This document shows positions 1 to 64,000 of a stretch of DNA of 64,000 nt, in pieces (the first letter of the stretch is position 1; each line of letters opens with the position of its first letter). The stretch covers positions 20,615 through 84,614 of the forward strand of contig CAZAXK010000001.1 in the NCBI GenBank assembly GCA_964489135.1, read 5' to 3'. The position numbers were made by a program, and so were the translations under genes. The notes beneath the pieces were generated by a model. That model made no database searches and was not told where the DNA came from. It saw only the letters and a list, made by a program, of their open reading frames with translations. The DNA is from an uncultured Candidatus Saccharibacteria bacterium (lineage in GTDB: Bacteria; Patescibacteriota; Minisyncoccia; Phycocordibacterales; WO2-35-19).

Positions 1-985
1 GCTCGGATCGATACCCGCTAGAGCCCAAGATGTTATCTCGGGCAGGTTTGGTCTAAACCAGACTGGCGAAGAGATGACTCTCGAAGCCATCGGCAAGAAA
101 TACGGCATCACCCGCGAAAGAGTACGCCAAATCGAGAATTATGCCGTAAGCCACATCAGAAAGAGTGACCAATATGAGAAAGAAAAGTCCGCCTTTGACG
201 AGCTCAAAACAACTATCAAAAGAATGGGTGGCGTAATTGCTGAGGAAGATCTTCTTGAAAGTCTCGCTCGCGATATCGCTACAAAAAAGTGTATTCATTT
301 CATGCTAGTAGTCGGGGACGATTTCAATAAGATAAAGGAAGATGCTGAGTTCAAACACCGCTGGCACATCGATATAGAGCTTTCTGGTCGCATTCACGAA
401 GCGTTGCAAAACCTGTATCAGAAATTGGGAGACGATGAAATTATTCCTGAATCAGAAATCATTTCTTCTTTCCTTGAGCACTTGAAGGATGTCTCCGACG
501 ATTACAAAGAGGACGAAATCTTGACCCGCTGGCTCGCCATGTCAAAGAACATCGGCAAGAACCCACTCGGCGAATGGGGCAAGTCCGGCTCTTCCAACAT
601 CAAGACCAAGGGCGTGCGTGATTACGCATACCTTATACTCCGCAAACACGGATCTCCAATCCACTTCCGCGAAGTAGCTAAGCTCATTGGCGAAGTATTC
701 AAGAAGAAGGCCCATGTCGCAACTACCCACAACGAGCTCATCAAGGATGATCGATTTGTACTCGTCGGTCGTGGCCTCTATGCACTCAAAGAGTGGGGCT
801 ACCAAACTGGCGTTGTCCGCGATGTGATCAAGGACATATTGAAGAAACACGGCCCTCTCTCAAAAGAGAAGATTATTGAGCAAGTGCTCAAAGAAAGATA
901 CGTCAAAGAAAATACAATTCTGGTTAATCTCCAGAACCCAAAGTTTTTCAAGAAGAACAAGCAGGGTTTTTACACTGCTGTCTAG
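1..985 (+). CDS. RNA polymerase sigma-70-like factor C-terminus (region 4; 5' end cut by window edge) fused to a ~290-aa C-terminal extension
   Basis: Frame is open from nt 2. Translation LGSIPARAQDVISGRFGLNQTGEEMTLEAIGKKYGITRERVRQIE is the classic sigma-70 region 4.2 HTH motif. A canonical RpoD would stop ~10-20 aa later, but this ORF continues ~290 aa to the stop at 985; the extension looks like a winged-helix-type domain. Confidence 0.6.
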   Translation, partial: LGSIPARAQDVISGRFGLNQTGEEMTLEAIGKKYGITRERVRQIENYAVSHIRKSDQYEKEKSAFDELKTTIKRMGGVIAEEDLLESLARDIATKKCIHFMLVVGDDFNKIKEDAEFKHRWHIDIELSGRIHEALQNLYQKLGDDEIIPESEIISSFLEHLKDVSDDYKEDEILTRWLAMSKNIGKNPLGEWGKSGSSNIKTKGVRDYAYLILRKHGSPIHFREVAKLIGEVFKKKAHVATTHNELIKDDRFVLVGRGLYALKEWGYQTGVVRDVIKDILKKHGPLSKEKIIEQVLKERYVKENTILVNLQNPKFFKKNKQGFYTAV

Positions 986-1018
986 CGTTAAATTTGCATA
1001 ATGGGTTATAATTGATCC

Positions 1019-2278
1019 ATGTTTGGAATTCCAATAGTGATTTGGGAGAATCTGTGGCTCGCCTTCAAAATTGTTTGGAAACTTGCCCCCATTTGGCTCC
1101 CTTTGGCTTTTGTGGTGGCTGCCGCCAAGGCATGGCTTGCGTACAAGCGAGCTGATTATTGGAACAACAAGCTTGGTTCCTTGGTACTCGAGATCAAACT
1201 CCCGCGCGACGTCTTTAAGTCGCCTCTAGCAATGGAGCTCGTCTTAAACCAGCTACATCAGACCGCGGATGAAGGCAACAACTATTTCAAGTATTGGAAG
1301 GGTCAGACCAGAAGCTGGTTCTCACTCGAGCTCGTCTCTTTCGGCGGGGAGATACATTTTTATATTTGGACCAGAAAGAAATACCGCAACGGCCTCGAGG
1401 CCTACCTTTACTCGCAATACCCCGGCGTCGAAGTGCGTGAGGTCGAAGACTATACCAAAAACTACTATTACGACCCGAACCAGCACAAGTTGTTTGCTTG
1501 TCAGTGGAAACTAGATGACCCAGACCCATATCCGATCAGCACCTATGTAGATTACGGCTTGGACAAGGACCCCAAAGAAGAGTACAAGATCGACCCGATG
1601 ACAAGCCAGCTCGAGTTCCTTGGTACTTTGCGCAAAGGCCACACGATTTGGATACAGATCATTGTGCGTGCTCACAAGAAGGAAAAAAGACTTTTGCCTA
1701 TCAACAAATGGTTTAGTGAATTTGCTCTGTTCGAGGAAGTCGACTCATGGAAGGCAGATGCCAAGGCGGAAATAGATAAAATCAGAAAAGCGCTACAGCC
1801 AGAAGGTAACACCTTCCCACGCCTCGCCACTAAGGGCGAGCAAGACAAGATGGCGGCTCTTGAACGCAGTATTGGTAAGCTCGGATTTGATGTAACCATA
1901 CGCTCTCTTTATTTTGCAAAAAAAGAAGAATATGACGCCGTCTATTTGGGTGGAATGCTCGGTAGCTTCAAGCAATACTCAGCTCTCGGCTACAATAGCT
2001 TCAAGGGTGCTGGCTGGAGCAGTACTTATAGCAACCCACCCAAAGACTGGTGGAAGCCAGATCAAGCAACACTCCTGAAGCGTGCTTTTGATGAATACAA
2101 GCTTCGCCGATTCTTCTTCTCGCCATATCGAGGCAAGTGGTATTACAGCGAACCTTTCGTCCTGAATTCCGAAGAGTTGGCCACGATCTACCACCTACCA
2201 GGGGCCGTCGCCGGCACACCAACGCTCGACCGAGTACCTTCGCGCAAGGTCGATGCTCCTTACAATCTGCCTATATGA
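1019..2278 (+). CDS. hypothetical membrane-anchored protein (N-terminal hydrophobic segment), function unknown
   Basis: 419-aa ORF with TATAAT (1007-1012) exactly 6 nt upstream of the ATG. N-terminal TM-like segment; no recognisable catalytic motif. ATGA stop/start overlap with mltG. Confidence 0.5.
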   Translation: MFGIPIVIWENLWLAFKIVWKLAPIWLPLAFVVAAAKAWLAYKRADYWNNKLGSLVLEIKLPRDVFKSPLAMELVLNQLHQTADEGNNYFKYWKGQTRSWFSLELVSFGGEIHFYIWTRKKYRNGLEAYLYSQYPGVEVREVEDYTKNYYYDPNQHKLFACQWKLDDPDPYPISTYVDYGLDKDPKEEYKIDPMTSQLEFLGTLRKGHTIWIQIIVRAHKKEKRLLPINKWFSEFALFEEVDSWKADAKAEIDKIRKALQPEGNTFPRLATKGEQDKMAALERSIGKLGFDVTIRSLYFAKKEEYDAVYLGGMLGSFKQYSALGYNSFKGAGWSSTYSNPPKDWWKPDQATLLKRAFDEYKLRRFFFSPYRGKWYYSEPFVLNSEELATIYHLPGAVAGTPTLDRVPSRKVDAPYNLPI

Positions 2279-3402
2279 TGAATTTTCTTGCTACACTTGC
2301 GCGTTTCTTGCATCTGAGAAGTGCAAAAGTTCGACTGACCGATCCGATCAAAGACCGAGTTTTGTATTTGCGCGACCGGATGGCCATTCATCCGGAAGTT
2401 ATCGTCTTACGTTTACGCTTGCTCAAACTATTCGCGCCCCTAGGCAATCACTTCTTCAAGATTCTTCTGGTTCTTGCTTTAATCATTCCTTTCTATACCA
2501 GCTTTTATATTTTCTCTTGGCGAGCACCAAGTGACTTTCCCGAGCATGCGTTGGTCACGGTAGGCAGAGGAGACAGCTTTGGCCAAATTGCCGAGGCATT
2601 CGAAAAAGCTCATGTAGTAAGGTCGGCTTCGTGGCTCAAATTCTTCGTCCGTATTACTGGTGGCGACCGGCGGGTGGTCACCGGAGATTATTATTTCCCA
2701 GAGCCGGTCAGCTTATTCCGAGTTATCCGCGTTCTCCACAAAGGAGAATTTGGGCTGATCGCAGAAAGAGTTACCTTGCATGAAGGTCTAAATTCTTTTG
2801 AGATGGCGGAGATCTTGAGCCAGTCGTTACCAGCCTTCGCAAAAGAAGAATTTTTGAAGGAAGTGACAGACAATGGTTATGAGGGCACCCTCTTTCCTGA
2901 CACCTATTTCTTTATGCCCAATACAAGACCCAAGGACATTATTCTAGCGATGCGAGAGAATTTTGCTCGCCAAATAAAGCCCTACGAGGAAGACATCGCA
3001 AAATCCGGTAAGACCCTGCAAGACCTGATAATCATGGCCTCCATAATAGAAGACGAGGCAAATAAAAATATTGAATCGAGAAGAATCGTCTCTGGTATTT
3101 TATGGAAGCGGATCCAGAAAGGAATGCCTCTACAAGTTGATGCGCCGTTCAAGTATTACAACGGCAAACATTCTTACACCCTTACCGCCGAAGATTTGAA
3201 AGAAGACCACCCTTACAATACCTATGTTCGCAAAGGCTTGCCCCCGACCCCGATCGACAACCCGAGCATCGATTCTATTCGCGCCGCGATTGCCCCAACT
3301 CACACCGACTATTTGTATTTTATGTCTGACAAACAAGGCAACATGTACTACGCCAAGGATTTTGAGGGCCACCAAGCCAATAGAGAAAAGTACTTGCGCT
3401 AG
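2275..3402 (+). CDS. mltG: endolytic murein transglycosylase MltG (YceG-like)
   Basis: Start at MMNFLATL (ATG 2275 overlaps the upstream stop as ATGA). N-terminal TM followed by a YceG domain with the characteristic YYF...GTLFPDTY...P..I.NPS motifs. Confidence 0.85.
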   Translation: MMNFLATLARFLHLRSAKVRLTDPIKDRVLYLRDRMAIHPEVIVLRLRLLKLFAPLGNHFFKILLVLALIIPFYTSFYIFSWRAPSDFPEHALVTVGRGDSFGQIAEAFEKAHVVRSASWLKFFVRITGGDRRVVTGDYYFPEPVSLFRVIRVLHKGEFGLIAERVTLHEGLNSFEMAEILSQSLPAFAKEEFLKEVTDNGYEGTLFPDTYFFMPNTRPKDIILAMRENFARQIKPYEEDIAKSGKTLQDLIIMASIIEDEANKNIESRRIVSGILWKRIQKGMPLQVDAPFKYYNGKHSYTLTAEDLKEDHPYNTYVRKGLPPTPIDNPSIDSIRAAIAPTHTDYLYFMSDKQGNMYYAKDFEGHQANREKYLR

Positions 3403-3439
3403 CAAGATTTATCAATTTTTTCTGCTATAGTGTGAATCT

Positions 3440-4513
3440 ATGAAGAAGGTTTTTGTTGGATTATCTGGCGGCGTAGATTCGGCCGTTTCTGCCGGTCTTC
3501 TAAAAGAGGCCGGTTTTGACGTGACTGGAGTTTTTATCAAGGCTTGGACCCCCGATGGCTACCCCTGTACATGGAAGGAAGACCGACGTAGTGCAATGCG
3601 AGCTGCAGCGGTGCTTGATATTCCTTTTCACACTCTCGACCTAGAGAAGGAGTACAAACGCGATGTGGTGGACTATATGATCAGAGAATACAAAAACGGA
3701 CGTACTCCAAATCCGGATGTGATGTGCAACAAAGAAATAAAATTCGGCGGATTTTTGAAGTGGGCAAGAGAGCAGGGTGCAGACTTTGTCGCCACGGGAC
3801 ACTACGCACAACGTGCTCCCTCCCCTGATCAAGGGGAGGGTGGGGTGGGGTTAAAGGAAGGGGCGGACAAGAACAAGGATCAGACCTATTTTCTTTGGAC
3901 CTTGAGTCAGGATCAATTGCGGCACACGCTTTTTCCAATCGGACATTTGCAAAAAAGTGAGGTGCGCAAATTGGCCGAAAAATTCGGCCTACCGCAAGCC
4001 ACTCGCAAAGATAGTCAGGGATTATGTTTCTTGGGGCAGATCGACATGAAAGAATTTCTCCATGATTTTATCGACTCAAAGGAAGGTAAGGTTCTCGATC
4101 TAACAGGTCAAGAGATTGGTAGCCACGACGGAGCAGTGCTTTATACTTTGGGCGAGCGACACGGGCTTAGGATCTTTAACCAGACAGACCAAAGCAAGCC
4201 GTTTTATGTGGTAAGCAAAGATATCAAGAGCAACACCATCACCGTGGCACCCCAACCTACATTTCCTGCAGCGGACATCACGCACACCTACCAACTCGAA
4301 CAGATCAATTGGATATCTGGTAAGCCACCACGAGAGAATATTGAATGTCGCTACCGTTATCGACAGCCCAAAATACCCTGTCGGGTAAACGGCGACACAG
4401 TAACATTTGAATCCCCACAACTTATCGCCTCGGGGCAATCGATTGTCTTCTACCTGCCAAAGCAAGGGCAAGACGGGGATGAAATCTGCCTAGGAGGAGC
4501 GATTATTTCGTGA
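3440..4513 (+). CDS. mnmA: tRNA-specific 2-thiouridylase MnmA
   Basis: N-terminal PP-loop SGGVDSAV. Downstream ATGHYA and CNKEIKF regions typical of MnmA. Contains a short Gly/Glu-rich insertion (GEGGVGLKEG). Confidence 0.9.
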   Translation: MKKVFVGLSGGVDSAVSAGLLKEAGFDVTGVFIKAWTPDGYPCTWKEDRRSAMRAAAVLDIPFHTLDLEKEYKRDVVDYMIREYKNGRTPNPDVMCNKEIKFGGFLKWAREQGADFVATGHYAQRAPSPDQGEGGVGLKEGADKNKDQTYFLWTLSQDQLRHTLFPIGHLQKSEVRKLAEKFGLPQATRKDSQGLCFLGQIDMKEFLHDFIDSKEGKVLDLTGQEIGSHDGAVLYTLGERHGLRIFNQTDQSKPFYVVSKDIKSNTITVAPQPTFPAADITHTYQLEQINWISGKPPRENIECRYRYRQPKIPCRVNGDTVTFESPQLIASGQSIVFYLPKQGQDGDEICLGGAIIS

Positions 4514-4567
4514 TAATTTTGTAATATTTTCGTTGTATTTCGCATGATTTTCGTATAAGATGACTTC

Positions 4568-5404
4568 ATGCAAGATAACATCCTAATAACCAAAGCGACC
4601 GGCGAGCGCGAACCGTTCGATCCGGACAAGCTAAGGCAGTCTCTAACTCGTGCTCATGCTCCCAAAGAAGTAACCGAGAGAATACTTGAGAGAATTTTGC
4701 TCGGCCTCAAAGACGGGATGACCACGAAAGACATTTACACTCACGCCTTTGAGCTTCTAGCAAGCGAACACAAACCGACAGCGGTGCGATACTCTCTACG
4801 CAAAGCGCTACTTGCCATGGGCCCAACTGGATTTCCTTTTGAAAAACTGATTTCGGAAATTCTACGGGTAAAAGGTTACGAGACAACGACCGAATTTACC
4901 GCCCTCGGCCGATGCGTCGAACACGAGATCGACATCACAGCATGGAACGACGAGAAGCTTATAATGATAGAGGCCAAATTCCACAACGAATACGGTTTGA
5001 AGTCGGACCTCAAGACAGTGCTCTATGTTGATTCGCGTTGGGACGACGTACGGGAGAAGGAGTTTGATTTTGGACACAAAAGGAAGCTCGACGAGGGCTG
5101 GCTCGTGACCAACACCAAATTTACCGATCAAGCCATCAAATACGCTAAGTGCAAAAACATGAAGCTCATTGGTTGGGGCTATCCGAAGGAGGGAAATCTC
5201 CAAGACTTGATCGAGGAAACAGGTCTTCACCCCATAACAGTGCTTAACACCTTACGTCTTGAGGAACAGAGAGAACTCATGGCTCTCGGCCTTATTCATA
5301 TTTTGCAGATCAAAGAGAACCCCGATGTTGCCAGACAGGTCATCCGAAGTAGCGACGCTCTCTCTGCAACTCTCAGCGAAATAGATTTGATACTAGGAGT
5401 ATAA
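4568..5404 (+). CDS. ATP-cone domain fused to Mrr-like (restriction-endonuclease fold) nuclease domain protein
   Basis: N-terminus (ILITKATGEREPFDPDKLRQSL...) resembles the ATP-cone of NrdR/RNR. The central region (FEKLISEILRVKGYETTTEF..GRCVEHEIDITAW..LIMIEAKFH) matches the Mrr_cat / PD-(D/E)XK restriction endonuclease core. Confidence 0.7.
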   Translation: MQDNILITKATGEREPFDPDKLRQSLTRAHAPKEVTERILERILLGLKDGMTTKDIYTHAFELLASEHKPTAVRYSLRKALLAMGPTGFPFEKLISEILRVKGYETTTEFTALGRCVEHEIDITAWNDEKLIMIEAKFHNEYGLKSDLKTVLYVDSRWDDVREKEFDFGHKRKLDEGWLVTNTKFTDQAIKYAKCKNMKLIGWGYPKEGNLQDLIEETGLHPITVLNTLRLEEQRELMALGLIHILQIKENPDVARQVIRSSDALSATLSEIDLILGV

Positions 5405-5409
5405 AGCTA

Positions 5410-6144
5410 ATGGCCTACTACAAGAAAAAACTTTATGACCCAGAGGCGAAGGAAGCTTTTCGAATAAGTCGATCCAAGATCGATTTGTTTTTACAATGTC
5501 CGCGCTGTTTTTACCTCGACCGACGCATCGGCGTCTCTCGACCTCAGGGATTCCCATTCAACCTCAATAGTGCGGTAGATATTTTGCTCAAAAAAGAATT
5601 CGACCTTCATCGCAAACAGCACACCCCGCACCCTCTTATGGAAAGCTACGGAGTGGACGCTGTGCCTTTCGAACACGAAATGATGGATACTTGGCGAGAC
5701 ACATTTAAGGGAGTGGAATATTTTCATGAGCCGACCAACTTCGTAGTCTTTGGAGGAGTAGACGATGTTTGGAAAAACGGAGACGGCGAACTCATCGTCG
5801 TAGACTACAAAGCTACTAGCAAAGATGGGGAAGTTGGGCTCGACGCTGAGTGGCAAGACGGATACAAACGACAAATGGAAGTGTATCAGTGGCTACTTTC
5901 GAAAAATGGATTCAAAGTAAGCAACACTGGATATTTCGTCTATGCCAATGGTCAACGCGACCGAGAAGCCTTTGACGGCAAGCTCGAGTTTGATATCAAG
6001 CTCATACCTTACGAGGGTAAACCTGATTGGATAGAAGACACACTCAAAGATATGAAAAAATGCTTGGATGGCGAGCTGCCAAAATCTAATCCAAATTGTG
6101 AGTATTGCGCATTTGTGAGGGATCGGATCAATGCCGAAAAATAA
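5410..6144 (+). CDS. PD-(D/E)XK nuclease, Cas4/RecB-like with 4-Cys cluster
   Basis: N-terminal CPRCFY and C-terminal CEYCAF cysteine pairs flank a D..ELIVVDYK nuclease core, as in Cas4/AddB-type Fe-S nucleases. Six bp downstream of the ATP-cone nuclease gene. Confidence 0.7.
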   Translation: MAYYKKKLYDPEAKEAFRISRSKIDLFLQCPRCFYLDRRIGVSRPQGFPFNLNSAVDILLKKEFDLHRKQHTPHPLMESYGVDAVPFEHEMMDTWRDTFKGVEYFHEPTNFVVFGGVDDVWKNGDGELIVVDYKATSKDGEVGLDAEWQDGYKRQMEVYQWLLSKNGFKVSNTGYFVYANGQRDREAFDGKLEFDIKLIPYEGKPDWIEDTLKDMKKCLDGELPKSNPNCEYCAFVRDRINAEK

Positions 6145-6160
6145 TTTGGAGAATGAAGTA

Positions 6161-6249
6161 AAAACGGGATGTCCTCTGAGAAAAGTCTGGCCTCAGAGAG
6201 TTCGTCTCTGAGGAGACCCGAGGACTTTTGGAAGAGGATATCCCGTTTT
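6161..6249. other. 89-nt nested inverted-repeat element (17-bp outer stem, internal 9-bp hairpin with GTTCG loop); terminator or MITE-like element
   Basis: AAAACGGGATGTCCTCT (6161-6177) pairs with AGAGGATATCCCGTTTT (6233-6249) with one G-U wobble. Inside, CCTCAGAGA-GTTCG-TCTCTGAGG (6191-6213) is a perfect hairpin, and AAAAGTC/GACTTTT form a 7-bp pair. Confidence 0.4.
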
Positions 6250-6263
6250 AGATAAATATATAG

Positions 6264-6515
6264 ATGAAATCATTTAAAGAAAAAGTTTTTGAGGTAGTGA
6301 GGAAAATACCGAAAGGTAAGACTTTGACCTACAAGCAAGTGGCAGAGAAAGCGGGTTCGGCTAAAGCATTTAGAGCAGTCGGTAATATTTTGAATGGGAA
6401 CTTTAATCCAAAGATACCTTGCCATAGAGTAGTAAGGAGCGATGGTAAACCGGGAGGATATAATAGGGGAGCGGAACAAAAAATAAAAGTATTAAAAAAA
6501 GAAAAAGCGATATGA
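6264..6515 (+). CDS. ogt: methylated-DNA-protein-cysteine methyltransferase (Ogt/MGMT) DNA-binding/active-site domain protein, 83 aa
   Basis: Contains the conserved PCHRVV active-site motif plus the helix-turn-helix context (TYKQVAEKAGSAKAFRAVGNILNGN). Only the C-terminal domain is present. Confidence 0.75.
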   Translation: MKSFKEKVFEVVRKIPKGKTLTYKQVAEKAGSAKAFRAVGNILNGNFNPKIPCHRVVRSDGKPGGYNRGAEQKIKVLKKEKAI

Positions 6516-7147
6516 AAAAGTTAGACACAGCAGAAGATAGAAGAGAAGAGATGAAAAAGATTCGCGACGAGGTAGTCGCGCTTAAAGAGTCGCCACTATA
6601 CAAATTTCGAGTAGAGAGCAAAAACTTGCCGGTGATAGGCGAAGGGAGTCATTTCGCAAAAATTATGTTCGTAGGCGAAGCGCCAGGGAGAAACGAGGCA
6701 AAGACCGGTCGACCTTTTTGCGGAGCTGCGGGCAAAATACTTGATTGGCTTTTGGAAGGCGCAGGTATCAAAAGAGAAGAAGTGTACGTCACAAATATTG
6801 TGAAAGATCGCCCACCCCAAAACCGCGACCCATTGCCCGAGGAGATACAAATATACGGGCCATTCCTCGATCGACAAATCGAGATCATACAACCCCAAGT
6901 GATAGCGACCCTAGGGCGCTACGCCATGGGCTACATCATGCAAAAGTTTGACCTCTCGCTCGAACTCGAGCCGATAGGCAAAGCACACGGCAAAACTTAT
7001 GCAGTGCCCCGCGAAGCTTTAGCGAAGTGGGGATGGCAAGACCGCGAGATCAAAATAATCCCTCTCTACCACCCAGCAGTCGCCGTATACAACTCCCACA
7101 CCAAAGACATCCTCGCCAAAGACTTCCAAATTTTGAAAAATATTTAA
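6512..7147 (+). CDS. uracil-DNA glycosylase, family 4
   Basis: Motifs GEGS..., IMFVGEAPG.NE...G.PFCGAAG..L and HPA are typical of family-4 UDG. Overlaps the ogt stop by 4 nt. Confidence 0.85.
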   Translation: MKKLDTAEDRREEMKKIRDEVVALKESPLYKFRVESKNLPVIGEGSHFAKIMFVGEAPGRNEAKTGRPFCGAAGKILDWLLEGAGIKREEVYVTNIVKDRPPQNRDPLPEEIQIYGPFLDRQIEIIQPQVIATLGRYAMGYIMQKFDLSLELEPIGKAHGKTYAVPREALAKWGWQDREIKIIPLYHPAVAVYNSHTKDILAKDFQILKNI

Positions 7148-7167
7148 CGTACCTATAAATGAGCAAG

Positions 7168-7205
7168 GTACTGCGACAAATCTGACGGCCGTCAAATCTG
7201 TCGCA
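7168..7205. terminator. bidirectional hairpin between convergent genes (near-palindrome CTGCGACAAATCTGACGG/CCGTCAAATCTGTCGCAG)
   Basis: Imperfect 18-bp palindrome (16 of 18 positions pair) lying between the + gene ending at 7147 and the - gene ending at 7223. Confidence 0.45.
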
Positions 7206-7222
7206 GGTATTGAAGAGAATAT

Positions 7223-8491
7223 TTAGACCGAGAGGATTTTGCGGAATCTCTCTTCGTCTTGGTATTTGCCGACAATGGCGAGATTGAGGCGTTTGTTTTG
7301 AATTATTTCTTTGGCCACTTTCTGAATATCGCTTGCGGTGATCTTCTCGATCTCCTTCTCCATTTCCTTCGGCGATTTTATTTCTTCACGCAGAATTTCC
7401 TGGAAGCCGTAGAAGTCAGCCAAGCTGTCCGACGATTCGAGCCCGAGGTAGAGATTGCCAATGATGTAGTCCTTGGCTTTGCGTAATTCCTCACTTGGAA
7501 TTTTTTCATCCCTAATCCTCTTGAGCTCACCCAGTATGGCTTTGATACCTTCTTCTACCCGAGTAGAATCGACACCAGCCGAAACGCAAAGCGATCCGTG
7601 ATCGGTAAAGGCGTCGTTGCCCGACCGAACATAGTAGCAGATGCCGAGCTCCTCTCGCATCTTCTGAAAGAGTCGCGAGCTCATCCCGCCACCCAAGACA
7701 GTGCTCAGAACTTTGAGGGCTGTGTTCTTTTTGCTATATACGTTGTAGGATCGTACGCCGATTATGAGGTGAGTTTGGTCGGTTTCTTTGTATTTGAGCT
7801 TTACTTCCGGCTTGGTCTGAACTTCTTTGACCTTGGTTTTCTTTTTATTTTTTGTTATAGGAATTTCCTTGAATGCTTCCGCGACTTTCTTGAAAATTTT
7901 GGCGGATTGCACTTTGCCCGCGACGACGATCGTGGTCGCTTCGGCGGTGTAATGCTCTCGTCGATACTTTACAAAATCCTCGCGTCCGAAAGAACGCACA
8001 TTGGCCGGTGTGCCAGCAATGCTGCGTCCGGCCGGCTGATCACCAAAAAGCAGTTCCGCATAGACATCATAAACGCTGCGATGAGGCAGGTCCTCATACA
8101 TATTTATTTCCTCCACGATCACACCTTTCTCTTTTTCCAAATCTTCGACGGGGAAAGTCGGGTTGAGATACATGTCGGCAATAATGTCGAGCAGTTTGTC
8201 GGTATGCTTGGGGTGAGCTTTGGCCCAATAGCCGGTAACTTCTTGGCTAGTAAAGGCGTTGTTCTGCGCGCCGAGCGAATCGAATTCTCTCGATATGTCG
8301 ATCGCTTTCGGGCGCTTCACCGTACCCTTGAAGCACATGTGCTCAAGAAAGTGCGATATCCCGTTCTCTTCCTTTTTCTCATATTCCGAGCCGGCCTCTA
8401 CTAAGCTCATGACGGTTACCGATGGCGCGTCGGCGATGGGTACCACGATAATTCTCATCCCATTTTTGAGCACTTTTTTGTTGTATTTCAT
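7223..8491 (-). CDS. M16 family zinc peptidase (pitrilysin/insulinase-like)
   Basis: HFLEHM (the HxxEH zinc-binding inverted motif) near the N-terminus; ~420 aa. Start placed at MKYNKK (8491). The ORF track start at 8527 would leave only 14 bp to the divergent gene. Confidence 0.8.
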   Translation of the reverse strand: MKYNKKVLKNGMRIIVVPIADAPSVTVMSLVEAGSEYEKKEENGISHFLEHMCFKGTVKRPKAIDISREFDSLGAQNNAFTSQEVTGYWAKAHPKHTDKLLDIIADMYLNPTFPVEDLEKEKGVIVEEINMYEDLPHRSVYDVYAELLFGDQPAGRSIAGTPANVRSFGREDFVKYRREHYTAEATTIVVAGKVQSAKIFKKVAEAFKEIPITKNKKKTKVKEVQTKPEVKLKYKETDQTHLIIGVRSYNVYSKKNTALKVLSTVLGGGMSSRLFQKMREELGICYYVRSGNDAFTDHGSLCVSAGVDSTRVEEGIKAILGELKRIRDEKIPSEELRKAKDYIIGNLYLGLESSDSLADFYGFQEILREEIKSPKEMEKEIEKITASDIQKVAKEIIQNKRLNLAIVGKYQDEERFRKILSV

Positions 8492-8541
8492 AGAGAGAAG
8501 AATAATTGAAAGTACCTGCATAATCAAGTATATTTACCTCT

Positions 8542-9756
8542 ATGTATACACCATCAAAAAAGGTTTTGGAACGCTATGCGGACGTCTTAGTAAACTTCGC
8601 CCTCGCCGACGGCAAAGGTATAAAGAAAGGCGACGTGGTGCAGGTAACAGCCTCCGAATCAGCGAAGCCGTTGTACGCCGAGATCCTGCGGGCTATCTGG
8701 AAAGCCGGGGGGCACGTTGTCGGCCGATACCAGCCCGACAATGAGAAGTGGTTCCGCTTCGACCGAGAATTCTTCGAGCTCGCCGAGAGCGAGCAGGTTG
8801 AGTTCTTTCCCGCCAAGCTCATGCGTGGACAAATCGACGAGGTAGATCACTCTATTTACGTTATTTCCGAAACCGACAAAAAGTCGCTCCAAGGAGTCGA
8901 CCCCAAGAAAATTATGAAGCGAGGCCAAGCTTGGAAGCAAGCGATGGACTGGCGCAATGAGAAAGAAAACGCCGGCAAATTTACATGGACATTAGGTCTT
9001 TATGGTACCGAGGCGATGGCCAAGGAAGTCGGCATGACGCAGAAAGAATACTGGCAACAAATCATCAAGGCCTGCTTTTTGGACCAAGCCAATCCGGTCG
9101 CTGAATGGAAGAAGGTCTTCGCCCAAATCGAAACATACCGCCGTAAGCTCGACCGACTGCAAATCGAAAAGCTTCATGTCGAAGGGCCCGACGCCGACCT
9201 TTGGGTCAAGATAGGGGAGAAACGATCTTGGAAAGGCGGGAGTGGCAGGAATATTCCGAGCTTTGAAATATTTACTTCGCCCGACTGGCGCGGCACCAAT
9301 GGCTGGATCCGCTTCAACCAACCGCTCTATCGCTACGGCAACCTGATCACTGGTATCGAGCTCGAGTTCAAGGATGGCAAAGTGGTCAGAAGCAAGGCCA
9401 AAACCAACGAAAAGGTTTTGCAGGCCATGATCGCAACCGAAAATGCCGACAAGGTGGGCGAGTACTCGCTCACCGATCGCCGATTTTCTCGCATAACGAA
9501 ATTCATGGGCGAAACTTTGTACGACGAAAACGTTGGCGGACCGTTCGGCAACACCCACATCGCACTCGGCAACGCTTACCACGACTGCTTTGAAGGCGAC
9601 CCGAGCAAGGTGAGCAAGAAAGAGTGGGAGAAGCTTGGATACAACTCCTCCTCAGTCCATACCGACATCATCTCAACCGCTCCGCGCACCGTTACCGCCT
9701 ATCTCCCAAACGGTAAAACCAAAATAATTTATAAAGACGGCCAGTTCGTTTTGTAG
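8542..9756 (+). CDS. M29 family aminopeptidase (AmpS/PepS-like)
   Basis: Full-length similarity pattern to thermophilic aminopeptidase S / aminopeptidase T family (N-terminal VNFAL..GD.V.V and C-terminal GNTHIALG/HTDI motifs). Confidence 0.8.
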   Translation: MYTPSKKVLERYADVLVNFALADGKGIKKGDVVQVTASESAKPLYAEILRAIWKAGGHVVGRYQPDNEKWFRFDREFFELAESEQVEFFPAKLMRGQIDEVDHSIYVISETDKKSLQGVDPKKIMKRGQAWKQAMDWRNEKENAGKFTWTLGLYGTEAMAKEVGMTQKEYWQQIIKACFLDQANPVAEWKKVFAQIETYRRKLDRLQIEKLHVEGPDADLWVKIGEKRSWKGGSGRNIPSFEIFTSPDWRGTNGWIRFNQPLYRYGNLITGIELEFKDGKVVRSKAKTNEKVLQAMIATENADKVGEYSLTDRRFSRITKFMGETLYDENVGGPFGNTHIALGNAYHDCFEGDPSKVSKKEWEKLGYNSSSVHTDIISTAPRTVTAYLPNGKTKIIYKDGQFVL

Positions 9757-9764
9757 AAAATAAG

Positions 9765-10229
9765 ATGAAGGATTGTGATCATACAAGTGTCGGGATGCTT
9801 GTCTACAATGAGGATAAACTCCTTTTAATAGAGCGCGCCAGATTTCCGTTTGGTTTTGCCATTCCAGCTGGACACGTAGATCATGACAAATCATACGAAG
9901 AGGCAGCGGTCAGAGAATTGAAGGAAGAGGTTGGTCTAGAAGTAAAAAGTCTGACTCTTGTGACAGAGGGTAAAAAAACAAATCCTTGCAGAAGAGAGGG
10001 AGGTACGTGGCACTACTGGAAAATATACAAGGTGGAATTTGAAGGCGGGCTTGAAAGAAGCGCTGACGAAACAAAACAGGCCAATTGGTACGACAAGTCC
10101 AAAATCCAAGAATTAGCCACGAAAACAGCTCAGTATTACGCTAAAGAAATTTCTGAAGAGGAGTGGGCAAAAAATCCTGGGTTAGAACCAGTAATGTATG
10201 ATTGGTTTAAAGAACTCAATATAATTTAA
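9765..10229 (+). CDS. NUDIX hydrolase
   Basis: Nudix box GHVDHDKSYEEAAVRELKEEVGLEV (GX5EX7REUXEEXGU). Confidence 0.85.
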   Translation: MKDCDHTSVGMLVYNEDKLLLIERARFPFGFAIPAGHVDHDKSYEEAAVRELKEEVGLEVKSLTLVTEGKKTNPCRREGGTWHYWKIYKVEFEGGLERSADETKQANWYDKSKIQELATKTAQYYAKEISEEEWAKNPGLEPVMYDWFKELNII

Positions 10230-10234
10230 TAGCA

Positions 10235-10696
10235 ATGAAAATCACCATTTGTGGCAGTATTGCATTTTATAAGGAAATGGAGGAAACGCGAGACAAGCTA
10301 ATTAAGCTTGGACACGAAGTCAAAATCCCTGAGCTCGCCATGGAAGTCCCCGAAGAATATGGGGGAGGAAAGAAGGTATACTTTGGTCAATATATAGAAG
10401 ATAACGGAGGGATAGACGCCTTCAAGCCAGAGCACAAGTTGTGGAGTTTGAAGGAAAGCGCAATCAAGGACCATTTCGAAAAGATTGATTGGGCTGATGC
10501 AGTACTTATAGTTAATCCCGAAAAAAGAGGAGTATCTGGTTATGTAGGAGGAAATACTTTGATTGAAATTGGTGTAGCATTCTACACAAAAAAGAAAGTA
10601 TTTATTTTGAATGACGTGTCAGCTACTCTTTCATATAAACAGGAGATACTCGGTATGAAGCCAATTGTCCTAAATGGCGATTTGGGTAAAATATAA
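10235..10696 (+). CDS. nucleoside 2-deoxyribosyltransferase-like (Ndt/DNPH1-fold) protein
   Basis: MKITICGS...ADAVLIVN...GYVGGNTLIEIGVAFYTKKKVFIL resembles the Rossmann-like Ndt/Rcl family with a conserved Glu in the GxTxxEIGxA context. Six nt after the NUDIX gene. Confidence 0.5.
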   Translation: MKITICGSIAFYKEMEETRDKLIKLGHEVKIPELAMEVPEEYGGGKKVYFGQYIEDNGGIDAFKPEHKLWSLKESAIKDHFEKIDWADAVLIVNPEKRGVSGYVGGNTLIEIGVAFYTKKKVFILNDVSATLSYKQEILGMKPIVLNGDLGKI

Positions 10697-10698
10697 AA

Positions 10699-11472
10699 AT
10701 GAAATTAATTACACTAAACACTTGGGGTGGGAGAGCGGGCAAAGAAGGATTGCTCCAATTTTTTGCAGAGCACAGGAATATCGATATATTCTGTCTTCAA
10801 GAAATATGGTCAGCGCCATATGAGCACCTAGAAGGACAACTCGCCGGAGGACTGCGGATCGATAATTCTAGGGTTATGACGTACGGAATGCAAGAAATCT
10901 CTGGCCTTCTTGCGGATGAGTTCAACGCATTCTTCAACCCTAATCATGGCGATCATTATGGCCTTATGATGTTGGTACGCAAGAATCTTAACGTAGTGGC
11001 AAAGGGAGAAGTGTTTGTATACAAAGAAAAAGGTTACGTGGAAACATGGGATGTCGGTGATCATGCAAGAAATATTCAATACTTAACGTTGAATATTAAC
11101 GACCAACCACTTACAGTTATGAATTTCCACGGTTTATGGAACGGGAAGGGAAAAATAGACTCGGAAGATAGAATAGATCAATCGAAAAAGATAGTCGACT
11201 TTCTCAAGTCATTGAATGGAGATTGCGTTTTTGCCGGCGACTTTAATTTGTTGCCAGACACAGAGAGTATGAAAATAATTGAATCTGCGGGTCTCAAGAA
11301 TCTTGTGAGAAATTACGGTATAACTTCGACCAGAACCTCGATTTACAAGAAGCCAGAAAAGCATGCTAGCTACGTGCTCGTTTCTGATAATATAGAGGTA
11401 AAAGATTTTAGAGTATTACCAGACGAAGTATCAGACCACTCACCACTATTTTTAGATTTTGAGTTAAAATAA
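10699..11472 (+). CDS. endonuclease/exonuclease/phosphatase (EEP) family protein
   Basis: LNTWGG...CLQE N-terminal motif, GDFN and SDHSPL C-terminal motifs of the EEP fold. Three nt after the previous gene. Confidence 0.75.
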   Translation: MKLITLNTWGGRAGKEGLLQFFAEHRNIDIFCLQEIWSAPYEHLEGQLAGGLRIDNSRVMTYGMQEISGLLADEFNAFFNPNHGDHYGLMMLVRKNLNVVAKGEVFVYKEKGYVETWDVGDHARNIQYLTLNINDQPLTVMNFHGLWNGKGKIDSEDRIDQSKKIVDFLKSLNGDCVFAGDFNLLPDTESMKIIESAGLKNLVRNYGITSTRTSIYKKPEKHASYVLVSDNIEVKDFRVLPDEVSDHSPLFLDFELK

Positions 11473-11477
11473 TAACT

Positions 11478-13358
11478 ATGACATCTGCAGAAGTTAGAAA
11501 GAAATATTTGGAATTTTTTGAGAAGAGGGGACACAAAGTGATCCCGAGCGCTCCTTTGGTGCCTGAGAACGACCCGACCACACTTTTTACAGCATCTGGT
11601 ATGCAACCAATGGTGCCTTATCTTCTTGGACAAAAGCACCCTCTCGGTAAAAGAATTTCTGACTCACAAAAATCATTTAGGACAGTGGATATCGATGAGG
11701 TTGGAGATAATCGCCACACCACATTTTTTGAAATGCTCGGTAATTGGTCACTTGGTGATTATTTCAAAAAGGAACAAATCGAATGGATGTTTGAATTTTT
11801 AATTGATGAAGTTGGTATCGACCCAAATAGACTTTATGTCACAACCTTTATAGGAGATGAGGACAACAAAATTCCGAAAGACACTGAATCTGCACAAATA
11901 TGGAAATCTCTTTTTGCAACCAAAGGAATAGAAGCAAAAGAAGTTGAGATTGGAAGCGAAGAAAACGGTTACAAGGTCGGTATGCAAAATGGAAGAATTT
12001 TTTATTATGATGTAAAGAAAAATTGGTGGAGCAGGGCAGGAACACCTGCAAATATGCCAGCTGGCGAACCTGGGGGTCCAGATTCAGAAATGTTTTATGA
12101 ATTTACTGATGTTGCCCATAATAAAGAATTTGGTGAGCATTGTCATCCAAATTGCGATTGCGGAAGGTTTTTGGAAATTGGAAATAATGTGTTTATGGAA
12201 TACATCAAAAATTCTGACGGCACATTTTCAAACCTACCGCAACAAAATGTTGATTTTGGCGGCGGTTTAGAACGTCTGGTGATGGCTACAAGTAACTGTC
12301 CAGATGTAATAGAGGTAAATCATGCGCCAATTATTGCTTACCTTGAAAAAGCTTCGGGTAAAAAATACAAACAAAATCAAATAGAGACGAAAGCATTCCG
12401 TGTAATTGCGGATCATATGAAAGCCGCGACATTTTTAATATCAGACGGTGTACTCCCATCAAATACCGATAGAGGTTATTTTGTCAGAAGACTAATACGC
12501 CGAAGTGTAAGATTCGCTGATTCGTTAGGAATAAAGGAAAATTTACTTTCAGAGATTGTCTACCCAGTTGCAGAAATGTATAAAGATTCTTATCCGGACG
12601 TTAGTCAGAAAATAAAAATTATATCTGAAGAGATTAAATTAGAAGAAGAAAAGTTTAGGAATACTCTCGAAAAAGGTTTGAGGGAATTTGAAAAGGGCAC
12701 TGATCCATTTGTTCTCTTCACCTCCTACGGCTTTCCATTTGAGCTGACTCTCGAACTCGCCAAAGAGAAGGGAATGAAAATAGATGAGGAAAAGTTTAAA
12801 AAAGATTTGGAAGCGCACCAAGAGCTTAGCCGTGCCGGAAGCGAGCAAAAGTTTAAAGGCGGGCTCGGGGACACTAGCGAAATGTCGGTCAAGTATCACA
12901 CTGCTACACACCTGCTTCACAAGGCGCTCCGCGAAGTGCTCGGGGAGCATGTGGAACAAAAGGGTAGCAACATTACTCCCGAAAGACTCCGCTTCGACTT
13001 TTCTCACCCCCAAAAAATGACTGATGATGAGAAGAAGAGGGTTGAAGATATTGTCAATCAGAAAATTGCCGAGGATTTGCCAGTCCAAAATATTGTCTTA
13101 CCGAAAGAAGAGGCACTCCAGACCGGCGCGCTACATTTCTTCGGCGAGAAGTACGGCGACCAAGTATCTGTCTATTGTATAGGAGAGGATCTCGAAACCG
13201 CTTACTCAAAAGAATTTTGTGGGGGACCCCACGTTGAGAGAACTGGCGATCTAGCTCGATCGAGCAACCCTTCGACAAGCTCAGGGTTAAAATTTTCAAT
13301 TTTAAAAGAAGAAGCCGTTGCACAAGGGATAAGGAGGATAAAAGCAGCGCTCGAATAA
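11478..13358 (+). CDS. alaS: alanyl-tRNA synthetase, short form lacking C-Ala domain
   Basis: FFEMLGNWSLGDYFK signature and HCHPNCDCGRF zinc motif. Only 626 aa, against ~870 aa in typical bacteria. Confidence 0.9.
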   Translation: MTSAEVRKKYLEFFEKRGHKVIPSAPLVPENDPTTLFTASGMQPMVPYLLGQKHPLGKRISDSQKSFRTVDIDEVGDNRHTTFFEMLGNWSLGDYFKKEQIEWMFEFLIDEVGIDPNRLYVTTFIGDEDNKIPKDTESAQIWKSLFATKGIEAKEVEIGSEENGYKVGMQNGRIFYYDVKKNWWSRAGTPANMPAGEPGGPDSEMFYEFTDVAHNKEFGEHCHPNCDCGRFLEIGNNVFMEYIKNSDGTFSNLPQQNVDFGGGLERLVMATSNCPDVIEVNHAPIIAYLEKASGKKYKQNQIETKAFRVIADHMKAATFLISDGVLPSNTDRGYFVRRLIRRSVRFADSLGIKENLLSEIVYPVAEMYKDSYPDVSQKIKIISEEIKLEEEKFRNTLEKGLREFEKGTDPFVLFTSYGFPFELTLELAKEKGMKIDEEKFKKDLEAHQELSRAGSEQKFKGGLGDTSEMSVKYHTATHLLHKALREVLGEHVEQKGSNITPERLRFDFSHPQKMTDDEKKRVEDIVNQKIAEDLPVQNIVLPKEEALQTGALHFFGEKYGDQVSVYCIGEDLETAYSKEFCGGPHVERTGDLARSSNPSTSSGLKFSILKEEAVAQGIRRIKAALE

Positions 13359-13413
13359 ATTCTTTTTCCACACAAAATTTTATTTGCAACTTAAAAGGTT
13401 GTATAATCGGACT

Positions 13414-14790
13414 ATGCCAAGAGTTCAATTTAGTGATGTCGTTCCTCCAGAAAAACGAAGCATCCGCAACATTCCTATTCCAAATTCCGCACGGAGAACC
13501 AAAACTCCTTCTTCGCCGATCAAGACAAACGTTGAGCCAGAGATCTTTAACGAACCCATAATCGTAACCGACACCCCTGCTCCCAAGTACCCCGAATCGA
13601 ATCCGGTGAACATCACCAAGAAAAGAACCGAACACTACTATCACGAAGACGGCTTCCCAAATCCCAAGAAACGCAGATGGATTTTTGGCGTGCTTACCGT
13701 ATTTTGTATCGTTGCCTTTGTTGCAATAATGATGACCATCTTCTCTTCGGCAACCGTAGGCGTCATTCCTCAGTCACAAACTCTTGCGGTGGCAACCAAG
13801 ATCGAGGCCGGTCCGGAAATAGCAGGCGCAAGTAGAGTACCTTACGAAATCGTCAAAACAGTCAAGACCGACAGCGTCTCTGTCGATGCAACCGATGAGG
13901 AGATGGTAGAGCGCAAGGCCTCAGGCAAGATCGTAGTCTACAACAACTTTTCAAGCGAGCCGCAACGTCTCATTATTCGTACCCGATTTGAAAGTTCTGA
14001 CGGTCTTATTTATCGCATTCCCGAATCGATCACCGTACCGGGCAAAACGGCGACCGGACCTGGGTCTCTAGAAGTCGAGGTTTTCGCCGACGAACCGGGC
14101 GAGAAGTACAATATCGGCAAAACCGACTTCACCATCCCCGGATTCAAGACCGACAAGGACCGATACACCAATTTCTATGCCAAATCTTCATCCGAAATGT
14201 CTGGAGGACTAGTAGGAAAGGTAAAGAAGATAGATGCAAACACCCGAACGACCGCTCTCCAAAAGCTCGATGATAGTTTGCGAGGTGAAATCGAGAAGGA
14301 GCTTGCGCTGCAAACCCCTTCCGGCCTAGTAATGCTCAGCGGCTCGGTATTTTTCGAATCCAAGGAATTGCCTCAGAAAGATTCTGGTAGCACCGCAACC
14401 CTGACCAAAGAGGTTACCGGCTATGCACTCATGCTAAGAAAAGACCTTCTTTCTAAAGTCCTAGTTGATCAATACCTTTCGTCATCAACCGATTGGCAGG
14501 GTATTCAGGCGACTATCCCAGACTTTTCTAATATAAAAGTGTCTGAAAAGCCCACCTCCGTTCCAAAGGCCGGAGATATGGTGATGCTCAAAATCGAAGG
14601 CAACGCTTTGGCTAAGGCCCAAATTGACGCAAATATTTTAAGTGAGGCCCTAGCGGGTGCAAACCGCAACGCTATTTCCTCAATTGTCCAAAAAATCGCC
14701 GGAATAGAGAGTGTGAAGGTCAGCATCAGGCCGGCGTGGAAGCGCTCCTTGCCCGACCGAGGAGATAAAATATATATTGACATCGAATAA
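13414..14790 (+). CDS. hypothetical membrane-anchored protein
   Basis: Start taken at MPRVQF (ATG 13414) because TATAAT (13402-13407) lies exactly 6 nt upstream. The ORF track start at 13384 is in the same frame. One TM (WIFGVLTVFCIVAFVAIMMTIF) then a large extracytoplasmic domain with no recognisable motif. Confidence 0.5.
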   Translation: MPRVQFSDVVPPEKRSIRNIPIPNSARRTKTPSSPIKTNVEPEIFNEPIIVTDTPAPKYPESNPVNITKKRTEHYYHEDGFPNPKKRRWIFGVLTVFCIVAFVAIMMTIFSSATVGVIPQSQTLAVATKIEAGPEIAGASRVPYEIVKTVKTDSVSVDATDEEMVERKASGKIVVYNNFSSEPQRLIIRTRFESSDGLIYRIPESITVPGKTATGPGSLEVEVFADEPGEKYNIGKTDFTIPGFKTDKDRYTNFYAKSSSEMSGGLVGKVKKIDANTRTTALQKLDDSLRGEIEKELALQTPSGLVMLSGSVFFESKELPQKDSGSTATLTKEVTGYALMLRKDLLSKVLVDQYLSSSTDWQGIQATIPDFSNIKVSEKPTSVPKAGDMVMLKIEGNALAKAQIDANILSEALAGANRNAISSIVQKIAGIESVKVSIRPAWKRSLPDRGDKIYIDIE

Positions 14791-14833
14791 CGCTTTGTGA
14801 TAGTCTTTACCGACAAGCGTGTTTCATTAAAAA

Positions 14834-15091
14834 ATGACGGATAAAAAAGGCCAGGAAGTCAGTTTGGGTACAGTTACAGAAGCGCTTCCAAACGCGCTGT
14901 TCAAGGTAAGGCTCGATAAAGCCGAACCGGAAATAATGGCCTATATTTCGGGTAAAATGCGACTCAATCGGATCAAGGTCCTGATAGGGGATCGTGTAGA
15001 ACTTGTGCTTGACCCGTATGGGGGAAGAGCCAGAATTGTCCGCCGAATAGACAACAGAAAGACGCAAGGTGAGAACGAATTAGCCAAATGA
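14834..15091 (+). CDS. infA: translation initiation factor IF-1
   Basis: [17 protein letters not shown]...ISGKMR...IGDRV..DPYG...RIVRR is canonical IF-1. Confidence 0.9.
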
Positions 15092-15204
15092 AAGTCAAAG
15101 CTTCGGTCAAAAAAATATGCGCCAAATGCAAGCTGGTGCGCCGGCGTGGCGTTTTGTTTGTTATTTGCAAGAGCAACCCAAAGCACAAGCAAAGGCAAGG
15201 ATAA
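15088..15204 (+). CDS. rpmJ: 50S ribosomal protein L36
   Basis: 38-aa [41 protein letters not shown] with the C-x2-C...C-x4-H-like zinc ribbon. Start overlaps the infA stop (ATGA). Below the ORF track size cutoff. Confidence 0.85.
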
Positions 15205-15251
15205 TCGATGATAGATTTAAATTTTGAGATATAATTTTTGAGATAAATATA

Positions 15252-15632
15252 ATGAGAATACTAGGCATCACAATTCCAGAAGAAAAGCGACTCGAAATCG
15301 GTCTGACCACCCTTTTTGGTGTCGGCCGATCCCGCGCTCAAAAGATATTGAGTGAAGCCGGCGTGGAATGGGGTGCCAAGCCCAAGGACCTCAATACCGA
15401 AAAGGAGAATGAGATCCGCAAGATAGTCGAGAGTCTCCGCATCGAAGGCGACTTGAAGCGTGAGGTTGCCTCCAACGTAAAGCGCCTCAAAGACATCAAG
15501 GCCTACCGCGGATTGCGACATATAAGGAGTCTTCCTGTAAGAGGCCAGCGCACCAAGACCAATTCTCGAACCCGTCGAGGCAATGTTCGCAAGACTGCTG
15601 GTACTGGTAGAAGGGCGGTTGAGAAGAAATAG
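15252..15632 (+). CDS. rpsM: 30S ribosomal protein S13
   Basis: MRILGITIPEEKRLEIGLTTLFGVGRSRAQKIL is the canonical S13 N-terminus. Confidence 0.95.
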   Translation: MRILGITIPEEKRLEIGLTTLFGVGRSRAQKILSEAGVEWGAKPKDLNTEKENEIRKIVESLRIEGDLKREVASNVKRLKDIKAYRGLRHIRSLPVRGQRTKTNSRTRRGNVRKTAGTGRRAVEKK

Positions 15633-15684
15633 AACACGACACCAATACACGAATTCAAACGAATAACACAAATATATAAATAAA

Positions 15685-16110
15685 ATGGGAAAGAAAAGAA
15701 TTGCAACATCAGAACAAGCAGGGGCCGAGGCTTCGCAGGGAGCCAAGTCCGGAGGCAAAAAGAAGGTTGATGCCGGTATTTTGCACGTAGAATCGACTTA
15801 CAACAACACCAAACTCCTCCTGACTGATAAGAAGGGCAACGCGGTTTTGGCTTCGTCGAGTGGCAAGCTTGGATTCAAGGGTGCAAAGAAAGGCACACCA
15901 TTCGCCTCTGCCAAAGTAGGCGAGACACTCGGTACCCTAGCTCACGAAATGGGAGTAAAGGAAGTATCGGTAGTGGTCAAAGGTGTGGGCTCGGGTCGCG
16001 AATCAGCAATCAGAGGATTTATCAGCAAGGGTATAAACCTCACATCAATCAAAGATGTAACGCCGGTGCCTCACAACGGACCGAAGCCCAAGAAACCCCG
16101 TCGCGTATAA
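15685..16110 (+). CDS. rpsK: 30S ribosomal protein S11
   Basis: GILHVESTYNNT...GFKGAKKGTPFA...VKGVGSGRESAIR are S11 signatures. Confidence 0.95.
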   Translation: MGKKRIATSEQAGAEASQGAKSGGKKKVDAGILHVESTYNNTKLLLTDKKGNAVLASSSGKLGFKGAKKGTPFASAKVGETLGTLAHEMGVKEVSVVVKGVGSGRESAIRGFISKGINLTSIKDVTPVPHNGPKPKKPRRV

Positions 16111-16152
16111 TCTTTCATATTATTTCGTAACTTTTCGTATAAATTTCGTATC

Positions 16153-16752
16153 ATGAAAATCGGACCAAAATACAAAATAGCTAGACGCCTCGGAGCCCCC
16201 GTGTTTGAAAAGACGCAAACACAGAAGTTTGCCTTGCGTGAGGGCAAGAAATCCAAATTTGGCGGCAGACCCAAGACCGACTACGGCCTCCAGCTCAACG
16301 AAAAGCAAAAAGCCAAGATGTTTTATTCGGTCACCGAGAAACAGTTCGCGAAGTATGTCAGCAAATCTTTGGCCAAAGCTGGTTCACCAACCACCAATCT
16401 TCTCTCTGTGTTGGAAAAGAGATTGGACAACGTAGTCTGGAGAGCTGGCATGATCACCACTCACCGTGGTGCCCGACAAGCAGTAGCTCATGGACACTTT
16501 TTGGTCAACGGCCGAAGAACTTTCGTCCCATCTTATGAAGTAAAGGCAGGGGATGTAATAAGCATCCGAGAAGGAAGCAAGGGTAGCCGACTCTTCTCGG
16601 AGCTCGAGAATCGCCTTATGGAAATCCAAGCACCAGCTTGGCTTAAAGTTGACCCAAAGAAGAGAGAGGTGACGATCAAATCTGAGGCCATTGAGTCCCA
16701 GAATGAAATGCTTTTTGATCTGGGCCGAGTTATAGAATTTTATCAAAGATAA
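16153..16752 (+). CDS. rpsD: 30S ribosomal protein S4
   Basis: S4 N-terminal region plus S4 RNA-binding domain (LEKRLDNVVWRAGMITTHRGARQAVAHGHFLVNGRR). Confidence 0.95.
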   Translation: MKIGPKYKIARRLGAPVFEKTQTQKFALREGKKSKFGGRPKTDYGLQLNEKQKAKMFYSVTEKQFAKYVSKSLAKAGSPTTNLLSVLEKRLDNVVWRAGMITTHRGARQAVAHGHFLVNGRRTFVPSYEVKAGDVISIREGSKGSRLFSELENRLMEIQAPAWLKVDPKKREVTIKSEAIESQNEMLFDLGRVIEFYQR

Positions 16753-16778
16753 AAATTAAAAAACTAATTACTAAACAC

Positions 16779-17744
16779 ATGGATAACTTCGATAAATCAA
16801 TCATCCTCCCTTCAAAACCTCGGATAGTGTCTGAGGAGGAGAACCGGGGCGTCTACGAAATAGACGGCTTTTATCCTGGCTACGGCTACACAATCGGCAA
16901 CAGTCTTCGCCGAATCATCCTTTCTTCGTTGCCGGGCACAGCGATCACCTCGATCAAGATCAATGGCGTAAACCACGAGTTTAGCAGTATTGATGGGGTA
17001 AAAGAAGACGCAGTTGTAATAATGCTCAATATCAAGAAGCTACGTCTCAAAATGACCGGCAACGAAGCACAGAAGCTCACGCTGAAGGCTAAGGGCCAGA
17101 CAGTCGTTACCGCCAAAGACATCGAAGTTCCTGGTCAAATCGAAATAATGAACCCAGAGCTCGTTATTGCAACTCTCACAGACAAGAGTGCCGTGCTAGA
17201 GATGGAATTGACTGCTGAGAAAGGTTTGGGCTTTGTCGCTCGTGATGCAGTGAGCAAGAACAAAACAGACATCGGTATTATAAACATCGACGCAAACTTC
17301 ACCCCAATCAGGAGAGCAAGCTACGAAGTAGAAAATATGCGCGTCGGCGACCGCACCGACTTCAATCGACTCCGAATCACTTTGGAAACCGACGGAAGCG
17401 TCAGCCCAAAGGAAGCGCTTGAAAAGTCGATCAATATTATGATAGAACAGCTCAAGGCCATCACCGGCTTCGAAGAGCGCGAGGAGATGGACTCGGAAGC
17501 AGAAGCTGAACCTCAAAGCACTCATAGCGAAACCAAGCTGGATGCCGAATTCCTCAAGACCCGCATCGAATCTCTTGAGCTCTCGGCTCGTACTCTGAAC
17601 GCTCTTACAAGCGCAAATATTCGCACTGTCGGTGGCTTGGCCCGCAAGAAAGAGAAGGACATTCTAGAAATAGAAGGTCTTGGAGCTAAGGGTGTCGCTG
17701 AAATTAAGCGTGTCCTTAGCGATCATGGCATCACACTGAAATAA
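16779..17744 (+). CDS. rpoA: DNA-directed RNA polymerase subunit alpha
   Basis: GYGYTIGNSLRRIILSSLPG N-terminal domain and C-terminal alphaCTD (LELSARTLNALTSANIRTVGGL). Confidence 0.95.
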   Translation: MDNFDKSIILPSKPRIVSEEENRGVYEIDGFYPGYGYTIGNSLRRIILSSLPGTAITSIKINGVNHEFSSIDGVKEDAVVIMLNIKKLRLKMTGNEAQKLTLKAKGQTVVTAKDIEVPGQIEIMNPELVIATLTDKSAVLEMELTAEKGLGFVARDAVSKNKTDIGIINIDANFTPIRRASYEVENMRVGDRTDFNRLRITLETDGSVSPKEALEKSINIMIEQLKAITGFEEREEMDSEAEAEPQSTHSETKLDAEFLKTRIESLELSARTLNALTSANIRTVGGLARKKEKDILEIEGLGAKGVAEIKRVLSDHGITLK

Positions 17745-17747
17745 AAC

Positions 17748-18098
17748 ATGCGTCATCACAACCAAAACAGAAAATTCGGAAGAGTAAGAAAGGTAAGAAG
17801 AGCTTTGCTCAACTCTCTGGCCCGATCTTTGGTCTTGCACGAACGAGTAGAAACAACTGAAGCCAAAGCCAAAGAAACTCGTCCTTTTGCCGAGAAGCTC
17901 GTAAGCAAAGCCAAAGTGGGTACCCTTGCGGCTACTCGAAGTTTGGTAGAAAAGGTGGGCAAGACTGCAACCAAAAAGTTGACCGATGAGCTCGCCAAGA
18001 GATACGAGAAGAGAAGTGGTGGCTATACCCGAATCACCAAGACCAAACCCCGACTTTCTGATGGTAGTAAGATGGCGATTATTGAGTTTATAAAGTAG
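17748..18098 (+). CDS. rplQ: 50S ribosomal protein L17
   Basis: MRHHNQNRKFGRVRKVRRALLNSLARSLVLHERVETT is canonical L17. Confidence 0.95.
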   Translation: MRHHNQNRKFGRVRKVRRALLNSLARSLVLHERVETTEAKAKETRPFAEKLVSKAKVGTLAATRSLVEKVGKTATKKLTDELAKRYEKRSGGYTRITKTKPRLSDGSKMAIIEFIK

Positions 18099-18110
18099 AA
18101 AGTTATAAAG

Positions 18111-18464
18111 TTGAAAGTTATGGAACACACAATTGATGCACAAAACAAGAAGATAGGTAGAATCGCAAGCGAAGCGGCCAAATTGCTCATGGGCAAGAAC
18201 CGAACAGATTTTGTGCGCAACGCGATCCCTGACGTTACGGTCAAAATCGTCAACGCCGGCAAGATAGACATCACCAACAAAAAGCTCAATACCAAATCCT
18301 ACAAGAGCTACTCCGGCTATCCGGGTGGCTTGAAGGAAGTCAGCATGAAGAAGCTCGTAGCCGATAAAGGCAACAAAGAAGCATTCAGAAAGGCAGTGAG
18401 TGGCATGTTGCCCAAAAATAAGCTTCGCGACCGAATGATGAAGAATTTAATTGTCACAGATTAA
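18111..18464 (+). CDS. rplM: 50S ribosomal protein L13
   Basis: WH-like start (HTIDAQNKKIGRIASEAAKLLMGK), D-x-G VKIVNAGKIDITNKK, YKSYSGYPGG are L13 hallmarks. Confidence 0.9.
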   Translation: MKVMEHTIDAQNKKIGRIASEAAKLLMGKNRTDFVRNAIPDVTVKIVNAGKIDITNKKLNTKSYKSYSGYPGGLKEVSMKKLVADKGNKEAFRKAVSGMLPKNKLRDRMMKNLIVTD

Positions 18465-18581
18465 TTTTCAAGTATCAATTACCAATTTACAATAAATTAC
18501 AAAATTTTCAATTTTCAATCATTGAGACAATGAAAATTTAATGAAAACTGAAAATTCTAAATTGAAAATTTAAATAAAAAC
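18465..18581. repeat. AT-rich intergenic region with TTTTCAA/TTGAAAA heptamer direct and inverted repeats upstream of rpsI
   Basis: AAAATTTTCAATTTTCAAT (18500-18518) and inverted copies GAAAATTT, GAAAACTGAAAATTC, TTGAAAATTT (18532-18571). The same heptamer array recurs inside gltX. Confidence 0.6.
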
Positions 18582-18986
18582 ATGACAGAGAAAGCAAAAG
18601 ACAAATACATAGAAGCCGTAGGACGCAGAAAGACCGCTATCGCCCGCGTGCGCCTAACCCCAAGCTCCAAGACTTCCTACAAAGTGAACGAGCGTGATCT
18701 CGCAACCTACTTCCCAACAGAAGAATTGCGCAAGGTCGCCGAAGAGGCGATTGGTAAGGTCAAGGGGGCTCACTTTGCTGTTTCTGCTCAACTTAAGGGT
18801 GGTGGTATACACTCACAGGCCGAAGCACTTCGCCACGGTATCGCAAGAGCCCTAGTGCTCCACGAAGCCGGAGCCAAGAGCTTGCTCAAGCCGGCTGGAC
18901 TATTGAAACGCGACCCTCGCGCCAAGGAACGACGTAAATTCGGTCTCAAGAAAGCCCGCAAAGCCCCACAATGGAGTAAACGCTAG
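18582..18986 (+). CDS. rpsI: 30S ribosomal protein S9
   Basis: GRRKTAIARVRL...GGGIHSQAEALRHGIARAL...RDPRAKERRKFGLKKARKAPQWSKR. Confidence 0.95.
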   Translation: MTEKAKDKYIEAVGRRKTAIARVRLTPSSKTSYKVNERDLATYFPTEELRKVAEEAIGKVKGAHFAVSAQLKGGGIHSQAEALRHGIARALVLHEAGAKSLLKPAGLLKRDPRAKERRKFGLKKARKAPQWSKR

Positions 18987-19142
18987 TCTCGCTCTATTGA
19001 CCATAATCCCCCCAACCCCCTTTACCCTAAAGTGGGGAACGCGCAACTCATTGTTAATTTTGCGTGTTATAAATGGTAGTCACTCCCTCTTTAACGTAAA
19101 AGGGAGCCGGAGGGAGATTAGAAAATAAGTTATAATAGGAAT

Positions 19143-19685
19143 ATGGATGAGGACGATATAAAAATTGAAGAAGAGATCGACGAAGATGGTGGGGCGGACC
19201 AGACAGCCACGATAAAGAAACTTCGCGAAAAGCTCAAAGAGGCCCAAAAGAAGGCCGATGAGTATTTGGTTGGCTGGCAGAAGGAGAGGGCTGATGCGGT
19301 AAACTTGCGCAAACGCCTCGAGGAAGAGAAGAAAGACTTCGCCAAGTTTGCCAAAGAAGACATCGCGACCGAAATAATCCCCGTCCTTGATTCCTTCGAA
19401 TCAGCATTCAAAAATAAAGAAGCGTGGGAGAAGGTAGACAAAAACTGGCGCATCGGGGTCGAATACATCCACACCCAACTCGTCAATGTGCTCAGTAACC
19501 ACGGCGTTTCGGTAGTCAATCCGCTAGGACAGATGTTTGATCCCCAAAGAGACGAGGCGATCGAGATTATCGAGGTAAAGGATGAGGCAGAAGATCACAA
19601 AATACTTGAGGTGGTGAGCGTCGGCTACAAGCTTCAAGACAAGCTCATCCGTGCTCCCAAGGTCAAAATCGGCCAAAAAAATTAG
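19143..19685 (+). CDS. grpE: nucleotide exchange factor GrpE
   Basis: Acidic N-terminus, coiled coil, then the GrpE core (WQKERADAVNLRKR...IIPVLDSFE...GVEYIHTQL...FDPQRDEAI). TATAAT at 19131-19136 lies 6 nt before the ATG. Confidence 0.9.
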   Translation: MDEDDIKIEEEIDEDGGADQTATIKKLREKLKEAQKKADEYLVGWQKERADAVNLRKRLEEEKKDFAKFAKEDIATEIIPVLDSFESAFKNKEAWEKVDKNWRIGVEYIHTQLVNVLSNHGVSVVNPLGQMFDPQRDEAIEIIEVKDEAEDHKILEVVSVGYKLQDKLIRAPKVKIGQKN

Positions 19686-19699
19686 ACAATAAAATAAAT

Positions 19700-19728
19700 T
19701 TGAAAGCCACGGATTATAGCAGTATAAT
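19700..19728 (+). promoter_or_regulatory. sigma-70-type promoter upstream of dnaK (TTGAAA-N17-TATAAT)
   Basis: TTGAAA 19700-19705, 17-nt spacer, TATAAT 19723-19728. Confidence 0.45.
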
Positions 19729-19769
19729 TTGTGAACAAAAATTGTTATCAACCCCTAATCTTTAATGCT

Positions 19770-21638
19770 ATGTCAAAAATAATCGGAATTGATCTTGGTA
19801 CTACCAACAGTGCGGTTGCGGTCATGGAGGCAGGCAACCCAAAGATTATTGAGAACGCCGAGGGTGCTCGCACCACTCCTTCTATTGTCGCCATATCCAA
19901 AACCGGTGAGCGACTAGTCGGTCTGCTTGCAAGACGTCAGGCGGTCACCAACCCCAAAAATACCGTATTCGGCATAAAAAGATTCATCGGCCACAACTTT
20001 GAGGAAGAGGCGATCCAGAAAGACAAGACAACTGTGCCTTACGAAATGTCCAAGTCCGCGACTGGCGGTGTAAATGTAAAGATTGGCGACAAAGATCATC
20101 GACCGGAAGAGATCTCTGCCATGATCCTCGGCAAGCTCAAGGCCGATGCCGAAGCCAAGCTCGGAGAAAAAATCACTGAGGCCATCATCACCGTACCGGC
20201 CTACTTCAACGATGCTCAGCGCAAGGCCACCAAAGACGCAGGGGCAATCGCCGGCCTCGACGTAAAGCGCATAATCAACGAGCCGACAGCAGCCGCGCTC
20301 GCTTACGGATTTAATAAAAAGAAAGATGAGCAGATCGCCGTCTTCGACTTTGGTGGCGGTACCTTCGATATTTCTATTCTCGAAGTGGGGGATGATGTCG
20401 TCGAAGTAAAGTCGACCGATGGCGACAGCCACCTCGGCGGTAAAGACATCGACCAGAAGATAATCCACTGGCTCGCCGACGAATTCAAAAAGGAAAGCGG
20501 TATCGACATCACCAAAGACGCCCTCGCTCTTCAACGCCTCGACGAAGCTGCCGAGAAAGCCAAGATCGAACTCTCGACTGCGATGGAGACGGAAGTCAAT
20601 ATTCCTTTTATCACTTCCGATTCTTCCGGCCCACGACACCTGCTAATCAAAATGACCCGAGCCAAGCTCGAAGAACTCGCCGACGAATTTATCCAAAGAG
20701 CCATGGTTATCACCAAACGAGCGATCGAAGCATCACCCTTCAAGGTCGGGGACATCGATGAAGTAGTACTCGTCGGCGGTCAGACCCGCATGCCAAAAAT
20801 CGTAGAGGAAGTTAAGAAGTTTTTCGGCAAGGAACCAAACAAATCGATCAACCCCGACGAAGTGGTAGCACTAGGTGCTGCCATTCAGGGCGGTATCATC
20901 GGAGGCGACGTCAAAGACATCCTGCTCCTCGACGTTATCCCTCTTTCATTCGGTATCGAAACCATGGGCGGAGTGAACACCAAATTGATCGAGAAGAACA
21001 CGACCGTACCAGCTTCGAGAAGCCAAGTATTCTCGACAGCTGCCGACAATCAGACGAGCGTCGAGATCCATGTGGTGCAAGGTGAGCGACCGCTCGCCTC
21101 CGACAATAGGAGCTTGGGCCGATTTATACTCGACGGCATAGCACCGGCTCCGCGCGGCGTGCCTCAAGTCGAAGTTACTTTCGACATCGACGCGAACGGT
21201 ATACTAAACGTCAAAGCCAAGGACAAGGCGACGGGTAAAGAGCAGTCCATCCGCATCGAAGCATCTTCGGGCTTGTCGAGCGAGGAGATCGAGAAGATGA
21301 AGAAAGAAGCCGAAGCTCACGCTTCAGACGACCAGAAGAAGAAAGAGCTCATCGAAACTCGCAACCTCGCAGAGCAGACAATATATATCGCCGAAAAGGG
21401 CCTCAAAGACGCTGAGGGTAAAATAACCGATGAAATAAAGAGCGGGGTAGAAACCAAAATCAAAGAATTAAAGGATGTCAAAGATAAGGACGATCTTGGA
21501 ACCATCAAGACTGCGACAGAAGCTCTAGCAAGAGAGATGCAAAAGATAGGTGAGTACCTAAACAAAAACCCACAGTCGGAACCAAAAAACGACGCGCCTG
21601 CCGAGAGCTCGAGCGAGCCCGAAGCAGACAAATCCTAA
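19770..21638 (+). CDS. dnaK: molecular chaperone DnaK (Hsp70)
   Basis: Start at [18 protein letters not shown] (ATG 19770). DnaK signatures [22 protein letters not shown] and [10 protein letters not shown]. Confidence 0.95.
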
Positions 21639-21727
21639 AAAATCTGATATAATTAGTCTACGATTCGGTATTGGTATTGATTTGTATCATTCGAATGAAT
21701 TCGTATATTTGTATCACACAATAAATT

Positions 21728-22819
21728 ATGGCAAAAAACTACTACGACATACTAGGGGTAGACAAAAAGGCGACCAAAGACGACATAAAGAAGGCCTTTC
21801 GTAAACTCGCCCACCAATATCACCCCGACAAAAAAGGCGGGGATGCTGAGAAATTCAAGGAGGTCAACGAGGCCTACTCGGTTCTTTCTGACGATCAGAA
21901 GCGCTCACAATACGACACCTACGGGCAAACTTTTGCAGGCGGTAGCGGACCAAACGGCTTCCAAGGCAACTGGCAGGACTTTGCGGAGCAATTCCGCAAT
22001 TCCGGCTTCGACTTTTCTGGTGCCCAAGGTTTTGGTGGAGCTGAATTCGATCTAGGCGACATCTTCGGCGAATTTTTCGGCGGGCGTAGACAGGAAGCCA
22101 AGCGAGGGCGCGATATTTCAATCGACATCGAGCTCTCTTTCGAGGAAGCGATATTCGGCACAGAGCGCAACATTTTGCTCAACAAGGTTTCGGTCTGTCA
22201 GACCTGCACGGGCACGGGAGGCAAGAAGGGCACTGAGATGCAGGAGTGTAAGCAGTGCAACGGTAAAGGTAAGATTCGTGAGCTCAAGCGTTCTTTCTTT
22301 GGATCGATCGAGATGACCCGCACTTGCGAAGGTTGCAGTGGCACCGGCAAAGTGCCCAAGGAAAAGTGTCCAATCTGCGACGGGCTTGGTATTCTCAAGA
22401 AGCAAGATGAGATCAAGATAAAGGTCCCCGCCGGTATCGAAAACGGCGAGATGATCCGACTTTCCGGAGCAGGCGAAGCAGTGAAAGGCGGACAGAGTGG
22501 CGACCTGTATATCAAAACCCACGTCAAGAAACACAAAACATTCCAGAAGCAGGGCAACGACTTGGTGATGAATTTGGATGTAAAGCTTTCAGATGCCCTT
22601 CTCGGTGCCGAATACCAAATAGAGACACTCGACGGCAAAGTCGGTCTCAAAATACCGGAAGGCGCGAATACCGGAGAAATACTTCAGATAAAAGGCCGGG
22701 GCGTCCCGAACGGCAATCGTAGAGGCGATATACTGGTTCACCTCAAAGTGGCTCTACCCAAAAAGCTCAATAAATCAGCAAGGAATCTTATCGAAAAGCT
22801 CAAAGAAGAGGGGATTTAG
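21728..22819 (+). CDS. dnaJ: molecular chaperone DnaJ
   Basis: J domain with HPD (YHPDKK), G/F-rich region, four CxxCxGxG zinc-finger repeats. Confidence 0.95.
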   Translation: MAKNYYDILGVDKKATKDDIKKAFRKLAHQYHPDKKGGDAEKFKEVNEAYSVLSDDQKRSQYDTYGQTFAGGSGPNGFQGNWQDFAEQFRNSGFDFSGAQGFGGAEFDLGDIFGEFFGGRRQEAKRGRDISIDIELSFEEAIFGTERNILLNKVSVCQTCTGTGGKKGTEMQECKQCNGKGKIRELKRSFFGSIEMTRTCEGCSGTGKVPKEKCPICDGLGILKKQDEIKIKVPAGIENGEMIRLSGAGEAVKGGQSGDLYIKTHVKKHKTFQKQGNDLVMNLDVKLSDALLGAEYQIETLDGKVGLKIPEGANTGEILQIKGRGVPNGNRRGDILVHLKVALPKKLNKSARNLIEKLKEEGI

Positions 22820-23080
22820 CCCAATGGTCAAGCATTAGGGGATGGATTTTTGGTACAAAAAAAGGAGGGTCCCGGAGCTCTAGGAGCTACAACGACACCC
22901 TCCACCACGGCCGCCCGCCGAACTAAAGAACTTGAGGGCAAGCAAAGAGCAATTAAAGTGCTCGGATCTTTGGAGCGGGACATTTGTCCCTATCCCTCAC
23001 GTGCCTGCCCCACAGAAAGACTACACCCCTGCCCAAAACGTGTCAAGCATAGAGCGGTGTGCACAACTTTGGGGACCTGT
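22820..23080. ncRNA. candidate structured ncRNA: GC-rich, hairpin-dense intergenic block between dnaJ and a leaderless cupin gene (class undetermined)
   Basis: About 250 nt at well above the local GC. Perfect GGAGGGT(N26)ACCCTCC hairpin (22863-22902) and further stems. Translation in the open frame is low-complexity and non-protein-like. The downstream gene has its own TATAAT-N6-ATG. Weak resemblance to RNase P P4-region motifs (AGGAGGGUCCCGGAGCUCUAGG; ACAGAAAG) but motif order and length do not fit well. Confidence 0.25.
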
Positions 23081-23092
23081 TATAATAAACTC

Positions 23093-23488
23093 ATGAAAAA
23101 ATATTATTTTGAAAATATCGAGGAGGCCACGAAAGAGAACGACAACTTCCGCAAGGTCGTCTTTACTGGTCCACATAGCCAAGTGGTGCTTATGTCGCTT
23201 TTACCCGGCGAGGATATCGGAGCAGAAGTTCACACAGTTGACCAATTCTTCCGAATTGAAGCCGGTGAAGGCAAGGGGATTGTCGACGGCGAAGAATTTG
23301 ATGTTAGCGACGGCTCAGCCGTGCTCGTACCAGCCGGACTTGAGCACAATTTCATCAACACCGGATCAACCGAGCTCAAGCTCTACACCATCTACTCGCC
23401 AGCCAATCACATAGACGGTCGAATCCACAAAACCAAATCCGAAGCAATGTCCGACACCGAAGACGAAGAGTTTGGGCATAGCAATTAG
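23093..23488 (+). CDS. cupin domain protein
   Basis: Start at MKKYYF (ATG 23093), 6 nt after TATAAT 23081-23086. Cupin motifs G..HTVDQFFRIEAG.G and VLVPAGLEHNF. The ORF track start at 22850 runs through the GC-rich non-coding-looking block. Confidence 0.7.
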   Translation: MKKYYFENIEEATKENDNFRKVVFTGPHSQVVLMSLLPGEDIGAEVHTVDQFFRIEAGEGKGIVDGEEFDVSDGSAVLVPAGLEHNFINTGSTELKLYTIYSPANHIDGRIHKTKSEAMSDTEDEEFGHSN

Positions 23489-23489
23489 A

Positions 23490-23867
23490 ATGCATTTTGG
23501 AGAACATCTCACAATAGATGGCTACAGAGGTTCAAAAGAGAAGCTCGACAACAAGGAGCTTGTAATGAGGTGCCTCGACGAATTGCCCGAACTGCTCGGG
23601 ATGCACAAGCTTTCGAAGCCCGAGATATACCGAGCCGAGGGTAATGACAAGAAGGATCCGGGTGGCTGGAGCGGATTTGTGGTTATTGAGGAAAGCCATA
23701 TAAGCGTTCACACTTTCCCTGAAAGAGAGTTTGTCAGCGCCGACGTTTATACCTGCAAAAACGGCATGGACAATGAATTTATCCTGTCATTTTTCAAATC
23801 CACTTTTGACCTTCAGGAGATAGAACATAACTTTATAATAAGAGGTACAAAATATGAATCCAATTAA
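23490..23867 (+). CDS. speH: S-adenosylmethionine decarboxylase proenzyme (SpeH-type)
   Basis: ESHISVHTFPE self-processing motif of pyruvoyl-dependent AdoMetDC. ATG 23490 is 1 nt after the cupin stop. Confidence 0.85.
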   Translation: MHFGEHLTIDGYRGSKEKLDNKELVMRCLDELPELLGMHKLSKPEIYRAEGNDKKDPGGWSGFVVIEESHISVHTFPEREFVSADVYTCKNGMDNEFILSFFKSTFDLQEIEHNFIIRGTKYESN

Positions 23868-24000
23868 GATAGACAAAAAATCAAAATTTTTATTTGCAAT
23901 TTTCTTTATTTTTTTTGTAATTTCAGTCGTCCTCACTTACAAAAGATATATTTCTGACAGAAATTTTGATGTTATCAGTTCAGAACCAGCCGAAGGCTGA
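23854..24000 (+). CDS. possible small membrane protein (48 aa)
   Basis: ATG 23854 to TGA 23998-24000. MNPIKIDKKSKFLFAIFFIFFVISVVLTYKRYISDRNFDVISSEPAEG has a single TM helix. Overlaps the speH 3' end by 14 nt. Speculative. Confidence 0.25.
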   Translation: MNPIKIDKKSKFLFAIFFIFFVISVVLTYKRYISDRNFDVISSEPAEG

Positions 24001-24008
24001 TAGTCATT

Positions 24009-24593
24009 ATGATAATATTTGAAACGGCACGATTATTCGGGCTCATCGCAGGTGTTATCTCTTTTCTTGCTTATCTGGTATACATTATTTCTATCTTAAA
24101 GGGGAAAACAAGACCTAATAGGGCAACATGGTGGATTCTAACATTTGTTGGAACGGTGACCGGCCTGAGCTATTACTTTTCCGGAGCCACAGAAACCATC
24201 TGGGTTGCCATAGCGGATGTATTTGGAATACTCATAATAGCAATCCTGTCTATAAAGTACGGCGAGGGCGGAAAAAATAAACTAGACATCACCTGTTTTT
24301 TTGTATCCATATTTAGCCTAGTAATTTGGTACCTGTCGGGTAGTCCTGTTGTAGCCCTTATTATGAACTTACTAATGGATTTTGTAGGCAATATTCCAAC
24401 AATCAAAAAATCCTATCTTGACCCCAAGGGAGAGAGTGGCCTTTCTTGGTCCCTTACCTCTTTAGGCAACATAATAAATTTCGGAGCAATTACTTCCATG
24501 TCCTTCGGTGTTCTTATTTACCCGATATACATGACTGTGGTGAGTTGCCTCATTACCATTTTGCTCTATCGAAATAAGATCTGCTTCCGATAA
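24009..24593 (+). CDS. hypothetical polytopic membrane protein
   Basis: 194 aa with about 6 predicted hydrophobic helices and no catalytic motif. Confidence 0.5.
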   Translation: MIIFETARLFGLIAGVISFLAYLVYIISILKGKTRPNRATWWILTFVGTVTGLSYYFSGATETIWVAIADVFGILIIAILSIKYGEGGKNKLDITCFFVSIFSLVIWYLSGSPVVALIMNLLMDFVGNIPTIKKSYLDPKGESGLSWSLTSLGNIINFGAITSMSFGVLIYPIYMTVVSCLITILLYRNKICFR

Positions 24594-24594
24594 A

Positions 24595-24996
24595 CTAAAT
24601 CAATTCCTGCCTAGACATGCCATGCCTAGCAAAATAATCTGAGTCGAACATAAAATAGTCACAAAGAAATTCATCACCCGGCTGAATATCAGTAGACGCA
24701 ACATCCTGTCTCGGTGTTGAGGCAATATTTATTAGTTCTTTTTTTTCCGAGTGGTTTATATATCTCTGATCATCAGCACATAGAACAAATTTGTTTAGTT
24801 CCGCATCGAAATATGCGTATTTGTACATATATTCTCTGTTGATTTCTGGAAGATTATCGATCTCTTCCTTGGTCAAACACATATCCATGCTCGAGTCATA
24901 TTTCCATGTAACGGTTCCCGCTTTAATAAACTGGTCGGCAAAAAGACCCCAACCATGAATATTGCTTTTGCCAATTTTGGCTTTTACTCTCAACAT
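24595..24996 (-). CDS. SET domain-containing protein (putative protein-lysine methyltransferase)
   Basis: GWGLFA start of the SET core, RYINHS (cf. RFINHSC) and C-terminal EFLCDYFMFD (cf. ELxFDY) motifs. Confidence 0.65.
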   Translation of the reverse strand: MLRVKAKIGKSNIHGWGLFADQFIKAGTVTWKYDSSMDMCLTKEEIDNLPEINREYMYKYAYFDAELNKFVLCADDQRYINHSEKKELINIASTPRQDVASTDIQPGDEFLCDYFMFDSDYFARHGMSRQELI

Positions 24997-25036
24997 AATG
25001 AATGGTTTTTAAAAATTAAGCTCTTATAATACGAAC

Positions 25037-26692
25037 ATGGAAATACCTTTTTGTGGTCCAATAAACGCATTATACCTGATTCTTTCTCCCAATGTTCCAG
25101 CCTTTGTGTATTATTCTCATTTTATAGCCATCGCTTCTTCTCTCGTCCTTATTTTATACATTGCAAGGTTTAACCAGAATCGATCAGTCGGAAAGGTAGT
25201 GTTATTTACTTTTACATCATTTTTGACGTGGGTGGTTTCTGCCATAATATTTTGGGCTAGCAATCGCGGAGATGTAATTATGTTTACATGGTCGTTAGAT
25301 ATACTTGTTGAACCTCTCGTCTATATTGGGGGATTTTATCTGCTTTATATGACCTTCGAGAAAAGAGACCTCCCCTTTAAAGCAAAAATGTTCCTGTTTT
25401 TTGCATATTTACCAATGCTGATTTTTATATCGACAAAATATACATTGTCACAATTTGATGTTAGCACATGTCTCGTTACCGAAGGCTTTATAGCTAAATA
25501 TTACACTTATGCACTGGAGGCGCTGATGACGATAATCATCATCTGCTATTCGGTTCACCGATACAAAAACCCAAAAGATCTAAACAAAAAAGAAATAGTG
25601 TCTCTGTCAGCAGGAATCATATTATTCTTATTTGCCTTTGCTTGGGGAAACATAATCGGTAGCTTTACAGACAATTGGCAGTTGGGCCAGTATGGATTAT
25701 TTGGAATGCCCATATTTACCGGCTTCCTAGCATATTCGATAGTAAAATTCAGAACTTTTAATATAAAGCTTATCGGGACACAGGCATTGGTTGTCGCATT
25801 ATGGATAACGTTATTCGCTGTCTTGTTCATAAGAACAATCGAGAACGTGCGTGTAGTTACATCTCTGACCCTAATATTATTCTTAATAATAGGCATGGTA
25901 TTGATCCGCTCGGTCAAACGCGAAGTGGAGCAACGAGAAAAAATTGAAAAGCTCGCTATTGATTTGGAGCGGGCGAATGAGAAGCTGACCGAGCTTGATC
26001 AGATGAAGACCGAGTTCCTCTCGCTTGCCACTCACCAGATCAGAAGCCCGCTCACTGCGATCAAAGGTTACTCCTCAATGCTTCTTGAGGGCGATTTCGG
26101 CGAGCTCTCGATTAAATCGAAAGGGGCGATAAAAACTATTTTTGCATCTTGTCAGCACCTTATCGATATTGTCGAGGACTTCCTCAATATTTCTCGTATT
26201 GAGCAAGGCAGGATGGTCTACAACAAAGAAAAGTTGAGTTTGAAGGATCTGGCCAAGGAGGCGACAACCGAGCTTTTGCCCAACGCCGAAAAGAAAGGAT
26301 TGAAAATCGATCTCCAAACCACAGACACAGCCCCGATCTCGGTCAATGCCGACAAGAACAAACTCAAACAAATTTTGCACGACCTCGTCGACAATGCGAT
26401 CAAATACACCAGAGCCGGCAACATTGAAGTACGGGTTTGGCGCGATCATGAGGACGCTTTTGTGTCAGTCAAAGATACTGGAGTAGGGATGGACCCCAAA
26501 GACATGGAACGGCTTTTCAACAAATTTTCCCGAGCAAAAGACGCCTTCAAACAAGATGTTACCGGCACCGGCCTCGGGCTGTATATCGCTCAAAAAATGA
26601 CGGAGGCCCATGGAGGCAAAATAACAGCCGAAAGTCAGGGGCGAGGCAAGGGCTCGACCTTCACGATTGTCCTGCCTCTCGCGACGGGGTAA
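25037..26692 (+). CDS. sensor histidine kinase with polytopic membrane sensor domain
   Basis: About 8 N-terminal TM helices, then HisKA (LSLATHQIRSPLTAIKGYSSML) and HATPase_c (DNAIKYT..G.GLGL..) domains. TATAAT at 25025-25030 lies 6 nt before the ATG. No response regulator in the window. Confidence 0.85.
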   Translation: MEIPFCGPINALYLILSPNVPAFVYYSHFIAIASSLVLILYIARFNQNRSVGKVVLFTFTSFLTWVVSAIIFWASNRGDVIMFTWSLDILVEPLVYIGGFYLLYMTFEKRDLPFKAKMFLFFAYLPMLIFISTKYTLSQFDVSTCLVTEGFIAKYYTYALEALMTIIIICYSVHRYKNPKDLNKKEIVSLSAGIILFLFAFAWGNIIGSFTDNWQLGQYGLFGMPIFTGFLAYSIVKFRTFNIKLIGTQALVVALWITLFAVLFIRTIENVRVVTSLTLILFLIIGMVLIRSVKREVEQREKIEKLAIDLERANEKLTELDQMKTEFLSLATHQIRSPLTAIKGYSSMLLEGDFGELSIKSKGAIKTIFASCQHLIDIVEDFLNISRIEQGRMVYNKEKLSLKDLAKEATTELLPNAEKKGLKIDLQTTDTAPISVNADKNKLKQILHDLVDNAIKYTRAGNIEVRVWRDHEDAFVSVKDTGVGMDPKDMERLFNKFSRAKDAFKQDVTGTGLGLYIAQKMTEAHGGKITAESQGRGKGSTFTIVLPLATG

Positions 26693-26701
26693 AATGGGCG
26701 A

Positions 26702-28357
26702 ATGACACAGAAGGAAGCTCTGCAAATATTGAAGACTGGACGCAACGTCTTTCTTACCGGCGCGGCCGGTAGCGGCAAAACCCACACCTTGCGGGAATAT
26801 ATTGGCTATCTGCGCGACCTCGGCGCAAGCTTCGGCCTATCGGCCTCAACCGGTATTGCTGCTACCCACATGGGTGGCATCACGGTCCATTCTTGGAGCG
26901 GAATCGGTATCAACGATTATTTGAGCAAAAAGGAGGTCGAGGAGATTGCCGAAAAGAGCCACATTCGTCGCAATATCGCCGATACCGACGTTTTGATCAT
27001 CGACGAGATATCGATGTTGCACCACTATCAACTAGACATGATCGACGCAGTGGTCAGGAAAGTCAAAGGAGTGGATGCGCCTTTCGGCGGAATGCAAGTG
27101 GTTTTCTCCGGCGACTTTTTCCAACTGCCACCGGTAGGCAAGAGGGATACACCAACCCTCTTTGGCTATCATTCAAAGGTTTGGCAAGAAATGGATATCA
27201 AGATCTGCTACCTCGACGAACAGCACCGACAGAACGATTCTGACTACCTAAAAATATTGAACTCCATCCGCAACAACTCAGTCACTCCCGAGGTTATCGA
27301 GACGCTCCAAAGTCGCTTCAACCAAAGTATCGACGGATTTGGCGAGCCGACCAAACTCTACTCTCACAACAAAGATGTCGATTACGAAAACGAACTTGAG
27401 CTCAGAGGTATTTCCGGCAAAACTTTCGAATATACAATGGAGTTGCGAGGCCCGAGGAAACTCGTGGAGATATTGAAGAAGAGCTGTCTTGCACCCGAGG
27501 CGCTCCGAATCAAGAAAGGGGCAAAGGTCATGTTCGTCAAAAACAAGTTTGAAGCCGGTTTTGTAAATGGCACACTCGGCATAGTTGAGGATTGCGACCG
27601 AGAGCATATCAAAGTCCTAACGGTCGACGGTCGACACATCGACGTAGAACCCGAGAGTTGGAATATCGAGGAAGACGGCAAAGTCAGAGCAAGTGTCAGC
27701 CAATATCCGCTCCGACTAGCGTGGGCAATAACGATCCACAAAAGCCAAGGCATGTCGCTTGATTGCGCCCAAATCGACCTTGCCCACCCCTTCGAAAAGG
27801 GCATGGGCTACGTCGCACTCTCGCGGTTGCGCTCACTAGGTGGACTTTCACTCCTAGGACTCAATCAAAAAGCACTTGAGGTTAGTGGAGAGGTGCTTGA
27901 ATGGGACAGACATTTTAGAAAATTGTCGGATGAGAACAGTCGCAAGATATCGCGACTGGAAGATCGACTACGTACCATGCAAGATGATTGGGAAAAGAAG
28001 GTTGGCTTGAATGCCAACAAAAAAACCAAGAAAGTCAGAGTAGACACAGCCCTAGAAACTCTTGCGCTTCTGCAAGCGGGCTTTGATATAAGCGAAATCG
28101 CTACTATGCGCAACAAAAAGCCAGAGACCATCCTCTCCCACATCGAAAAACTGAAAGAAAAGGGGATGGTCAAAAACAAAGATTTGGCCCAACTCAAAGA
28201 CAAGATCTCACTTGCCAAATTTCGAGCTATTTCGAGCGCCTTTCATAAAGTGGGCATAGAGCAAGGCGAGCGTAATTATCGCCTTTCCAAAGCCAAAGAC
28301 CTCCTCGGCAACACCTACTCTTTCGACGACCTACGCTTGGTCCGTTTGTTTTTATAG
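26702..28357 (+). CDS. PIF1/RecD-like ATP-dependent DNA helicase with C-terminal HTH_40-like domain
   Basis: Walker A GAAGSGKTH, DEISM Walker B, QLPPV motif, and a C-terminal helix-turn-helix region (ETLALLQAGFDISEIATMRNKKPETILSHIEKL) typical of bacterial Pif1 homologs. Confidence 0.8.
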   Translation: MTQKEALQILKTGRNVFLTGAAGSGKTHTLREYIGYLRDLGASFGLSASTGIAATHMGGITVHSWSGIGINDYLSKKEVEEIAEKSHIRRNIADTDVLIIDEISMLHHYQLDMIDAVVRKVKGVDAPFGGMQVVFSGDFFQLPPVGKRDTPTLFGYHSKVWQEMDIKICYLDEQHRQNDSDYLKILNSIRNNSVTPEVIETLQSRFNQSIDGFGEPTKLYSHNKDVDYENELELRGISGKTFEYTMELRGPRKLVEILKKSCLAPEALRIKKGAKVMFVKNKFEAGFVNGTLGIVEDCDREHIKVLTVDGRHIDVEPESWNIEEDGKVRASVSQYPLRLAWAITIHKSQGMSLDCAQIDLAHPFEKGMGYVALSRLRSLGGLSLLGLNQKALEVSGEVLEWDRHFRKLSDENSRKISRLEDRLRTMQDDWEKKVGLNANKKTKKVRVDTALETLALLQAGFDISEIATMRNKKPETILSHIEKLKEKGMVKNKDLAQLKDKISLAKFRAISSAFHKVGIEQGERNYRLSKAKDLLGNTYSFDDLRLVRLFL

Positions 28358-28381
28358 CTCGCTTTTTGTATCATTGGCTAT

Positions 28382-29329
28382 ATGAAAACCATATTCTCCG
28401 GAATCAAGCCGACTGGACGCCCACACTTGGGCAACTATTTTGGCATGATGCGAGAGCATTTATCGCTGCAAAATGAAGGTTTGGTATACGCATCAATCGT
28501 CGACTATCATGCTCTCAACTTTATTCAAAACGCCGAGGAGATGCACACGCTTACCCGCGAGCTCATCGTCGACTACCTCGCACTCGGCTTCGACACCGAA
28601 AAACATATCCTCTTCAAACAGTCCGACGTCCCAGAGCACACCGAGCTTGCTTGGATATTTGATACCATCACCACCGTCCCTTACCTCAAACGCGCTCACG
28701 CTTACAAAGACGCAGTCGCCAAAGGTGGCGAGGAAGATGTAAGTGTAGGCACATTCAATTACCCAATGCTCATGGCGGCGGATATATTGCTTTATGACAC
28801 AGACATAGTGCCAGTAGGGCAGGACCAGAAGCAGCATGTTGAATTTGCCCGCGATACGGCCGAGAAATTTAACAGAATATATGGTGAGACATTCAAACTT
28901 CCTGATGTGAAAATAATCGAAGGAGTAGAAGTAGTCCCTGGTACTGACGGGCGCAAGATGAGCAAGAGCTACGGCAACACCATCCCACTATTTGCTACCG
29001 ATGAGGAGATTGTCGAAAAAGTGATGAGTATAGTCACAGACTCGAGCGGCGACCGACCGGAGAATGTGTACGCCATCCACAAACTATTTAAATTGGAATC
29101 TGAGCTCGCTTCAGTGTACGAAGAAAACAAAGGCAAGTATAAAAATCTAAAAGAAATATTGATCGAAGATATCAAGAACTTCATCGCTCCGCTTAGAGAG
29201 AAGAGGGGGGGAATAGCCAAGGACGACGCTTTGATAGCTAGAGTAATAGAATCAGGCAAAGAAAAAGCCCGCGCCAAGGCGAGCGAAAAGATGCAGGAGG
29301 TAAAGAGAGCTATCGGTGTTTTGAGTTAG
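28382..29329 (+). CDS. trpS: tryptophanyl-tRNA synthetase
   Basis: Class I motifs: HIGH-like GIKPTGRPHLGNYFG and KMSKS. Confidence 0.9.
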   Translation: MKTIFSGIKPTGRPHLGNYFGMMREHLSLQNEGLVYASIVDYHALNFIQNAEEMHTLTRELIVDYLALGFDTEKHILFKQSDVPEHTELAWIFDTITTVPYLKRAHAYKDAVAKGGEEDVSVGTFNYPMLMAADILLYDTDIVPVGQDQKQHVEFARDTAEKFNRIYGETFKLPDVKIIEGVEVVPGTDGRKMSKSYGNTIPLFATDEEIVEKVMSIVTDSSGDRPENVYAIHKLFKLESELASVYEENKGKYKNLKEILIEDIKNFIAPLREKRGGIAKDDALIARVIESGKEKARAKASEKMQEVKRAIGVLS

Positions 29330-29439
29330 CTCTCTTTACCGTTATCGCCCCCACCGCAAAATATCCAGTAAAGGACGATGAAAGAGGCGCACGCGACCCC
29401 AAGCAGGATCGCCAGTTCCCATACACTCAATTGGAACAT
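29326..29439 (-). CDS. possible 37-aa small hydrophobic protein
   Basis: ATG (29439) to TAA (29326-29328) on the minus strand: MFQLSVWELAILLGVACASFIVLYWIFCGGGDNGKES, one TM helix. Overlaps the trpS stop codon. Speculative. Confidence 0.2.
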   Translation of the reverse strand: MFQLSVWELAILLGVACASFIVLYWIFCGGGDNGKES

Positions 29440-29448
29440 AATACCTAT

Positions 29449-29483
29449 TTGACACCATAAATCATAGTCAATATAATGTCAAG
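29449..29483 (+). promoter_or_regulatory. consensus sigma-70 promoter giving a leaderless transcript of the ABC exporter gene (TTGACA-N17-TATAAT-N6-ATG)
   Basis: TTGACA 29449-29454, 17-nt spacer, TATAAT 29472-29477, ATG at 29484. Confidence 0.55.
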
Positions 29484-31265
29484 ATGCACGAACAAAAATT
29501 TTCCAAAGTAGGCATCAGCGATGTCCTCAAATATCTTTGGCAAGCCACCATTCCTCAAAAGTGGGGATTTTTCTTTACCGTGTTCGGCTTTGCTGTCTCG
29601 AGCATAATCTCGGTTATAGTTCCGCTAATCTACAAAAAATTCTTTGATTTACTAGCATTAAACACAAGCAAGGATCTCCTGACTCCTCAATTGATGGAGA
29701 TTATTTTTGTCGTCTTCGCCCTTCACTCAGTCGTCTGGATCCTGTTCAGAACCGCAATGACGACCCTCAACCAAGTAGAAGCCAGAACAATGGCCCGTAT
29801 TAGGCAGATGTCTTTCGACTACATGATCAGACATTCATATTCCTTTTTCAGCAACAACTTTACCGGTTCTTTGGTCCAAAGAGTGGGCAGATTTAGCCGA
29901 TCCTTTGAGCGCCTCTATGACATGCTGGTTTTCAACGTCATCCCGCTCGCTATAAACATTATTGGTGTAATCATCGTAGTGTACTTCCAAGAACCCGTTA
30001 TCGCCTATATTATCCTCGGCTGGATATTGATCATCTTCGCCTTCAACTTTTTCTTCCAGCGCTGGAAACTCAAATACGACCTCTTGGCCACCAAGGCAGA
30101 CACAGCGACAAGTGCTGCGCTTTCTGATGCTATCTCAAACCAGAACACTATCATGTCTTTCGCCGGCTTCGAAAAGGAATCGGCCAATTTCAAAAAGGTT
30201 ACTCTCGACCAATCCGAAAAACAAAGTCGATCTTGGGATCTCTCGGTGATAAAAGATGCGGTCCAGCAGGGGCTCATGGTTGTGGTCGAGTTTGCCATCT
30301 TCTACTACGCCATAAAATTTTGGGAGAGGAATCTCATAAGTATTGGAACGTTTGTCCTCATACAGGCCTACATAATTGGACTCGCCAACCGACTTTGGGA
30401 CTTTGGCAGAATTATCAGAAACATCTACGAGAGCTTTGCTGATTCGAAGGAGATGGTAGAAATACTGGAAACCCCATACGAAATCAAAGACATCCCGAAC
30501 GCGCGCAAGCTTGAGACAAAAGTCGGTCATATCAGCTTCAAGAATGTTTCGTTTGCCTTCAACGAGACCCGCAACGTGATCGAAAATATCAATATCGAAA
30601 TAAAAGGCGGGGAGAAGGTGGCCCTAATCGGCCCATCGGGAGCCGGCAAATCAACCTTCGTGCGGCTGCTCTTGCGAATGTATGATGTCGCCTCAGGCCA
30701 AATCGAGATCGATGGTCAAAATATAAAAGAGGTCACTCAAGAGAGTTTGCGACGTGAGATCAGTCTGGTCCCGCAAGACCCGATCCTCTTCCACCGGACA
30801 CTTATGGAAAACATCCGCTATGGCAGGGAAGAGGCGAGTGATGAAGAAGTGATCGAGGCCTCACGACTCGCACACTGTGATGAGTTTATCGATGTTTTGC
30901 CCGAGAAATACAACACCTTTGTCGGCGAGCGCGGTATCAAACTTTCTGGTGGCGAAAGACAGAGGGTTGCGATTGCGAGAGCAATTTTGAAGAATGCCCC
31001 AATACTGATCTTGGATGAAGCCACCTCAAGTCTTGATTCTCACTCAGAACACCTCATTCAAGATGCGCTCGACAAATTGATGCAAGACAAGACAGTGATC
31101 GTCATTGCCCATCGACTCTCGACCATCAGAAAAATGGACCGAGTAATCGCCATAGACAACGGACAAGTGATCGAAGAGGGAAGCCACGAAGAGTTGCTCG
31201 CCCGCGAGCACAGTCTGTACAAAAATCTTTGGAACCTCCAAGCCGGCGGCTTCTTGCCGGAATAG
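29484..31265 (+). CDS. ABC transporter, fused permease/ATP-binding exporter (MsbA/type I exporter-like)
   Basis: N-terminal 6-TM domain, then an NBD with Walker A GPSGAGKST, signature LSGGERQRVAIARA, Walker B ILILDEATS and H-loop. Confidence 0.85.
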   Translation: MHEQKFSKVGISDVLKYLWQATIPQKWGFFFTVFGFAVSSIISVIVPLIYKKFFDLLALNTSKDLLTPQLMEIIFVVFALHSVVWILFRTAMTTLNQVEARTMARIRQMSFDYMIRHSYSFFSNNFTGSLVQRVGRFSRSFERLYDMLVFNVIPLAINIIGVIIVVYFQEPVIAYIILGWILIIFAFNFFFQRWKLKYDLLATKADTATSAALSDAISNQNTIMSFAGFEKESANFKKVTLDQSEKQSRSWDLSVIKDAVQQGLMVVVEFAIFYYAIKFWERNLISIGTFVLIQAYIIGLANRLWDFGRIIRNIYESFADSKEMVEILETPYEIKDIPNARKLETKVGHISFKNVSFAFNETRNVIENINIEIKGGEKVALIGPSGAGKSTFVRLLLRMYDVASGQIEIDGQNIKEVTQESLRREISLVPQDPILFHRTLMENIRYGREEASDEEVIEASRLAHCDEFIDVLPEKYNTFVGERGIKLSGGERQRVAIARAILKNAPILILDEATSSLDSHSEHLIQDALDKLMQDKTVIVIAHRLSTIRKMDRVIAIDNGQVIEEGSHEELLAREHSLYKNLWNLQAGGFLPE

Positions 31266-31293
31266 GCGAAAACAAAAAAACGATTATACAAAA

Positions 31294-31311
31294 ACCCGCG
31301 GCCGCGGGAAA
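31294..31311. terminator. perfect GC palindrome CCCGCGGCCGCGGG downstream of the ABC gene
   Basis: 14-bp perfect palindrome flanked by A-rich and T-rich runs (AAAAACCCGCGGCCGCGGGAAAG). Confidence 0.4.
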
Positions 31312-31624
31312 GTGTATAACTAATAAAAAATTGGATATCATGCGTGTTGCAAAAAGTGGGGATAGTTGTATATTTAGGAGAACCGTTGAACCGGCCAACA
31401 CCGGTGAGGTGAGGAAAGAAATCCCAAAAGGAAAGTAGAATCTTCCGGCTCCGAGCAATGCGAGGAGGGCTCCGACAAGCCAAAAGAGAACAAACCAGGG
31501 TGGTACCGCGCCTAGGCCAACAAAACTCAGTGAGTAAAGTTGACACGAAATCGCCCCTGCGAATTTATAAATTATAAATTCGGAGGGGCTATTTTGTTTA
31601 TAAGAAAATCCCTCCGCCAAAAAA

Positions 31625-33055
31625 ATGCAAAGAACATACATTAAGGATTTGGGTCAAAAAGTGGGCGAGGAGGTTTTGATTCAAGGTTGGGTAGACGTAG
31701 TGCGCGACCAAGGTAAGATGGTCTTCTTCGATTTTCGTGATATGACCGGCAAAGTGCAGGGGGTGGTTTTACCAAACCAAAAGGAGCTCGTAGAAAAAGC
31801 CAAGGAAGTTCGTAACGAGTGGGTTCTCACAGTAAAGGGCAAGATCAACAAGCGGCCAGAAAAGATGGTCAATGACAAGGTAGCAAACGGTGATATCGAG
31901 ATGGAAGTGTTGGGTCTAGAAGTGCTAAACAAAGCTGACACACTCCCGTTCGAAATCACTTCCGATACCTCCGTAATCGACGAGAACACGCGTCTCAAAT
32001 ACCGCTATCTCGATTTGCGCAGCGAAAGAATGCAAAGAAATATCCGACTACGAAGCGAATTTGTGAAGCGAGTACGCGAACATTTGTTTAAGAAGTTTTT
32101 TACCGAGATCGAAACCCCGCTTTTGACCGAATCAACACCCGAAGGCTCGAGAGACTTCGTCGTACCAAGCCGACTCAACCCTGGGAAGTTTTATGCTCTT
32201 CCACAGTCACCCCAGCAGTACAAACAGCTACTCATGGTTGGGGGCATGGAAAGATACTTCCAGATCGCAAGAGCCGTGCGCGACGAAGACCTTCGGGCGG
32301 ACAGAGGATTTGAGCACACTCAAGTAGACCTCGAAATGTCTTTTGTTCAGATGGAAGATGTGATGAATACAGTAGAAGCCATGGTAACCGAGGTTGTAGA
32401 GTCGTTGGGCTACACGATCAAAGAAAAGCCCTTCCCACGTATTTCGTACAAAGACGCGATGGCCAAATATGGTGCTGACAAGTTTGATATGCGCACACCA
32501 GAAGAAAAGGAGAAGGGGATACTCGCCTATGCTTGGGTGGTCAACTTCCCATTCTTCGAAAAAACTGACCCAAATGGTGGGACGGGAATGGAGAAGGGCA
32601 ACTGGACCTTTACCCACAATCCGTTTTCTATGCCGATCCCTGAACACGTAGAATGGCTCATGGAAGGCAAGAACATCGAAGATATCCTCACCACTCAATA
32701 CGACCTTGTCTGCAACGGCTACGAATCCGGAGGTGGATCGATCCGCGCCCATAAGCCAGAAATACTCAAAGCAACATACAAAGTGATGGGCTACAGCGAT
32801 GAAGAGATCGAATCAAGTGTCGGACACATGCTCGAGGCCTTCAAATATGGCACACCTCCACATGGTGGTATCGCTCTCGGAGTCGAGCGCAATATCATGA
32901 ACCTAACAGGAGAAACATTCTTGCGAGAAGTGCAGTCCTTCCCAATGACTCGTGGAGGCCAGACAGCGGTAATGAAAGCTCCGAAAGAGCTTTCAGAAAG
33001 ACAATTACGCGAATTGGGTATTAAAGTGGAGAAGAAGGACGAGAAGAAAAATTAG
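31625..33055 (+). CDS. aspS: aspartyl-tRNA synthetase, short form without GAD insertion domain
   Basis: N-terminal OB-fold anticodon-binding domain. Class II motifs (FYALPQSPQQYKQLLM; RDEDLRADRGFEHTQVDLEMSF; GGGSIR). 476 aa. Confidence 0.9.
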   Translation: MQRTYIKDLGQKVGEEVLIQGWVDVVRDQGKMVFFDFRDMTGKVQGVVLPNQKELVEKAKEVRNEWVLTVKGKINKRPEKMVNDKVANGDIEMEVLGLEVLNKADTLPFEITSDTSVIDENTRLKYRYLDLRSERMQRNIRLRSEFVKRVREHLFKKFFTEIETPLLTESTPEGSRDFVVPSRLNPGKFYALPQSPQQYKQLLMVGGMERYFQIARAVRDEDLRADRGFEHTQVDLEMSFVQMEDVMNTVEAMVTEVVESLGYTIKEKPFPRISYKDAMAKYGADKFDMRTPEEKEKGILAYAWVVNFPFFEKTDPNGGTGMEKGNWTFTHNPFSMPIPEHVEWLMEGKNIEDILTTQYDLVCNGYESGGGSIRAHKPEILKATYKVMGYSDEEIESSVGHMLEAFKYGTPPHGGIALGVERNIMNLTGETFLREVQSFPMTRGGQTAVMKAPKELSERQLRELGIKVEKKDEKKN

Positions 33056-33057
33056 TA

Positions 33058-33270
33058 AAGTAAAGGGCCCTGGTGGGAGTGTCGACGGGGATCATGTCCG
33101 ACGCTTACCAGGGCCCAAGGAGGTCTCCTGCGTACGGGTGCGGCCGGAGGAACCGCGGACCCCGTGCTGGGGAAAGGAGACCATCAGATTGATTGGATCT
33201 GACATAAGGATTGCACAACAAAAAACCCCTGTCAAACGGAAAAAAGGGGAGGCGGTGTGGTAAAATAAGG
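33058..33270. ncRNA. candidate structured ncRNA: GC-rich multi-hairpin intergenic block between aspS and scpA (class undetermined)
   Basis: Perfect 10-bp stem GGGCCCTGGT...ACCAGGGCCC (33073-33124). Perfect 8-bp stem GGTCTCCT...AGGAGACC enclosing GCGGCCGGAGGAACCGCGG. Further hairpins CAGAT/ATCTG and CCCCT/AGGGG. GC far above local background. No ORF. Confidence 0.25.
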
Positions 33271-33274
33271 AACA

Positions 33275-34012
33275 ATGGAAACTGATTTCAAAGTCAAAGT
33301 GGGCGAATTTGAGGGCCCACTCGATCTTTTGCTCGACCTCATAGAAAGGCGCAAACTGCATATTAGCAACGTGTCGCTCTCGCAGGTAGCCGACGAATTT
33401 CTCGAGCACATCAAAAGACACGAGGAGTTCCCCCTAGGCGACAGTGCAGAGTTTATCTTGATCGCCTCGACTCTGCTTCTTTTAAAATCCAAGTCACTTT
33501 TGCCCAATCTCGAGCTTACACCCGAAGAAGAGGGGAGTATCGAAGATCTAGAAGAGCGCCTGCGCGAATACCAGAAATACAAAACCTTGGCGGTCGCTAT
33601 CCGCCGGATGTTTGGTAGCTTTCTTTTCTTCCCTCAAGAAAGCAAGACTCGCACAGTCGTCTTTGCTCCAACGGAAGAAATCGAAGTAGCGAGTCTACAT
33701 GCGCATCTACTCAGAGCTTTGCAGAACTTGCCCAAGCCGGCCGTTTTGCCCAAGGTTAGAGTAGAAAAAATAATCAGTCTAGAAGAGATGATCGATAGCT
33801 TATCAGATCGAATTCAAAAAAGTTTTAAGATGAGCTTCAGAGATTTTGCTGGCAAAGGTGTGGGCGACAGAGAAGGTAAAATCAACTTGATTGTCGGCTT
33901 CCTTGCCATGCTCGAGCTCGTCAAACGCGGGGTGGTGCGGGTCAATCAAGAAGCTCATTTCGGCGACATCGAGATGGAGAGTGAAAATATAGCCACTCCA
34001 ACGTATAATTAA
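33275..34012 (+). CDS. scpA: segregation and condensation protein A
   Basis: FEGPLDLLLDLIERRKLHISNVSLSQVADEFL is the canonical ScpA N-terminus. Confidence 0.85.
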   Translation: METDFKVKVGEFEGPLDLLLDLIERRKLHISNVSLSQVADEFLEHIKRHEEFPLGDSAEFILIASTLLLLKSKSLLPNLELTPEEEGSIEDLEERLREYQKYKTLAVAIRRMFGSFLFFPQESKTRTVVFAPTEEIEVASLHAHLLRALQNLPKPAVLPKVRVEKIISLEEMIDSLSDRIQKSFKMSFRDFAGKGVGDREGKINLIVGFLAMLELVKRGVVRVNQEAHFGDIEMESENIATPTYN

Positions 34013-34017
34013 CACCA

Positions 34018-34566
34018 ATGGAACAAAAGCTAGAGGCCATCCTTTTTTATAAGAACGAACCAGTAGAGGTGAGCCGGCTCGCGCACCTTTTGCAACAGAG
34101 CGAGTCGGAAGTAATAGAAGGCCTAAAGCGACTCCAAACTTCGCTTAAAGAGCGGGGGATTTGCCTCATTCTTACCGATACAGAAGCAAGTCTTGCGACT
34201 GCTCCCCAAATGACCGAACTCATCGAGCAAATAGCCAAGGAAGAAATGAGTCGGGAAATAGGCAAAGCCGGACTCGAAACCCTCGCCATAATCCTTTATA
34301 ATAGCCAAGGAATAAGCCGAAGGAAGATTGATTTCATTAGGGGAGTCAATTCTTCCTTTATAATACGCAACCTTTTGACACGCGGACTTATCGAAAGGTC
34401 CGAATCCAGGGATGATCAGAGGGGATTTATTTATAAGCCCACTTCTTTGTTATTGGCCCATCTCGGGATAAAGGCGCTTGCCGAACTTCCGGAATTCGAG
34501 GTATTGGAGCAAGAGCTTCATGAGGCAGTCGATCGCATGGAAAGTGAAGAAAAAGAGACAAATTAA
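34018..34566 (+). CDS. scpB: segregation and condensation protein B
   Basis: LEAILFYKNEPVEVSRLAHLL and a second winged helix (EQIAKEEMSREIGKAGLETLAIILYNSQGISRRKIDFIRG). Confidence 0.85.
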   Translation: MEQKLEAILFYKNEPVEVSRLAHLLQQSESEVIEGLKRLQTSLKERGICLILTDTEASLATAPQMTELIEQIAKEEMSREIGKAGLETLAIILYNSQGISRRKIDFIRGVNSSFIIRNLLTRGLIERSESRDDQRGFIYKPTSLLLAHLGIKALAELPEFEVLEQELHEAVDRMESEEKETN

Positions 34567-34568
34567 TT

Positions 34569-35513
34569 ATGGAGGAGAACAATAATCAACTGTCGGTTAT
34601 AAATAATGACATCAAAAAGCGCACCCGCTACTTTGTCCGCGCCCTATTTTTCTTTTCCATATTTTCGATAGTGATTTTTGGTATTTTGGTCAATGGTGAA
34701 CCAAGCAAAGCCACAACCGAAAAGCCCGCTCACAAACAGAGTTATTTCGATAATATCCCACTTGAGGCCCGCGCTGTGTTGGTCTGGGATGTGGTAAACC
34801 GACAGGAAATCTTTTCCAAGAATCCCGATTTGGCCTTACCACTCGCGTCGCTCACCAAAGTGATGACCGCGATAACCGCAAACCAAGTTTTGACCGCAGA
34901 CGATTCCGTAACAATTCGCCCGGAAGATCTGCTGCCCGACGGTGACTCCAAGTTGGTTGTCGGTGATAAGTGGCAAGCCCACAACCTTATCGACTTTGTC
35001 CTTATTACTTCATCCAACGACGGCGCGCACGCACTGGCTCGCGCCTCCGAAGAAAAGATGCGAGGTACGATGACTGATTTCATCACAAAGATGAACGACA
35101 CAGCAAACTTCGTTGGAGCCGAAAATAGTCACTTTTGGAATGAGCACGGGCTAGACCAAGGTGTCGATCGCGGCGGGGCTTACGGTTCGGCTCGAGATTT
35201 GGCTCTCATTTTTGAATACGCTTTAAAGCAATTTCCAGCTTTGCTTGAGGCAACCCGCTACAGCAATCTTTCTATCAGAAGTAGCGCGAGCGTGTATAAC
35301 GCCATGAACACCAATTCGAAGGTTGATCAAATACCAGGAATTTTAGCCTCCAAGACTGGGTACACTGATTTAGCCGGCGGGAATTTAGTGATCGCCTTTG
35401 ACGCCGGACTAAACCACCCCATAATCGTAGCTGTGCTTGGATCTTCCCAAGAAGGGCGATTTGAAGACACACTGAAGCTCGTAGAGGCCACAATGAAATT
35501 TATTAAGAATTAA
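34569..35513 (+). CDS. D-alanyl-D-alanine carboxypeptidase (S11 family, low-MW PBP)
   Basis: SxxK (ASLTK), SxN (SSND) and KTG (KTGYT) active-site triad motifs; N-terminal TM anchor. Confidence 0.85.
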   Translation: MEENNNQLSVINNDIKKRTRYFVRALFFFSIFSIVIFGILVNGEPSKATTEKPAHKQSYFDNIPLEARAVLVWDVVNRQEIFSKNPDLALPLASLTKVMTAITANQVLTADDSVTIRPEDLLPDGDSKLVVGDKWQAHNLIDFVLITSSNDGAHALARASEEKMRGTMTDFITKMNDTANFVGAENSHFWNEHGLDQGVDRGGAYGSARDLALIFEYALKQFPALLEATRYSNLSIRSSASVYNAMNTNSKVDQIPGILASKTGYTDLAGGNLVIAFDAGLNHPIIVAVLGSSQEGRFEDTLKLVEATMKFIKN

Positions 35514-35529
35514 GTACTATCAGAATTCT

Positions 35530-36609
35530 ATGACCATAGATATAGTAAAGATATTTTTGCCATCAGTGCTCGCTTTCATCTGTGGTGTTTTAATGACTCC
35601 GCCTCTCACCAACTTTCTCTACAAATACAAAATGTGGAAGAAGAAGGCGGGCAAGTTGGATGTCTTGGGCAATGACGCGCCTATTTTCAACCAGCTCCAC
35701 AAAGAGACTCAGGTCAACACACCCCGCATGGGAGGGGTAGTAGTATGGGGCTCTACTTTTTTGGTTATCGCACTGATTTGGATACTAGCAGAGTTTAGTG
35801 GCAATCAATCACTAATAAATCTTGATATACTTTCTCGCAACCAAACTTGGATTCCTCTCGCAACCCTCATGATCGGAGCATTCGTTGGGCTAATCGACGA
35901 CTACTTGGTCACAAGACCAGTCGATGGCGCTTACGAAGCTGGTGGTTTGAGACTCAGAAACCGGCTTACTATTGTAGGCGTCATTGCACTACTTTGCGCA
36001 CTTTGGTTTTTCTTCAAACTGGATGTGGAGACAATTGGCAGCTTCGGTCGGATACTACCCGAGATTTATCTAGGATACTTGTTCATACCATTCTTTGTTA
36101 TAGTCATTCTCGGAATCTACGCCGGTGGTGTAATAGATGGTATTGATGGCCTCTCGGGTGGAGTGTTCGCCTCGATGTTTGCCGCTTATGGCGGTATTGC
36201 ATTTTACCAGCAACAATATGACTTAGCGGCCTTCTGTGCCACGGTACTCGGAGCAATACTCGCCTTTCTTTGGTTCAACATCCCACCTGCGCGGTATTAT
36301 ATGTCCGACACTGGCATGATGGGCCTTACCATCACACTTGGAATTGTGGCCTTTATGACTGATTCGCTTGGTGGGGGTTTTGGTATCTTTGTCCTACCAA
36401 TTATCGCTCTCCCCCTGGTTATCACGGTCGGCTCAAACATCATTCAAATAATTTCGAAGAAGTTTCGAGGCAAAAAAGTATTCCTAGTTGCACCCCTCCA
36501 TCACCACTTCGAAGCGATCGGCTGGCCTTCCTATAAAGTAACGATGCGGTATTGGATATTCGGAGCTGTATCGGCCATACTTGGTATTATCCTCGCACTC
36601 ATCGGGTAG
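35530..36609 (+). CDS. mraY: phospho-N-acetylmuramoyl-pentapeptide-transferase
   Basis: Polytopic membrane protein with the MraY/WecA DD..D and IDGIDGL motifs. Confidence 0.9.
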   Translation: MTIDIVKIFLPSVLAFICGVLMTPPLTNFLYKYKMWKKKAGKLDVLGNDAPIFNQLHKETQVNTPRMGGVVVWGSTFLVIALIWILAEFSGNQSLINLDILSRNQTWIPLATLMIGAFVGLIDDYLVTRPVDGAYEAGGLRLRNRLTIVGVIALLCALWFFFKLDVETIGSFGRILPEIYLGYLFIPFFVIVILGIYAGGVIDGIDGLSGGVFASMFAAYGGIAFYQQQYDLAAFCATVLGAILAFLWFNIPPARYYMSDTGMMGLTITLGIVAFMTDSLGGGFGIFVLPIIALPLVITVGSNIIQIISKKFRGKKVFLVAPLHHHFEAIGWPSYKVTMRYWIFGAVSAILGIILALIG

Positions 36610-36631
36610 TGGTTTGTGTTAGAATAATTGC

Positions 36632-37762
36632 ATGCCGAAAGGCCGAGAAAAAATAAATAGACCTTTTTTGTTCCTGACAATTCTTCTGGCGGTTGGCGGT
36701 TTTTTTATTTTTAGCTCGGCCTCCTTGGGTATCCTTGCGCAAAATCCTCTCAAGTTTTCGAGCGTCGCATTTAGCCAACTTTTCTTAGGATTGTTCCTAG
36801 GGTCAATCGCTTGTCTACTCACAGCACGGATCGACTACCATATTTGGAAAAAGTTTTCTATATTCATTTTTATTTTTTCTATTTTGATAACACTCCTTGT
36901 TTTCATACCACAACTCAGCTTGCCACACGGCGGAGCCAATCGCTGGATTGATCTTGGGGTCATAACCTTTCAGCCCTCAGAGTTGCTTAAGCTCGGTTTT
37001 ATTATCTACTTCGCCGCTTGGGGTTCGGCCTTCAAACAAAAAATCGGAACTTTCAATTGGGGACTTTTGCCCTTCATTATTTTGGTATCGATTGTGGGAG
37101 TTGTCCTTTTGGCCCAGCCGGATACCGACACTTTCGCCGTTATCGTGTTTTCGGCCTTGGCCATGTATCTCTCCGCGGGTGCAAAATGGAAACACATCCT
37201 GACGATCCTAATTTTCGGGGTAGTGTGCCTCGCCGGACTCGCCTTTATGAGGCCCTATGTCATGCAACGTATTACTTCCATGCTCAAGCCAGCCGAAAAC
37301 ACTTTAACCACAAGTTACCAACTACGTCAATCGCTCATTGCCGTCGGCTCGGGCGGTGTCTGGGGTAGGGGATTCGGCCAAAGCGTTCAGAAATTTGCAT
37401 ATCTACCAGAACCAGTCGGCGACTCTGTCTTTGCTGTGGCGGCCGAGGAATTCGGCTTTGTCGGGGGCAGTGCTATCATGCTCACTTTTGTTTTGTTTGG
37501 CCTTTACGGACTCAAGATCGCCTCTGGCGCACCAGACGAATTCGGTAGACTTCTCTCGATCGGCATTGTTATACTTATTGTGTCGCAGGCCTTTGTAAAT
37601 ATAGGGGGGATGATCGGCGTTTTACCCCTTACCGGGATCCCTTTGCCATTTATTAGCCACGGGGGGACGGCATTATTTATTACACTTGTGGAGGCCGGCA
37701 TCGTAATGAACATTTCCCGCTACTCTAAACAGATTCGACCATTAAAAAATAAGGAAAATTGA
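36632..37762 (+). CDS. ftsW: SEDS family peptidoglycan glycosyltransferase (FtsW/RodA)
   Basis: 10-TM SEDS topology with conserved QPSELLK, and the GGMIGVLPLTGIPLPFISHGGT C-terminal motif. Confidence 0.9.
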   Translation: MPKGREKINRPFLFLTILLAVGGFFIFSSASLGILAQNPLKFSSVAFSQLFLGLFLGSIACLLTARIDYHIWKKFSIFIFIFSILITLLVFIPQLSLPHGGANRWIDLGVITFQPSELLKLGFIIYFAAWGSAFKQKIGTFNWGLLPFIILVSIVGVVLLAQPDTDTFAVIVFSALAMYLSAGAKWKHILTILIFGVVCLAGLAFMRPYVMQRITSMLKPAENTLTTSYQLRQSLIAVGSGGVWGRGFGQSVQKFAYLPEPVGDSVFAVAAEEFGFVGGSAIMLTFVLFGLYGLKIASGAPDEFGRLLSIGIVILIVSQAFVNIGGMIGVLPLTGIPLPFISHGGTALFITLVEAGIVMNISRYSKQIRPLKNKEN

Positions 37763-37778
37763 AAATTTAGAAACAATT

Positions 37779-38912
37779 ATGAAAATAGTTTTTACAGGCG
37801 GAGGTACGGGGGGACACTTTTATCCGATCATTGCCATTATTGAATCCATAAAGAAGATCTGCAAAGAAAAGAAAATTATCACTCCGAAGATGTACTTCTT
37901 TTCGGTTTCGCCCTATAGCCAAGGCATTCTTTATGACCACGATATTGAATTCAAGAAGGTGACTGCTGGTAAAATAAGACGGTACTTCTCGATAAAAAAC
38001 TTTTTTGACCTCTTCAAAACTTTGTGGGGATCAATCAGCACCTTTTTCGACCTGTTCGACATTTTTCCCGATGTAGTCTTTGGTAAGGGAGGATATGCGA
38101 GCTTCCCAACGTTACTTGCGGCGAGAATTCTGCGTATCCCAGTTTTCATTCACGAATCGGATTCGACCCCTGGCTTGGTAAATAAATGGGCTGGTCATTT
38201 TGCCAAGCGCATTGCCGTTTCCTACAAACAAGCCACCGCCTTCTTCCCAGAAAATCGCACCGCCTACACGGGCCAACCGATACTTGCTGAACGGCTTACG
38301 CCGCTAACCGAAGGAGTTTTTGAATTTTTCGACTTTCATGAAAGCACTCCAACCATTTTTATCATGGGCGGCTCTCAAGGGTCAGAAACTCTCAATAACA
38401 TTGTCATGGATTCTCTGCCCGAATTGGTAAAGAACTTTCAAATAATCCACCAAACCGGTGAGAACAATATCAGCGTAATAAAAGAATCAGCTGACGCCAT
38501 ATTGCTCGACAGTCCGAACAAAAAGAATTACAAACCTTTCGGCTACCTCAGCTCACTTGAGATGAGTATGGCCTCCGGTTGCGCCTCACTCGTAGTGAGC
38601 CGAGCGGGCTCTACCATATTTGAGATTGCTTCGTGGGGCAAGCCGGCCATCATCGTTCCCATCCCCGAAAAGACGAGCCACGACCAGACCAAGAACGCTT
38701 ATGCCTACGCCTCGACCGGCTCCGCTTCAGTCATAGAAGAAGACAACCTCAGACCCAACATCTTCCTCTCCGAAATTCACCGAATTCTCGAAAACAAAGA
38801 TTTGTATCAAAAGATGTCTGTCGCCGCCAAGGCCTTCTTTAAGCCCGACGCTGCTGACATGATCGCAAAGGAATTGCTGTCAATCGCTCTAGGACACGAG
38901 AATTTGGGATAG
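37779..38912 (+). CDS. murG: undecaprenyldiphospho-muramoylpentapeptide beta-N-acetylglucosaminyltransferase
   Basis: MKIVFTGGGTGGHFYP N-terminal G-loop and C-terminal GT28 domain. Confidence 0.9.
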   Translation: MKIVFTGGGTGGHFYPIIAIIESIKKICKEKKIITPKMYFFSVSPYSQGILYDHDIEFKKVTAGKIRRYFSIKNFFDLFKTLWGSISTFFDLFDIFPDVVFGKGGYASFPTLLAARILRIPVFIHESDSTPGLVNKWAGHFAKRIAVSYKQATAFFPENRTAYTGQPILAERLTPLTEGVFEFFDFHESTPTIFIMGGSQGSETLNNIVMDSLPELVKNFQIIHQTGENNISVIKESADAILLDSPNKKNYKPFGYLSSLEMSMASGCASLVVSRAGSTIFEIASWGKPAIIVPIPEKTSHDQTKNAYAYASTGSASVIEEDNLRPNIFLSEIHRILENKDLYQKMSVAAKAFFKPDAADMIAKELLSIALGHENLG

Positions 38913-38947
38913 GTGAGGAGGGCGATAATTTGTGCTAAAATGAGTTT

Positions 38948-40297
38948 ATGGAAGCGCAAAAAAAGATTATCGTCCGATATCCGCCGAGCCCGACTGGATT
39001 GTTGCATGTAGGAAATGTCAGGACCCTGCTTTTTAATTATCTTTTTGCCAAGAAAAACAGCGGACAAATCGTTTTCCGCCTCGAAGATACCGACAAAGAA
39101 AGGTCCAAGGAAGAATACGCAAACGACATAATCGACAACCTGAAGTGGCTCGGGATAGAGCCGGATTTTTCTACCACTGTGCGTCAATCAGACCGAACAG
39201 ACGTCTACAAAAAATACCTGACCAAATTGATTGAAGAAGGCAAGGCCTATCTTTCCAAAGAAGAGTTTACTGAAGAAGGCCAGAGGGCGGAAGTTATACG
39301 GTTCAAGAATCCAAATACGAAAATAAAATTTCACGACCTCATAAGAGGAGATATAGAATTCGACACTTCGGATCTGAAGGATTTTGTTATTGCTAAAAGT
39401 CTCGATGAACCAATCTACCACATGGCCGTAGTTGTCGATGACTTCGAAATGGGAGTGACACATATAATACGGGGTGACGACGGAATATCGAATACTCCGA
39501 GACAGATACTTATTCAGGAAGCTATAGGCGCTCCTCGACCAATATACGCGCATGTACCACTCGTCTTGGCTGAAGACAAATCCAAGCTTTCTAAGCGCAA
39601 ACATGGAGAGTTTGTTTCCGTATCGTATTACAAAACAGCTGGCTACCTACCGGAAGCAATGGTTAATTTCCTCGCTCTCATTGGTTGGAACCCTGGCACA
39701 GAACAAGAGATTTTTAGCAAGGAAGAATTGATCAATAATTTTGATATTGAAAGGGTCCAGAAAAAAAGTGGCATATTCAATATCGAAAAGCTCAATTGGA
39801 TCAACCGTGAGCACATTCTTCGACAGAGTGCCGAAGAAAATTTTTCAATTTTCAATTTTCAATTTTCAAAAACGAAGTGGTGTGACCATCCCAAAAGCCA
39901 AAACGAGGAATTTATGCATAAATTTATGCAAATTCTTATCGACCGAATCCATCGTTGGGGCGAGGTTTCCGAACTACTGGAGGCGGGGGAATATGATTAT
40001 CTTTTTGATCTTCCCACTTACGAAGCCCCATTACTGGTCTGGAAGAAGTCCAACCAAGAAAAGGCCAGAGGCCACCTGACAAGAATGCTCGAAATCATTA
40101 CCGAATCAGAAAATATCGACCTTGCTTGGCAAGAGATATTTGAATACGCCGAAAAAGAGGGGAAAGGGGACGTGCTCTGGCCACTCCGCACTGCCCTATC
40201 GGGCAGGGAAAAATCTCCCGACCCACATACTCTTATAATGATATTGGGCAAGGAAGAGACGCAACAACGAATCCAAAATGCCTTATCCAAACTATAA
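38948..40297 (+). CDS. gltX: glutamyl-tRNA synthetase (with in-frame TTTTCAA microsatellite insertion)
   Basis: HIGH-like PSPTGLLHVGN and KLSKR (KMSKS) motifs; 449 aa. TAAAAT at 38936-38941 lies 6 nt before the ATG. Confidence 0.9.
   Translation: MEAQKKIIVRYPPSPTGLLHVGNVRTLLFNYLFAKKNSGQIVFRLEDTDKERSKEEYANDIIDNLKWLGIEPDFSTTVRQSDRTDVYKKYLTKLIEEGKAYLSKEEFTEEGQRAEVIRFKNPNTKIKFHDLIRGDIEFDTSDLKDFVIAKSLDEPIYHMAVVVDDFEMGVTHIIRGDDGISNTPRQILIQEAIGAPRPIYAHVPLVLAEDKSKLSKRKHGEFVSVSYYKTAGYLPEAMVNFLALIGWNPGTEQEIFSKEELINNFDIERVQKKSGIFNIEKLNWINREHILRQSAEENFSIFNFQFSKTKWCDHPKSQNEEFMHKFMQILIDRIHRWGEVSELLEAGEYDYLFDLPTYEAPLLVWKKSNQEKARGHLTRMLEIITESENIDLAWQEIFEYAEKEGKGDVLWPLRTALSGREKSPDPHTLIMILGKEETQQRIQNALSKL
39842..39869 (+). 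repeat. (TTTTCAA)x4 tandem heptamer repeat inside gltX coding sequence
   Basis: TTTTCAATTTTCAATTTTCAATTTTCAA in frame (encodes NFSIFNFQF). Flanked by CGAAG direct repeats. The same heptamer family is seen at 18500-18571. Confidence 0.7.
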
Positions 40298-41552
40298 AAA
40301 AACATTTGCGCTGTTTTTGGCGGTTATCTTTTTTTTAACCAATTGGTCATGGGTTTTTGCGCAGACGGAAGGTGAATTGCGAAGTAAAATCGAAGATCAT
40401 AATACAACTATCAAGAAAATCGAGGAGGAGATAAAATCCTACGAAAAGCAGGTAGACGCCGTGGGTACGCAAGCCAAAACATTAAAAAATGCGATTACTG
40501 AGCTCGAGCTCAGTCAAAAAAAGCTCAACGCGGAAATCCGCAAAAGCGAAGCAAGCATTGCGAAGTCGAACCTTCGTATAAAAGAATTGAGTGGCCAAAT
40601 GACCACCACCGAAGAAAAGATGTCGGTAAACTCGCAGGCCGTCGCTTCAACCTTAAATGCCATGAGGCAAAGTGAGGAACAATCTCTCATTGAGGAAATC
40701 CTTAGCAATCAAAGTATTTCTGAGGTCTTAGACAATTACGAGTCAATTAGCCAGTTCCAAAAGGAGATCCGAGCGCGATCAAAGGAGCTCGCCGTCTTCA
40801 AGGAAGATCTGGCTGATAAAAAAGAAGCGACTGAAAGCGAAAAGGCCAAACTTCTCTCGCTCCAATCAGAGCTCAAAGACCAATACAAGATACTCGACAA
40901 CAGCAAGAAGGAGCGCAACAACCTACTTGCTGTAACCAAAAACCAAGAAGCTGAATACAAGAAAATGCTTGCCCAAAAACAAGCCGAGAAAGCCCGTTTC
41001 GAAAAGGAGCTTTTTGATTTCGAATCTCAGCTCAAGCGAGTCATCGATCCCAAAAGCTACCCGAGTGCTAAAACGGGAGTTCTATCGTGGCCACTAGATG
41101 ATGTCTACATTACCCAAGCGTTTGGCAGAACAGTTGACGCGAAGCGATTGTATACATCAGGCACCCACAACGGCATTGATTTTAGGGCTAGTCGTGGGAC
41201 ACCCATAAAATCAGTTTACTCAGGGGTAGTTGAGGCCACCGGCAACACTGACGAACAGCGTGGGTGCTATTCTTATGGCAAGTGGGTCTTGATCAAGCAC
41301 CCGAACGGCCTTTCAAGTCTTTATGCCCACCTCGACCTCATAAAGGTGGTGCCCAACCAGTCAGTTAGTGTAGGTGAGCTTATCGGCTACTCAGGCCAGA
41401 CCGGCTACGCGACTGGTCCCCATCTTCACCTCACACTTTTGGCGAGCCAAGGCGTAGTGGTCCAAAAGTACTCTTCGAGTAAAAATTGCAAGAATGTCGT
41501 AATACCGATGTCTGACCCGTCCGCTTACTTGGACCCAACACCATATTTCTAA
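40278..41552 (+). CDS. M23 family metallopeptidase with N-terminal coiled coil (EnvC/LytM-like murein hydrolase/activator)
   Basis: Signal peptide, ~250-aa coiled-coil region, C-terminal LytM domain with HNGIDF and GYSGQTGYATGPHLH motifs. Start overlaps the gltX 3' end. Confidence 0.8.
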   Translation: MPYPNYKKTFALFLAVIFFLTNWSWVFAQTEGELRSKIEDHNTTIKKIEEEIKSYEKQVDAVGTQAKTLKNAITELELSQKKLNAEIRKSEASIAKSNLRIKELSGQMTTTEEKMSVNSQAVASTLNAMRQSEEQSLIEEILSNQSISEVLDNYESISQFQKEIRARSKELAVFKEDLADKKEATESEKAKLLSLQSELKDQYKILDNSKKERNNLLAVTKNQEAEYKKMLAQKQAEKARFEKELFDFESQLKRVIDPKSYPSAKTGVLSWPLDDVYITQAFGRTVDAKRLYTSGTHNGIDFRASRGTPIKSVYSGVVEATGNTDEQRGCYSYGKWVLIKHPNGLSSLYAHLDLIKVVPNQSVSVGELIGYSGQTGYATGPHLHLTLLASQGVVVQKYSSSKNCKNVVIPMSDPSAYLDPTPYF

Positions 41553-41583
41553 ATTAAATTAAAAATTTTTTTAAAAATAATTT

Positions 41584-41775
41584 TTGCAAAAAATGAAAAA
41601 TCAAAATAGGGGATTTATAAAAATCACAATCATACTGGTCGTCGCGCTAGTCCTACTCAAGTATGTCTACGACATAGATGTGATAGGCAAGGTCTACGAA
41701 GGATGGCTCTGGATTTGGGGCAGGTACGGAGACTCGATCATGAATGCATGGGAGTGGATAAAGAACAAGATCTAG
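41584..41775 (+). CDS. possible small membrane protein (63 aa)
   Basis: One TM helix (ITIILVVALVLL), Trp-rich C-terminus. No homology recognisable by eye. Confidence 0.3.
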   Translation: MQKMKNQNRGFIKITIILVVALVLLKYVYDIDVIGKVYEGWLWIWGRYGDSIMNAWEWIKNKI

Positions 41776-41965
41776 CAACACGGCTCAAATCAAGAGCGCT
41801 ACATTCGCCCTATAGTATACTACCCAAAAGATATATTGTGCGACGTTACTAATCTTTGGTAGTCGGCCACCCCCTTAGTCATTACACAGCCCAAAATTTT
41901 TTCTCGCCAAAATTTATTTTTTAACATTCTTCCCTATTAAGAAAGCTCACCCATGCCAAGCAAAA

Positions 41966-42043
41966 CAAAAAGCCCCCTGTTTGGCACAGAGGGGCTTTTT
42001 GTTTTTGGCAGGATAGGGGCCATGCGACCCCCTGCCCTACCCT
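41966..42043. terminator. two adjacent hairpins forming a bidirectional terminator between convergent genes
   Basis: AAAAAGCCCCCTGTTTGGCACAGAGGGGCTTTTTGTTTTT (hairpin with A/T runs on both sides) followed by GGCAGGATAGGGGCCATGCGACCCCCTGCC (nested stems GGCAGG/CCTGCC and AGGGG/CCCCT). Confidence 0.55.
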
Positions 42044-42049
42044 TGGATC

Positions 42050-42448
42050 TTATCTATTGACAATGAAGTCGTTGTAGGCCAGAGTTTTGCTCCAGCAAGC
42101 GCCTGAGGACTTCCATGGGCGCACACCATACTTATCGAAAATATATCTCGCATAAGCGGTATTGCCTTCGATCGTAAGGATGTCGAATCCGAGCTTCTTG
42201 GCATCTTCGCCATGATAGTACTCGTTGATCTGCATCACTCCGCGATCGAGCGAATTGACTTCGCCACGTAGGACTTCACCGTTCACATCATACTGCCTGA
42301 ATCGAGATTCGCATTTCGCGATCTCGACCATAACCGGTATGTCGGAGAAATAATTTCTCACATACTCTTCGGCAGTCATTTGTTTCGCTTCGACTGCGAC
42401 CGGCTCATTGCTGAGCGAGGCCGGAATCGAAACTTGATTAGAATTCAA
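42050..42448 (-). CDS. secreted lytic transglycosylase-like (SLT/GH23-fold) lysozyme; frame open upstream to 42538 and encodes a signal-peptide-like segment
   Basis: Catalytic-Glu context AKCESRF, and GVMQINEYYHG resembling the SLT GLMQI motif. The ORF-track start at 42448 is a TTG codon. The in-frame upstream sequence KLNNWLIFGTTALGLLVIAGSISGTL is signal-peptide-like but contains no ATG/GTG. Confidence 0.55.
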   Translation of the reverse strand: MNSNQVSIPASLSNEPVAVEAKQMTAEEYVRNYFSDIPVMVEIAKCESRFRQYDVNGEVLRGEVNSLDRGVMQINEYYHGEDAKKLGFDILTIEGNTAYARYIFDKYGVRPWKSSGACWSKTLAYNDFIVNR

Positions 42449-42783
42449 AGTACCACTTATGCTACCTGCAATGACAAGTAGCCCTAGAGCTGTAGTTCCA
42501 AAAATAAGCCAATTGTTTAATTTTAATCCACACTGCCCTTACCCAAACAGACCTTACACCAAGAGCGTGCGGGAGGTGAAAAGTGAAAGAATCGGAGCGC
42601 GACTCATAAAGTTTGCCCCGCTTTGACACTCTTCGCCTCTCTCATATCTGGCTAAGCGCCTTTCCTGCATAGCAGGATCAGCTCTGCCCAGATAAGCAAA
42701 AATCCAGCATTCACTGGACCTGCTATAATAATAGCACTTTTAACTCTTGCTGTCAATAGTAAAGTGTGGTCTAATTTTGGACC

Positions 42784-45276
42784 CTAAAATTCGATAAAAT
42801 TGGGGTTTAGAGCAAAGTTGGCTGTTACAGTTTTGGCCGAGCTCATAGTAACCGTGCAAGTTCCCGTGCCCGGACACGATCCACCGCCCTGCACCGTCCA
42901 ACCAGTGAATATTCTACCTGAAGCCGGTGTCGCCGTGAGGACAACGTTGGTATCTTGGTCAAAATCTTTCGAACATGTGCCACCACAATCAATTCCCGAT
43001 GGGGAGCTGGTTACCCTTCCCTGCCCTGACTTTAGCACCGTGAGCCCGTACTGATTGGGCACCTGCACACTAACTCTCACGCTATCAACCGAATTAATAC
43101 CGCTCGGCAGGCAGGTTAGGGTGTAAGTTTTATCGCCCGTCAGATTGCCAGATGAGCGACTGCCTGAAGTGCCGGTCCAGCCCGTATCGACAGAACATGA
43201 AGTAGCATTGGTTGAGGTCCAACTTATAGTAGAAGCTGTGTTGTATGGTACAGAGAGCGGACTAGCGGTGATATCAGCGACTGCCGATACGGGCGCGGTG
43301 ACTGTTATATTCCCCAATGAATTCGATTGGGCACAAATATTGGATGAGGAACCGGCAACGTTGGTACAAGATACCGGGAAGGTTCCACCGGTATTGCCCG
43401 CGGTACAATTAAAGTTTGCCGTTGTGCGGGTGGTATTACCGCTATCCCAACTCGAGAAAGCACAGGACGCTCCACCAGATGTCGTCACACCGACAGCATC
43501 GATACCTCTTACCCCATAATCACACTTTACCGTAAATGCCTCGCCAGCCGATAGACTAGTTTTGGAAATACTACTCTTAGAGCTATTGTAGTTTAGAACG
43601 GCGCAGACTGGTGTATCGCCACAAGCATAGGCAACTCCCCCGCTTGCATTACGCACTTGCCAAGTACGGCCGACTTTATCCACAAATCTATATGGCTGAC
43701 CCCAGAGTATGCCGTTGTCTGCACCTTGATCACTCCACCCAGACCAACCGCTACTACGATTTATATTATAAACCCAATTACCGTTAGCCCACGTCGTCTT
43801 TAGAGCAACATTAAGAGACCAGCCAAGAGATAAGTTGAGAGGAAGCGAGGTAACGGCACCAATACCCGTCCAACTCGAATCAAAGTTACAATTGCTATTG
43901 CCGTTAAATTTGCAACTCTGAACATAGGCATTGGTAGTAGCTCCTTGTCCTCCCACAGCGATCACGATCGCATCTTTATATTGGCTGTCTAGAGTACTGC
44001 CGACATATATGCCGACTGGCTGGTAATCAGTCGCCCCTCGATCGTGCAAATATCGCCAAGTGCCATCGCAAACGGCTACCGTTGTTGACTGTGGCATGGT
44101 ACACTTTGCCTCGAAAGCATTTCCATTGCGACGCACTTCCATAATCCTCCCGCTAGAATCAGTAGCACTCTGGGTTGCACCGATAGCACCGGAGTTTGTT
44201 GCCCAACCATATATAGCAGGATATCCGTAAGCGCCTGTATTCGGCATAGTAACCTGATAATCCCAAGTACAAGTGTCACTCATACCATTTAGATACCTAC
44301 AAAATGTTGAGAAATTGCCGAAAGCCGTAGTAAGCTGATTGTACTGGGTATAATATCGCCCATTGTAAGTTGCTTTGAAATACTTTTCGTTGTTGGTAGC
44401 GCCATTGTTCCAAAGTATCCAAGGACCAGAACTTATATCTGGAATAGTGCCCGGCGGTATCTCACGCCACGTCGCATCGCAAACTACTTTGCGCGAGGCC
44501 TTAACAGTGACGGAATAGGTAATGATCTTGGGACATTCGGGATTGTCGCTATCATATGCCTTAATGTCCACACTGTATGTTCCAGGAGTGGTCGTGCGCG
44601 GAGTGATAAACATCGTCCCTGGGGTAGCACCGTTCGAAGTATTCACATTGTAGGTAGAGTCGGAGGTACACGTTGCCCCAACCGGACAGTTTACTATCTT
44701 GGTTATTACAGCAACATCATTCTTCTTAGGTCCACTTGTAATAGAAAAGCTAAGCGGTATCGCCTCATCAATATAACCAGAAACGCTAGTACCTCCCGCG
44801 GCGGTAATATCGAAAACTCCGGTTGGACAAGTTTCTTGTGTGGTTCCGTCGCCACTACTCCCCCCCGAAGTATAGGTAGTTACTCGGCCACAAGGAGCAG
44901 AGCCCAGACTACAGCTCGTGTTGGAGTATGCGTAACTACACCAAGGATTCGAGCAGGCCGATCCAGAAATATATTTGCCAGAATAATTACAATATACTGA
45001 GCACTCACAATACTGTGTTGTGACCGTCTCTCCTGTAGCGGCATCAGTGCTAGATCTAGTCTGACAGTTGACCCATTGCCCAGTGGGACAAACCGGTGCG
45101 GGGGCGGTTGAGGTGTACACACAAGTGCCTACGTCCTCGCAAGTATATCCGGTACATTGCACAGCAGATACTTCGGTAAAGTTCGAAAGGAATCCTCCAA
45201 CAACAAACATTCCTAGGATAATCACAGGCACGAAGATTCGATAATGCACAAAAAAGGATTTGAGTTTTTCTTTCAT
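42784..45276 (-). CDS. large secreted Cys/Thr/Ser/Gly-rich surface protein with C-terminal divergent InlB B-repeat-like domains
   Basis: N-terminal TM/signal (FVHYRIFVPVIILGMFVVGGFL), then about 60 Cys in 830 aa. The C-terminal ~150 aa contain two copies of the G..RV.SSP.GIDCG..C...F......VTLTA.P..G..F.GW...C.G...C.V.M...K.VTA.F pattern. Confidence 0.7.
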   Translation of the reverse strand: MKEKLKSFFVHYRIFVPVIILGMFVVGGFLSNFTEVSAVQCTGYTCEDVGTCVYTSTAPAPVCPTGQWVNCQTRSSTDAATGETVTTQYCECSVYCNYSGKYISGSACSNPWCSYAYSNTSCSLGSAPCGRVTTYTSGGSSGDGTTQETCPTGVFDITAAGGTSVSGYIDEAIPLSFSITSGPKKNDVAVITKIVNCPVGATCTSDSTYNVNTSNGATPGTMFITPRTTTPGTYSVDIKAYDSDNPECPKIITYSVTVKASRKVVCDATWREIPPGTIPDISSGPWILWNNGATNNEKYFKATYNGRYYTQYNQLTTAFGNFSTFCRYLNGMSDTCTWDYQVTMPNTGAYGYPAIYGWATNSGAIGATQSATDSSGRIMEVRRNGNAFEAKCTMPQSTTVAVCDGTWRYLHDRGATDYQPVGIYVGSTLDSQYKDAIVIAVGGQGATTNAYVQSCKFNGNSNCNFDSSWTGIGAVTSLPLNLSLGWSLNVALKTTWANGNWVYNINRSSGWSGWSDQGADNGILWGQPYRFVDKVGRTWQVRNASGGVAYACGDTPVCAVLNYNSSKSSISKTSLSAGEAFTVKCDYGVRGIDAVGVTTSGGASCAFSSWDSGNTTRTTANFNCTAGNTGGTFPVSCTNVAGSSSNICAQSNSLGNITVTAPVSAVADITASPLSVPYNTASTISWTSTNATSCSVDTGWTGTSGSRSSGNLTGDKTYTLTCLPSGINSVDSVRVSVQVPNQYGLTVLKSGQGRVTSSPSGIDCGGTCSKDFDQDTNVVLTATPASGRIFTGWTVQGGGSCPGTGTCTVTMSSAKTVTANFALNPNFIEF

Positions 45277-45280
45277 AATG

Positions 45281-45796
45281 TTACTTGGTTACTGACACCT
45301 CGACGTAAACATCCTTGGTTGATGCGTTCTCTGTAATAACAACCTTGAGCAATCCTTCGAAGCCCTCTTTCTTCGCCATATACATTTTTATTTTCGGCGT
45401 ATTAAGAGAACTAAGCTCGTCTTGCTTTAGGTTGAAGGTTACCTTCCATTTTTTATCAGCAAAATACTTTTCGAAAATTTTGGCATTTTCCTCAACAGTT
45501 TTTTTCGAAAGATACTTATGTATACTCTGCGTCTCCGATTGTGGTTGCCAAGCAGAATTATAGAAATTATTTTGGTTTTCACTATTTTCGAGCACAATAC
45601 CTTTTTCTAGAGGTAAGTCATCGGGTAAGCCAATTGGGAGTTCGGTTTGCTCAACGACTTTGGTTGTACTCTTGACTGTCGGGTCTAGGGGTACCCCCTC
45701 TATCCCCTTCTGCCACGAGCCGGTCCGGTAGAGCACAAGCAAAACAACAATGACGATGATCGAGAGTAACAACAAAACTTTTTGCCCTGTAGTCAT
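45281..45796 (-). CDS. hypothetical membrane-anchored protein
   Basis: N-terminal TM (VLLLLSIIVIVVLLVL), then a soluble domain. Five bp downstream of the 830-aa surface protein gene, so probably co-transcribed. Confidence 0.5.
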   Translation of the reverse strand: MTTGQKVLLLLSIIVIVVLLVLYRTGSWQKGIEGVPLDPTVKSTTKVVEQTELPIGLPDDLPLEKGIVLENSENQNNFYNSAWQPQSETQSIHKYLSKKTVEENAKIFEKYFADKKWKVTFNLKQDELSSLNTPKIKMYMAKKEGFEGLLKVVITENASTKDVYVEVSVTK

Positions 45797-45894
45797 TTGT
45801 ATAAATTATACCTGCAAAATGCCACCCCGTCGGAGACGCCTGTGGAAAAGAAAGTGGTCCGTCTTGTCCCCCACTTATCCCCAAAATACCTTGC

Positions 45895-45973
45895 TTGACA
45901 AAAGCAAAAAAAGCTATATAATTAAGCCAGTTTCATCGTTATTTGAAATAATTCGTCTCTTTTAAGAAGGAGG
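45895..45973 (+). promoter_or_regulatory. consensus sigma-70 promoter (TTGACA-N16-TATAAT) plus strong Shine-Dalgarno (AAGGAGG) upstream of the subtilase gene
   Basis: TTGACA 45895-45900, TATAAT 45917-45922, AAGGAGG 45967-45973, 7 nt before ATG 45981. Confidence 0.55.
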
Positions 45974-45980
45974 AGCTGTT

Positions 45981-47975
45981 ATGCTCTGGTTAGTTGTAGT
46001 GTTTTTTGCAACCTTCCCGGGGCTCGCCTTTGGCCAGCTCCAAACAAGTAACAAGATCCAGCTGACTGACTTGCAGTGCCTTGCGACACTCACGGAAACA
46101 CAATACCGTGGGACGCAAGGATTGTGGGCCAATGTGCCCCGTGAGCAGGTCAGCACGAAGCCCGAGCTTTTCGGGGCAATCCTGCCCGGCTCGGCGAAGT
46201 TTGAGTGGATCGAGCCCAACCTCCCTTACAAGGGAACGGTGGCTCGCGCCAAAATCGAAGATATCGGTGCCGACAGATGGGTCGTCTACGTCCCCCAAAA
46301 GGGACTTGGATGCGACTTACTACAGAAAAGTGGTGGAAAAAAGGTGGTTGAGTCAGCGCGCGTAAGCGCGGTCGTGTACTCGACGCAAACCCAAACACCA
46401 GCCGTGTCTGCGGCAACGCAGCAGAGGTTGGTGCAGGTGGGACTCGCTCCCATCCTACCACTTACGGCAACATCCTCATCGACGACCCTTCGGGGTATCG
46501 TCGTTGTGGATTCCGGTGTCCAGGTAGGTAATCCGCAGCTTCATCAGCGTGTGGATCCCACCAACTCCGCTTCGTTCGTCGGAGGCACCGCCTTCGACGA
46601 CAGGGCCGGACACGGGACGGAGGTCGCTGAGATCATCGCCGGTCGCACGGCAGGGTTCGTGTCATCTACACCGATAATTTCTTATCGAGTGCTCGACACA
46701 GTTCCGCGTGCCGACGGCGAAGGTAAAATTCTGGTGGGGTCGGAAGCACTTGTGCTCCGGGCCCTGCTCCGTTTGCACTTGCTCCCGTATGAGCGACTGG
46801 TCGTGAATATGTCGTTGCAATTCTGGGGCGACCCAGAAATGTGGCGACTTGCGATCGGATCGCTCAAAGATCGAGCCACCTTCGTGGTCTCGGCTGGGAA
46901 CGCCTCTAGTGGGGTTGAGCCAAATTCAAATTGGCTCCCCTGCTCGCTCTCGAACCTCGAGAATTTGATCTGCGTTGGAGGCACCGATGGTGCTGACCGC
47001 AAGATCGAGTTCTCAAACTTCGGGCCGGCCGTCGAGATCGGCGCTCCGGCTGTCGTCGAGACATCTCTCGGCACGGTGGCCGGCACATCTTTCTCCGCCC
47101 CGCAAGTCGCGGGAACAGTCGGGCTCATCCTTGAGCAGACTAGCGAGAATTTCTCGCCGGCAATGCTCAAGAGCTTCGCGCTTGGCGGACGCTTCTCGGG
47201 ATACCTGCAAGGTGTCTTCGAGGAGCCAGTGGTGCTGAACGCCACTTCCGCCCTCGCAATCGCTCGCCGGTGCGCATCCGGCAAATGTTCCTCCTCTTCC
47301 CTCTCCCCTTTCTCAATAACTGGGGTTGAGGGCACTTGGTCCGGATCTTCCAAGTTCACGTACAGTGACTTGGTGACGATCCGCGGCACGTCACTCGTGG
47401 ACCGCGTCTACGAGCAAGGAGAAGTTGGGACCATGCCCCTTCGGGTCATGGTCAACGGTTACCATGAGGAAGTAACCGTGCTGAGGGCCACGCCCGAAGC
47501 GATCGAGATCGTCCTCCCGTCGATGTTCCGAGGTTCGGTCTGGGCGCAAGCTCAGGGTCCGGCCCTCGGAGGCGAGAGCATCCTTGCTCTCGTCCGACTC
47601 GTCGACGGGGTCCCCGTGCCAAGCACGGCGACAATCGCCACCCGCTTCCGCCCGGAGCTTGGATCCCCCGCCGTGGGGCTCATCGCTCGCGCGGACGGCA
47701 CCACGGCCGGACCGGACAATCCGATCCGCGCCAACGAAACCATCCAAATCTTCCTATCGGGCCTCGAGGCGTTCACCGCCTCCCAGGTACCGGTGGAAGT
47801 AGAGTTCGGAGGAGTCTCTCAAAAGCTCCTCCCGGCGGCCACCCCCATACAAGGGGTGTACGTGGTATTCGTTGAGACCCCTAAGGTCTCCGGAGCCTAC
47901 GGGCTCACGGGACGGGTCTCCGCCAGTAGTTCTTCTTTCGACTTCGGCGTCAACTATGACGCCGGGGTTGAATAA
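45981..47975 (+). CDS. secreted subtilisin-like serine protease (peptidase S8) with C-terminal extension; GC-rich, likely horizontally acquired
   Basis: Signal peptide MLWLVVVFFATFPGLAFG. Catalytic triad contexts VVDSGV (Asp), HGTEVAEIIAG (His), GTSFSAPQVAG (Ser). Sampled 60-nt windows give about 55-68% GC, against about 42-45% in flanking genes. Confidence 0.85.
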   Translation: MLWLVVVFFATFPGLAFGQLQTSNKIQLTDLQCLATLTETQYRGTQGLWANVPREQVSTKPELFGAILPGSAKFEWIEPNLPYKGTVARAKIEDIGADRWVVYVPQKGLGCDLLQKSGGKKVVESARVSAVVYSTQTQTPAVSAATQQRLVQVGLAPILPLTATSSSTTLRGIVVVDSGVQVGNPQLHQRVDPTNSASFVGGTAFDDRAGHGTEVAEIIAGRTAGFVSSTPIISYRVLDTVPRADGEGKILVGSEALVLRALLRLHLLPYERLVVNMSLQFWGDPEMWRLAIGSLKDRATFVVSAGNASSGVEPNSNWLPCSLSNLENLICVGGTDGADRKIEFSNFGPAVEIGAPAVVETSLGTVAGTSFSAPQVAGTVGLILEQTSENFSPAMLKSFALGGRFSGYLQGVFEEPVVLNATSALAIARRCASGKCSSSSLSPFSITGVEGTWSGSSKFTYSDLVTIRGTSLVDRVYEQGEVGTMPLRVMVNGYHEEVTVLRATPEAIEIVLPSMFRGSVWAQAQGPALGGESILALVRLVDGVPVPSTATIATRFRPELGSPAVGLIARADGTTAGPDNPIRANETIQIFLSGLEAFTASQVPVEVEFGGVSQKLLPAATPIQGVYVVFVETPKVSGAYGLTGRVSASSSSFDFGVNYDAGVE

Positions 47976-47981
47976 CCAAAA

Positions 47982-48018
47982 GGTCCAGACCGCTTCGGCG
48001 TCTGGACCTTTCACCTTT
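47982..48018 (+). terminator. rho-independent terminator of the subtilase gene
   Basis: GGTCCAGAC-CGCTTCGGC-GTCTGGACC is a perfect 9-bp stem with a UUCG-containing loop, followed by TTTCACCTTT. Confidence 0.7.
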
Positions 48019-48081
48019 CCCCTTCGTAATAGAAGAGGGTCACCCTCTTCCATTGGAAAAATGTGGTGTAATTTTTATGCT

Positions 48082-48774
48082 CTAAAGCTCGGCCTCAATA
48101 ACCTTTTCGAATTCAGCAAAGGGTAGGGCTCCCACCACGCGTTTACCATTTATAAATATTGTCGGGGTGCCGTTCACCTGTGCCTTCTCACCATCAGCGA
48201 TATCACTCTTCACAATGTTTGCTGTCTCTCCCGAATCAAGACATTGATTGAATTTTTGCGCATCGAGTCCGAGATTAACAGCGTATTTTTTCAGGTCAGT
48301 GGTACTGAGCCCCGAGCCGTCAGATCGCGTGCTGGCAAAAAGCGTATCATGATATTCGGAGAATTTGCCCTGCTTATAAGCACACTCCGAGGCCTCAGCG
48401 GCCTTCTCGGCAAACTGATGAATCGGCAATGGGAAATGTCGAAAAACTAATTTGGCTTTGCCGGTATCTACATACTTCTCCTTGATTTGTTTGTAAGCTC
48501 CAGCCCAAAAGCTCTGACAGAATGGGCATTGAAAATCCGAGAAGACTACTATCTCGACTTTGCCGGAGCCCAATGTAGGCGCGTCTTTTCTTTTGGCTAC
48601 ATCTACTTGCTCTGGAGGAGTATCGTTACTTTGCTGTCCCGCATTTTGTGTTCCTCGATTGGAAGATCCGCTTCCATTCAAACTCAAAAAAATACTCGCC
48701 GCTATTATGACCGAACCAACTAAAATACTTGCCGGTACTGACCATTCATTTTCGTTTTTGTTGAAGATACCCAT
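48082..48774 (-). CDS. DsbA-family thiol:disulfide oxidoreductase, membrane-anchored
   Basis: N-terminal TM, thioredoxin-fold CPFC active site (VVFSDFQCPFCQ), and the cis-Pro region of DsbA/BdbD-like proteins. Confidence 0.8.
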   Translation of the reverse strand: MGIFNKNENEWSVPASILVGSVIIAASIFLSLNGSGSSNRGTQNAGQQSNDTPPEQVDVAKRKDAPTLGSGKVEIVVFSDFQCPFCQSFWAGAYKQIKEKYVDTGKAKLVFRHFPLPIHQFAEKAAEASECAYKQGKFSEYHDTLFASTRSDGSGLSTTDLKKYAVNLGLDAQKFNQCLDSGETANIVKSDIADGEKAQVNGTPTIFINGKRVVGALPFAEFEKVIEAEL

Positions 48775-48794
48775 TGTTCTAAATCGTTTAACTT

Positions 48795-50222
48795 TTAATT
48801 ACCGCTCGCATACTCTACTGTATCACCAGCTTCTAGACCGGCTACAATTTCGCTCAGGCCGTCGCTACCCATTATTCCGGTCTTGACCTCGACTTTGGTA
48901 GTCGCCGTCCCGTCGAATTTATTGACGAAGGTTTTGTCGCCTTCCTTTATAAGTGCATAGCTCGGCAGAGTAACCACGCCATCTTTGCGCGCCGTTTCAA
49001 TATTGAGGTTACCAGTCATTCCGCTTTTTAATCGAGAGTCTGGTTTGACCGAAACGCGGGTCTTGTAATTGACCACCCCGTCAACCAAAGTTTCGCCTGG
49101 TTCTATATATACTACTTCGCCCTCGAATACATCCGACGGGAAGGAGTCGAACTCGATCCTGACTTTATTGCCTACCTGTACCTTGCCAATATTAACTTCC
49201 GAAATATTGGCCTCAATGCTAATCTGCCCTTCTGAAATGATAGATACGAGTCTGCTACCCGCGGGCGCGATAGAACCAACCTTGGCATCCTGGAGAGTGA
49301 TGGTACCAGCAAACGGAGCGATTATTTTTGATTTGTTAATCGAGGCCTCGATACCAGCGATTGAAGCATTGATCTGATCGATCCTTGCTTGACCAACACT
49401 GCCGACACTGCCGATCTGACTCACTGATTCTTTGGTGTTTATGATCGAAGTACGCGAGGTACTAACCGCTGAACGGGCGCTATCGATAGCCGTTTTATAA
49501 CCAGCGACAGTAGATTCGTAGGCAAAGTCAGCAGAGGTAAATGAGTTTACTGCATAAGCCATAGTGTCCAAAAAGTCCGAGATCTTGTTCATGCGGGCTA
49601 CCGCTCGATCTGCATAGACTTCGGCGTTTTGATCAGTCAAAGTGAGTAGTTCATTTTGCCAGAGCACGAGCTCGGCTTCGACATCACGTCTCTTACCATT
49701 GATCTCAATCGAGAGATCACTCGGAACATTGAAATAATGGACATAGTTCCCATCAGTAAACTTTACTTCAAATACAGGGTTGGTGCGCGGTTGCTTAAAG
49801 AATTGGTCGGCTTTGTTGCGCACAGCATTGTCGGCCGAGGCAAAACCCTCTCGTATACTTGAGGCCAAAGACTCGCGACTACCACCAAGAGTCGCTCGCT
49901 CTTCTGCAAGAGAGGCCTTTTCTTTTGCAAGACTAGCAAGCTCGCTTGAAATATCTAGCTCAGCAATAACTTCTCCTTGTCTCACGGTATCCCCAACCTG
50001 CTTGTAGCTTCTGACTACCCGACCAGTACGATCGAAACCAAGGTCAACGTTGTTGTCGGCTTTCACCTTGCCGGTTACGACAATTTCTTGCACCACACTT
50101 CCTGTGGTGGCTGTCAAATATTCCTTGCCATTTTGACCATTGCGCATTTTAATACCGATGACCACCGCAACCAAAATCACAACCCCTAAAATTATTTTTT
50201 TCTTGGTAAAAAATCTTTTCAT
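48795..50222 (-). CDS. HlyD/MacA-family periplasmic adaptor (membrane fusion protein)
   Basis: N-terminal TM anchor, lipoyl/beta-barrel segments (GKVKADNNVDLGFDRTGRVV..VGDTVRQGEVIAELD), long coiled coils, C-terminal barrel. Twelve bp upstream of the ABC ATPase gene. Confidence 0.8.
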   Translation of the reverse strand: MKRFFTKKKIILGVVILVAVVIGIKMRNGQNGKEYLTATTGSVVQEIVVTGKVKADNNVDLGFDRTGRVVRSYKQVGDTVRQGEVIAELDISSELASLAKEKASLAEERATLGGSRESLASSIREGFASADNAVRNKADQFFKQPRTNPVFEVKFTDGNYVHYFNVPSDLSIEINGKRRDVEAELVLWQNELLTLTDQNAEVYADRAVARMNKISDFLDTMAYAVNSFTSADFAYESTVAGYKTAIDSARSAVSTSRTSIINTKESVSQIGSVGSVGQARIDQINASIAGIEASINKSKIIAPFAGTITLQDAKVGSIAPAGSRLVSIISEGQISIEANISEVNIGKVQVGNKVRIEFDSFPSDVFEGEVVYIEPGETLVDGVVNYKTRVSVKPDSRLKSGMTGNLNIETARKDGVVTLPSYALIKEGDKTFVNKFDGTATTKVEVKTGIMGSDGLSEIVAGLEAGDTVEYASGN

Positions 50223-50234
50223 TTTTTTATTCTA

Positions 50235-50924
50235 TCACAACTTTACCTCGCTAGGGCTTCCGTCAGCCACAATATGGCCATCGGCCAATTTTACCACCCG
50301 ATGAGTCAACATGGCATACTCGGGCTCGTGGGTCACCATAACGATAGTTTGACCCTCTTTGTTCAGGTCGATAAATGTCTGCAAAACCGTGTTGGCTGTT
50401 TCAGTGTCCAGGTTCGCGGTCGGCTCATCGGCAAAGATGATTTTGGGATCATGGCTTATAGCTCGTGCGATCGAGACTCGTTGTTGCTCACCGCCTGAAA
50501 GTTGGTTCGGCAAGTTGTTCAACCTCTCTCCAAGACCAATCTTCGCAAGCGCCTTCTTGCCCTTGGCATAAGCATCCACCTGTTGTAGACCTTGCATTAA
50601 GAGAGGCACCGCCACATTTTCGAGCGCAGTGAGCTCGGGCACCAAAGCATAATCTTGGAAAACATAGCCAAGCTCGCGCAGTCGAAAATCTGTGCGTTCT
50701 TCCTCACTCAACAAAGAAACGTTGGTCCCATCCAGAATTATGTCGCCAGAATTTGGTCGATCCAAAATTCCTATCTGATGAAGCAGGGTCGACTTGCCCG
50801 AACCAGACCGCCCAATTATCGCAATAAACTGTCCCTGCTTAACTTCCAGATTCAGATTTTTGAGCACCACCAATTCAGTGCTTCCAGTCTTGTATGCTTT
50901 TGTGAGGTTGGATACTAAAATCAT
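50235..50924 (-). CDS. ABC transporter ATP-binding protein (MacB/LolD-type)
   Basis: Walker [10 protein letters not shown], signature [15 protein letters not shown], Walker B IIFADEPT. Confidence 0.9.
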
Positions 50925-50928
50925 ATTT

Positions 50929-52209
50929 TTATCTGCCTAATATAGAGTCCAAAGTATTGCGTTTGACAACCAATCGCGCGGGGATAAATCCGGCAATAAC
51001 AGTGGCTATTATAAGAAATAGCGCTCGCAAAAGAGTATTCGGTACTTCAGCCACCAAGATACCGTCAGAAAATGGGAAGTTGATCGGGTTGGCTGTGATA
51101 TATGGTACCAAAAGCCCGTACAAAATGAGTAGCCCAAGCAAAATACCGAGCCCAGCGTAAAATATCGATTGGAAAATATAGGAGATCTCGATTGCCCGCG
51201 AGCTGATGCCGATGCCCTTGAGAATACCGATGAACTTTCTTCGGGTGATTGCATTGATGAAAATCACGATAAAGATAGTGATCGAGGCCACAACGAGCCC
51301 GATCGAACCGACGACGTTACCAAGGATCGCAAAGGTGTCGATCATGTCTTTGATAAATTTTGGTAAGGATTCCTCAAAGGTCTGCACTCGAGCAGTCTGC
51401 CCCACCCCGCTGTTCAGCAATGCTTGCTTTACCACTGCTGGATCGCTTCCAGGCTTTAGAATTATCGCAATTTCATCGACATTGTAATCGCCTCGCCCGA
51501 TAAGAGGGCGCAGACTTTGGTCAAGCATGAGTATGCGCTGGTCGATATCGGTTTTGCTTTTGATAACCCCTTTGAGTATGACTTCTTTCGTATTGCCATT
51601 TACCGTGATTCGCACCCTATCCCCAATCTTTACATTTTCGAGCAAGTTGAGTCCTGGCGAATCGATATCTAAATATTTTTTAAGCATATTAGCCCCCACA
51701 ATGATGGAATCAGTGTCTTGATTGGTAAGATAGCTACCTTCAACAATTTTTGAAGAAATGCCAGTCGCTCGATCTTCCATTTCCGGATCGATACCGGCCA
51801 CGATCCCACCCGCCACATTTGGATCATCGGTAAGTCGAACTCGGGTTTTGTAATTGGCCTCGACTGACCCAGATTCTACATAGCGAGCGGTGTAAGTTTC
51901 TACCCACGGCAGGCCCTTTATAACACTGATGATCGATTGACTGTTCTCGATATAACTTTTCTTCGGTAAATTGGAGATAAATATGTCTCCCGAATAATAT
52001 TTTGAATATACCTCGACCGAGCCCTGTATAAGGCCGACGAGTATCCCTCTCACCACCACCAAATTCAGGAAAGTCAGGGTCATTACGAAAATAATCAGAG
52101 CGGTGGTCGCCTTGTTCGATCTTCGAACCTGCCGAAGCGCCAAGAAAAATCCCAAGTAGAGGGATGTAAAAAAACTTGCGTTCTTCTTTTGAGTCTGCGT
52201 TTCAGCCAC
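50929..52209 (-). CDS. ABC transporter permease, FtsX/MacB-like
   Basis: One N-terminal TM, large extracytoplasmic domain, then three C-terminal TMs (FtsX-like topology). Four bp from the ATPase gene. Confidence 0.8.
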   Translation of the reverse strand: MAETQTQKKNASFFTSLYLGFFLALRQVRRSNKATTALIIFVMTLTFLNLVVVRGILVGLIQGSVEVYSKYYSGDIFISNLPKKSYIENSQSIISVIKGLPWVETYTARYVESGSVEANYKTRVRLTDDPNVAGGIVAGIDPEMEDRATGISSKIVEGSYLTNQDTDSIIVGANMLKKYLDIDSPGLNLLENVKIGDRVRITVNGNTKEVILKGVIKSKTDIDQRILMLDQSLRPLIGRGDYNVDEIAIILKPGSDPAVVKQALLNSGVGQTARVQTFEESLPKFIKDMIDTFAILGNVVGSIGLVVASITIFIVIFINAITRRKFIGILKGIGISSRAIEISYIFQSIFYAGLGILLGLLILYGLLVPYITANPINFPFSDGILVAEVPNTLLRALFLIIATVIAGFIPARLVVKRNTLDSILGR

Positions 52210-52227
52210 AAAACTATTGTAGCATAT

Positions 52228-52680
52228 TTACTTCAACCCTTTACAGTTGGAGGCGGGGGTGTAGCCGGCTTCCCGAGCCTCTTTAATAGTATTGAAAGTT
52301 ATTTTGTTCTTGTCAGAAATCTGCTTGGCTCCGGCGCACCACGGGTAGTGGTACTTGGTGCCATTTTTGGATGCGACTACTTGCCCTGAGTCTGTCGAAG
52401 GGGCCGTTTCAACTGAATCGCTCGACGCCCCCATGACCTCTCCGGAACTGCTTTTTTCGGTCCCCTTCTCTTGCATTATCACCCTCACTGGCTCCCTCGC
52501 CCCCTCTATTTTAGACAGTCGCCCCAAAACAAAGCTGAGCAAACCGATCAAGACCACGCAAAGAGCCACAAAATACCGGCTGGCCAAAAAGCTTTCCAGG
52601 GTCCTCCAAAAGGTCGGTTTCTCCGCCCCCTCAAGCCCTTGGAGATCAAAATATTCGCCCCCACTTGCGTTTTCTGCCAT
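52228..52680 (-). CDS. membrane-anchored protein with C-terminal Ada-like zinc-binding domain
   Basis: TM helix ([14 protein letters not shown]). C-terminus [13 protein letters not shown]...NKITF...[11 protein letters not shown] matches the Ada N-terminal Zn-binding pattern (F.RPSC...EN..F....EA.AAGFRPC). Confidence 0.5.
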
Positions 52681-52703
52681 CTTGGTTTAATATTAGCACC
52701 ACT

Positions 52704-52976
52704 ATGGCTCATAAAAAAGCTGCGGGTACAACCAAAAACGGGCGCGATTCCAACGCGAAATATCTCGGCATAAAGATAGCTGACGGGGGTTTTGCCACAG
52801 TCGGCTCTATTATTGTCCGACAGCGTGGTACTCGTATACTCCCTGGTACGAACGTACAGGTCGGTAGAGATCACACCATTTTCGCTACCAAGGACGGCAA
52901 GGTCAAAATAAGCGACCGCAGGAAGGTTCACTTCGACGGCACAACTGTTACTAAGAAGGTTGCAAGTGTAGTATAA
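52704..52976 (+). CDS. rpmA: 50S ribosomal protein L27
   Basis: [24 protein letters not shown]...[26 protein letters not shown] is canonical L27. Start at ATG 52704. Confidence 0.9.
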
Positions 52977-53394
52977 ACTCACCTTTCACTTTCCCTATCT
53001 GAACCAGTATTTTGTGATCACCAATCTCCTTGATTGGTTTTTCTATTTTCAAAAATTCCGGATCTAGCTCAATCTTTAGTTCATCTTTCAACAATTGCGA
53101 GATTTCTTCGGGATGGACCTGTTCAAAAAGATGTCCCTTTTCGTTGGCCTTCTTCTTCATGGAAAGATCGGCTCCACCCAATACTTCAATTGAGCTTTTG
53201 GCGAGCGATTCTTGAATTTGCTTCTCGGCTTCCAGAGAGGATTGTTTCAGTTTGGCTCTTTCTACTGCCTGTGGAGTTGCAAATTCGGCTTTTTTATTCG
53301 GGATAAGAAAATTTCGGGCATAGCCATCCTTCACCTCTTTCACCTCCCCTTTTCTTCCGACGCCGGCCACATCTTGCACAAAAATTACTTTCAT
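52951..53394 (-). CDS. rplI: 50S ribosomal protein L9
   Basis: [40 protein letters not shown] is canonical L9. The 3' end overlaps the rpmA 3' end by 26 nt (convergent). Confidence 0.85.
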
Positions 53395-53404
53395 TTGTTT
53401 TGTA

Positions 53405-54622
53405 TTATTTGCTTAGTAAGTATTCTATGGCCTTTTGAAGCTGGGGATCGGCGCCATTTTTGGTATTTTCGGGAGTGATCTCAACCTTGATATCGGGGGC
53501 AAGCCCGCCATTAGAAATCGAATTACCATTGGGAGTTAGCCAGTGAGCAACGGTAACTTTGAGCGAGGTCTTGTCGGTAATGGGTAGAAGCTCCTGCACC
53601 GAACCTTTACCAAAGGTCTGGTGGCCGATAAGTACCGCTTTGCCATGCTCACGCAAGGCACCGGCAAGAATTTCTGAGGCCGAGGCTGATCCTTCATTCA
53701 CGAGGATCGCCATCTTCAGCCGATCAGTAAACACGTCATAGCCCTTGCTTCGATAAACTTTCGGCTCACTCTTGCCACCAAAGTCTTCCGTCACCACCAC
53801 TTTGCCGGATGGCAAGAACCAGCTTGCCATATCCATCGCCGCCTCAAGGTAACCCCCCGGATTATTACGTAGATCTATGATGAGCTTATCGCTTCCCGAT
53901 TCGACAAATTCGCGCAAAGCCGAACGGAAAAGATTTGGCGAAACAGCCGAAAAATTATAAAGACTGATCACAAACACGCCTTCTTTGGTTTGCTTCGTGT
54001 CCACCGTTGGTATTTCTATTTTGGTTCGGACCATGGTCTTAACCAATGGCTCCGAAACTCCCTCTCTCATGAAAGTAACCACGACTGGCTCCCCTATTTC
54101 GCCTCGGATCATGGTGATCGCTTCATCAGACGTTAGCCCCAAAACAGATTTGCCATCTACCGCTATCACCCTATCTCCAGCCTTGACTCCCGCCTTGTCT
54201 GCTGGCGTTCCTTTCAAAGGAGCGATGATCGTGAGATACCCATCTTGCATGCCGATTTCCATTCCCACTCCACCAAAGCTACCGCTTATCTCCTGTTCAA
54301 ACGCCTCGGATTCAACTGGTGGGAAAAAGACTGTGTAAGGATCGCCATATGAAGCAGCGAGACCCTGGATCGCCCCCCACATCTTATCCTGCTCGGTCAA
54401 CTCGAAGGTTGTGGTCGAAGCGGGGGCAAACTTTTCTTCCAAAGTACTCCAAACATTCCAAAATGGACCCATGTCGACAGGAACAGTGCTAGTCGAATTT
54501 ACGATAAAGGCCGGCACGGAGCTCCGACGACTATCCGCCCCAAAGAGGAAGCCAGCCCCAAACATGGCACCAGCCAATACCGCGCTCACTATTATTTGAG
54601 TGTATCTCTCATTTATTTGCAT
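53405..54622 (-). CDS. carboxyl-terminal processing protease (S41 family) with PDZ domain
   Basis: PDZ region ([40 protein letters not shown]) and S41 catalytic region ([12 protein letters not shown]; [11 protein letters not shown]). Confidence 0.85.
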
Positions 54623-54696
54623 ATAAATTTCAAAAAATTATACAATCTCTGATATAATACTTCTGTAAACGTAGGTACTAATTTTATCACAAAAAA

Positions 54697-55596
54697 ATGA
54701 TCGTTGCTCGAACATTCATGAACCGAAGCTGGATCGATGTCAGCTCTCCGACACAAGAAGATGTCGACGCTCTTTTGCTTTCCTATAATATCGACCCCAG
54801 TATCGCCCGAGACCTACTATCTCCAACCCCCAAACAGCAGGTTCGCGAATATGACGACTCCTTTTATACCGTCATTCACTTGCCTTACTTCGACAAGAAT
54901 GGCAACCCCGAAATTCAAGAGATCGACTGCGTGATAACCGAAAATTCCCTTTTGACCGTTCGATACGATTCTATCGATGCTCTGCATTACTTTGGCAAGC
55001 AAATGGAAGCCGACCAAATACTGGGTAAAAGTTCGGCAACGCATCCGCTCTTCGGTTTGATGAAAGAAGTCTACAAAAGCATGTCGAACGAGCTCTCTTC
55101 AGTTGACGGTTGGCTTAGTGATATCGAAGAACATATATTCAACGGACAAGAAAAAGAGATGGTCCTCGGTATCTCCTCAGTGTCGCGACACCTTCTCAAC
55201 TTTCGCCGAATTGTTTCGCCACACCAGAGTGTGTGGCAAAATCTGCACACCCTCGGCCAAGAAAAGTTTGGCAATGAATTCGCCAAAGAAACAAATATTA
55301 TTATCGAGGAAGTTCGTCGTTTGCTGTCGTCCGTAGAAAGCTTGGGCCAAATGATAGACGAGCTACGCGAGACCAACAACTCCCTGCTTTCAACCAAGCA
55401 AAATGAAATCATGAAAGTCTTCACCATTCTCGCTTTTATCACCTTTCCGCTTTCGCTCATTGCCGGCATTTTCGGTATGAACACCTCCTTTATTCCACTA
55501 GTTGGACTGCCACAAGATTTCTGGCTAGTTATAGCCCTTATGCTTGTTGCCGTGCTCGCAATGTTTGGCTTTTTCAGGTATAAGAAGTGGATATGA
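54697..55596 (+). CDS. corA: CorA-family magnesium/cobalt transporter
   Basis: Two C-terminal TM helices with the GMN motif (GIFGMNTSF). Confidence 0.85.
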   Translation: MIVARTFMNRSWIDVSSPTQEDVDALLLSYNIDPSIARDLLSPTPKQQVREYDDSFYTVIHLPYFDKNGNPEIQEIDCVITENSLLTVRYDSIDALHYFGKQMEADQILGKSSATHPLFGLMKEVYKSMSNELSSVDGWLSDIEEHIFNGQEKEMVLGISSVSRHLLNFRRIVSPHQSVWQNLHTLGQEKFGNEFAKETNIIIEEVRRLLSSVESLGQMIDELRETNNSLLSTKQNEIMKVFTILAFITFPLSLIAGIFGMNTSFIPLVGLPQDFWLVIALMLVAVLAMFGFFRYKKWI

Positions 55597-56969
55597 ACAT
55601 ACATCTATATAACACCCTAACTGGCAAGAAAGAGGTCTTTGAGCCCATATCGGCAGACGAAGTCGGTATGTATCACTGCGGACCCACTGTTTACAACTTT
55701 CCCTCTATTGGCAATATGCGCTCCTACGTACTCGCAGACACACTGCGGCGAACCTTTGAGTACTTCGACTATAAAGTCGATCAGGTTATAAACATTACGG
55801 ATGTCGGGCATTTAGTCGGCGACGGTGACGACGGTGAGGACAAGGTGGAAAAAAGTGCAAAAGCCTTGGGTAAATCGGCGCTGGAGATTGCCAAATTTTA
55901 TGAAGAGGCTTTTTACAATGATCTTGCACTTCTCAATATTAATACCCAGGACACGAAATTTCCTAGAGCATCCGAACACATAGCCGAACAAATTGAAATT
56001 ATAAAAATACTTGAAGAGAAGGGCTTTACCTACCAAACTTCTGATGGCTTATATTTCGACACTGCCAAATACAGCGACTATGGCAAGCTCGGCAATATCC
56101 ATCTGTCTGGTCTAAAGCAGGGTGCCCGCGTCGGGATGGGAGAAAAAAGAAATCTGACAGATTTTGCTTTATGGAAATTCTCATTGGATAAGCAGAGGTT
56201 GCAGGAATGGGATAGCCCGTGGGGAGTAGGGTTCCCAGGTTGGCACATAGAATGCTCAGCAATGAGCCGAAAGTACCTCGACCAACCATTTGATATCCAC
56301 ACCGGAGGAATCGACCACATACCGGTTCATCACAACAACGAAATTGCGCAGTCCGAGTGCGCTTTTGATGTTCCGCTCGCCCACTACTGGCTCCATAACG
56401 AATTCATTAAAATCGACAACGAGAAGATGAGCAAGTCTTTGGACAATATTTATACCGTCGAAGATTTGCGCAAAAGAAAAATTCATCCTCTTGCTTTCCG
56501 GTATTGGCTTTTGACTTCGCATTATCAAACACCTGCAAACTTTACATGGGAAGCCGTGGCCGGAGCGCAGAACGCGCTCGAAAGCGTCGTCACAAAATAC
56601 AATCAATCAGCCCATGAGGCAGAAACGATACCCGATCTTGATTATTCCCTGATACAGGAGTTCGAGCAAGCGATCAGTGATAATTTAAATACCCCCGTAG
56701 CAATCGCTATTCTTCAAAAAGCCACTCAGCGCAAAACACTCGAACATATCGATCAAGTACTTGGGCTCGATATAAAAAATCTCGAGAGAAAGCTCCACCA
56801 AATTCCGGACGAAATTGTCGAACTCAAGAAGGAACGCGACCACGCCCGAGCTGAAAAGGATTGGCAAAAATCCGACGCACTCAGAAAAGAGATTGAGTCT
56901 CAAGGATTTGTTCTTGAAGACAAGGAAAACACGAGCTCAGTAAGAAAAACTCTATCCTCTATTATTTAG
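55587..56969 (+). CDS. cysS: cysteinyl-tRNA synthetase
   Basis: HIGH-region (CGPTVYNFPSIGNMRSYV) and KMSKS. Overlaps the corA 3' end by 10 nt. Confidence 0.9.
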   Translation: MDMNIHLYNTLTGKKEVFEPISADEVGMYHCGPTVYNFPSIGNMRSYVLADTLRRTFEYFDYKVDQVINITDVGHLVGDGDDGEDKVEKSAKALGKSALEIAKFYEEAFYNDLALLNINTQDTKFPRASEHIAEQIEIIKILEEKGFTYQTSDGLYFDTAKYSDYGKLGNIHLSGLKQGARVGMGEKRNLTDFALWKFSLDKQRLQEWDSPWGVGFPGWHIECSAMSRKYLDQPFDIHTGGIDHIPVHHNNEIAQSECAFDVPLAHYWLHNEFIKIDNEKMSKSLDNIYTVEDLRKRKIHPLAFRYWLLTSHYQTPANFTWEAVAGAQNALESVVTKYNQSAHEAETIPDLDYSLIQEFEQAISDNLNTPVAIAILQKATQRKTLEHIDQVLGLDIKNLERKLHQIPDEIVELKKERDHARAEKDWQKSDALRKEIESQGFVLEDKENTSSVRKTLSSII

Positions 56970-56979
56970 CGATTCAGTG

Positions 56980-59900
56980 TTATTGCGACGACAAGCTTTT
57001 TATCCGCGCTCTAGTCCCCGGCCCAACATTGCCATACCCAGTCGTCTGCGGACTACCACTCGAGACGATACCTTCTGCTCTTTGGAAAGATTTGACCGCA
57101 GCTTCAGTGAGGCGACCAAAAAATCCAATTGCATTACCCGGAGCTAAGTATCCTTTTGATATGAGGAAGTTTTGGAGCACGGTGACATCAGCGCCTTGTG
57201 AGCCGTATGAGAGATTGCGAGAGAGGTTTACGCCTCCGGTCGCAGAAGTGACCCCACCTGATGCAGTAGTGACAGATCCCGAGGAAGACGAGCTTTGGCC
57301 AGAACCAACAGAAAGTATTGCAATTCTTGCCCGAGTTTTTGCACCCGCAAGGCCGTATCCAGTCGTAGCGGCACTTCCGCTCGAGACTATGCCTTCCGCT
57401 CTTTGGAAAGATTTGACTGCCGCTTCAGTCAGTCGGCCGAAGAAGCCGATCGCGTTGCCTGGAGCGAGGTATCCCTTGGAGATGAGGAAGTTTTGCAAAT
57501 CAGTCACATCTTTACCCTCCATACCATATGCAAGGGTGCGTGATAGGACCACACCTATACCCACCGCATTACCAGGGACTGTGGCTGTGGAAGTAGGAGC
57601 TGTGATCGTTGCAGTAGTTCTCCCTGATGAAGATCCACCACCACCAGAAGATCCTCCGCCCGAGGAAGAAGTCGTGGTAACGACGGTAGTGCCACCACCG
57701 CCGCCGCCACCTCCACCTGAACCACTCGATGCTGTGCCTGAGTTGCCTTCGGCGTTAGTGGTAAATGACACAGTTACCGGGTCGGAGTAGTCGCCGTATT
57801 CATCTTTCAAAAAGATCGAGTAGTAATATTTGGTCAATGGCTTAACCGCCTCATCATGATAGCCAAGCTCCGAGCAGGCAAGGCTTGCGACCAAGCTTGT
57901 CTCTTCGGGTACAGTGATGAACCCAGTTTCGGATCTATAAACTTTAATGTTGGCGCACAATTCGTAATCAATTTTATCCCACTTGAGAATAACTGATCCT
58001 TCAGAAGCGGTGACATTCAGAATTTTTGGTGGTTTAGATGGTCTTTGCAAAGTAGAGAACGGCACAACGACAGAGACCGCTTCTCCCCCACCACTCGCTC
58101 TTGCCCTTACGCGTAAGTTGTAACTTTTACCAGGTTGCAATCCGCGCAAATCAATAACATGGTCCTTCGCATAGACAAAAGAAAATGTGGTCGAAGAAGT
58201 AAAGCTCTGGTCAGTACTCCATTCGGCCTTGACGACGGCCTGAGAATCTAGATGCACGGCGACACTAGCAGACTTATATTCTGGATCAATTGTTGGGTTA
58301 GACAAAAAGACAGGAGTCAGCGCAGAAACCGGAGGCGTAACAGCATTCACTGCGACAGAAGCACTCGCCGAAGCCGACCCACCGTTACCAGAACAGGAAA
58401 TGTTGTAGGTAGTGTTAGCGGTTGGAGCAACAGAAGCCGAACCCGACGTACTTGTCTGGTTTGTCCACGAGGCCGAACAACTTGAAGCATTGGTTGAGGA
58501 CCAGCTCAACGTAACACTGTTGCCTTGATCTACAGAAGTCGGGTTAGCGCTAAGGGTTACTGTTGGAGCGGTGTTTGTCGGAGGATTGGTTGGATTTGGA
58601 ACGGTAGTAGTCGCAATAGTACCGGTACGCGGGAGGAAAGCCCACTTTGGACTCCCGTTAAATCGATCTTGATAATCGATATGGCTCTTAAACCAGTCCC
58701 AAGCTGTTTGTCCAGAAATTCCATTCCAAGAAAAATTGGTTAGGAAACTTGAAGCGCCATAACTTAGTATTGAGTACCCGCCTTCATAGTCGTGATCATT
58801 CACAAAGTCGGTGGTACGCGTCTGATACTGCGAGAGCATGGCGTTCTTTACCTCGGCCCAAGTCTGGAAGTAATTGCCGTTCTTATCAGTTGAAGGCGTG
58901 CGGTAATTTTGGAGGAAATAAGGACTGTAAGTCGGATCGAATACTTGGCCAAGCAGATTCTGAGCAAAACGTTCTCGAAGTGGTCGAATTTGGGTAAAGC
59001 CCAACTCATCCAAGTGTCCAAGCACTACATGCAAGAACGCATTTTGGAATGGGATGCTTACGTTATTGGCTTTTGTAAGATCGGCTTCGCCGTCAGCCCC
59101 GTATCCCTTAGACCAGAAGTTGAGAGCATTAGGAAATTTACCGAATTTATTTTTGCCGATACACCAGATCGATGTTTCGGTGTAGGCGTTAAACGGATTT
59201 GTAGTACATGGACTATAATAGCTTCCGTTTTGGATATCAAATGAACCTTCACGCACAGCGATATTGTTGATCATCTTGTCGGTATAGTATTTCTTTTCGG
59301 GAGTGCTGTCCGGCGCCAAAAACGCCGCTTCGCCCAAGCCACGAAAACTCCACGCTACTCCACGATCCTCGTTGCCGATCAAACCTTTGCCAAAGATACG
59401 ATTATTTGGATTTGTGGTATGAAGTATATAAGAGGCTTCGTTGTACATACCTTCGAGGAAGTACCAGTCGCCCGTAAATAGGTATGGCAAGTAGAAGCTA
59501 TTTGGGAAATGATTTACGTCTACGATCCAGCCCACATTGGAAGTCTTATCGACAGCAAACTGATAATCGCCATCTTGGTCTGAACTCTTACTTATATTTG
59601 AGTAAGTTTTTGGGCGAGCATCAAGAGACATTGACCTGCCGAACATGTCATCGGACATTCCAGTGACGAAAAGCTTGCCTGTTTTCGACTCACGGGCAAA
59701 CATAGGAATCATGTTTGAAGCATTACCGTTGCCCACTAGCTCTTGGAACAATTCTGGTACTCTCGAATCGGAAGTCTTCATTGCATACAAGTAGACCATC
59801 TGCCATGTGGTAAAGAGACCGATGTCAGGACGCTGACCTGCATCAAATTGGTTTTTCCAGATCTGACCTTGTACCGCGCTCGAATCATTTGTACCCGGTT

Positions 59901-62103
59901 CACCTTTATCACTATTACGCCATCCCGGGGTAGTACCCACAGAATGATAGTAGCCGGTATCCAACATACTGGTAATAGCACTATTCGTAATATTTAGGTC
60001 AGGATTGAAGTTGGGGATGGCTTTGGTGTACGCCAAATATGGAAGATTGTAGTCAATGTATACTGCCGGAGGTTGAGCACCGATAGAAAATGTCTTGCGC
60101 CAACGAGTCTTTGCAATGTGTTTGATATTGGCCTTTGAGTAAACCGGAGTAAGGCCTCTTCCAATCTTCAAGACCAGATCATAAAATTGGTCTTGAAGCT
60201 TTTGCGTCCACATGTTTTCGAGAATCATATCTACCTTGGTTGACTCGGGAGATTTTGGGGTGAATGTTGCGACGAAAATAGGGTGCATTGATTTAAAGGT
60301 AGAAGTGTCGGCTGGTCTCCAACCTGTCTGATCTTCGACGGTAGCGAATTCTCCCCATGCCGCTATCCCAACTTCCGTTGTGCCTCCATATTTTCGTCCA
60401 TCATAGTTCGGACAGCTACTTACGCCGAATTGAATCGTATTTCCAGTCTTGCCACAAACACGCATCCGCTCATTAAAGAGTTTGATAACTGAAGGCACAG
60501 GAATATCGCTTGCATCGAGCACATTCATGCTGGTGTCTCCAGCTCTAAAGTAACCGTTGGGTGTGGCCAAGAAACTTGCGGTATTTTTGTAACCAAAATC
60601 GTATTTGAGCGCTGTGGATCGGTCTTCTAGAATGATCTGAGTGACAATAGGACCTTTGAGCCAATATCTGAAATCGCCATTTTGGAGCATCTCACGAGCG
60701 CTGGCTTTCTGTGTATTGCCGTCTTTGCTCGTCTCTATCACCGCCTCGAAATCATACCCCGAGGCAAGCATCTGATCTTTTGTAAGAGCAAGACCAACAC
60801 CGCAATTACAGGAGGATTGATTTATGAAATCGACTGCAGTCGAGCCATTATTTGGCACATCAGCAACAAAAGAAATCATTGCATGCTTAACGCTACCATC
60901 TTCATACCGGCTCATAACATCTGCTTGGGTTTCCGTGGGCGAACCACCTATGCGGGCTTTGGGATAATTGAGTATCTCACCTTTGGCAAATATTCGCGAT
61001 ACAGTGAATGTTTTGTTGTTTGCATCGACGGTGCTGAAATTTTTCAGAACAACTCCGTTGCCTGATGCGGGATAATTTTCTGTAATGCTGGAGTAAGAAA
61101 CTGAAGGGGTGTTAATGACCGGCAACGGCTGGCTGACTGTTGTCGTCGTCGCGCTCACCACCACTGGAGAAGTTGAGGTTGCTGTTGGCGTTGTTTGAGT
61201 ACTTGTTGTTGTGGTTGCTTGTGTGTTTGTGTTTGAGCTAGTCGTATTGGACGTATTAGTCGTAGTATTGGTCGTATTGGTAGTGGTTGTGGTATTCGAA
61301 GAAGTATCAGGAGGGGTCGAGGTTTCGCCACGATAGTTGTACAACTCCGTTATTTCATCGATTGTCAGCACTCTACTGTAGATTCGCATATCATCCATCA
61401 CACCAATAAAGGGCGCTTTTTGCCCGTCGCTCCTGTCACCGATTAGAAGTTTTGGATTTGTAGTCAGACTTGCTGTTGGGGCCGTAGCAGTAGACTCAAG
61501 CACTGCGTCTGAGTAAACTTTTATTTCTCCACTTGTTTTATTGCGAGTAGCACATACATAGTGCCACGATGCATCAACCAAATTTTTCTTTCCATATACC
61601 GAAGTATCTGATCCGGTACCAGATCCAATACCCAGAACCAAAACACCTGAACCGTTTACACCAAAGGTATAGTCATTGCCACTACCCGGCCACGATGACG
61701 CAGCGATCGCACGCGACTCGTAGTGTGTGGGGCCTATCCCTTTGCGCTCAGGTTTGATCCAAGCACAAATCGAAAAGTCATCTTGCACCGGCCGATCAAC
61801 CTTGACTGAACTTGAGGCATTCAATGAGTATGCGGACCCTATAATGCCGGACACCAGATCCACACCAGAAACAGTTGGCTCGTAATTTGAGCTTAGAATA
61901 AACCCACCGCTAGAAGGGGTCGAAAGATTATCAAAGGGATAATGTGCCACAAGATCCTGAGTGGCAAAAGCCCCAAGCACGGCCGCTCGGTTTTCTGTTG
62001 TAGGCACACTATCCTGATCACCAAAATACATCTGTAAACCTTTTATTCCGAGAGCCAAGAGAACCAAGAGCGCCAAGTAGAGGGCCAGTTTTTTAAAAGT
62101 CAT
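56980..62103 (-). CDS. giant (1707 aa) cell-surface protein: signal/TM, LamG-like jelly-roll domain, Thr-rich linker, large central domain of unknown function, FN3-like repeats, Gly-rich linker, two C-terminal peptidoglycan-binding (PGBD-like) domains
   Basis: N-terminal TM (LALYLALLVLLALGI). LamG/ConA-like features (ICAWIKPERKG...WHYVCATR..G.IKVYSD...LLIGDRSDG..FIGVMDDMRIYSRVLT). Two Ig/FN3-like segments. Two copies of DVTDLQNFLISKGYLAPGNAIGFFGRLTEAAVKSFQRAEGIVSSGS (PG_binding_1 pattern). Confidence 0.8.
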   Translation of the reverse strand: MTFKKLALYLALLVLLALGIKGLQMYFGDQDSVPTTENRAAVLGAFATQDLVAHYPFDNLSTPSSGGFILSSNYEPTVSGVDLVSGIIGSAYSLNASSSVKVDRPVQDDFSICAWIKPERKGIGPTHYESRAIAASSWPGSGNDYTFGVNGSGVLVLGIGSGTGSDTSVYGKKNLVDASWHYVCATRNKTSGEIKVYSDAVLESTATAPTASLTTNPKLLIGDRSDGQKAPFIGVMDDMRIYSRVLTIDEITELYNYRGETSTPPDTSSNTTTTTNTTNTTTNTSNTTSSNTNTQATTTTSTQTTPTATSTSPVVVSATTTTVSQPLPVINTPSVSYSSITENYPASGNGVVLKNFSTVDANNKTFTVSRIFAKGEILNYPKARIGGSPTETQADVMSRYEDGSVKHAMISFVADVPNNGSTAVDFINQSSCNCGVGLALTKDQMLASGYDFEAVIETSKDGNTQKASAREMLQNGDFRYWLKGPIVTQIILEDRSTALKYDFGYKNTASFLATPNGYFRAGDTSMNVLDASDIPVPSVIKLFNERMRVCGKTGNTIQFGVSSCPNYDGRKYGGTTEVGIAAWGEFATVEDQTGWRPADTSTFKSMHPIFVATFTPKSPESTKVDMILENMWTQKLQDQFYDLVLKIGRGLTPVYSKANIKHIAKTRWRKTFSIGAQPPAVYIDYNLPYLAYTKAIPNFNPDLNITNSAITSMLDTGYYHSVGTTPGWRNSDKGEPGTNDSSAVQGQIWKNQFDAGQRPDIGLFTTWQMVYLYAMKTSDSRVPELFQELVGNGNASNMIPMFARESKTGKLFVTGMSDDMFGRSMSLDARPKTYSNISKSSDQDGDYQFAVDKTSNVGWIVDVNHFPNSFYLPYLFTGDWYFLEGMYNEASYILHTTNPNNRIFGKGLIGNEDRGVAWSFRGLGEAAFLAPDSTPEKKYYTDKMINNIAVREGSFDIQNGSYYSPCTTNPFNAYTETSIWCIGKNKFGKFPNALNFWSKGYGADGEADLTKANNVSIPFQNAFLHVVLGHLDELGFTQIRPLRERFAQNLLGQVFDPTYSPYFLQNYRTPSTDKNGNYFQTWAEVKNAMLSQYQTRTTDFVNDHDYEGGYSILSYGASSFLTNFSWNGISGQTAWDWFKSHIDYQDRFNGSPKWAFLPRTGTIATTTVPNPTNPPTNTAPTVTLSANPTSVDQGNSVTLSWSSTNASSCSASWTNQTSTSGSASVAPTANTTYNISCSGNGGSASASASVAVNAVTPPVSALTPVFLSNPTIDPEYKSASVAVHLDSQAVVKAEWSTDQSFTSSTTFSFVYAKDHVIDLRGLQPGKSYNLRVRARASGGGEAVSVVVPFSTLQRPSKPPKILNVTASEGSVILKWDKIDYELCANIKVYRSETGFITVPEETSLVASLACSELGYHDEAVKPLTKYYYSIFLKDEYGDYSDPVTVSFTTNAEGNSGTASSGSGGGGGGGGGTTVVTTTSSSGGGSSGGGGSSSGRTTATITAPTSTATVPGNAVGIGVVLSRTLAYGMEGKDVTDLQNFLISKGYLAPGNAIGFFGRLTEAAVKSFQRAEGIVSSGSAATTGYGLAGAKTRARIAILSVGSGQSSSSSGSVTTASGGVTSATGGVNLSRNLSYGSQGADVTVLQNFLISKGYLAPGNAIGFFGRLTEAAVKSFQRAEGIVSSGSPQTTGYGNVGPGTRARIKSLSSQ
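57035..57510. repeat. diverged direct repeat (~165 nt units, ~305-nt period) encoding the two PGBD-like domains
   Basis: Units at about 57035-57200 and 57340-57510 encode an identical 46-aa peptide but differ at many synonymous positions. Confidence 0.65.
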
Positions 62104-62222
62104 AATTGTATTTTATAAAAAAATAAATCCAGTCTTGGGGCAAACCAAGGCCTATATTAACTATACCCTAACCACCCATACCTCAAAGTCCGGCTGGTGA
62201 TAACGATTTTTGTCCTAAATGA

Positions 62223-62966
62223 TCAGTTTGGTAAGGATCTCAACCATAGGTCTGTCTCCTCAAACAGTTCTCTTTCATCCTCCCAATTATCAAAACAGTG
62301 ATCAGCGTGCTTTATACTAACCAGCTTTTTTGGTTTGTTGGCCAGATCAAAATACTTCTTGCCTGCCTCCGAATTCCCCTTCCTTCCGGAAGTGATAAAT
62401 AAGACCGGTTTATTAATTTTCATTATCAACTCCCCACAATCAGGAAAATTTTTGAGTTCATCGATAAATCCTCTCCCTACCATATACTCAAACCCAAAAT
62501 CATATACATACGCATTAACTTTTTTATTAAATCCCAAATCAGCAGTATCTGATTTTTTCAAATTTATGTAAGAGGCATCCCAAAATACAAATCCTTGAAC
62601 CAATGACTGATCTGCGAAAAGCAGAGATGTACCGCCATAACTATGACCAACAATAAATATCCTTTTGTATTTTTTCCGGAAGTGCTTTGCGACTGTTGTA
62701 ATATCCTTCCCATGCAAACTTATTTTTACATCTCTGAAATGTCTGCTCCCCTTCTGGCCCCCTCCGTACAGATTGAAACGAAATGTGTCAAATCCTCTTT
62801 CTGTTAAATACCTAGACCCATTAAAGAAAATGTGCTCGTTTTGATGACCAGTAAATCCGTGCACAAATATAACTAGCCGAGTTGACTTAGGTTTTGCAAT
62901 ACCTAACGTCCCGTATAAGTATTTACCGTCATGTGTCTTTATTTTCAATTCTTTTTCCATATTCAC
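62223..62966 (-). CDS. alpha/beta hydrolase fold protein
   Basis: Nucleophile elbow GHSYGG, and upstream HGFTG oxyanion region; 247 aa. Confidence 0.7.
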   Translation of the reverse strand: MNMEKELKIKTHDGKYLYGTLGIAKPKSTRLVIFVHGFTGHQNEHIFFNGSRYLTERGFDTFRFNLYGGGQKGSRHFRDVKISLHGKDITTVAKHFRKKYKRIFIVGHSYGGTSLLFADQSLVQGFVFWDASYINLKKSDTADLGFNKKVNAYVYDFGFEYMVGRGFIDELKNFPDCGELIMKINKPVLFITSGRKGNSEAGKKYFDLANKPKKLVSIKHADHCFDNWEDERELFEETDLWLRSLPN

Positions 62967-63013
62967 TTGGGTTATGTACGGATCAGCATACCAAGCTATA
63001 GCCGAAATTGCAC

Positions 63014-63041
63014 TTGCCTAAAACATCTCGTTTGCTATAAT
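63014..63041 (+). promoter_or_regulatory. sigma-70-like promoter (TTGCCT-N16-TATAAT) on the + strand, antisense to the 3' end of the MazF-like gene
   Basis: TTGCCT 63014-63019, TATAAT 63036-63041. Followed by a CCCTCTCGAAAGAGGG hairpin and a weak CGGAGAAATCCG-TTTTTTATTTT terminator-like element at 63105-63127. No plausible + strand CDS. Confidence 0.35.
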
Positions 63042-63092
63042 ATGCTCATATTTGGGGTTACCCACGTTCCCTCTCGAAAGAGGGGGAGAATA

Positions 63093-63482
63093 TCAAGAAT
63101 AAAGGCGGAGAAATCCGTTTTTTATTTTAGCTATATCGGCCTCGTCCAAAGATCCCATTTTTTCGTACATTCTCAAATGACTGAGAACTCTTATTTGGGC
63201 TAGGTTAGCAACCGCTTCTTTCCCTTGAAAAGATATCTCCACATACCACGTTCCTTTCTTGTCACTGGTCGATAGTGGTATCCCAAGAAATCCATTTGCG
63301 CTTAATTTTTTGTAAATATAAACCGGTCGCGAAAAAGGCCTCCCCTTGCCATTTACTTCAACGCCGACATTTTCGCCAATAGCACACCACCAAATCTCCC
63401 CTTCCTTAAATAAGGGTGGCTTATTATCTGCATTGTGTAGTTTCTCTTTCAAACCAAACCACTCGAGAAATCTCTTAATCAT
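63093..63482 (-). CDS. MazF/PemK-like endoribonuclease toxin-fold protein (no adjacent antitoxin gene)
   Basis: GEIWWCAIGENVGVEVNGKGRPFSRPVYIY...GFLGIPLSTS...VANLAQIRVLS follows the MazF/PemK pattern G(D/E)I..vdf...G.E..g.RP.vV...P.T...dQi. Start at ATG 63482 (MIKRF). The longer ORF-track start would overlap the tRNA. Confidence 0.55.
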   Translation of the reverse strand: MIKRFLEWFGLKEKLHNADNKPPLFKEGEIWWCAIGENVGVEVNGKGRPFSRPVYIYKKLSANGFLGIPLSTSDKKGTWYVEISFQGKEAVANLAQIRVLSHLRMYEKMGSLDEADIAKIKNGFLRLYS

Positions 63483-63529
63483 TAATAAAATTGTAGCATC
63501 AATAAATGCCAGTTGGAAACAAATTAATG

Positions 63530-63600
63530 TGCGACTAGGGAGAATCGAACTCCCGTCTAATGCTTGGGAAGCACTCATTCTGCCACTAAACTATAGTCGC
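63530..63600 (-). tRNA. tRNA-Gly (anticodon CCC), 71 nt, CCA not encoded
   Basis: Minus-strand sequence GCGACTATAGTTTAGTGGCAGAATGAGTGCTTCCCAAGCATTAGACGGGAGTTCGATTCTCCCTAGTCGCA. 7-bp acceptor stem GCGACTA/TAGTCGC; T-arm GGGAG-TTCGATT-CTCCC; anticodon stem AGTGC/GCATT with loop TTCCCAA. Confidence 0.8.
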
Positions 63601-63630
63601 GTAGCACGGGGCTATTCTAGCACAAAATTA

Positions 63631-64000
63631 TTAGTCGTTTCCAAACCACCCCTTTATCTTGGACCAGAGTGATTGAGATCTTTTCTGAGTCGATGAGGCG
63701 TTCGATTCATCCACGAATATGGCCACCTTTTCGCCACTGCCGGCCACGTTGAATTTCTTGCGTAGTTCAAACTCGACTCCATCACTCGTCTCCAATCGAG
63801 AGGCAAATTGCTCTAGCGACTCTTGTCGGGACTTCAGATCCTCGATTTCCGCTTTCATCCGATCAAGCGCCTGTTCAGCCCCATTCTTCTTTATGTATAC
63901 CCGCCGGACCGAATTGCCGAGAAGTACGAGCAATAACAGCAAGAGGAAAAAAGTGAGAATTTTCTTCAGCTTCTCCTTTGACTTTGTGTTGACCCCGCGC
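63631..64000 (-). CDS. septum formation initiator (FtsB/DivIC-like) coiled-coil membrane protein, 5' end beyond window
   Basis: Frame open to the window edge. Encodes a short N-terminal region, TM (ILTFFLLLLLVLLG), then a coiled coil (ALDRMKAEIEDLKSRQESLEQFASRLE). No in-window ATG; the ORF-track start is a TTG. Confidence 0.5.
   Translation of the reverse strand, partial: RGVNTKSKEKLKKILTFFLLLLLLVLLGNSVRRVYIKKNGAEQALDRMKAEIEDLKSRQESLEQFASRLETSDGVEFELRKKFNVAGSGEKVAIFVDESNASSTQKRSQSLWSKIKGWFGND

Follow-up and report, generated by a model that had tools for sequence, protein, structure and literature searches.

Candidate leaderless promoters set at the start codons of a Paceibacteria genome segment without Shine-Dalgarno enrichment

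A −10 box 6–8 nt from the start codon is the accepted signature of leaderless genes in bacteria (PMC6028130, PMC3160421). In Actinobacteria, including Mycobacterium tuberculosis and Streptomyces, about 25–40% of genes or operons are leaderless (PMC6028130, PMC3160421), and for Deinococcus the leaderless share of mapped transcripts is given as either a majority or a large minority (cited in PMC6028130). Mycoplasma pneumoniae has Shine-Dalgarno sequences at ~8% of genes and leaderless-like transcripts at ~16% (PMC10568206). The mRNAs of Bacteroidetes (GeneMarkS-2 group B; Flavobacterium johnsoniae) lack Shine-Dalgarno sequences and are A-rich before their starts (PMC6847099, PMC6028130). In Parcubacteria, CCUCC has been lost from 16S in about half, and 2–5% of genes are Shine-Dalgarno-led (PMC9297842, PMC10783764).

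The 64,000-nucleotide stretch of DNA analysed here (the window) belongs to an ultra-small bacterium of the CPR/Patescibacteria, placed in the Paceibacteria (Parcubacteria) close to Zambryskibacteria. A literature search found no paper tying 'leaderless' to this lineage. The window shows the features of 'TA-led' genomes (GeneMarkS-2 group C), namely the box spacing, no Shine-Dalgarno at the sites and an AUG start. As in Actinobacteria, TAnnnT lies 6–8 nt upstream of the start, with a weak or absent −35 and no Shine-Dalgarno on those genes (PMC6028130, PMC3160421). Leadered genes of Actinobacteria use Shine-Dalgarno, however, whereas leadered genes here also lack it; GTG starts are common on their leaderless mRNAs, whereas the signal here is ATG-specific; and their genomes are GC-rich, whereas this one is small and moderately AT-rich. 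Deinococcus deserti and Deinococcus-Thermus share the −10 immediately upstream of ATG in leaderless transcripts (cited in PMC6028130). That case was established by dRNA-seq and N-terminal proteomics, whereas ours is a prediction from sequence, and Deinococcus keeps Shine-Dalgarno-led genes. Mycoplasma pneumoniae shares a reduced genome, Shine-Dalgarno scarcity and leaderless mRNAs, but belongs to an unrelated phylum, and the leaderless fraction suggested here (~1/3 of window genes) is higher. Bacteroidetes also lack Shine-Dalgarno sites and have A-rich sequence upstream of starts; their signal precedes all genes, operon-internal ones included, and is not a promoter, whereas the box here is gene-specific with sigma-70 flanks. 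Shine-Dalgarno-scarce Parcubacteria (Campbellbacteria, Wolfebacteria and others) belong to the same broad lineage and fit the missing Shine-Dalgarno enrichment; the papers describing them report missing SD/anti-SD pairing, but not a −10 box held at a set distance from the start codon (PMC9297842, PMC10783764).

The original prediction was that at least eight genes of the window have a −10 hexamer ending 6 nt before the start codon. All eight listed hexamers and start codons were recovered at the stated positions, six as TATAAT and two as TAAAAT, with the ATG after 6 nt in every case:

1007..1021, + strand: TATAAT-N6-ATG of a hypothetical 419-aa protein; in-frame stop 3 nt before ATG.
13402..13416, + strand: TATAAT-N6-ATG of a conserved hypothetical 458-aa protein; supported by orthologues and a public gene call.
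19131..19145, + strand: TATAAT-N6-ATG of grpE; supported by Pfam, with no alternative start upstream.
23078..23095, + strand: TGT-TATAAT-N6-ATG (extended −10) of a cupin, 131 aa; supported by Pfam and the L001 orthologue.
25025..25039, + strand: TATAAT-N6-ATG of a histidine kinase; first start codon of the ORF, Pfam.
26690..26704, + strand: TAAAAT-N6-ATG of a Pif1-like helicase, of lower confidence; Pfam, with TTGTCC 17 nt upstream.
29449..29486, + strand: TTGACA-17-TATAAT-N6-ATG of an ABC exporter; first start codon of the ORF, Pfam ABC_membrane+ABC_tran.
38933..38950, + strand: TGC-TAAAAT-N6-ATG (extended −10) of gltX; in-frame stop 9 nt before ATG.

The gene labels were borne out by Pfam (GrpE, Cupin_2, HisKA/HATPase, PIF1, ABC_membrane+ABC_tran and GluRS); the 419-aa protein had no match in Pfam and no alternative upstream start. 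At most sites no possible start codon precedes the ATG, and the Pfam profiles set in no later than a few residues into the protein; in the Pif1-like helicase the AAA_19 profile begins at residue 3. The next possible start of gltX would cost the region of the conserved N-terminal PSPTG motif. Two proposed corrections of gene starts stood. For the shift from 13384 to 13414, 15/15 orthologues align from residue 1, and a public gene call gives exactly the 458-aa protein starting at 13414. For the shift from 22850 to 23093, the L001 orthologue of the cupin has in-frame stops just upstream, and it also carries TATAAT-N6-ATG; two public assemblies of this organism differ at this start (131 aa vs 212 aa). 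The perfect TTGACA 17 nt before the TATAAT of the ABC exporter (29449–29477) makes a 12/12 promoter match.

In a comparison with 100 dinucleotide shuffles of the window, TAWAAT-N6-ATG occurred 11 times on both strands, against 1.22 ± 0.99 expected and a highest single count of 4. The predicted widespread architecture was thus borne out in its enrichment, but the list of eight was too short, since the sites at 10699 (+) and 62103 (−) had been missed. Ten of the 11 matches open ORFs of at least 131 aa. When spacers of 0–15 were scanned, the peak was at spacer 6 alone (9+2 matches); the remaining spacers gave 0–3 matches, up to 5 at spacer 14 (both strands summed). The peak was specific for ATG, with GTG, TTG and CTG at background. 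We also examined the first ATG of 60 long ORFs, chosen without reference to the box, for a strict box (TAnnnT with at least 5/6 match to TATAAT). It was present in 20/60 genes, 12 at spacer 6, 3 at spacer 7 and 5 at spacer 8, where ~0.15 genes per offset were expected by chance. TAAAAT at spacer 6 and TATAAT at spacer 8 carry an in-frame TAA, so this 'first ATG' test favours them, but pattern counts are unaffected; counted independently of the ORF caller, and for ATG only, there were 12/4/6 boxes at spacers 6/7/8. No boxes were found at the adjoining spacer 5 in either the spacer scan or the 60 ORFs. The further sites are:

10687..10701, + strand: TAAAAT-N6-ATG of an Exo_endo_phos protein (Pfam), of lower confidence.
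36617..36634, + strand: TGT-TAGAAT-N6-ATG of FtsW/RodA.
50220..50237, − strand: TGA-TAGAAT-N6-ATG of an HlyD-like protein; TGn supplied by the TGA stop of the upstream gene (50235–50237).
52207..52224, − strand: TGC-TACAAT-N6-GTG of an FtsX-like permease; less certain (GTG start).
62101..62115, − strand: TAAAAT-N6-ATG of a 1707-aa Laminin_G/PG-binding protein.
8506..8544, + strand: TTGAAA-17-TATATT-N7-ATG of an M29 aminopeptidase; the ATG of a divergent M16 peptidase, at 8521, lies within this stretch.
11465..11480, + strand: TAAAAT-N7-ATG of alaS; box in 6/17 orthologues.
28369..28384, + strand: TATCAT-N7-ATG of a class I Trp/Tyr-tRNA synthetase; Pfam, orthologues.
63480..63498, − strand: TGC-TACAAT-N7-ATG of a MazF/PemK-like toxin.
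2261..2277, + strand: TACAAT-N8-ATG of YceG/MltG; box inside upstream coding sequence.
3423..3442, + strand: TGC-TATAGT-N8-ATG of mnmA; profile position 1 aligns to residue 2.
33258..33277, + strand: TGG-TAAAAT-N8-ATG of scpA.
34004..34020, + strand: TATAAT-N8-ATG of scpB.
45794..45810, − strand: TATAAT-N8-ATG of a hypothetical protein of 171 aa.

These counts suggest about 20–25 leaderless-type genes in the window, on both strands, or roughly one-third of its genes. The architecture is also present in related Paceibacteria, to judge from 1251 genes at 80 loci, where spacers 6/7/8 had the box in 70/46/42 genes and the baseline was ~13.

AT-rich spacers, together with TAA and TGA stops near starts, could by composition yield TAnnnT-like strings. 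Some boxes do include upstream stops (26690–26692; 50235–50237), the TAA of the helicase box terminating the kinase gene at 26692, and there is an in-frame TAA within TAAAAT at spacer 6. The sites at 10699 and 26702 are individually weaker because the end of the upstream gene, its last codons or its stop, runs into their TAAAAT; the 10687 box is coding sequence of that gene, and is conserved in L001, which lacks the Exo_endo_phos gene. However, no shuffle reached the observed count, and the six perfect TATAAT boxes at spacer 6, where spacer 5 is empty, have their TAA out of frame. Nor would the promoter flanks and orthologue conservation described below arise by chance. A compositional artefact is thus largely refuted already, and we regard it as highly improbable.

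The hexamers at these sites (TATAAT, TAAAAT, TAGAAT, TACAAT, TATAGT, TATATT and TATCAT) have T1, A2 and T6 fixed and a variable middle, the pattern of sigma-70, in which A-11 and T-7 are invariant. Flanking sequences were compared at 178 sites from the window and the 80 related Paceibacteria loci, using only positions that had played no part in site selection. Extended −10 positions were T-15 0.52 and G-14 0.52, against 0.33/0.19 in control hexamers, and −35 positions were T-35 0.52, T-34 0.49 and G-33 0.35, against 0.30/0.34/0.18; the 10,969 control hexamers were flat. Among individual window sites TGn was present at 8/25 and a −35 of at least 5/6 at only 2; at most sites the −35 was poor (2–4/6). 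A two-hexamer promoter scan gave overall no enrichment over shuffles. The same hexamer was found farther upstream, at variable distance (35–70 nt), of the leadered genes dnaK, dnaJ, corA and subtilase, and before a tRNA gene:

63601..63622, − strand: box TGC-TAGAAT (TGnTAnnAT type) upstream of tRNA-Gly(ccc), a non-coding gene; 13 nt before the mature 5′ end.
19700..19772, + strand, for contrast: dnaK promoter TTGAAA-17-TATAAT with a ~35-nt leader without Shine-Dalgarno.
45895..45983, + strand, for contrast: perfect TTGACA-16-TATAAT of subtilase with a ~50-nt leader; AAGGAGG, the only strong Shine-Dalgarno of the window.

The absence of Shine-Dalgarno sequences noted originally was correct at all eight sites and holds for nearly the whole window. 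Between box and ATG there can be none, as 6–8 nt leave no room. In a search for a GGAG/GAGG core 4–18 nt before starts, the core was not enriched in the window (2/56 genes vs 6/56 in the control region), and at all loci it was found at 94 vs 67 (control region) of 1271 genes, which we judged not to be enrichment. Shine-Dalgarno-led (group A) initiation was rejected on this ground, the subtilase at 45981 being the only strong case. The sequence analysed contains no 16S rRNA gene in which the anti-SD could be read.

Scarce Shine-Dalgarno use, A/T-rich regions upstream of all genes and the frequency of the box where gaps are very short would also suit a different role for the hexamer, as an element that binds ribosomes by a non-Shine-Dalgarno route or enhances translation and acts in leadered or polycistronic mRNAs, like the A-rich/TAAAA-type signal of Bacteroidetes. 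Such an element would not explain the sigma-70 pattern of fixed and variable hexamer positions, the flanking TGn and −35 TTG, or the same box before a tRNA gene and 35–70 nt upstream of leadered genes. The ribosomal-protein genes inside operons, rpoA and dnaK would all require such a site too, but the box is missing there. Assignment to group B, with a motif before all genes including operon-internal ones, was likewise rejected: orthologues of infA, rpsM, rpsK, rpoA, an S9-like gene and dnaK have the box in 1–11% (infA 1/25, rpoA 1/34, S9-like 1/40; dnaK only 5/79, with a −10 at spacer 5–9). We therefore consider a ribosome element very unlikely; the boxes appear to behave as sigma-70-type promoters.

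Other genes keep the box across loci. A strict −10 is kept at spacer 6–9 in 12/15 orthologues of the gene starting at 13414, although the flanks have diverged, and at spacer 5–9 in 14/39 orthologues of grpE; TGnTAnnAT is present at spacer 6–8 in 9/20 loci for the tRNA synthetase gene at 28369. The box is as common at gaps <15 nt (window 6/16) as at long gaps, and some genes may therefore be co-transcribed, with the box incidental or an internal promoter only; gap length says little about operons in so compact a genome. The boxes might accordingly be real but secondary promoters, with longer polycistronic transcripts dominating and leaderless isoforms a minority. This would agree with the box in 11/25 window genes with gaps <40 nt, with the several boxes within upstream coding sequence, and with terminator-like hairpins between genes that are not clearly enriched. 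It would, however, leave internal starts with no start-selection mechanism, as they lack Shine-Dalgarno or another defined signal, and selection for a transcription start on the A of ATG is implied by how sharp and ATG-specific the spacing is and by its conservation in orthologues. We think it unlikely that secondary promoters are the main explanation.

We consider it probable that about one-third of genes give rise to leaderless or near-leaderless mRNAs (5′UTR of 0–2 nt) in a bacterium that scarcely uses Shine-Dalgarno sites. The housekeeping sigma-70-type RNA polymerase would recognise a TAnnnT −10, often TGn-extended and usually with a weak −35, that ends 6 nt, less often 7–8 nt, before ATG. 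As a canonical −10 spans −12 to −7, we infer from box geometry a +1 at the A of ATG. The original reading, a start on or next to this A, is supported to that extent by spacing, flanks, orthologue conservation and the lack of Shine-Dalgarno enrichment. The 5′-AUG transcript would be translated without Shine-Dalgarno pairing and, by analogy with other leaderless systems, may recruit the ribosome via 70S or 30S-IF2-fMet-tRNA at the 5′-terminal AUG. Other genes would have A/T-rich leaders, likewise without Shine-Dalgarno. Because the genome is compact, many promoters would be squeezed into very short spacers or overlap the final codons of the gene before, in some cases sharing its stop codon.

The architecture is already known from Actinobacteria (including mycobacteria), Deinococcus, mycoplasmas and archaea; the finding adds a lineage to it and no new principle. 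A large part of bacterial diversity belongs to CPR/Patescibacteria, of which hardly any have been cultured and for which automatic annotation is the only source of knowledge. If one-third of genes are leaderless and Shine-Dalgarno is unused, gene callers trained on Shine-Dalgarno will misplace starts, as with the two lengths of the cupin, and promoters would be readable directly from gene starts. A positive mechanism would then stand beside the published loss of anti-SD in many Parcubacteria (PMC9297842, PMC10783764). The reach of genome compaction would extend to promoters made partly of the preceding gene's stop codon. The finding would also bear on translation initiation by the reduced ribosomes of Parcubacteria. 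CPR ribosomes frequently lack bS21 or uL1 and have a short bS1, and a shift to 5′-terminal AUG recognition may be linked to this reduction. In haloarchaea, leaderless mRNAs are combined with Shine-Dalgarno-independent initiation. More tentatively, in Paceibacteria lineages without SD/anti-SD pairing, recognition of the 5′-terminal AUG could be the main specific means of start selection, with promoters compacted into the final codons or stops of preceding genes and a large share of genes each transcribed singly as a leaderless mRNA, as a bacterial counterpart of the haloarchaeal regime.

The original prediction paired eight genes of the window with a TATAAT or TAAAAT hexamer, and all eight hexamer/ATG pairs were correctly placed: six are TATAAT and two TAAAAT, each exactly 6 nt before the ATG. 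At a window G+C content of 46.5%, TAWAAT-N6-ATG occurred 11 times on both strands, compared with 1.22 ± 0.99 times (maximum 4) in 100 dinucleotide-preserving shuffles. When spacers of 0–15 nt between hexamer and start codon were scanned, 6 nt alone was raised, with 9 + 2 matches against 0–3 at the others (strands summed; as many as 5 at spacer 14). Of the 11 matches, ten begin ORFs no shorter than 131 aa, and those at 10699 (+) and 62103 (−) lie outside the original eight. A test blind to the motif used the first ATG of 60 long, non-overlapping ORFs and a strict box (TAnnnT agreeing with TATAAT at five or more of the six positions). This box preceded 12 genes at spacer 6, three at spacer 7 and five at spacer 8, where 1,624 other ATGs predict about 0.15 at each offset. 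Two of the arrangements, spacer-6 TAAAAT and spacer-8 TATAAT, carry an in-frame TAA and so pass this test more easily, a bias that does not touch the pattern counts or the six spacer-6 TATAAT sites. A count free of gene models, requiring a strict box and then a start codon opening at least 100 codons, gave 12, 4 and 6 sites at spacers 6, 7 and 8 for ATG, and no spacing peak for GTG, TTG or CTG in the window. The claim of at least eight genes is therefore real and far above chance, and extends to roughly 20–25 genes on both strands.

Pfam upheld the earlier gene labels (GrpE, Cupin_2, HisKA + HATPase_c, PIF1, ABC_membrane + ABC_tran and GluRS) and identified further box genes: YceG, MnmA, M29 peptidase, AlaRS, ScpA, ScpB, FtsW/RodA, Trp/Tyr-tRNA synthetase, HlyD-like, FtsX-like, MazF-like and a 1707-aa Laminin_G/PG-binding protein. 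The last (56980–62115, − strand; Laminin_G_3 and two peptidoglycan-binding domains) is a leaderless candidate with TAAAAT-N6-ATG, a giant protein that probably serves at the cell surface or in host interaction. Most box sites have an in-frame stop 3–42 nt upstream of the ATG with no other start codon between, and family profiles start no later than the first 2–6 residues of the products; the box-linked ATGs are thus the true starts. Both proposed start corrections held. For the conserved hypothetical gene moved from 13384 to 13414, 15 of 15 orthologues align from residue 1 and a public gene call is exactly the 458-aa product. For the cupin gene, moved from 22850 to 23093, the orthologue in the closest related locus (L001) has in-frame stops just 5′ of its own TATAAT-N6-ATG. 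Two public assemblies of the organism, which occurs in sequencing runs SRR12762303 and SRR12762304, differ on the cupin product (131 aa and 212 aa); the dnaJ–cupin spacer is open in frame with the gene, so automatic callers differ on its start. This spacer (22820–23092, + strand; 273 nt) is G+C-richer (53.5%), is predicted to fold strongly (−84 kcal/mol) and had no match in Rfam; its counterpart in L001 (about 13180–13476) has a 55-nt tandem duplication instead. The candidate M16 peptidase start at 8521 (−) also has a TATACT box, which was set aside: the two are separated by 5 nt, and Pfam agrees equally well with an ATG at 8491. Candidate starts of the divergent M16 (−; 8521 or 8491) and M29 (+) peptidases lie 20 nt apart (8491–8544, both strands), and their −10-like boxes, TATACT and TATATT, overlap at 8527–8534.

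The best DnaK matches (93–78% identity) were Patescibacteria/CPR metagenome-assembled genomes (MAGs; Zambryskibacteria, Paceibacterota and loosely labelled Saccharibacteria), and the DnaK search supplied a comparison set of 80 loci, 1.29 Mb in all. Many of the closest DnaK relatives carry the name 'uncultured Candidatus Saccharibacteria' in their records, and a few are entered under Gammaproteobacteria or Bdellovibrionales. DnaK identity puts the loci among Zambryskibacteria/Paceibacterota MAGs, so these names do not look reliable. Among 1,251 genes of the 80 loci, the strict box was present in 70, 46, 42 and 32 at spacers 6, 7, 8 and 9, over a baseline of about 13. The fraction per locus ranged from 0 to about 33%, was highest in the window (20/56) together with some close relatives, and was low in more distant Moraniibacteria- and Magasanikbacteria-type loci. 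It showed a weak negative correlation with the frequency of Shine-Dalgarno (SD) cores (Spearman −0.32, p = 0.006).

The box sites had been described as lacking an SD, and this applies to nearly the whole window. A GGAG/GAGG core was found 4–18 nt upstream of 2 of 56 window genes, against 6 of 56 in a control stretch from −48 to −34; over all loci the numbers were 94 and 67 (control) of 1,271 genes. SD-led initiation is therefore essentially unused in the group. Where a gene has no box, the sequence upstream of it is A/T-rich. The sole strong SD of the window, AAGGAGG, lies 7 nt from the ATG of the subtilase gene at 45981. This gene (45895–47975, + strand), an outlier with both an SD and a perfect promoter amid SD-free surroundings, is possibly a recent acquisition. 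A 16S rRNA 3′ end, sought in the window and the 80 loci, was not present; Rfam gave one tRNA only. The scarcity of SD sequences agrees with published 16S analyses of Parcubacteria, in which just 48% have a detectable anti-SD motif (PMC9297842), and where Campbellbacteria and Wolfebacteria are among "SD-scarce organisms lacking CCUCC" (PMC10783764).

Five lines of sequence evidence point to the box being a sigma-70-type promoter element. We scored the flanks of 178 boxes (spacers 6–8, window and relatives) only at positions unused in site selection. An extended −10 was apparent (T at −15, 0.52; G at −14, 0.52; controls 0.33 and 0.19), as was a −35 signal at the canonical 17-nt spacing (T/T/G at −35/−34/−33, 0.52/0.49/0.35; controls 0.30/0.34/0.18). 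The control set, 10,969 hexamers of the same definition, was flat at −15/−14 and from −35 to −33. Among orthologues, a strict box at spacer 5–9 was kept, with diverged flanks, in 12 of 15 for the 13414 gene, 9 of 20 for the Trp/Tyr-tRNA synthetase (mostly TGnTAnnAT), 14 of 39 for grpE and 13 of 55 for dnaJ. It was scarce before infA (1/25), rpsM (2/32), rpoA (1/34), an S9-like gene (1/40) and dnaK (5/79); these genes would also need a ribosome-binding signal, so the scarcity of boxes before them favours a promoter over such a signal. Individual promoters were as follows.

ABC exporter, 29449–29483 (+): perfect TTGACA-17-TATAAT, as originally predicted.
M29 peptidase: TTGAAA-17-TATATT.
tRNA-Gly(ccc), 63529–63600 (−): TGC-TAGAAT at 63601–63622, 13 nt before the mature 5′ end; the same box on a non-coding gene.
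dnaK: TTGAAA-17-TATAAT about 35 nt upstream; a leadered gene.
Subtilase: perfect TTGACA-16-TATAAT about 50 nt upstream; a leadered gene.

The tRNA box implies a predicted pre-tRNA 5′ leader of only about 7 nt. The same −10 hexamers lie farther upstream of dnaJ and corA, making these genes leadered. Most window sites have poor −35 hexamers; like those of mycobacteria, the window boxes are −10 or extended −10 promoters. Totals from a two-hexamer promoter scan of the window did not exceed shuffles (30 vs 22.7, 33 vs 26.0 and 22 vs 23.4), its top matches alone being useful. Pyrimidine at −1 with purine at +1 was uninformative as a promoter signature: a pyrimidine occupies −1 at 79% of spacer-6 sites and 67% elsewhere, and T is a frequent base at −1 upstream of all genes. 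The ABC-exporter promoter is flanked by an inverted repeat, TTGACA...TGTCAA, which could be an operator site, and the opposite strand has a mirror-image promoter-like match, TTGACA-17-TATGGT. A hairpin at 19083–19116 (+), CUCCCUC...GGAGGGAG (−13 kcal/mol), overlaps the −35 region of the grpE promoter; its GGAGGGAGATTAGA part is kept in L001, and it matched neither the CIRCE nor the HAIR consensus. Its possible roles are that of a heat-shock operator or of a terminator for the ribosomal-protein operon upstream.

In sigma-70 promoters the −10 hexamer occupies −12 to −7, so that a 6-nt spacer places +1 on the A of the ATG. From this geometry we infer the +1 of the window box genes, spacers of 7–8 nt allowing a leader of 0–2 nt. 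The observation behind the leaderless reading is confirmed, and the interpretation itself is supported and probably correct.

Boxes were equally common before genes with gaps below 15 nt (6/16 in the window) and before well-separated genes; many promoters therefore sit in the last codons of the preceding gene. The intergenic gap was an ambiguous guide to operon position, and the per-orthologue test was used in its place; some box genes may be co-transcribed with neighbours. Stop codons that apparently double as promoter parts (TAA as the first half of TAAAAT, 26690–26692; TGA as the extended −10 TGn, 50235–50237) show extreme compaction. Because they overlap the last codons or stop of the preceding gene, the boxes of the Exo_endo_phos gene at 10699 and the Pif1-like helicase at 26702 are individually doubtful. 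In L001 GGTAAAATA is conserved as coding sequence and the 10699 gene is absent.

In E. coli, MazF has been linked to the production of mRNAs that lack a leader. A MazF/PemK-like toxin gene (63096–63498, − strand) directly follows tRNA-Gly(ccc), with TGC-TACAAT-N7-ATG; upstream of it, no antitoxin gene was recognized.

A Pribnow box 6–8 nt from the start codon is an accepted computational mark of bacterial leaderless genes ("TA-led", PMC3160421; GeneMarkS-2 group C, PMC6028130). As cited in PMC6028130, dRNA-seq has borne this signature out in M. tuberculosis and Deinococcus deserti. It covers 20–40% of Actinobacteria and Deinococcus-Thermus genes. In Mycoplasma pneumoniae, SD genes (about 8%) occur alongside leaderless-like transcripts (about 16%; PMC10568206). 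The window genes have the sequence features of the TA-led/group C family, but the window differs in that its leadered genes also lack an SD and its signal is restricted to ATG. A full-text literature search, not exhaustive, found no report of the phenomenon in Patescibacteria, the candidate phyla radiation or Parcubacteria, the matches merely citing method papers or YchF. The organism is probably a leaderless-rich CPR bacterium almost without SD use. In practice the finding can help to annotate start codons and read promoters across CPR genomes, and it would add a mechanism to set beside the anti-SD loss already known from Parcubacteria.

Follow-up and report, generated by a model that had tools for sequence, protein, structure and literature searches.

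Four consecutive genes for nucleases and DNA-repair enzymes lie on the plus strand of the chromosome segment analysed here, and they raise the question of whether such a row constitutes a repair or defence system, or is simply a stretch of ordinary chromosome. The whole stretch of DNA that was analysed, 64 kb long, is referred to as the window, and the genes as g1 to g4. A preliminary description of the window saw in them a nuclease and DNA-repair island whose first two members might form a nucleotide-regulated module for defence or repair. Its account of the ORFs and their spacing holds: g1 (4568..5404) and g2 (5410..6144) are 5 nt apart (5405-5409), g2 and g3 (6264..6515) are separated by a 119-nt spacer (6145-6263), and g3 and g4 (6512..7147) share a 4-nt ATGA overlap. 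All five of its domain calls are right, and profile searches of the kind that it suggested (Pfam, with NCBIfam added) recover each core. Failure of these searches, or lack of linkage in related genomes, had been named as grounds for refutation; neither arose, since every core was found and related genomes show the linkage too.

Domain structure of the four products

The 278-aa product of g1 is a genuine fusion of an ATP-cone with an Mrr-type nuclease core, and both parts exceed Pfam gathering scores. The cone, whose fold is confirmed, spans residues 6-74 (4583..4789; 33.7 bits, cut-off 25.8). The nuclease core, with H119-E120-x-D122 ... E135-A-K137, spans residues 88-201 (4829..5170; PF04471, Mrr_cat, 38.2 bits, cut-off 21). 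Residues ~203-274 (5174..5389) form a helical, HhH-like domain of the AF1548-like_C type, as indicated by the alignment with 1y88, which reaches residue 274. PF22357 is recorded on g1 homologues; in the Pfam scan, g1 of the window itself did not reach the 0.01 threshold for this family. An Mrr_N winged-helix domain has no match in g1, the N-terminus being the ATP-cone.

In ribonucleotide reductases (RNR) and NrdR the ATP-cone is a characterised allosteric switch. The partner of the cone is a reductase in RNR and a Zn-ribbon DNA binder in NrdR, whereas in g1 it is a catalytically intact nuclease. Conservation is seen at K9, E15, K21, T53 and I56-Y57 of the cone, and cone and catalytic residues alike are invariant across the aligned sequences from CPR, Bacteroidota and Chlamydiae. 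Residues D122, E135 and K137 are kept without exception, both in 20/20 CPR sequences and in a 15-sequence alignment drawn from the same three groups. The family to which g1 belongs is compact, widespread and uncharacterised: its length is nearly constant at ~280 aa, it comprises 424 clusters at E<=1e-30, and its CPR and non-CPR members are 36-42% identical in a joint alignment. Nothing relevant on ATP-cones joined to nucleases, Mrr or restriction endonucleases, or on such domain architectures, came out of literature searches.

The PD-(D/E)xK core of g1 is homologous to AF1548 of A. fulgidus (PDB 1Y88), an archaeal structural-genomics protein without known function, and has the D...ExK triad. 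The two proteins share Mrr_cat and AF1548-like_C, but the AF1548 chain (199 aa) has no ATP-cone and aligns solely from g1 residue 93 on. AF1548 was predicted to be a restriction endonuclease in the GOS paper, with D38, E51 and K53 as the predicted catalytic residues (PMC1821046), and this prediction was the sole relevant find in the literature on AF1548. D122, E135 and K137 of g1 appear to correspond to these three residues.

The 244-aa product of g2 is a known CPR solo-Cas4. As had been claimed, it is a stand-alone nuclease of the Cas4/RecB family with 2+2 cysteines (PF12705, PDDEXK_1, 46.5 bits, cut-off 22). A sequence search of the PDB gave no significant match, so a fold comparison was needed; it indicated a Cas4/AddB/Dna2-type fold. 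The D...DxK...QxxxY active site is intact. Canonical Cas4 and AddB have a 1+3 cysteine pattern. That spacing (C...CxxCxxxxxC) is not found in g2, in which the cysteines are arranged as CxxC (30, 33) and CxxC (230, 233). All four, C30, C33, C230 and C233, are invariant in 18/18 homologues, 36/36 sequences carry a pair of CxxC motifs, and the four residues presumably form a metal or Fe-S site. The protein also differs from Cas4 in belonging to the PF12705 branch and in falling below the Cas4 cut-offs (TIGR00372, 40.4 vs 65; PF01930, Cas_Cas4, 19.8 vs 22.7). No array-like direct-repeat family or CRISPR array was found in the window, and no cas family among its Pfam-scanned ORFs. [quoted passage not shown] 2017, PMC5704561). 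Like these CPR/DPANN genes, g2 lies outside CRISPR loci in a small genome, is vertically inherited, and has kept its motifs and four cysteines.

The product of g3 (83 aa) is the Ogt active-site domain that had been described, a single-domain O6-alkylguanine-DNA alkyltransferase with the PCHRVV motif (PF01035, DNA_binding_1, 98.4 bits; TIGR00589, 77.6, cut-off 46.4). Among PDB entries the top match is the Ada C-domain 1sfe (E 2.6e-14), of which only residues 96-174 are aligned. The DNA_binding_1 fold and PCHR active site are shared with Ogt, the Ada C-terminal domain and ATL. The N-terminal Ogt/MGMT domain is absent from g3, and full-length equivalog models score far below their cut-offs. The protein is of ATL size, yet the acceptor cysteine is kept, and PCHR is present in 9/9 orthologs from the slot that follows g1. 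Because this cysteine is kept, g3 is expected to be active as a suicide transferase, which, as its family membership suggests, would reverse O6-alkylguanine directly.

The 211-aa product of g4 is a family-4 uracil-DNA glycosylase (UDG), again as described (Pfam UDG 113.7 bits; TIGR00758, 182 vs 125.3), and its best PDB match is the S. tokodaii enzyme 4zbx (E 6e-49). The family-4 motifs, GE(A/G)PG and HPA/S, are present as GEAPG and YHPAVA. The protein resembles 4ZBX and the T. thermophilus enzyme 1UI0 in these motifs but differs from both in that all four Fe-S ligand cysteines are replaced. The 4zbx Cys columns are A/S/D/Y in g4, and L/S/D/Y in nearly all of 55 clustered slot sequences. Uracil base-excision is the putative activity. 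A clade-wide family-4 UDG free of the Fe-S cluster is a small point in the debate on the role of the cluster in family-4 glycosylases.

Spacer hairpin and transcription units

The g2-g3 spacer is structured, as the preliminary description had it. Most of it is taken up by a long imperfect hairpin of ~89 nt (6161..6249, plus strand; inverted repeat I2), with AAAA 5' and TTTT 3'. The RNA folding energy of -53.4 kcal/mol compares with a shuffle mean of -27.3 (z -7.64), and 0/200 shuffles equal it. The hairpin is probably an intrinsic terminator of the bidirectional type, or a transcript-stabilising stem, that separates g1-g2 from g3-g4. An Rfam scan of the whole window at gathering thresholds returned a tRNA alone and no family for the hairpin. 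The idea of a MITE or REP element was rejected: there is no second copy among the inverted repeats of the window, and the core is absent from the 86 loci compared. A scan for consensus promoters and terminators gave counts not above those of shuffles, and the long hairpin went unflagged in it because of the loop and stem limits of the tool. In the closest relative (locus L007), g3 lies directly 3' of g2.

A 36-nt palindrome (7171..7206, no strand; inverted repeat I4, 90% complementary) sits between the convergent genes g4 and M16 peptidase, whose stop codons are at 7147 (+) and 7223 (-), and is likely a bidirectional terminator closing the g3-g4 unit. The four genes are probably split here by the hairpin into two transcription units, g1-g2 and g3-g4.

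Gene neighbourhoods of g1

A backbone of LeuRS, sigma, DUF8128, YceG, MnmA, g1, (g2), (g3), (UDG) and AlaRS, with the variable genes in parentheses, is common to 80 Paceibacterota species genomes. The syntenic anchor is mnmA (tRNA 2-thiouridylase; 3440..4513 on the plus strand of the window; Pfam tRNA_Me_trans 251 bits), which is directly upstream of the g1 ortholog in 79/80 species loci, with a 4-nt overlap of gene calls in loci L001-L003 and L006. It is context for g1 and no functional partner. An RNA target for g1, suggested by the coupling to mnmA, was rejected, since adjacency by inherited synteny is no evidence for one and the C-domain, in its resemblance to 1Y88 and HhH domains, suggests duplex DNA instead.

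The contents of the slot behind g1 differ between loci. In the 62 evaluable loci, g1 is accompanied by UDG in 25, by g2 and UDG in 16, by all three other genes in 9 and by none of them in 8; the remainder have g1+g2 (2), g1+g3+UDG (1) or g1+g2+g3 (1). Counted singly, the genes found downstream of g1 are UDG (51/62 loci), g2 (28/62) and g3 (11/62); g1 occurs without g2 in 34/62. A ~150-aa multi-pass membrane protein, which by eye reads as MgtC/SapB-like, occupies the slot in 13 loci. Because the adjacency recurs in related species it is not a chance peculiar to one genome; what is found again is inherited synteny whose middle part varies, not a fixed four-gene unit. The proposed neighbourhood check therefore bears out the linkage in related genomes but not a fixed unit. 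Since inherited synteny amounts to about one evolutionary event, it says little for a shared repair role that g1 adjoins UDG, Ogt and Cas4.

Mean identity to the window over 26 loci is 54% for g1, 67% for g2 and 67% for g4, compared with 58% for MnmA, 50% for AlaRS and 50% for YceG; g1, g2 and g4 are conserved as well as MnmA and AlaRS. The surrounding block contains aaRS genes, a sigma factor, MltG/YceG, MnmA, ribosomal proteins, RpoA and DnaK/J, and the rest of the window is nearly all housekeeping, with the exception of one MazF-type toxin. The term island does not fit genes inside a vertically inherited housekeeping block. Co-occurrence with defence islands, which had been suggested as a check, was not found: the neighbours are housekeeping genes, and PADLOC gave only weak Mrr-like (E 4.5e-4 to 1e-2) and generic Cas4 matches on the four proteins, with no system-level matches on them or on the Bacteroidota operon. 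That this is no classical R-M system is borne out by the absence of methyltransferase families from the Pfam-scanned ORFs of the window.

The neighbours of g1 homologues outside the CPR are others. In 18/55 evaluable loci the next gene encodes a beta-CASP MBL nuclease, and in 25/55 such a gene is nearby; beta-CASP, a TP-family protein and Prs occur together in 9/41 loci. The TP-family neighbour is an archaeal-type phosphorylase (TIGR02645, 580 vs 434; AMP phosphorylase, 486, below the cut-off of 535), and the Prs and PPK2 neighbours score above cut-offs. Heavy-metal P-type ATPases are found in the neighbourhood just as often (27/55 loci), so that a stress island, and no pathway, may lie behind the association. 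The labels P-type ATPase, USP, CusA, TolC, type-II GAPDH and MgtC are motif readings, except where Pfam tables agree. Two g1 homologues are plasmid-borne and lie in metabolic operons (beta-CASP, phosphorylase, Prs, phosphoketolase); a literature search on the beta-CASP/phosphorylase/Prs operon found nothing relevant. The salvage link is seen solely in non-CPR homologues, and in less than half of those loci; neither the window nor the recurrent neighbour clusters of 78 CPR loci contain beta-CASP, phosphorylase or Prs. UDG, Ogt and Cas4 were never seen near non-CPR homologues.

Role of the ATP-cone nuclease

These observations lead us to favour, at a probability of roughly 0.55, the view that the segment is vertically inherited Paceibacterota core chromosome in which four DNA-metabolism genes stand in series by happenstance. 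It would be neither a mobile island nor an obligate multi-gene system, and g1 would be a nucleotide-regulated housekeeping nuclease. The HhH-like C-domain would hold duplex DNA without sequence specificity, the D122/E135/K137 site would cut the DNA so held, and the ATP-cone would switch the enzyme on or off by adenine nucleotides (ATP vs dATP/ADP), probably because its oligomeric state changes, as happens in RNR and NrdR. Cleavage or degradation of DNA by g1 would thereby be coupled to the cell's nucleotide or energy status. Its role would be housekeeping DNA turnover (cleavage associated with repair, the freeing of nucleotides for salvage in a salvage-dependent organism, or both), and not restriction of foreign DNA. 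For the family as a whole we infer nucleotide binding, the substrate (DNA or RNA) and the direction of regulation.

The preliminary description left the choice between a repair operon and a defence system open. Repair and maintenance genes fit better, but a dedicated operon-level module does not. In such a module g1 would be a structure-specific endonuclease (like XPF/Hef, Hjc and NucS, with PD-(D/E)xK and HhH) partnered by UDG, Ogt and the Cas4-like exonuclease during excision or fork repair, and the ATP-cone would limit cutting to dNTP-sufficient cells. The presence of three different DNA-repair-type genes in one slot, the 'Holliday junction resolvase' label of some JGI annotations, and conservation at the housekeeping level all speak for it. 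It is nevertheless unlikely, because the slot may also be empty or hold the MgtC-like protein, the tightest and most constant neighbour is the tRNA-modification gene mnmA, the partners do not accompany g1 outside the CPR, the hairpin parts g1-g2 from g3-g4 in this genome, and synteny that is inherited is no independent evidence. Against a two-gene defence module stand g1 without g2, g2 without g1 elsewhere and the membrane protein in the slot. A stand-alone defence nuclease, with g1 nucleotide-triggered (abortive-infection or type IV-like), activated by phage-perturbed ATP/dATP pools and assisted by g2, is quite improbable. The Mrr_cat core, shared above gathering score with Mrr type IV enzymes, would suit it, as would the weak PADLOC matches (PDC-S02, ZorD, CARF_PDDEXK) and the plasmid-borne homologues, but these matches are far below family level and the plasmid copies are in metabolic operons, not defence islands. 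Relatives of g2 with 62-64% identity adjoin methyltransferase and ResIII genes on viral-classified contigs, and defence-type use of such parts elsewhere is therefore real. Mrr is patchy in distribution, whereas g1 is a core, syntenic gene without an Mrr_N modified-DNA reader, fixed between housekeeping genes in 80 species and conserved like aaRS and MnmA; no relatives were found in 50,697 phage records or IMG/VR. The structural neighbours of g1 include the ligand-activated defence nucleases Can2, Card1 and NucC. However, Can2, Card1, Cap4 and NucC are CARF/SAVED-nuclease effectors, whereas g1 has an ATP-cone, a housekeeping context and no cyclase, CRISPR or CBASS partner.

An NrdR-like regulator, in which a degenerate nuclease fold and HhH domain bind DNA while the ATP-cone senses ATP/dATP, is very improbable. 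The catalytic H-E-x-D ... E-x-K residues show no exception in any of the 35 aligned sequences from three phyla, which one would not expect of a binder without catalysis. A Zn-ribbon is absent (the sequence has no Cys4 ribbon), g1 is no NrdR because its TIGR00244 score is far below the cut-off (16.7 vs 124.65), and the non-CPR gene is co-located with another nuclease and not with nrd genes.

The housekeeping nuclease that we favour may be taken one step further, although the following is tentative and on balance doubtful. The g1 family could be an unstudied enzyme class, a non-specific DNA endonuclease under ATP-cone allostery and a catabolic mirror of RNR control. Low dATP/ATP would license the degradation of imported, damaged or surplus DNA to nucleotides for salvage, with beta-CASP exonuclease, AMP/nucleoside phosphorylase, PRPP synthetase and PPK2 as partners in some Bacteroidota and Chlamydiae, and the enzyme would be core equipment of salvage-living Paceibacterota. 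The family is soluble, ~280 aa in length, has a solved homologue (1Y88) and occurs in cultured genera including Pontibacter and Sporocytophaga, features that make the idea directly testable.

For annotation, the locus is a caution: nuclease and repair genes standing in a row, with no methyltransferase among them, represent here inherited housekeeping synteny and no defence island. For this nuclease, which is a core gene in a major CPR lineage and is also common in Bacteroidota, the proposal would, if true, carry the regulatory logic of the ATP-cone from nucleotide synthesis to nucleic-acid breakdown. It could then help explain how nucleotide pools are balanced in ultra-small, salvage-dependent bacteria.

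Gene order, spacer hairpin and surroundings

The four genes lie on the + strand at 4568-5404 (g1, an ATP-cone plus Mrr_cat nuclease of 278 aa), 5410-6144 (g2, a solo Cas4/RecB-like nuclease of 244 aa), 6264-6515 (g3, an 83-aa one-domain Ogt) and 6512-7147 (g4, a family-4 UDG of 211 aa). These are the positions given in the preliminary description, and profile searches recovered all of the domains that it claimed. The gap between g1 and g2 is 5 nt and that between g2 and g3 is 119 nt; g3 and g4 share a 4-nt ATGA overlap. The g2-g3 spacer, described as structured, does fold into a hairpin of ~89 nt (6161-6249) with an unusually long stem of ~37 bp and a folding energy of -53.4 kcal/mol vs -27.3 in shuffles (z -7.64). 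Because an A-run precedes it and a T-run follows it, the hairpin looks like a bidirectional-type terminator, which would divide g1-g2 from g3-g4. It has no Rfam match, no further copy among the inverted repeats of the window, and its core was not found in the 86 loci compared. In the closest relative (locus L007), g3 comes directly after g2 and the hairpin is absent. The convergent g4 and M16 peptidase genes are separated by a shorter palindrome, an inverted repeat at 7171-7206.

The flanks are housekeeping on both sides: a sigma-70/HARE-HTH protein, a 419-aa ORF, YceG/MltG and MnmA on the 5' side, and M16 and M29 peptidases, NUDIX and AlaRS on the 3' side. The 419-aa ORF has no Pfam match in the window; its syntenic counterparts are DUF8128. 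Within the YceG region (1019-3402), the listed YceG ORF (GTG at 2137) overlaps this preceding ORF by 142 nt and its Pfam YceG match begins only at residue 140, so translation probably begins further into the listed ORF. Elsewhere the window encodes ribosomal proteins, RpoA, GrpE/DnaK/DnaJ, ScpA/B, peptidoglycan enzymes and others, together with five further aaRS genes. It holds no CRISPR-like repeat array. No cas family was found among the scanned ORFs and, as had been claimed, no methyltransferase family either.

Some other features of the window can be recorded here. The sole toxin- or defence-like gene seen is a PemK/MazF-type toxin ORF (63093-63600, 161 aa as listed); it overlaps tRNA-Gly(CCC) on the same strand, and its true start is therefore probably further downstream. 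The stretch 9765-11472 has a GC content of 0.39 vs ~0.46 and carries the NUDIX gene, an unannotated 153-aa ORF and an endonuclease/exonuclease/phosphatase-family gene. These are at the same position in 0/62, 5/62 and 1/62 relatives, respectively, and since they are almost never there the stretch may be a lineage-specific insertion. A subtilase gene (Peptidase_S8, 45981-47975), which may have been horizontally acquired, lies in a 2-kb window of GC 0.60 vs ~0.46 elsewhere. The 1707-aa product of 56980-62103 has Laminin_G_3 and peptidoglycan-binding domains and may serve this episymbiont-type bacterium at its surface or in its interaction with a host.

Conservation of the neighbourhood in Paceibacterota

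One genome per GTDB species was scanned for g1 relatives; at least 572 genomes were positive, and the best 80 loci were taken. Homologues with names come from Paceibacterota, Zambryskibacteria, Taylorbacteria, Parcubacteria and the "Patescibacteria group", and many TPA assemblies with homologues carry the generic label "uncultured Candidatus Saccharibacteria". Searches by tblastn with the window proteins reveal one backbone in all 80 loci: sigma, DUF8128, YceG, mnmA, g1, variable genes and AlaRS. g1 is a core gene of Paceibacterota. mnmA is immediately before g1 in 79 of the 80, and gene calls show a 4-nt mnmA/g1 overlap in L001-L003 and L006.

What follows g1 varies. In the 62 loci whose downstream sequence extends for 4 kb or more, the commonest content is g1 with UDG (25), followed by g1, g2 and UDG (16), all four genes (9) and g1 alone (8); g1 with g2 (2), g1 with g3 and UDG (1), and g1 with g2 and g3 (1) also occur. 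Clustering of all neighbours placed g2 in the slot between g1 and UDG in 36 loci and a ~150-aa multi-pass membrane protein in 13 loci from 13 species, as gene +1 or +2 after g1 (L028, L031-L033, L036, L038, L040, L047, L050, L053, L066, L073 and L086). We read this protein as MgtC/SapB-type, a label that rests on inspection of the sequence, not on a profile match. Its presence shows that genes other than DNA-repair genes can fill the slot. The proposed linkage of g1-g4 thus recurs in relatives, so the genes are not neighbours by chance in this genome alone, but a fixed four-gene unit does not; the arrangement is a synteny passed on by descent, whose middle part varies.

Over the 26 loci with all genes, identity to the window averages 54% for g1, 67% for g2 and 67% for g4; the comparison genes in the same loci give 58% (MnmA), 50% (AlaRS) and 50% (YceG). 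Judged by these identities, g1, g2 and g4 are under housekeeping-level purifying selection.

The nuclease g2, the alkyltransferase g3 and the glycosylase g4

g2, g3 and g4 belong to known kinds. g2 matches PDDEXK_1 (46.5 bits) and falls under the Cas4 cut-offs (PF01930, 19.8 against 22.7; TIGR00372, 40.4 against 65). Residues D118/D119, D132-Y-K134, Q155xxxY159 and C30/C33/C230/C233 are invariant among the aligned homologues. The cysteines are spaced 2+2, unlike the 1+3 spacing typical of Cas4, AddB and Dna2. g2 has at least 8000 relatives, of which the best 120 are 68-100% identical. It is not tied to g1, since in another genome a 68%-identical copy sits at a different place and has no g1 as neighbour, and copies with 40-64% identity are found without g1 on 13 IMG/VR contigs. 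Two of these viral-classified contigs have g2 relatives at 62-64% identity. In L175 (78-10667) a DNA methylase and a ResIII-type protein immediately precede the gene and a Pif1-like helicase follows it, with terminase and ParB-methylase nearby; in L178 (18-7015) the genes before it encode an Eco57I-type methylase and a 948-aa protein without Pfam match. These contexts suggest that the Cas4-like gene is exchanged between CPR chromosomes and their mobile elements. According to Hudaiberdiev et al. [quoted passage not shown] A Pif1-like helicase is common to the L175 neighbourhood and the window, where it has a C-terminal HTH_40 and adjoins a histidine kinase (26702-28357).

g3 matches DNA_binding_1 (Ogt) with 98.4 bits and contains PCHRVV. 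It aligns with the Ada C-domain 1sfe (E 2.6e-14) with PCHR retained, and the motif is also found in 9/9 g3 orthologues from the slot. g4 scores 113.7 bits with UDG and 182 vs 125.3 with the family-4 model TIGR00758, and is closest to the S. tokodaii UDG 4zbx (E 6e-49). That family-4 enzyme has four Fe-S cluster cysteines, whereas g4 has none: the residues in the four columns are A, S, D and Y. In 55 clustered slot sequences the same columns hold L (46/55), S (52/55), D (54/55) and Y (54/55). The g4 orthologues of the window and L007-L086 look like a clade-wide, cluster-free family-4 UDG.

The ATP-cone nuclease g1, its relatives and its likely role

g1 consists of an ATP-cone (residues 6-74, 33.7 bits, cut-off 25.8) and an Mrr_cat domain (residues 88-201, 38.2 bits, cut-off 21). 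It was aligned with 20 CPR homologues and in a set of 15 sequences from CPR, Bacteroidota and Chlamydiae. The nuclease motif G-x-C-x-x-H-E-x-D122 ... E135-x-K137 is invariant and a C-terminal block is conserved in both alignments; cone residues K9, G12, E13, E15, F17, K21, L22, T53, I56 and Y57 are invariant in the CPR set. An exhaustive HMMER search matched 1102 cluster representatives (clustering at 50% identity) with E<=1e-3, of which 424 had E<=1e-30, and most of the 150 matches listed are 265-300 aa long and span most of the query. g1 is not an Mrr orthologue, because the Mrr_N domain is absent.

In a PDB profile search the sole significant match was AF1548 of A. fulgidus (1Y88; E 1.6e-35, g1 residues 93-274); NrdR cones reached E ~0.08. 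The g1 model matched 1y88 with 19.1, NucS with 10.5, Can2 with 10.3 and NrdR with 8.9. Short matches to Pol X (6.6, 77 residues aligned) and RAD51-paralogue chains (6.5, 58-59 residues) may reflect an HhH-like C-domain in the model. AF1548, unlike g1, lacks an ATP-cone, and to our knowledge no function has been assigned to it; in the GOS paper it was predicted to act as a restriction endonuclease, with D38/E51/K53 as catalytic residues (PMC1821046).

Outside CPR, plasmid-borne copies occur in Pontibacter actiniarum (41% identity) and Criblamydia sequanensis (37.5%). Both are first in an operon of ATP-cone nuclease, MBL-fold hydrolase, thymidine-phosphorylase-family protein and ribose-phosphate pyrophosphokinase (Prs), and a Cyclobacterium-type contig has the same genes followed by PPK2. 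Of the operon products, the MBL protein belongs to the beta-CASP/RMMBL nucleases and the phosphorylase to the archaeal type (TIGR02645 580 vs 434; AMP phosphorylase 486, under the cut-off of 535), and Prs and PPK2 are both above model cut-offs. PADLOC found no defence system among the operon proteins. These operons and the other non-CPR loci are L087 (1972-6597), L088 (6995-11602), L091 (7001-13086), L092 (7001-9267) and L093-L172. In a sample of 80 metagenome loci of this non-CPR clade, beta-CASP is directly after the g1 homologue in 18/55 evaluable loci and nearby in 25/55, and all three of beta-CASP, phosphorylase and Prs are present in 9/41. Heavy-metal P-type ATPases are neighbours in 27/55; AAA_28 (12), USP (9), CusA (9) and TolC (7) also recur, several of the neighbour labels resting on sequence reading. 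In none of these loci do mnmA, g2, g3 or g4 adjoin g1. The operon is wholly absent from 2/4 named Bacteroidota contexts. Given the minority operon counts, the P-type ATPase neighbours and the operon-less contexts, the link to nucleic-acid or nucleotide turnover is real but partial, and entangled with stress and metal islands. The Criblamydia operon is surrounded by phosphoketolase, glycogen phosphorylase and acetate kinase genes; non-CPR islands are also rich in type-II GAPDH, phosphoketolase and acetate kinase.

The evidence best supports reading g1-g4 as a stretch of housekeeping genes for DNA maintenance that descent has fixed. A dedicated repair module, which the alkyltransferase and glycosylase might suggest, is unlikely, given a slot of variable content. 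That g1 is a defence nuclease is improbable: it has a restriction-endonuclease core, but the defence-island idea of the preliminary description is unsupported, with housekeeping flanks, inherited synteny and g1 not found in phage collections. Least probable is an NrdR-like regulator, to which the cone might point; g1 was rejected as NrdR itself, with a TIGR00244 score of 16.7 against a cut-off of 124.65 and no Zn-ribbon.

The architecture of g1 is already present in database annotation as "ATP cone domain-containing protein" or "restriction endonuclease". ATP-cone switches are known, as are ligand-gated PD-(D/E)xK nucleases, the CARF/SAVED effectors; g1 differs from the latter in pairing its PD-(D/E)xK core with an ATP-cone. 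Our literature searches found no report of such a switch combined with a PD-(D/E)xK nuclease, no paper on an ATP-cone/nuclease fusion, no functional study of the architecture, and nothing on the beta-CASP/phosphorylase/Prs operon with an ATP-cone nuclease. The one gene of real interest in the segment is g1. We infer its nucleotide binding, direction of regulation, substrate and physiological role in CPR as follows: g1 would be a non-sequence-specific DNA endonuclease, its activity gated by adenine nucleotides via the ATP-cone, and it would serve DNA turnover in repair and/or salvage.

Follow-up and report, generated by a model that had tools for sequence, protein, structure and literature searches.

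What does the spacer downstream of dnaJ encode, and on which strand? In the window, that is, the whole 64-kb stretch of DNA analysed here, the block at 22820–23080 corresponds to the 273-nt spacer between dnaJ and a cupin gene, which is in turn followed by an AdoMet-decarboxylase-like gene. The two genes that frame the spacer are:

21728–22819, plus strand: dnaJ (Pfam DnaJ, DnaJ_CXXCXGXG and DnaJ_C), context, convergent with the small RNA described below
23093–23488, plus strand: Cupin_2 gene of 131 aa, context, divergent from the small RNA

A preliminary description had proposed a structured non-coding RNA on the plus strand of this spacer, recalling RNase P RNA and possibly related to 6S or SRP RNA. 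Our analysis indicates that an RNA is probably encoded here, on the opposite strand and outside those classes. The locus is real and mildly interesting, and it carries a lesson of method: a GC-rich spacer pointed to the right place, while the strand and the class needed correction.

The GC content of the spacer amounts to 53.6% across 22820–23080 and 56.5% in its core (22865–23080), compared with 46.5% for the whole window and 50–51% for dnaK and dnaJ, so that the jump to about 60% described earlier was overstated. As a sign of structural RNA this enrichment carries little weight, with 6.8% of all 261-nt windows matching or exceeding the block. The spacer had also been called hairpin-dense, a description that its folding does not bear out: taken whole, it folded no better than its shuffled versions, with a minimum free energy (MFE) z-score of −1.45 for the plus strand, where 12 of 200 shuffles folded as well, and −0.39 for the minus strand. 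The perfect GGAGGGT-N26-ACCCTCC hairpin reported before is present, with arms at 22864–22870 and 22897–22903 separated by 26 nt, and is the minus-strand terminator read backwards.

The minus strand of the spacer carries a promoter and a terminator that delimit a predicted small RNA:

23041–23046, minus strand: TTGACA, the −35 box of the small-RNA promoter, matching the consensus perfectly and shared by all six alleles
23018–23023, minus strand: −10 box TAGTCT, 17 nt past the −35 box; the infA promoter (14801–14806) has the same hexamer
22857–23011, minus strand: predicted small RNA of about 155 nt, the span from promoter to terminator
22864–22903, minus strand: terminator hairpin GGAGGGU ... 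inner AGCUC-CUA-GAGCU ... ACCCUCC, −21.6 kcal/mol
22857–22863, minus strand: terminator U7 tract, seen on the plus strand as AAAAAAA

The 5′ end of the predicted transcript was placed at the 7th nt after the −10 box and the 3′ end at the end of the U-tract; we infer both ends, and expression itself, from these signals. The allele set comprises six distinct spacer versions, all from metagenome assemblies (the window, L002, L003, L005, L109 and L111); L001 is identical to the window, and L087, L092, L004, L112 and L113 are partial loci. On its minus strand, every full spacer presents TTGACA, a gap of 16–17 nt and TAnnnT, followed 150–200 nt further on by a GC-rich hairpin with U5–7. The −10 box of the relatives reads TAATGT, TAAGGT or TAGTAT, again at 16–17 nt from the −35 box, and their predicted transcripts measure 158–201 nt. 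The arrangement TTGACA-N16–18-TAnnnT occurs six times in the window against 1.43 expected, and three of the five other sites lie directly upstream of genes (infA, the leaderless ATG at 29484 and gene 45981); the predicted small-RNA promoter, a perfect one, belongs to a type found at real gene starts in the window. Its terminator ranks among the three strongest hairpin-plus-T-run sites in the 64 kb, and a hairpin with a U-run recurs at the same position in all six alleles and in the partial locus L087, with different stem sequences. A descriptor running from promoter to terminator matched every allele of the locus; in the 657 kb searched, both strands included, it had only two further matches.

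The terminator is oriented for the minus strand only, a plus-strand RNA having no U-run after the hairpin, and no promoter-like site was found on the plus strand of the spacer. The G-U pairs of the helices described below fit the minus strand as well, and the minus-strand core was more stable than the plus-strand one in three of four cores. The minus strand is favoured because the conserved promoter, the terminator U-tract and the G-U pairs all point there. Judged from the sequence, the spacer probably holds, on its minus strand, an independent and lineage-specific gene for a small non-coding RNA, equipped with a promoter and a terminator of its own (rough probability, 0.6); this gene runs towards dnaJ and lies back-to-back with the promoter of the leaderless cupin gene.

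Other transcription signals were noted in the window. Its only other match to the promoter-to-terminator descriptor, at 7542 on the plus strand, has a weak hairpin (−14.1 kcal/mol) and lies in a region of long ORFs overlapping on both strands. The infA promoter is TTGACA-18-TAGTCT, sharing its −10 hexamer with the small-RNA promoter, and an apparent 460-nt gap at 14777–15251 contains infA (14834–15091) and rpmJ (15088–15204), before rpsM. A symmetric bidirectional terminator, AAAAAGCCCCCTGTTTGGCACAGAGGGGCTTTTT, occupies 41957–42006, so canonical intrinsic terminators are in use in this genome. A 335-nt gap between two minus-strand genes (42449–42783) holds a perfect promoter (42756 to 42728) with a small hairpin and T5 directly after it (near 42702); this gap had no Rfam match, and its element may represent a leader, an attenuator or a further small RNA.

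In the proposed scheme, RNA polymerase with the housekeeping sigma factor would start about 7 nt past TTGACA-17-TAGTCT, near 23011. The 5′ domain of the RNA would be closed by a helix, P1, enclosing hairpins P2 and P3 in this genome; a conserved unpaired stretch, CAAGUUC, would come next, then a U/C-rich linker with GCGGCC, and transcription would end at the hairpin and U7 terminator, at 22857. From 5′ to 3′, the predicted elements upstream of the terminator are:

23002–23011, minus strand: P1 5′ strand GGGGCAGGCA, pairing with 22935–22944 and covarying across alleles
22972–22995, minus strand: P2, a two-part hairpin GGA..GGGAC AAAU GUCCC..UCC of the predicted fold
22964–22971, minus strand: AAAGAUCC, a junction predicted to be single-stranded and conserved among type I alleles (see below)
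22947–22963, minus strand: P3 hairpin GAGCA-CUUUAAU-UGCUC, recovered by RNAalifold
22935–22944, minus strand: P1 3′ strand UGCUUGCCCU, partner of the predicted RNA 5′ end
22928–22934, minus strand: CAAGUUC motif, predicted to be single-stranded; it follows P1 by 2–4 nt in every allele, reading AAGAUU in L003
22909–22914, minus strand: GCGGCC, the window version of GC(U/G)GGCC, between P1 and the terminator

Delimited in this way, the window RNA folded with an MFE z-score of −2.4; four RNA bodies gave inconsistent values against shuffles (−1.9, −2.1, 0.0 and +1.1). As the alleles do not align, RNAalifold applied to MAFFT alignments recovered P3 and the terminator alone; P1 was therefore tested in each allele separately and on a small alignment registered by hand. 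When each allele was folded alone and unconstrained, P1 was predicted separately in all of them with core-pair probabilities of 0.72–1.0 (in the window, 0.83–1.0 for nt 2–10 and 0.56 for the terminal G1-U77), and its 3′ segment ended 2–4 nt before AAGUUC every time. The observed pairing was reached by at most 3 of 150 whole-sequence shuffles. When shuffling was confined to the inside of the two pairing segments, it was reached in 19% (window), 2.7, 3.3, 3.3, 5.3 and 5.3% of trials, some P1 pairing coming easily because the strands are G-rich and C-rich.

The P1 strands fall into four sequence classes: GGGCAGGC/GCUUGCCC; GGAGGAUG/CAUCCUCC; GGGGACC/GGUCCCC, which resembles GGGACCCC/GGGGUCCC; and GGGAGGGG/CCCCUCCC. 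In the hand-registered alignment, 39 of 40 cells pair and both sides are changed in six of eight pairs. The covariation score was 1.0 versus 0.29 in shuffles (0 of 500 reached it), with all slid registers scoring lower, in a test that leans towards structure because the register was set from each sequence's own predicted helix, with the AAGUUC landmark as anchor. P1 5′ strands also bind the 3′ strands of their own class best, at −21.6 versus −12.1 kcal/mol on average.

Compensatory changes extend beyond these pairs. P3, with pair probabilities of 0.56–0.64 in the window and 0.64–1.0 in the relatives, differs from its counterparts in L002 and L005 by a change of G-C to A-U; between L003 and L109, P3 changes from GGGGUC/GAUCCC to GGAAUC/GAUUCC and an extension of P1 from G-C to A-U. 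The two-part P2 hairpin recurs in L002 with a different inner stem, and the conserved motif [U/A]GAG(AG)GGRA (23005–22993), found in six of six alleles, overlaps its start. GC(U/G)GGCC, read by eye from the transcripts, is present in five of the six. In the window, L002, L003 and L109, the interior of the 5′ domain is a three-way junction; L005 has additional hairpins, and L111 a single long hairpin in place of P2 and P3. An RNA with a fixed tertiary fold seldom has an interior so little conserved between classes. Within the limits of few alleles and a structure-fitted register, the structure or sequence of the small RNA appears to be under selection.

By affinity, the cupin and DnaJ proteins belong with Patescibacteria (Paceibacterota/Parcubacteria-like metagenome-assembled genomes). 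The order dnaK-dnaJ-long spacer-cupin was found in few lineages: L002/L008, L003/L091, L005/L007/L110, L109 and L111. The four nearest DnaJ clusters among the searched proteins lie at 82% identity or above; at 78% or below, the spacers measure 9–80 nt and other genes stand downstream, L011 having a longer gap. No second copy or distant homologue was found by blastn, or by nhmmer with a four-allele profile, in the window and the loci through L093, nor did blastn find any in phage and plasmid collections. Pattern scans returned 0 matches and then 15 chance matches in unrelated contexts in JGI metagenomes, and 0 matches in viral contigs. The scope is narrow: in assemblies amounting to some 15 billion catalogued proteins, the element occurs in about six lineages.

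Between the window and its relatives, four-fold degenerate sites of dnaJ and the cupin gene are 41–42% identical, near saturation, and the promoter and terminator are retained in all six alleles despite this divergence. The conserved blocks comprise the minus-strand promoter, the terminator position, the cupin extended −10, CAAGUUC and a 25-nt block, AAAGAUCC-GAGCACUUUAAUUGCUC, of which 21 of 25 positions are identical between the window and L002.

The 5′ domain occurs in three types: I (window, L002 and L005), II (L003 and L109) and III (L111). In L002, L003 and L111, the dnaJ 3′ ends and the first 50–65 nt of the spacer are 96–98% identical and the cupin-side sequence is 89–96% identical; inside these near-identical flanks sit three unrelated RNA bodies (L002, 2624–2938; L003, 2582–2788; L111, 751–1071). 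L002 and L003 are 87% identical at four-fold sites, with RNA regions at shuffle level. L005 and L109 likewise have flanks 91–92% identical around unrelated RNA bodies. Types I and II are each found in two flank lineages, and between these they have diverged at roughly the pace of the flanks or less: L003 and L109 share about 85% identity in the type II 5′ domain, versus 71% in the dnaJ 3′ ends. Two alleles are mosaics: in L109, an L002-like AAGUUCUCU accompanies a type II 5′ domain, and in L111 the 5′ domain is of type III and the 3′ part and terminator resemble those of the window.

This replacement of the 5′ domain between strains that are otherwise near-identical illustrates, on a small but concrete scale, how rapidly small RNAs can evolve. 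It might mean that the locus is a polymorphic small-RNA cassette, with at least three deeply diverged 5′-domain classes between flanks that share 92–98% identity on the dnaJ side within a lineage; we regard this reading as improbable. If true, it would imply long-maintained alleles or repeated recombination, as could be expected of an RNA that interacts with a fast-evolving partner, such as a phage, a host cell or the toxin of an RNA-antitoxin or immunity-type system. As a separate observation, the assemblies of L092 and L004 (sample ERR4450735, one project) break inside the spacer, which fits with mixed alleles in one population.

The rapid turnover of the interior between close strains also feeds the alternative that retains most plausibility, namely that no functional RNA is made here: the hairpin would act as a terminator or 3′ stabiliser for dnaJ, and the minus-strand promoter would be a by-product of cupin control whose transcript is noise. 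The position of the hairpin, 44 nt past the dnaJ stop, would suit that role, and the inconsistent folding z-scores and the restriction of the element to a very small clade agree with it. A dnaJ terminator sits poorly, however, with a U-tract found on the minus-strand side only. A noise transcript would likewise leave unaccounted for the perfect −35 box and TAnnnT at 16–17 nt in six alleles whose synonymous sites are near saturation, the covariation of P1, the AAGUUC and GAGGGA-type motifs kept within the transcript, and a type II 5′ domain better conserved than the neighbouring dnaJ 3′ ends. On balance we consider the absence of a functional RNA unlikely.

A stem-closed domain followed by a terminator, with only antisense dnaJ downstream on the minus strand, would also be expected of a conditional terminator (riboswitch-like or an attenuator) controlling antisense read-through into dnaJ-dnaK, in which the P1 3′ strand may pair with the terminator 5′ strand. 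In Listeria, B12 riboswitch-AspocR is a transcriptional OFF riboswitch driving an antisense RNA. The present locus resembles riboswitch- or attenuator-driven antisense RNAs in its stem-closed multi-helix domain, its intrinsic terminator and the antisense neighbour operon downstream, and by eye the P1 3′ strand complements the terminator 5′ half in the window (GCCCUC/GAGGGU) and in L111 (AUCCUCC/GGGGGAU). In L002, L005, L003 and L109, however, the terminator has reversed polarity (C-rich 5′ half), so the same P1/terminator switch cannot form there; the alternative pairing is thus impossible in four of six alleles. The locus differs further from such RNAs in its variable interior and in matching no aptamer: interiors that differ among three allele classes fit a ligand-binding aptamer poorly, and no Rfam riboswitch matched. 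Conditional termination is, in our view, very unlikely. A riboswitch of any Rfam class was also considered in its own right and rejected, with no match, no gene downstream on the minus strand and a 5′ domain that varies between allele classes.

Searches for known RNA families bear on the classes first proposed. Across the whole window, Rfam 15 at the gathering score yielded only a tRNA-Gly (63530–63600, also given as 63529–63600), and ARAGORN likewise found this tRNA and nothing in the spacer. At E ≤ 10, nothing relevant was detected on either strand of 22600–23300, RNase P, 6S, SRP and tmRNA included, and at E ≤ 5 the spacers of L002, L003 and L005 had no match. The resemblance to RNase P RNA is not supported because no Rfam family matches either strand, and the strings that had suggested it are coincidental; the string ACAGAAAG (23012–23019) lies between the predicted minus-strand transcript start and the −10 box, overlapping the latter. 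A structured plus-strand RNA belonging to a known class (RNase P, 6S, SRP or tmRNA) would thus draw on short by-eye string resemblances and a somewhat raised GC content only, and has against it these searches, the lack of a plus-strand promoter in the spacer, a plus-strand z-score of −1.45 and the 155–200 nt available versus the 330–400 nt of RNase P RNA, which makes it extremely improbable.

Individual families were rejected on similar grounds. For bacterial RNase P RNA (RF00010/RF00011) there was no covariance-model match, the spacer being 273 nt and the unit 155 nt long. 6S RNA is rod-shaped, with its 5′ and 3′ ends paired around a central bubble; neither RF00013 nor its relatives matched, and the present RNA has its 5′ end paired to its middle part and a terminator hairpin at its 3′ end. 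Bacterial SRP RNA, tmRNA and tRNA gave no covariance-model or ARAGORN match in the spacer. The locus is like RNase P, 6S and SRP RNAs in being non-coding, in having a GC content above its surroundings and in containing hairpins, and unlike them in strand, size, model match and the mid-RNA pairing of its 5′ end. The P3 loop (CUUCAAU, CUUUAAU) has the look of a tRNA anticodon loop; no tRNA model matched, and the loop differs in types II and III. GGA motifs as in a CsrA-type decoy are present, yet are expected in G-rich sequence.

A coding role was examined from the side of the cupin gene, whose own promoter and leaderless start, as claimed before, are indeed present:

23078–23095, plus strand: cupin promoter and leaderless start, TGTTATAAT-N6-ATG; gene 29484 has the same layout

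The extended −10, TGTTATAAT, lies at 23078–23086, with the ATG at 23093 after N6, and TGGTATAAT-N6-ATG is kept in three relatives. In all three syntenic relatives tested (L002, L003 and L005), a stop codon interrupts the frame 9 codons upstream of the cupin ATG, so the 91 codons open upstream of it in the window are an accident. The best 120 cupin homologues measure 125–155 aa and are without a long N-terminal extension, and the 81 codons of the ORF at 22850–23488 that lie upstream of the cupin ATG had no Pfam match. The earlier dismissal of the spacer ORF as nonsense is thereby upheld, and the cupin has no N-terminal extension. In a six-frame cross-comparison, the spacer showed no conserved reading frame, with similarity at the nucleotide level only; frames shift between alleles at conserved nucleotides, and no record of the locus has a gene call inside the spacer. 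A coding feature, whether an N-terminal extension of the cupin suggested by the open codons or a 51-aa minus-strand protein (ORF 22828–22983) with GAGGGA-N9-AUG in front, can be set aside as a most remote prospect, given the stop codon and homologue lengths for the former, a frame running through the terminator for the latter, and no frame-specific similarity or Pfam match for either.

Around the cupin start we also noted that the leaderless layout is repeated at 29449–29486, where TTGACA-17-TATAAT-N6-ATG precedes gene 29484–31265. In L005 (2942–2962), a perfect palindrome, TACACAGG-N5-CCTGTGTA, lies between the small-RNA promoter and the cupin −35 box (TTGAGT). It is also present in L002 (duplicated), L003, L110, L111, L112 and L113, and has been lost from the window together with about 70 nt. 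The palindrome looks like an operator for a shared regulator.

Taken as a small RNA gene on the minus strand, the locus belongs to a generic class. Trans-encoded bacterial small regulatory RNAs, such as the Rsa RNAs of Staphylococcus, have their own promoter and Rho-independent terminator. Like them, it is a free-standing intergenic unit of about 150–200 nt with a sigma-70-type promoter and no reading frame, has a structured 5′ part, a conserved unpaired stretch and a terminator hairpin with U tail, and shows a narrow phylogenetic range and fast sequence turnover. Unlike described small-RNA families, it has no sequence or covariance-model relation to any of them. It is also set apart from trans-encoded small RNAs by its host, a member of the Patescibacteria (CPR), and by its diverged 5′-domain alleles between near-identical flanks. 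A literature search found no small regulatory RNA described for the Patescibacteria, whose genomes are small and have few recognisable regulators.

A structured 5′ domain, an exposed conserved linker and a terminator with U tail are the usual layout of trans-acting riboregulators, and by this analogy the small RNA is probably one. The layout makes base pairing with mRNAs, or protein binding, via the exposed conserved linker its most likely function, with the linker between P1 and the terminator as the likeliest interaction surface; the stem-closed 5′ domain would serve as a stabilising or specificity module. Mode of action and targets are what we infer from this likeness. Within the window, a short blastn search gave no antisense match of more than 11 nt to the small RNA, and a duplex scan against start regions returned only long, uninformative duplexes. 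With its precise predicted ends, covarying helix and exposed motifs, the locus is directly checkable in strand-specific metatranscriptomes, and interest in it would rise with confirmed expression and allele polymorphism.

A further unit of this kind was seen in a distant Patescibacterium whose DnaJ is 57% identical. At L033:3574–3794 (minus strand), some 190 nt running from a promoter to a terminator converge on dnaJ and end at the dnaJ stop codon. This unit belongs to no Rfam family and shows no evident homology with the RNA of the window; its fold has a z-score of −2.3, and it contains a possible 30-aa ORF.
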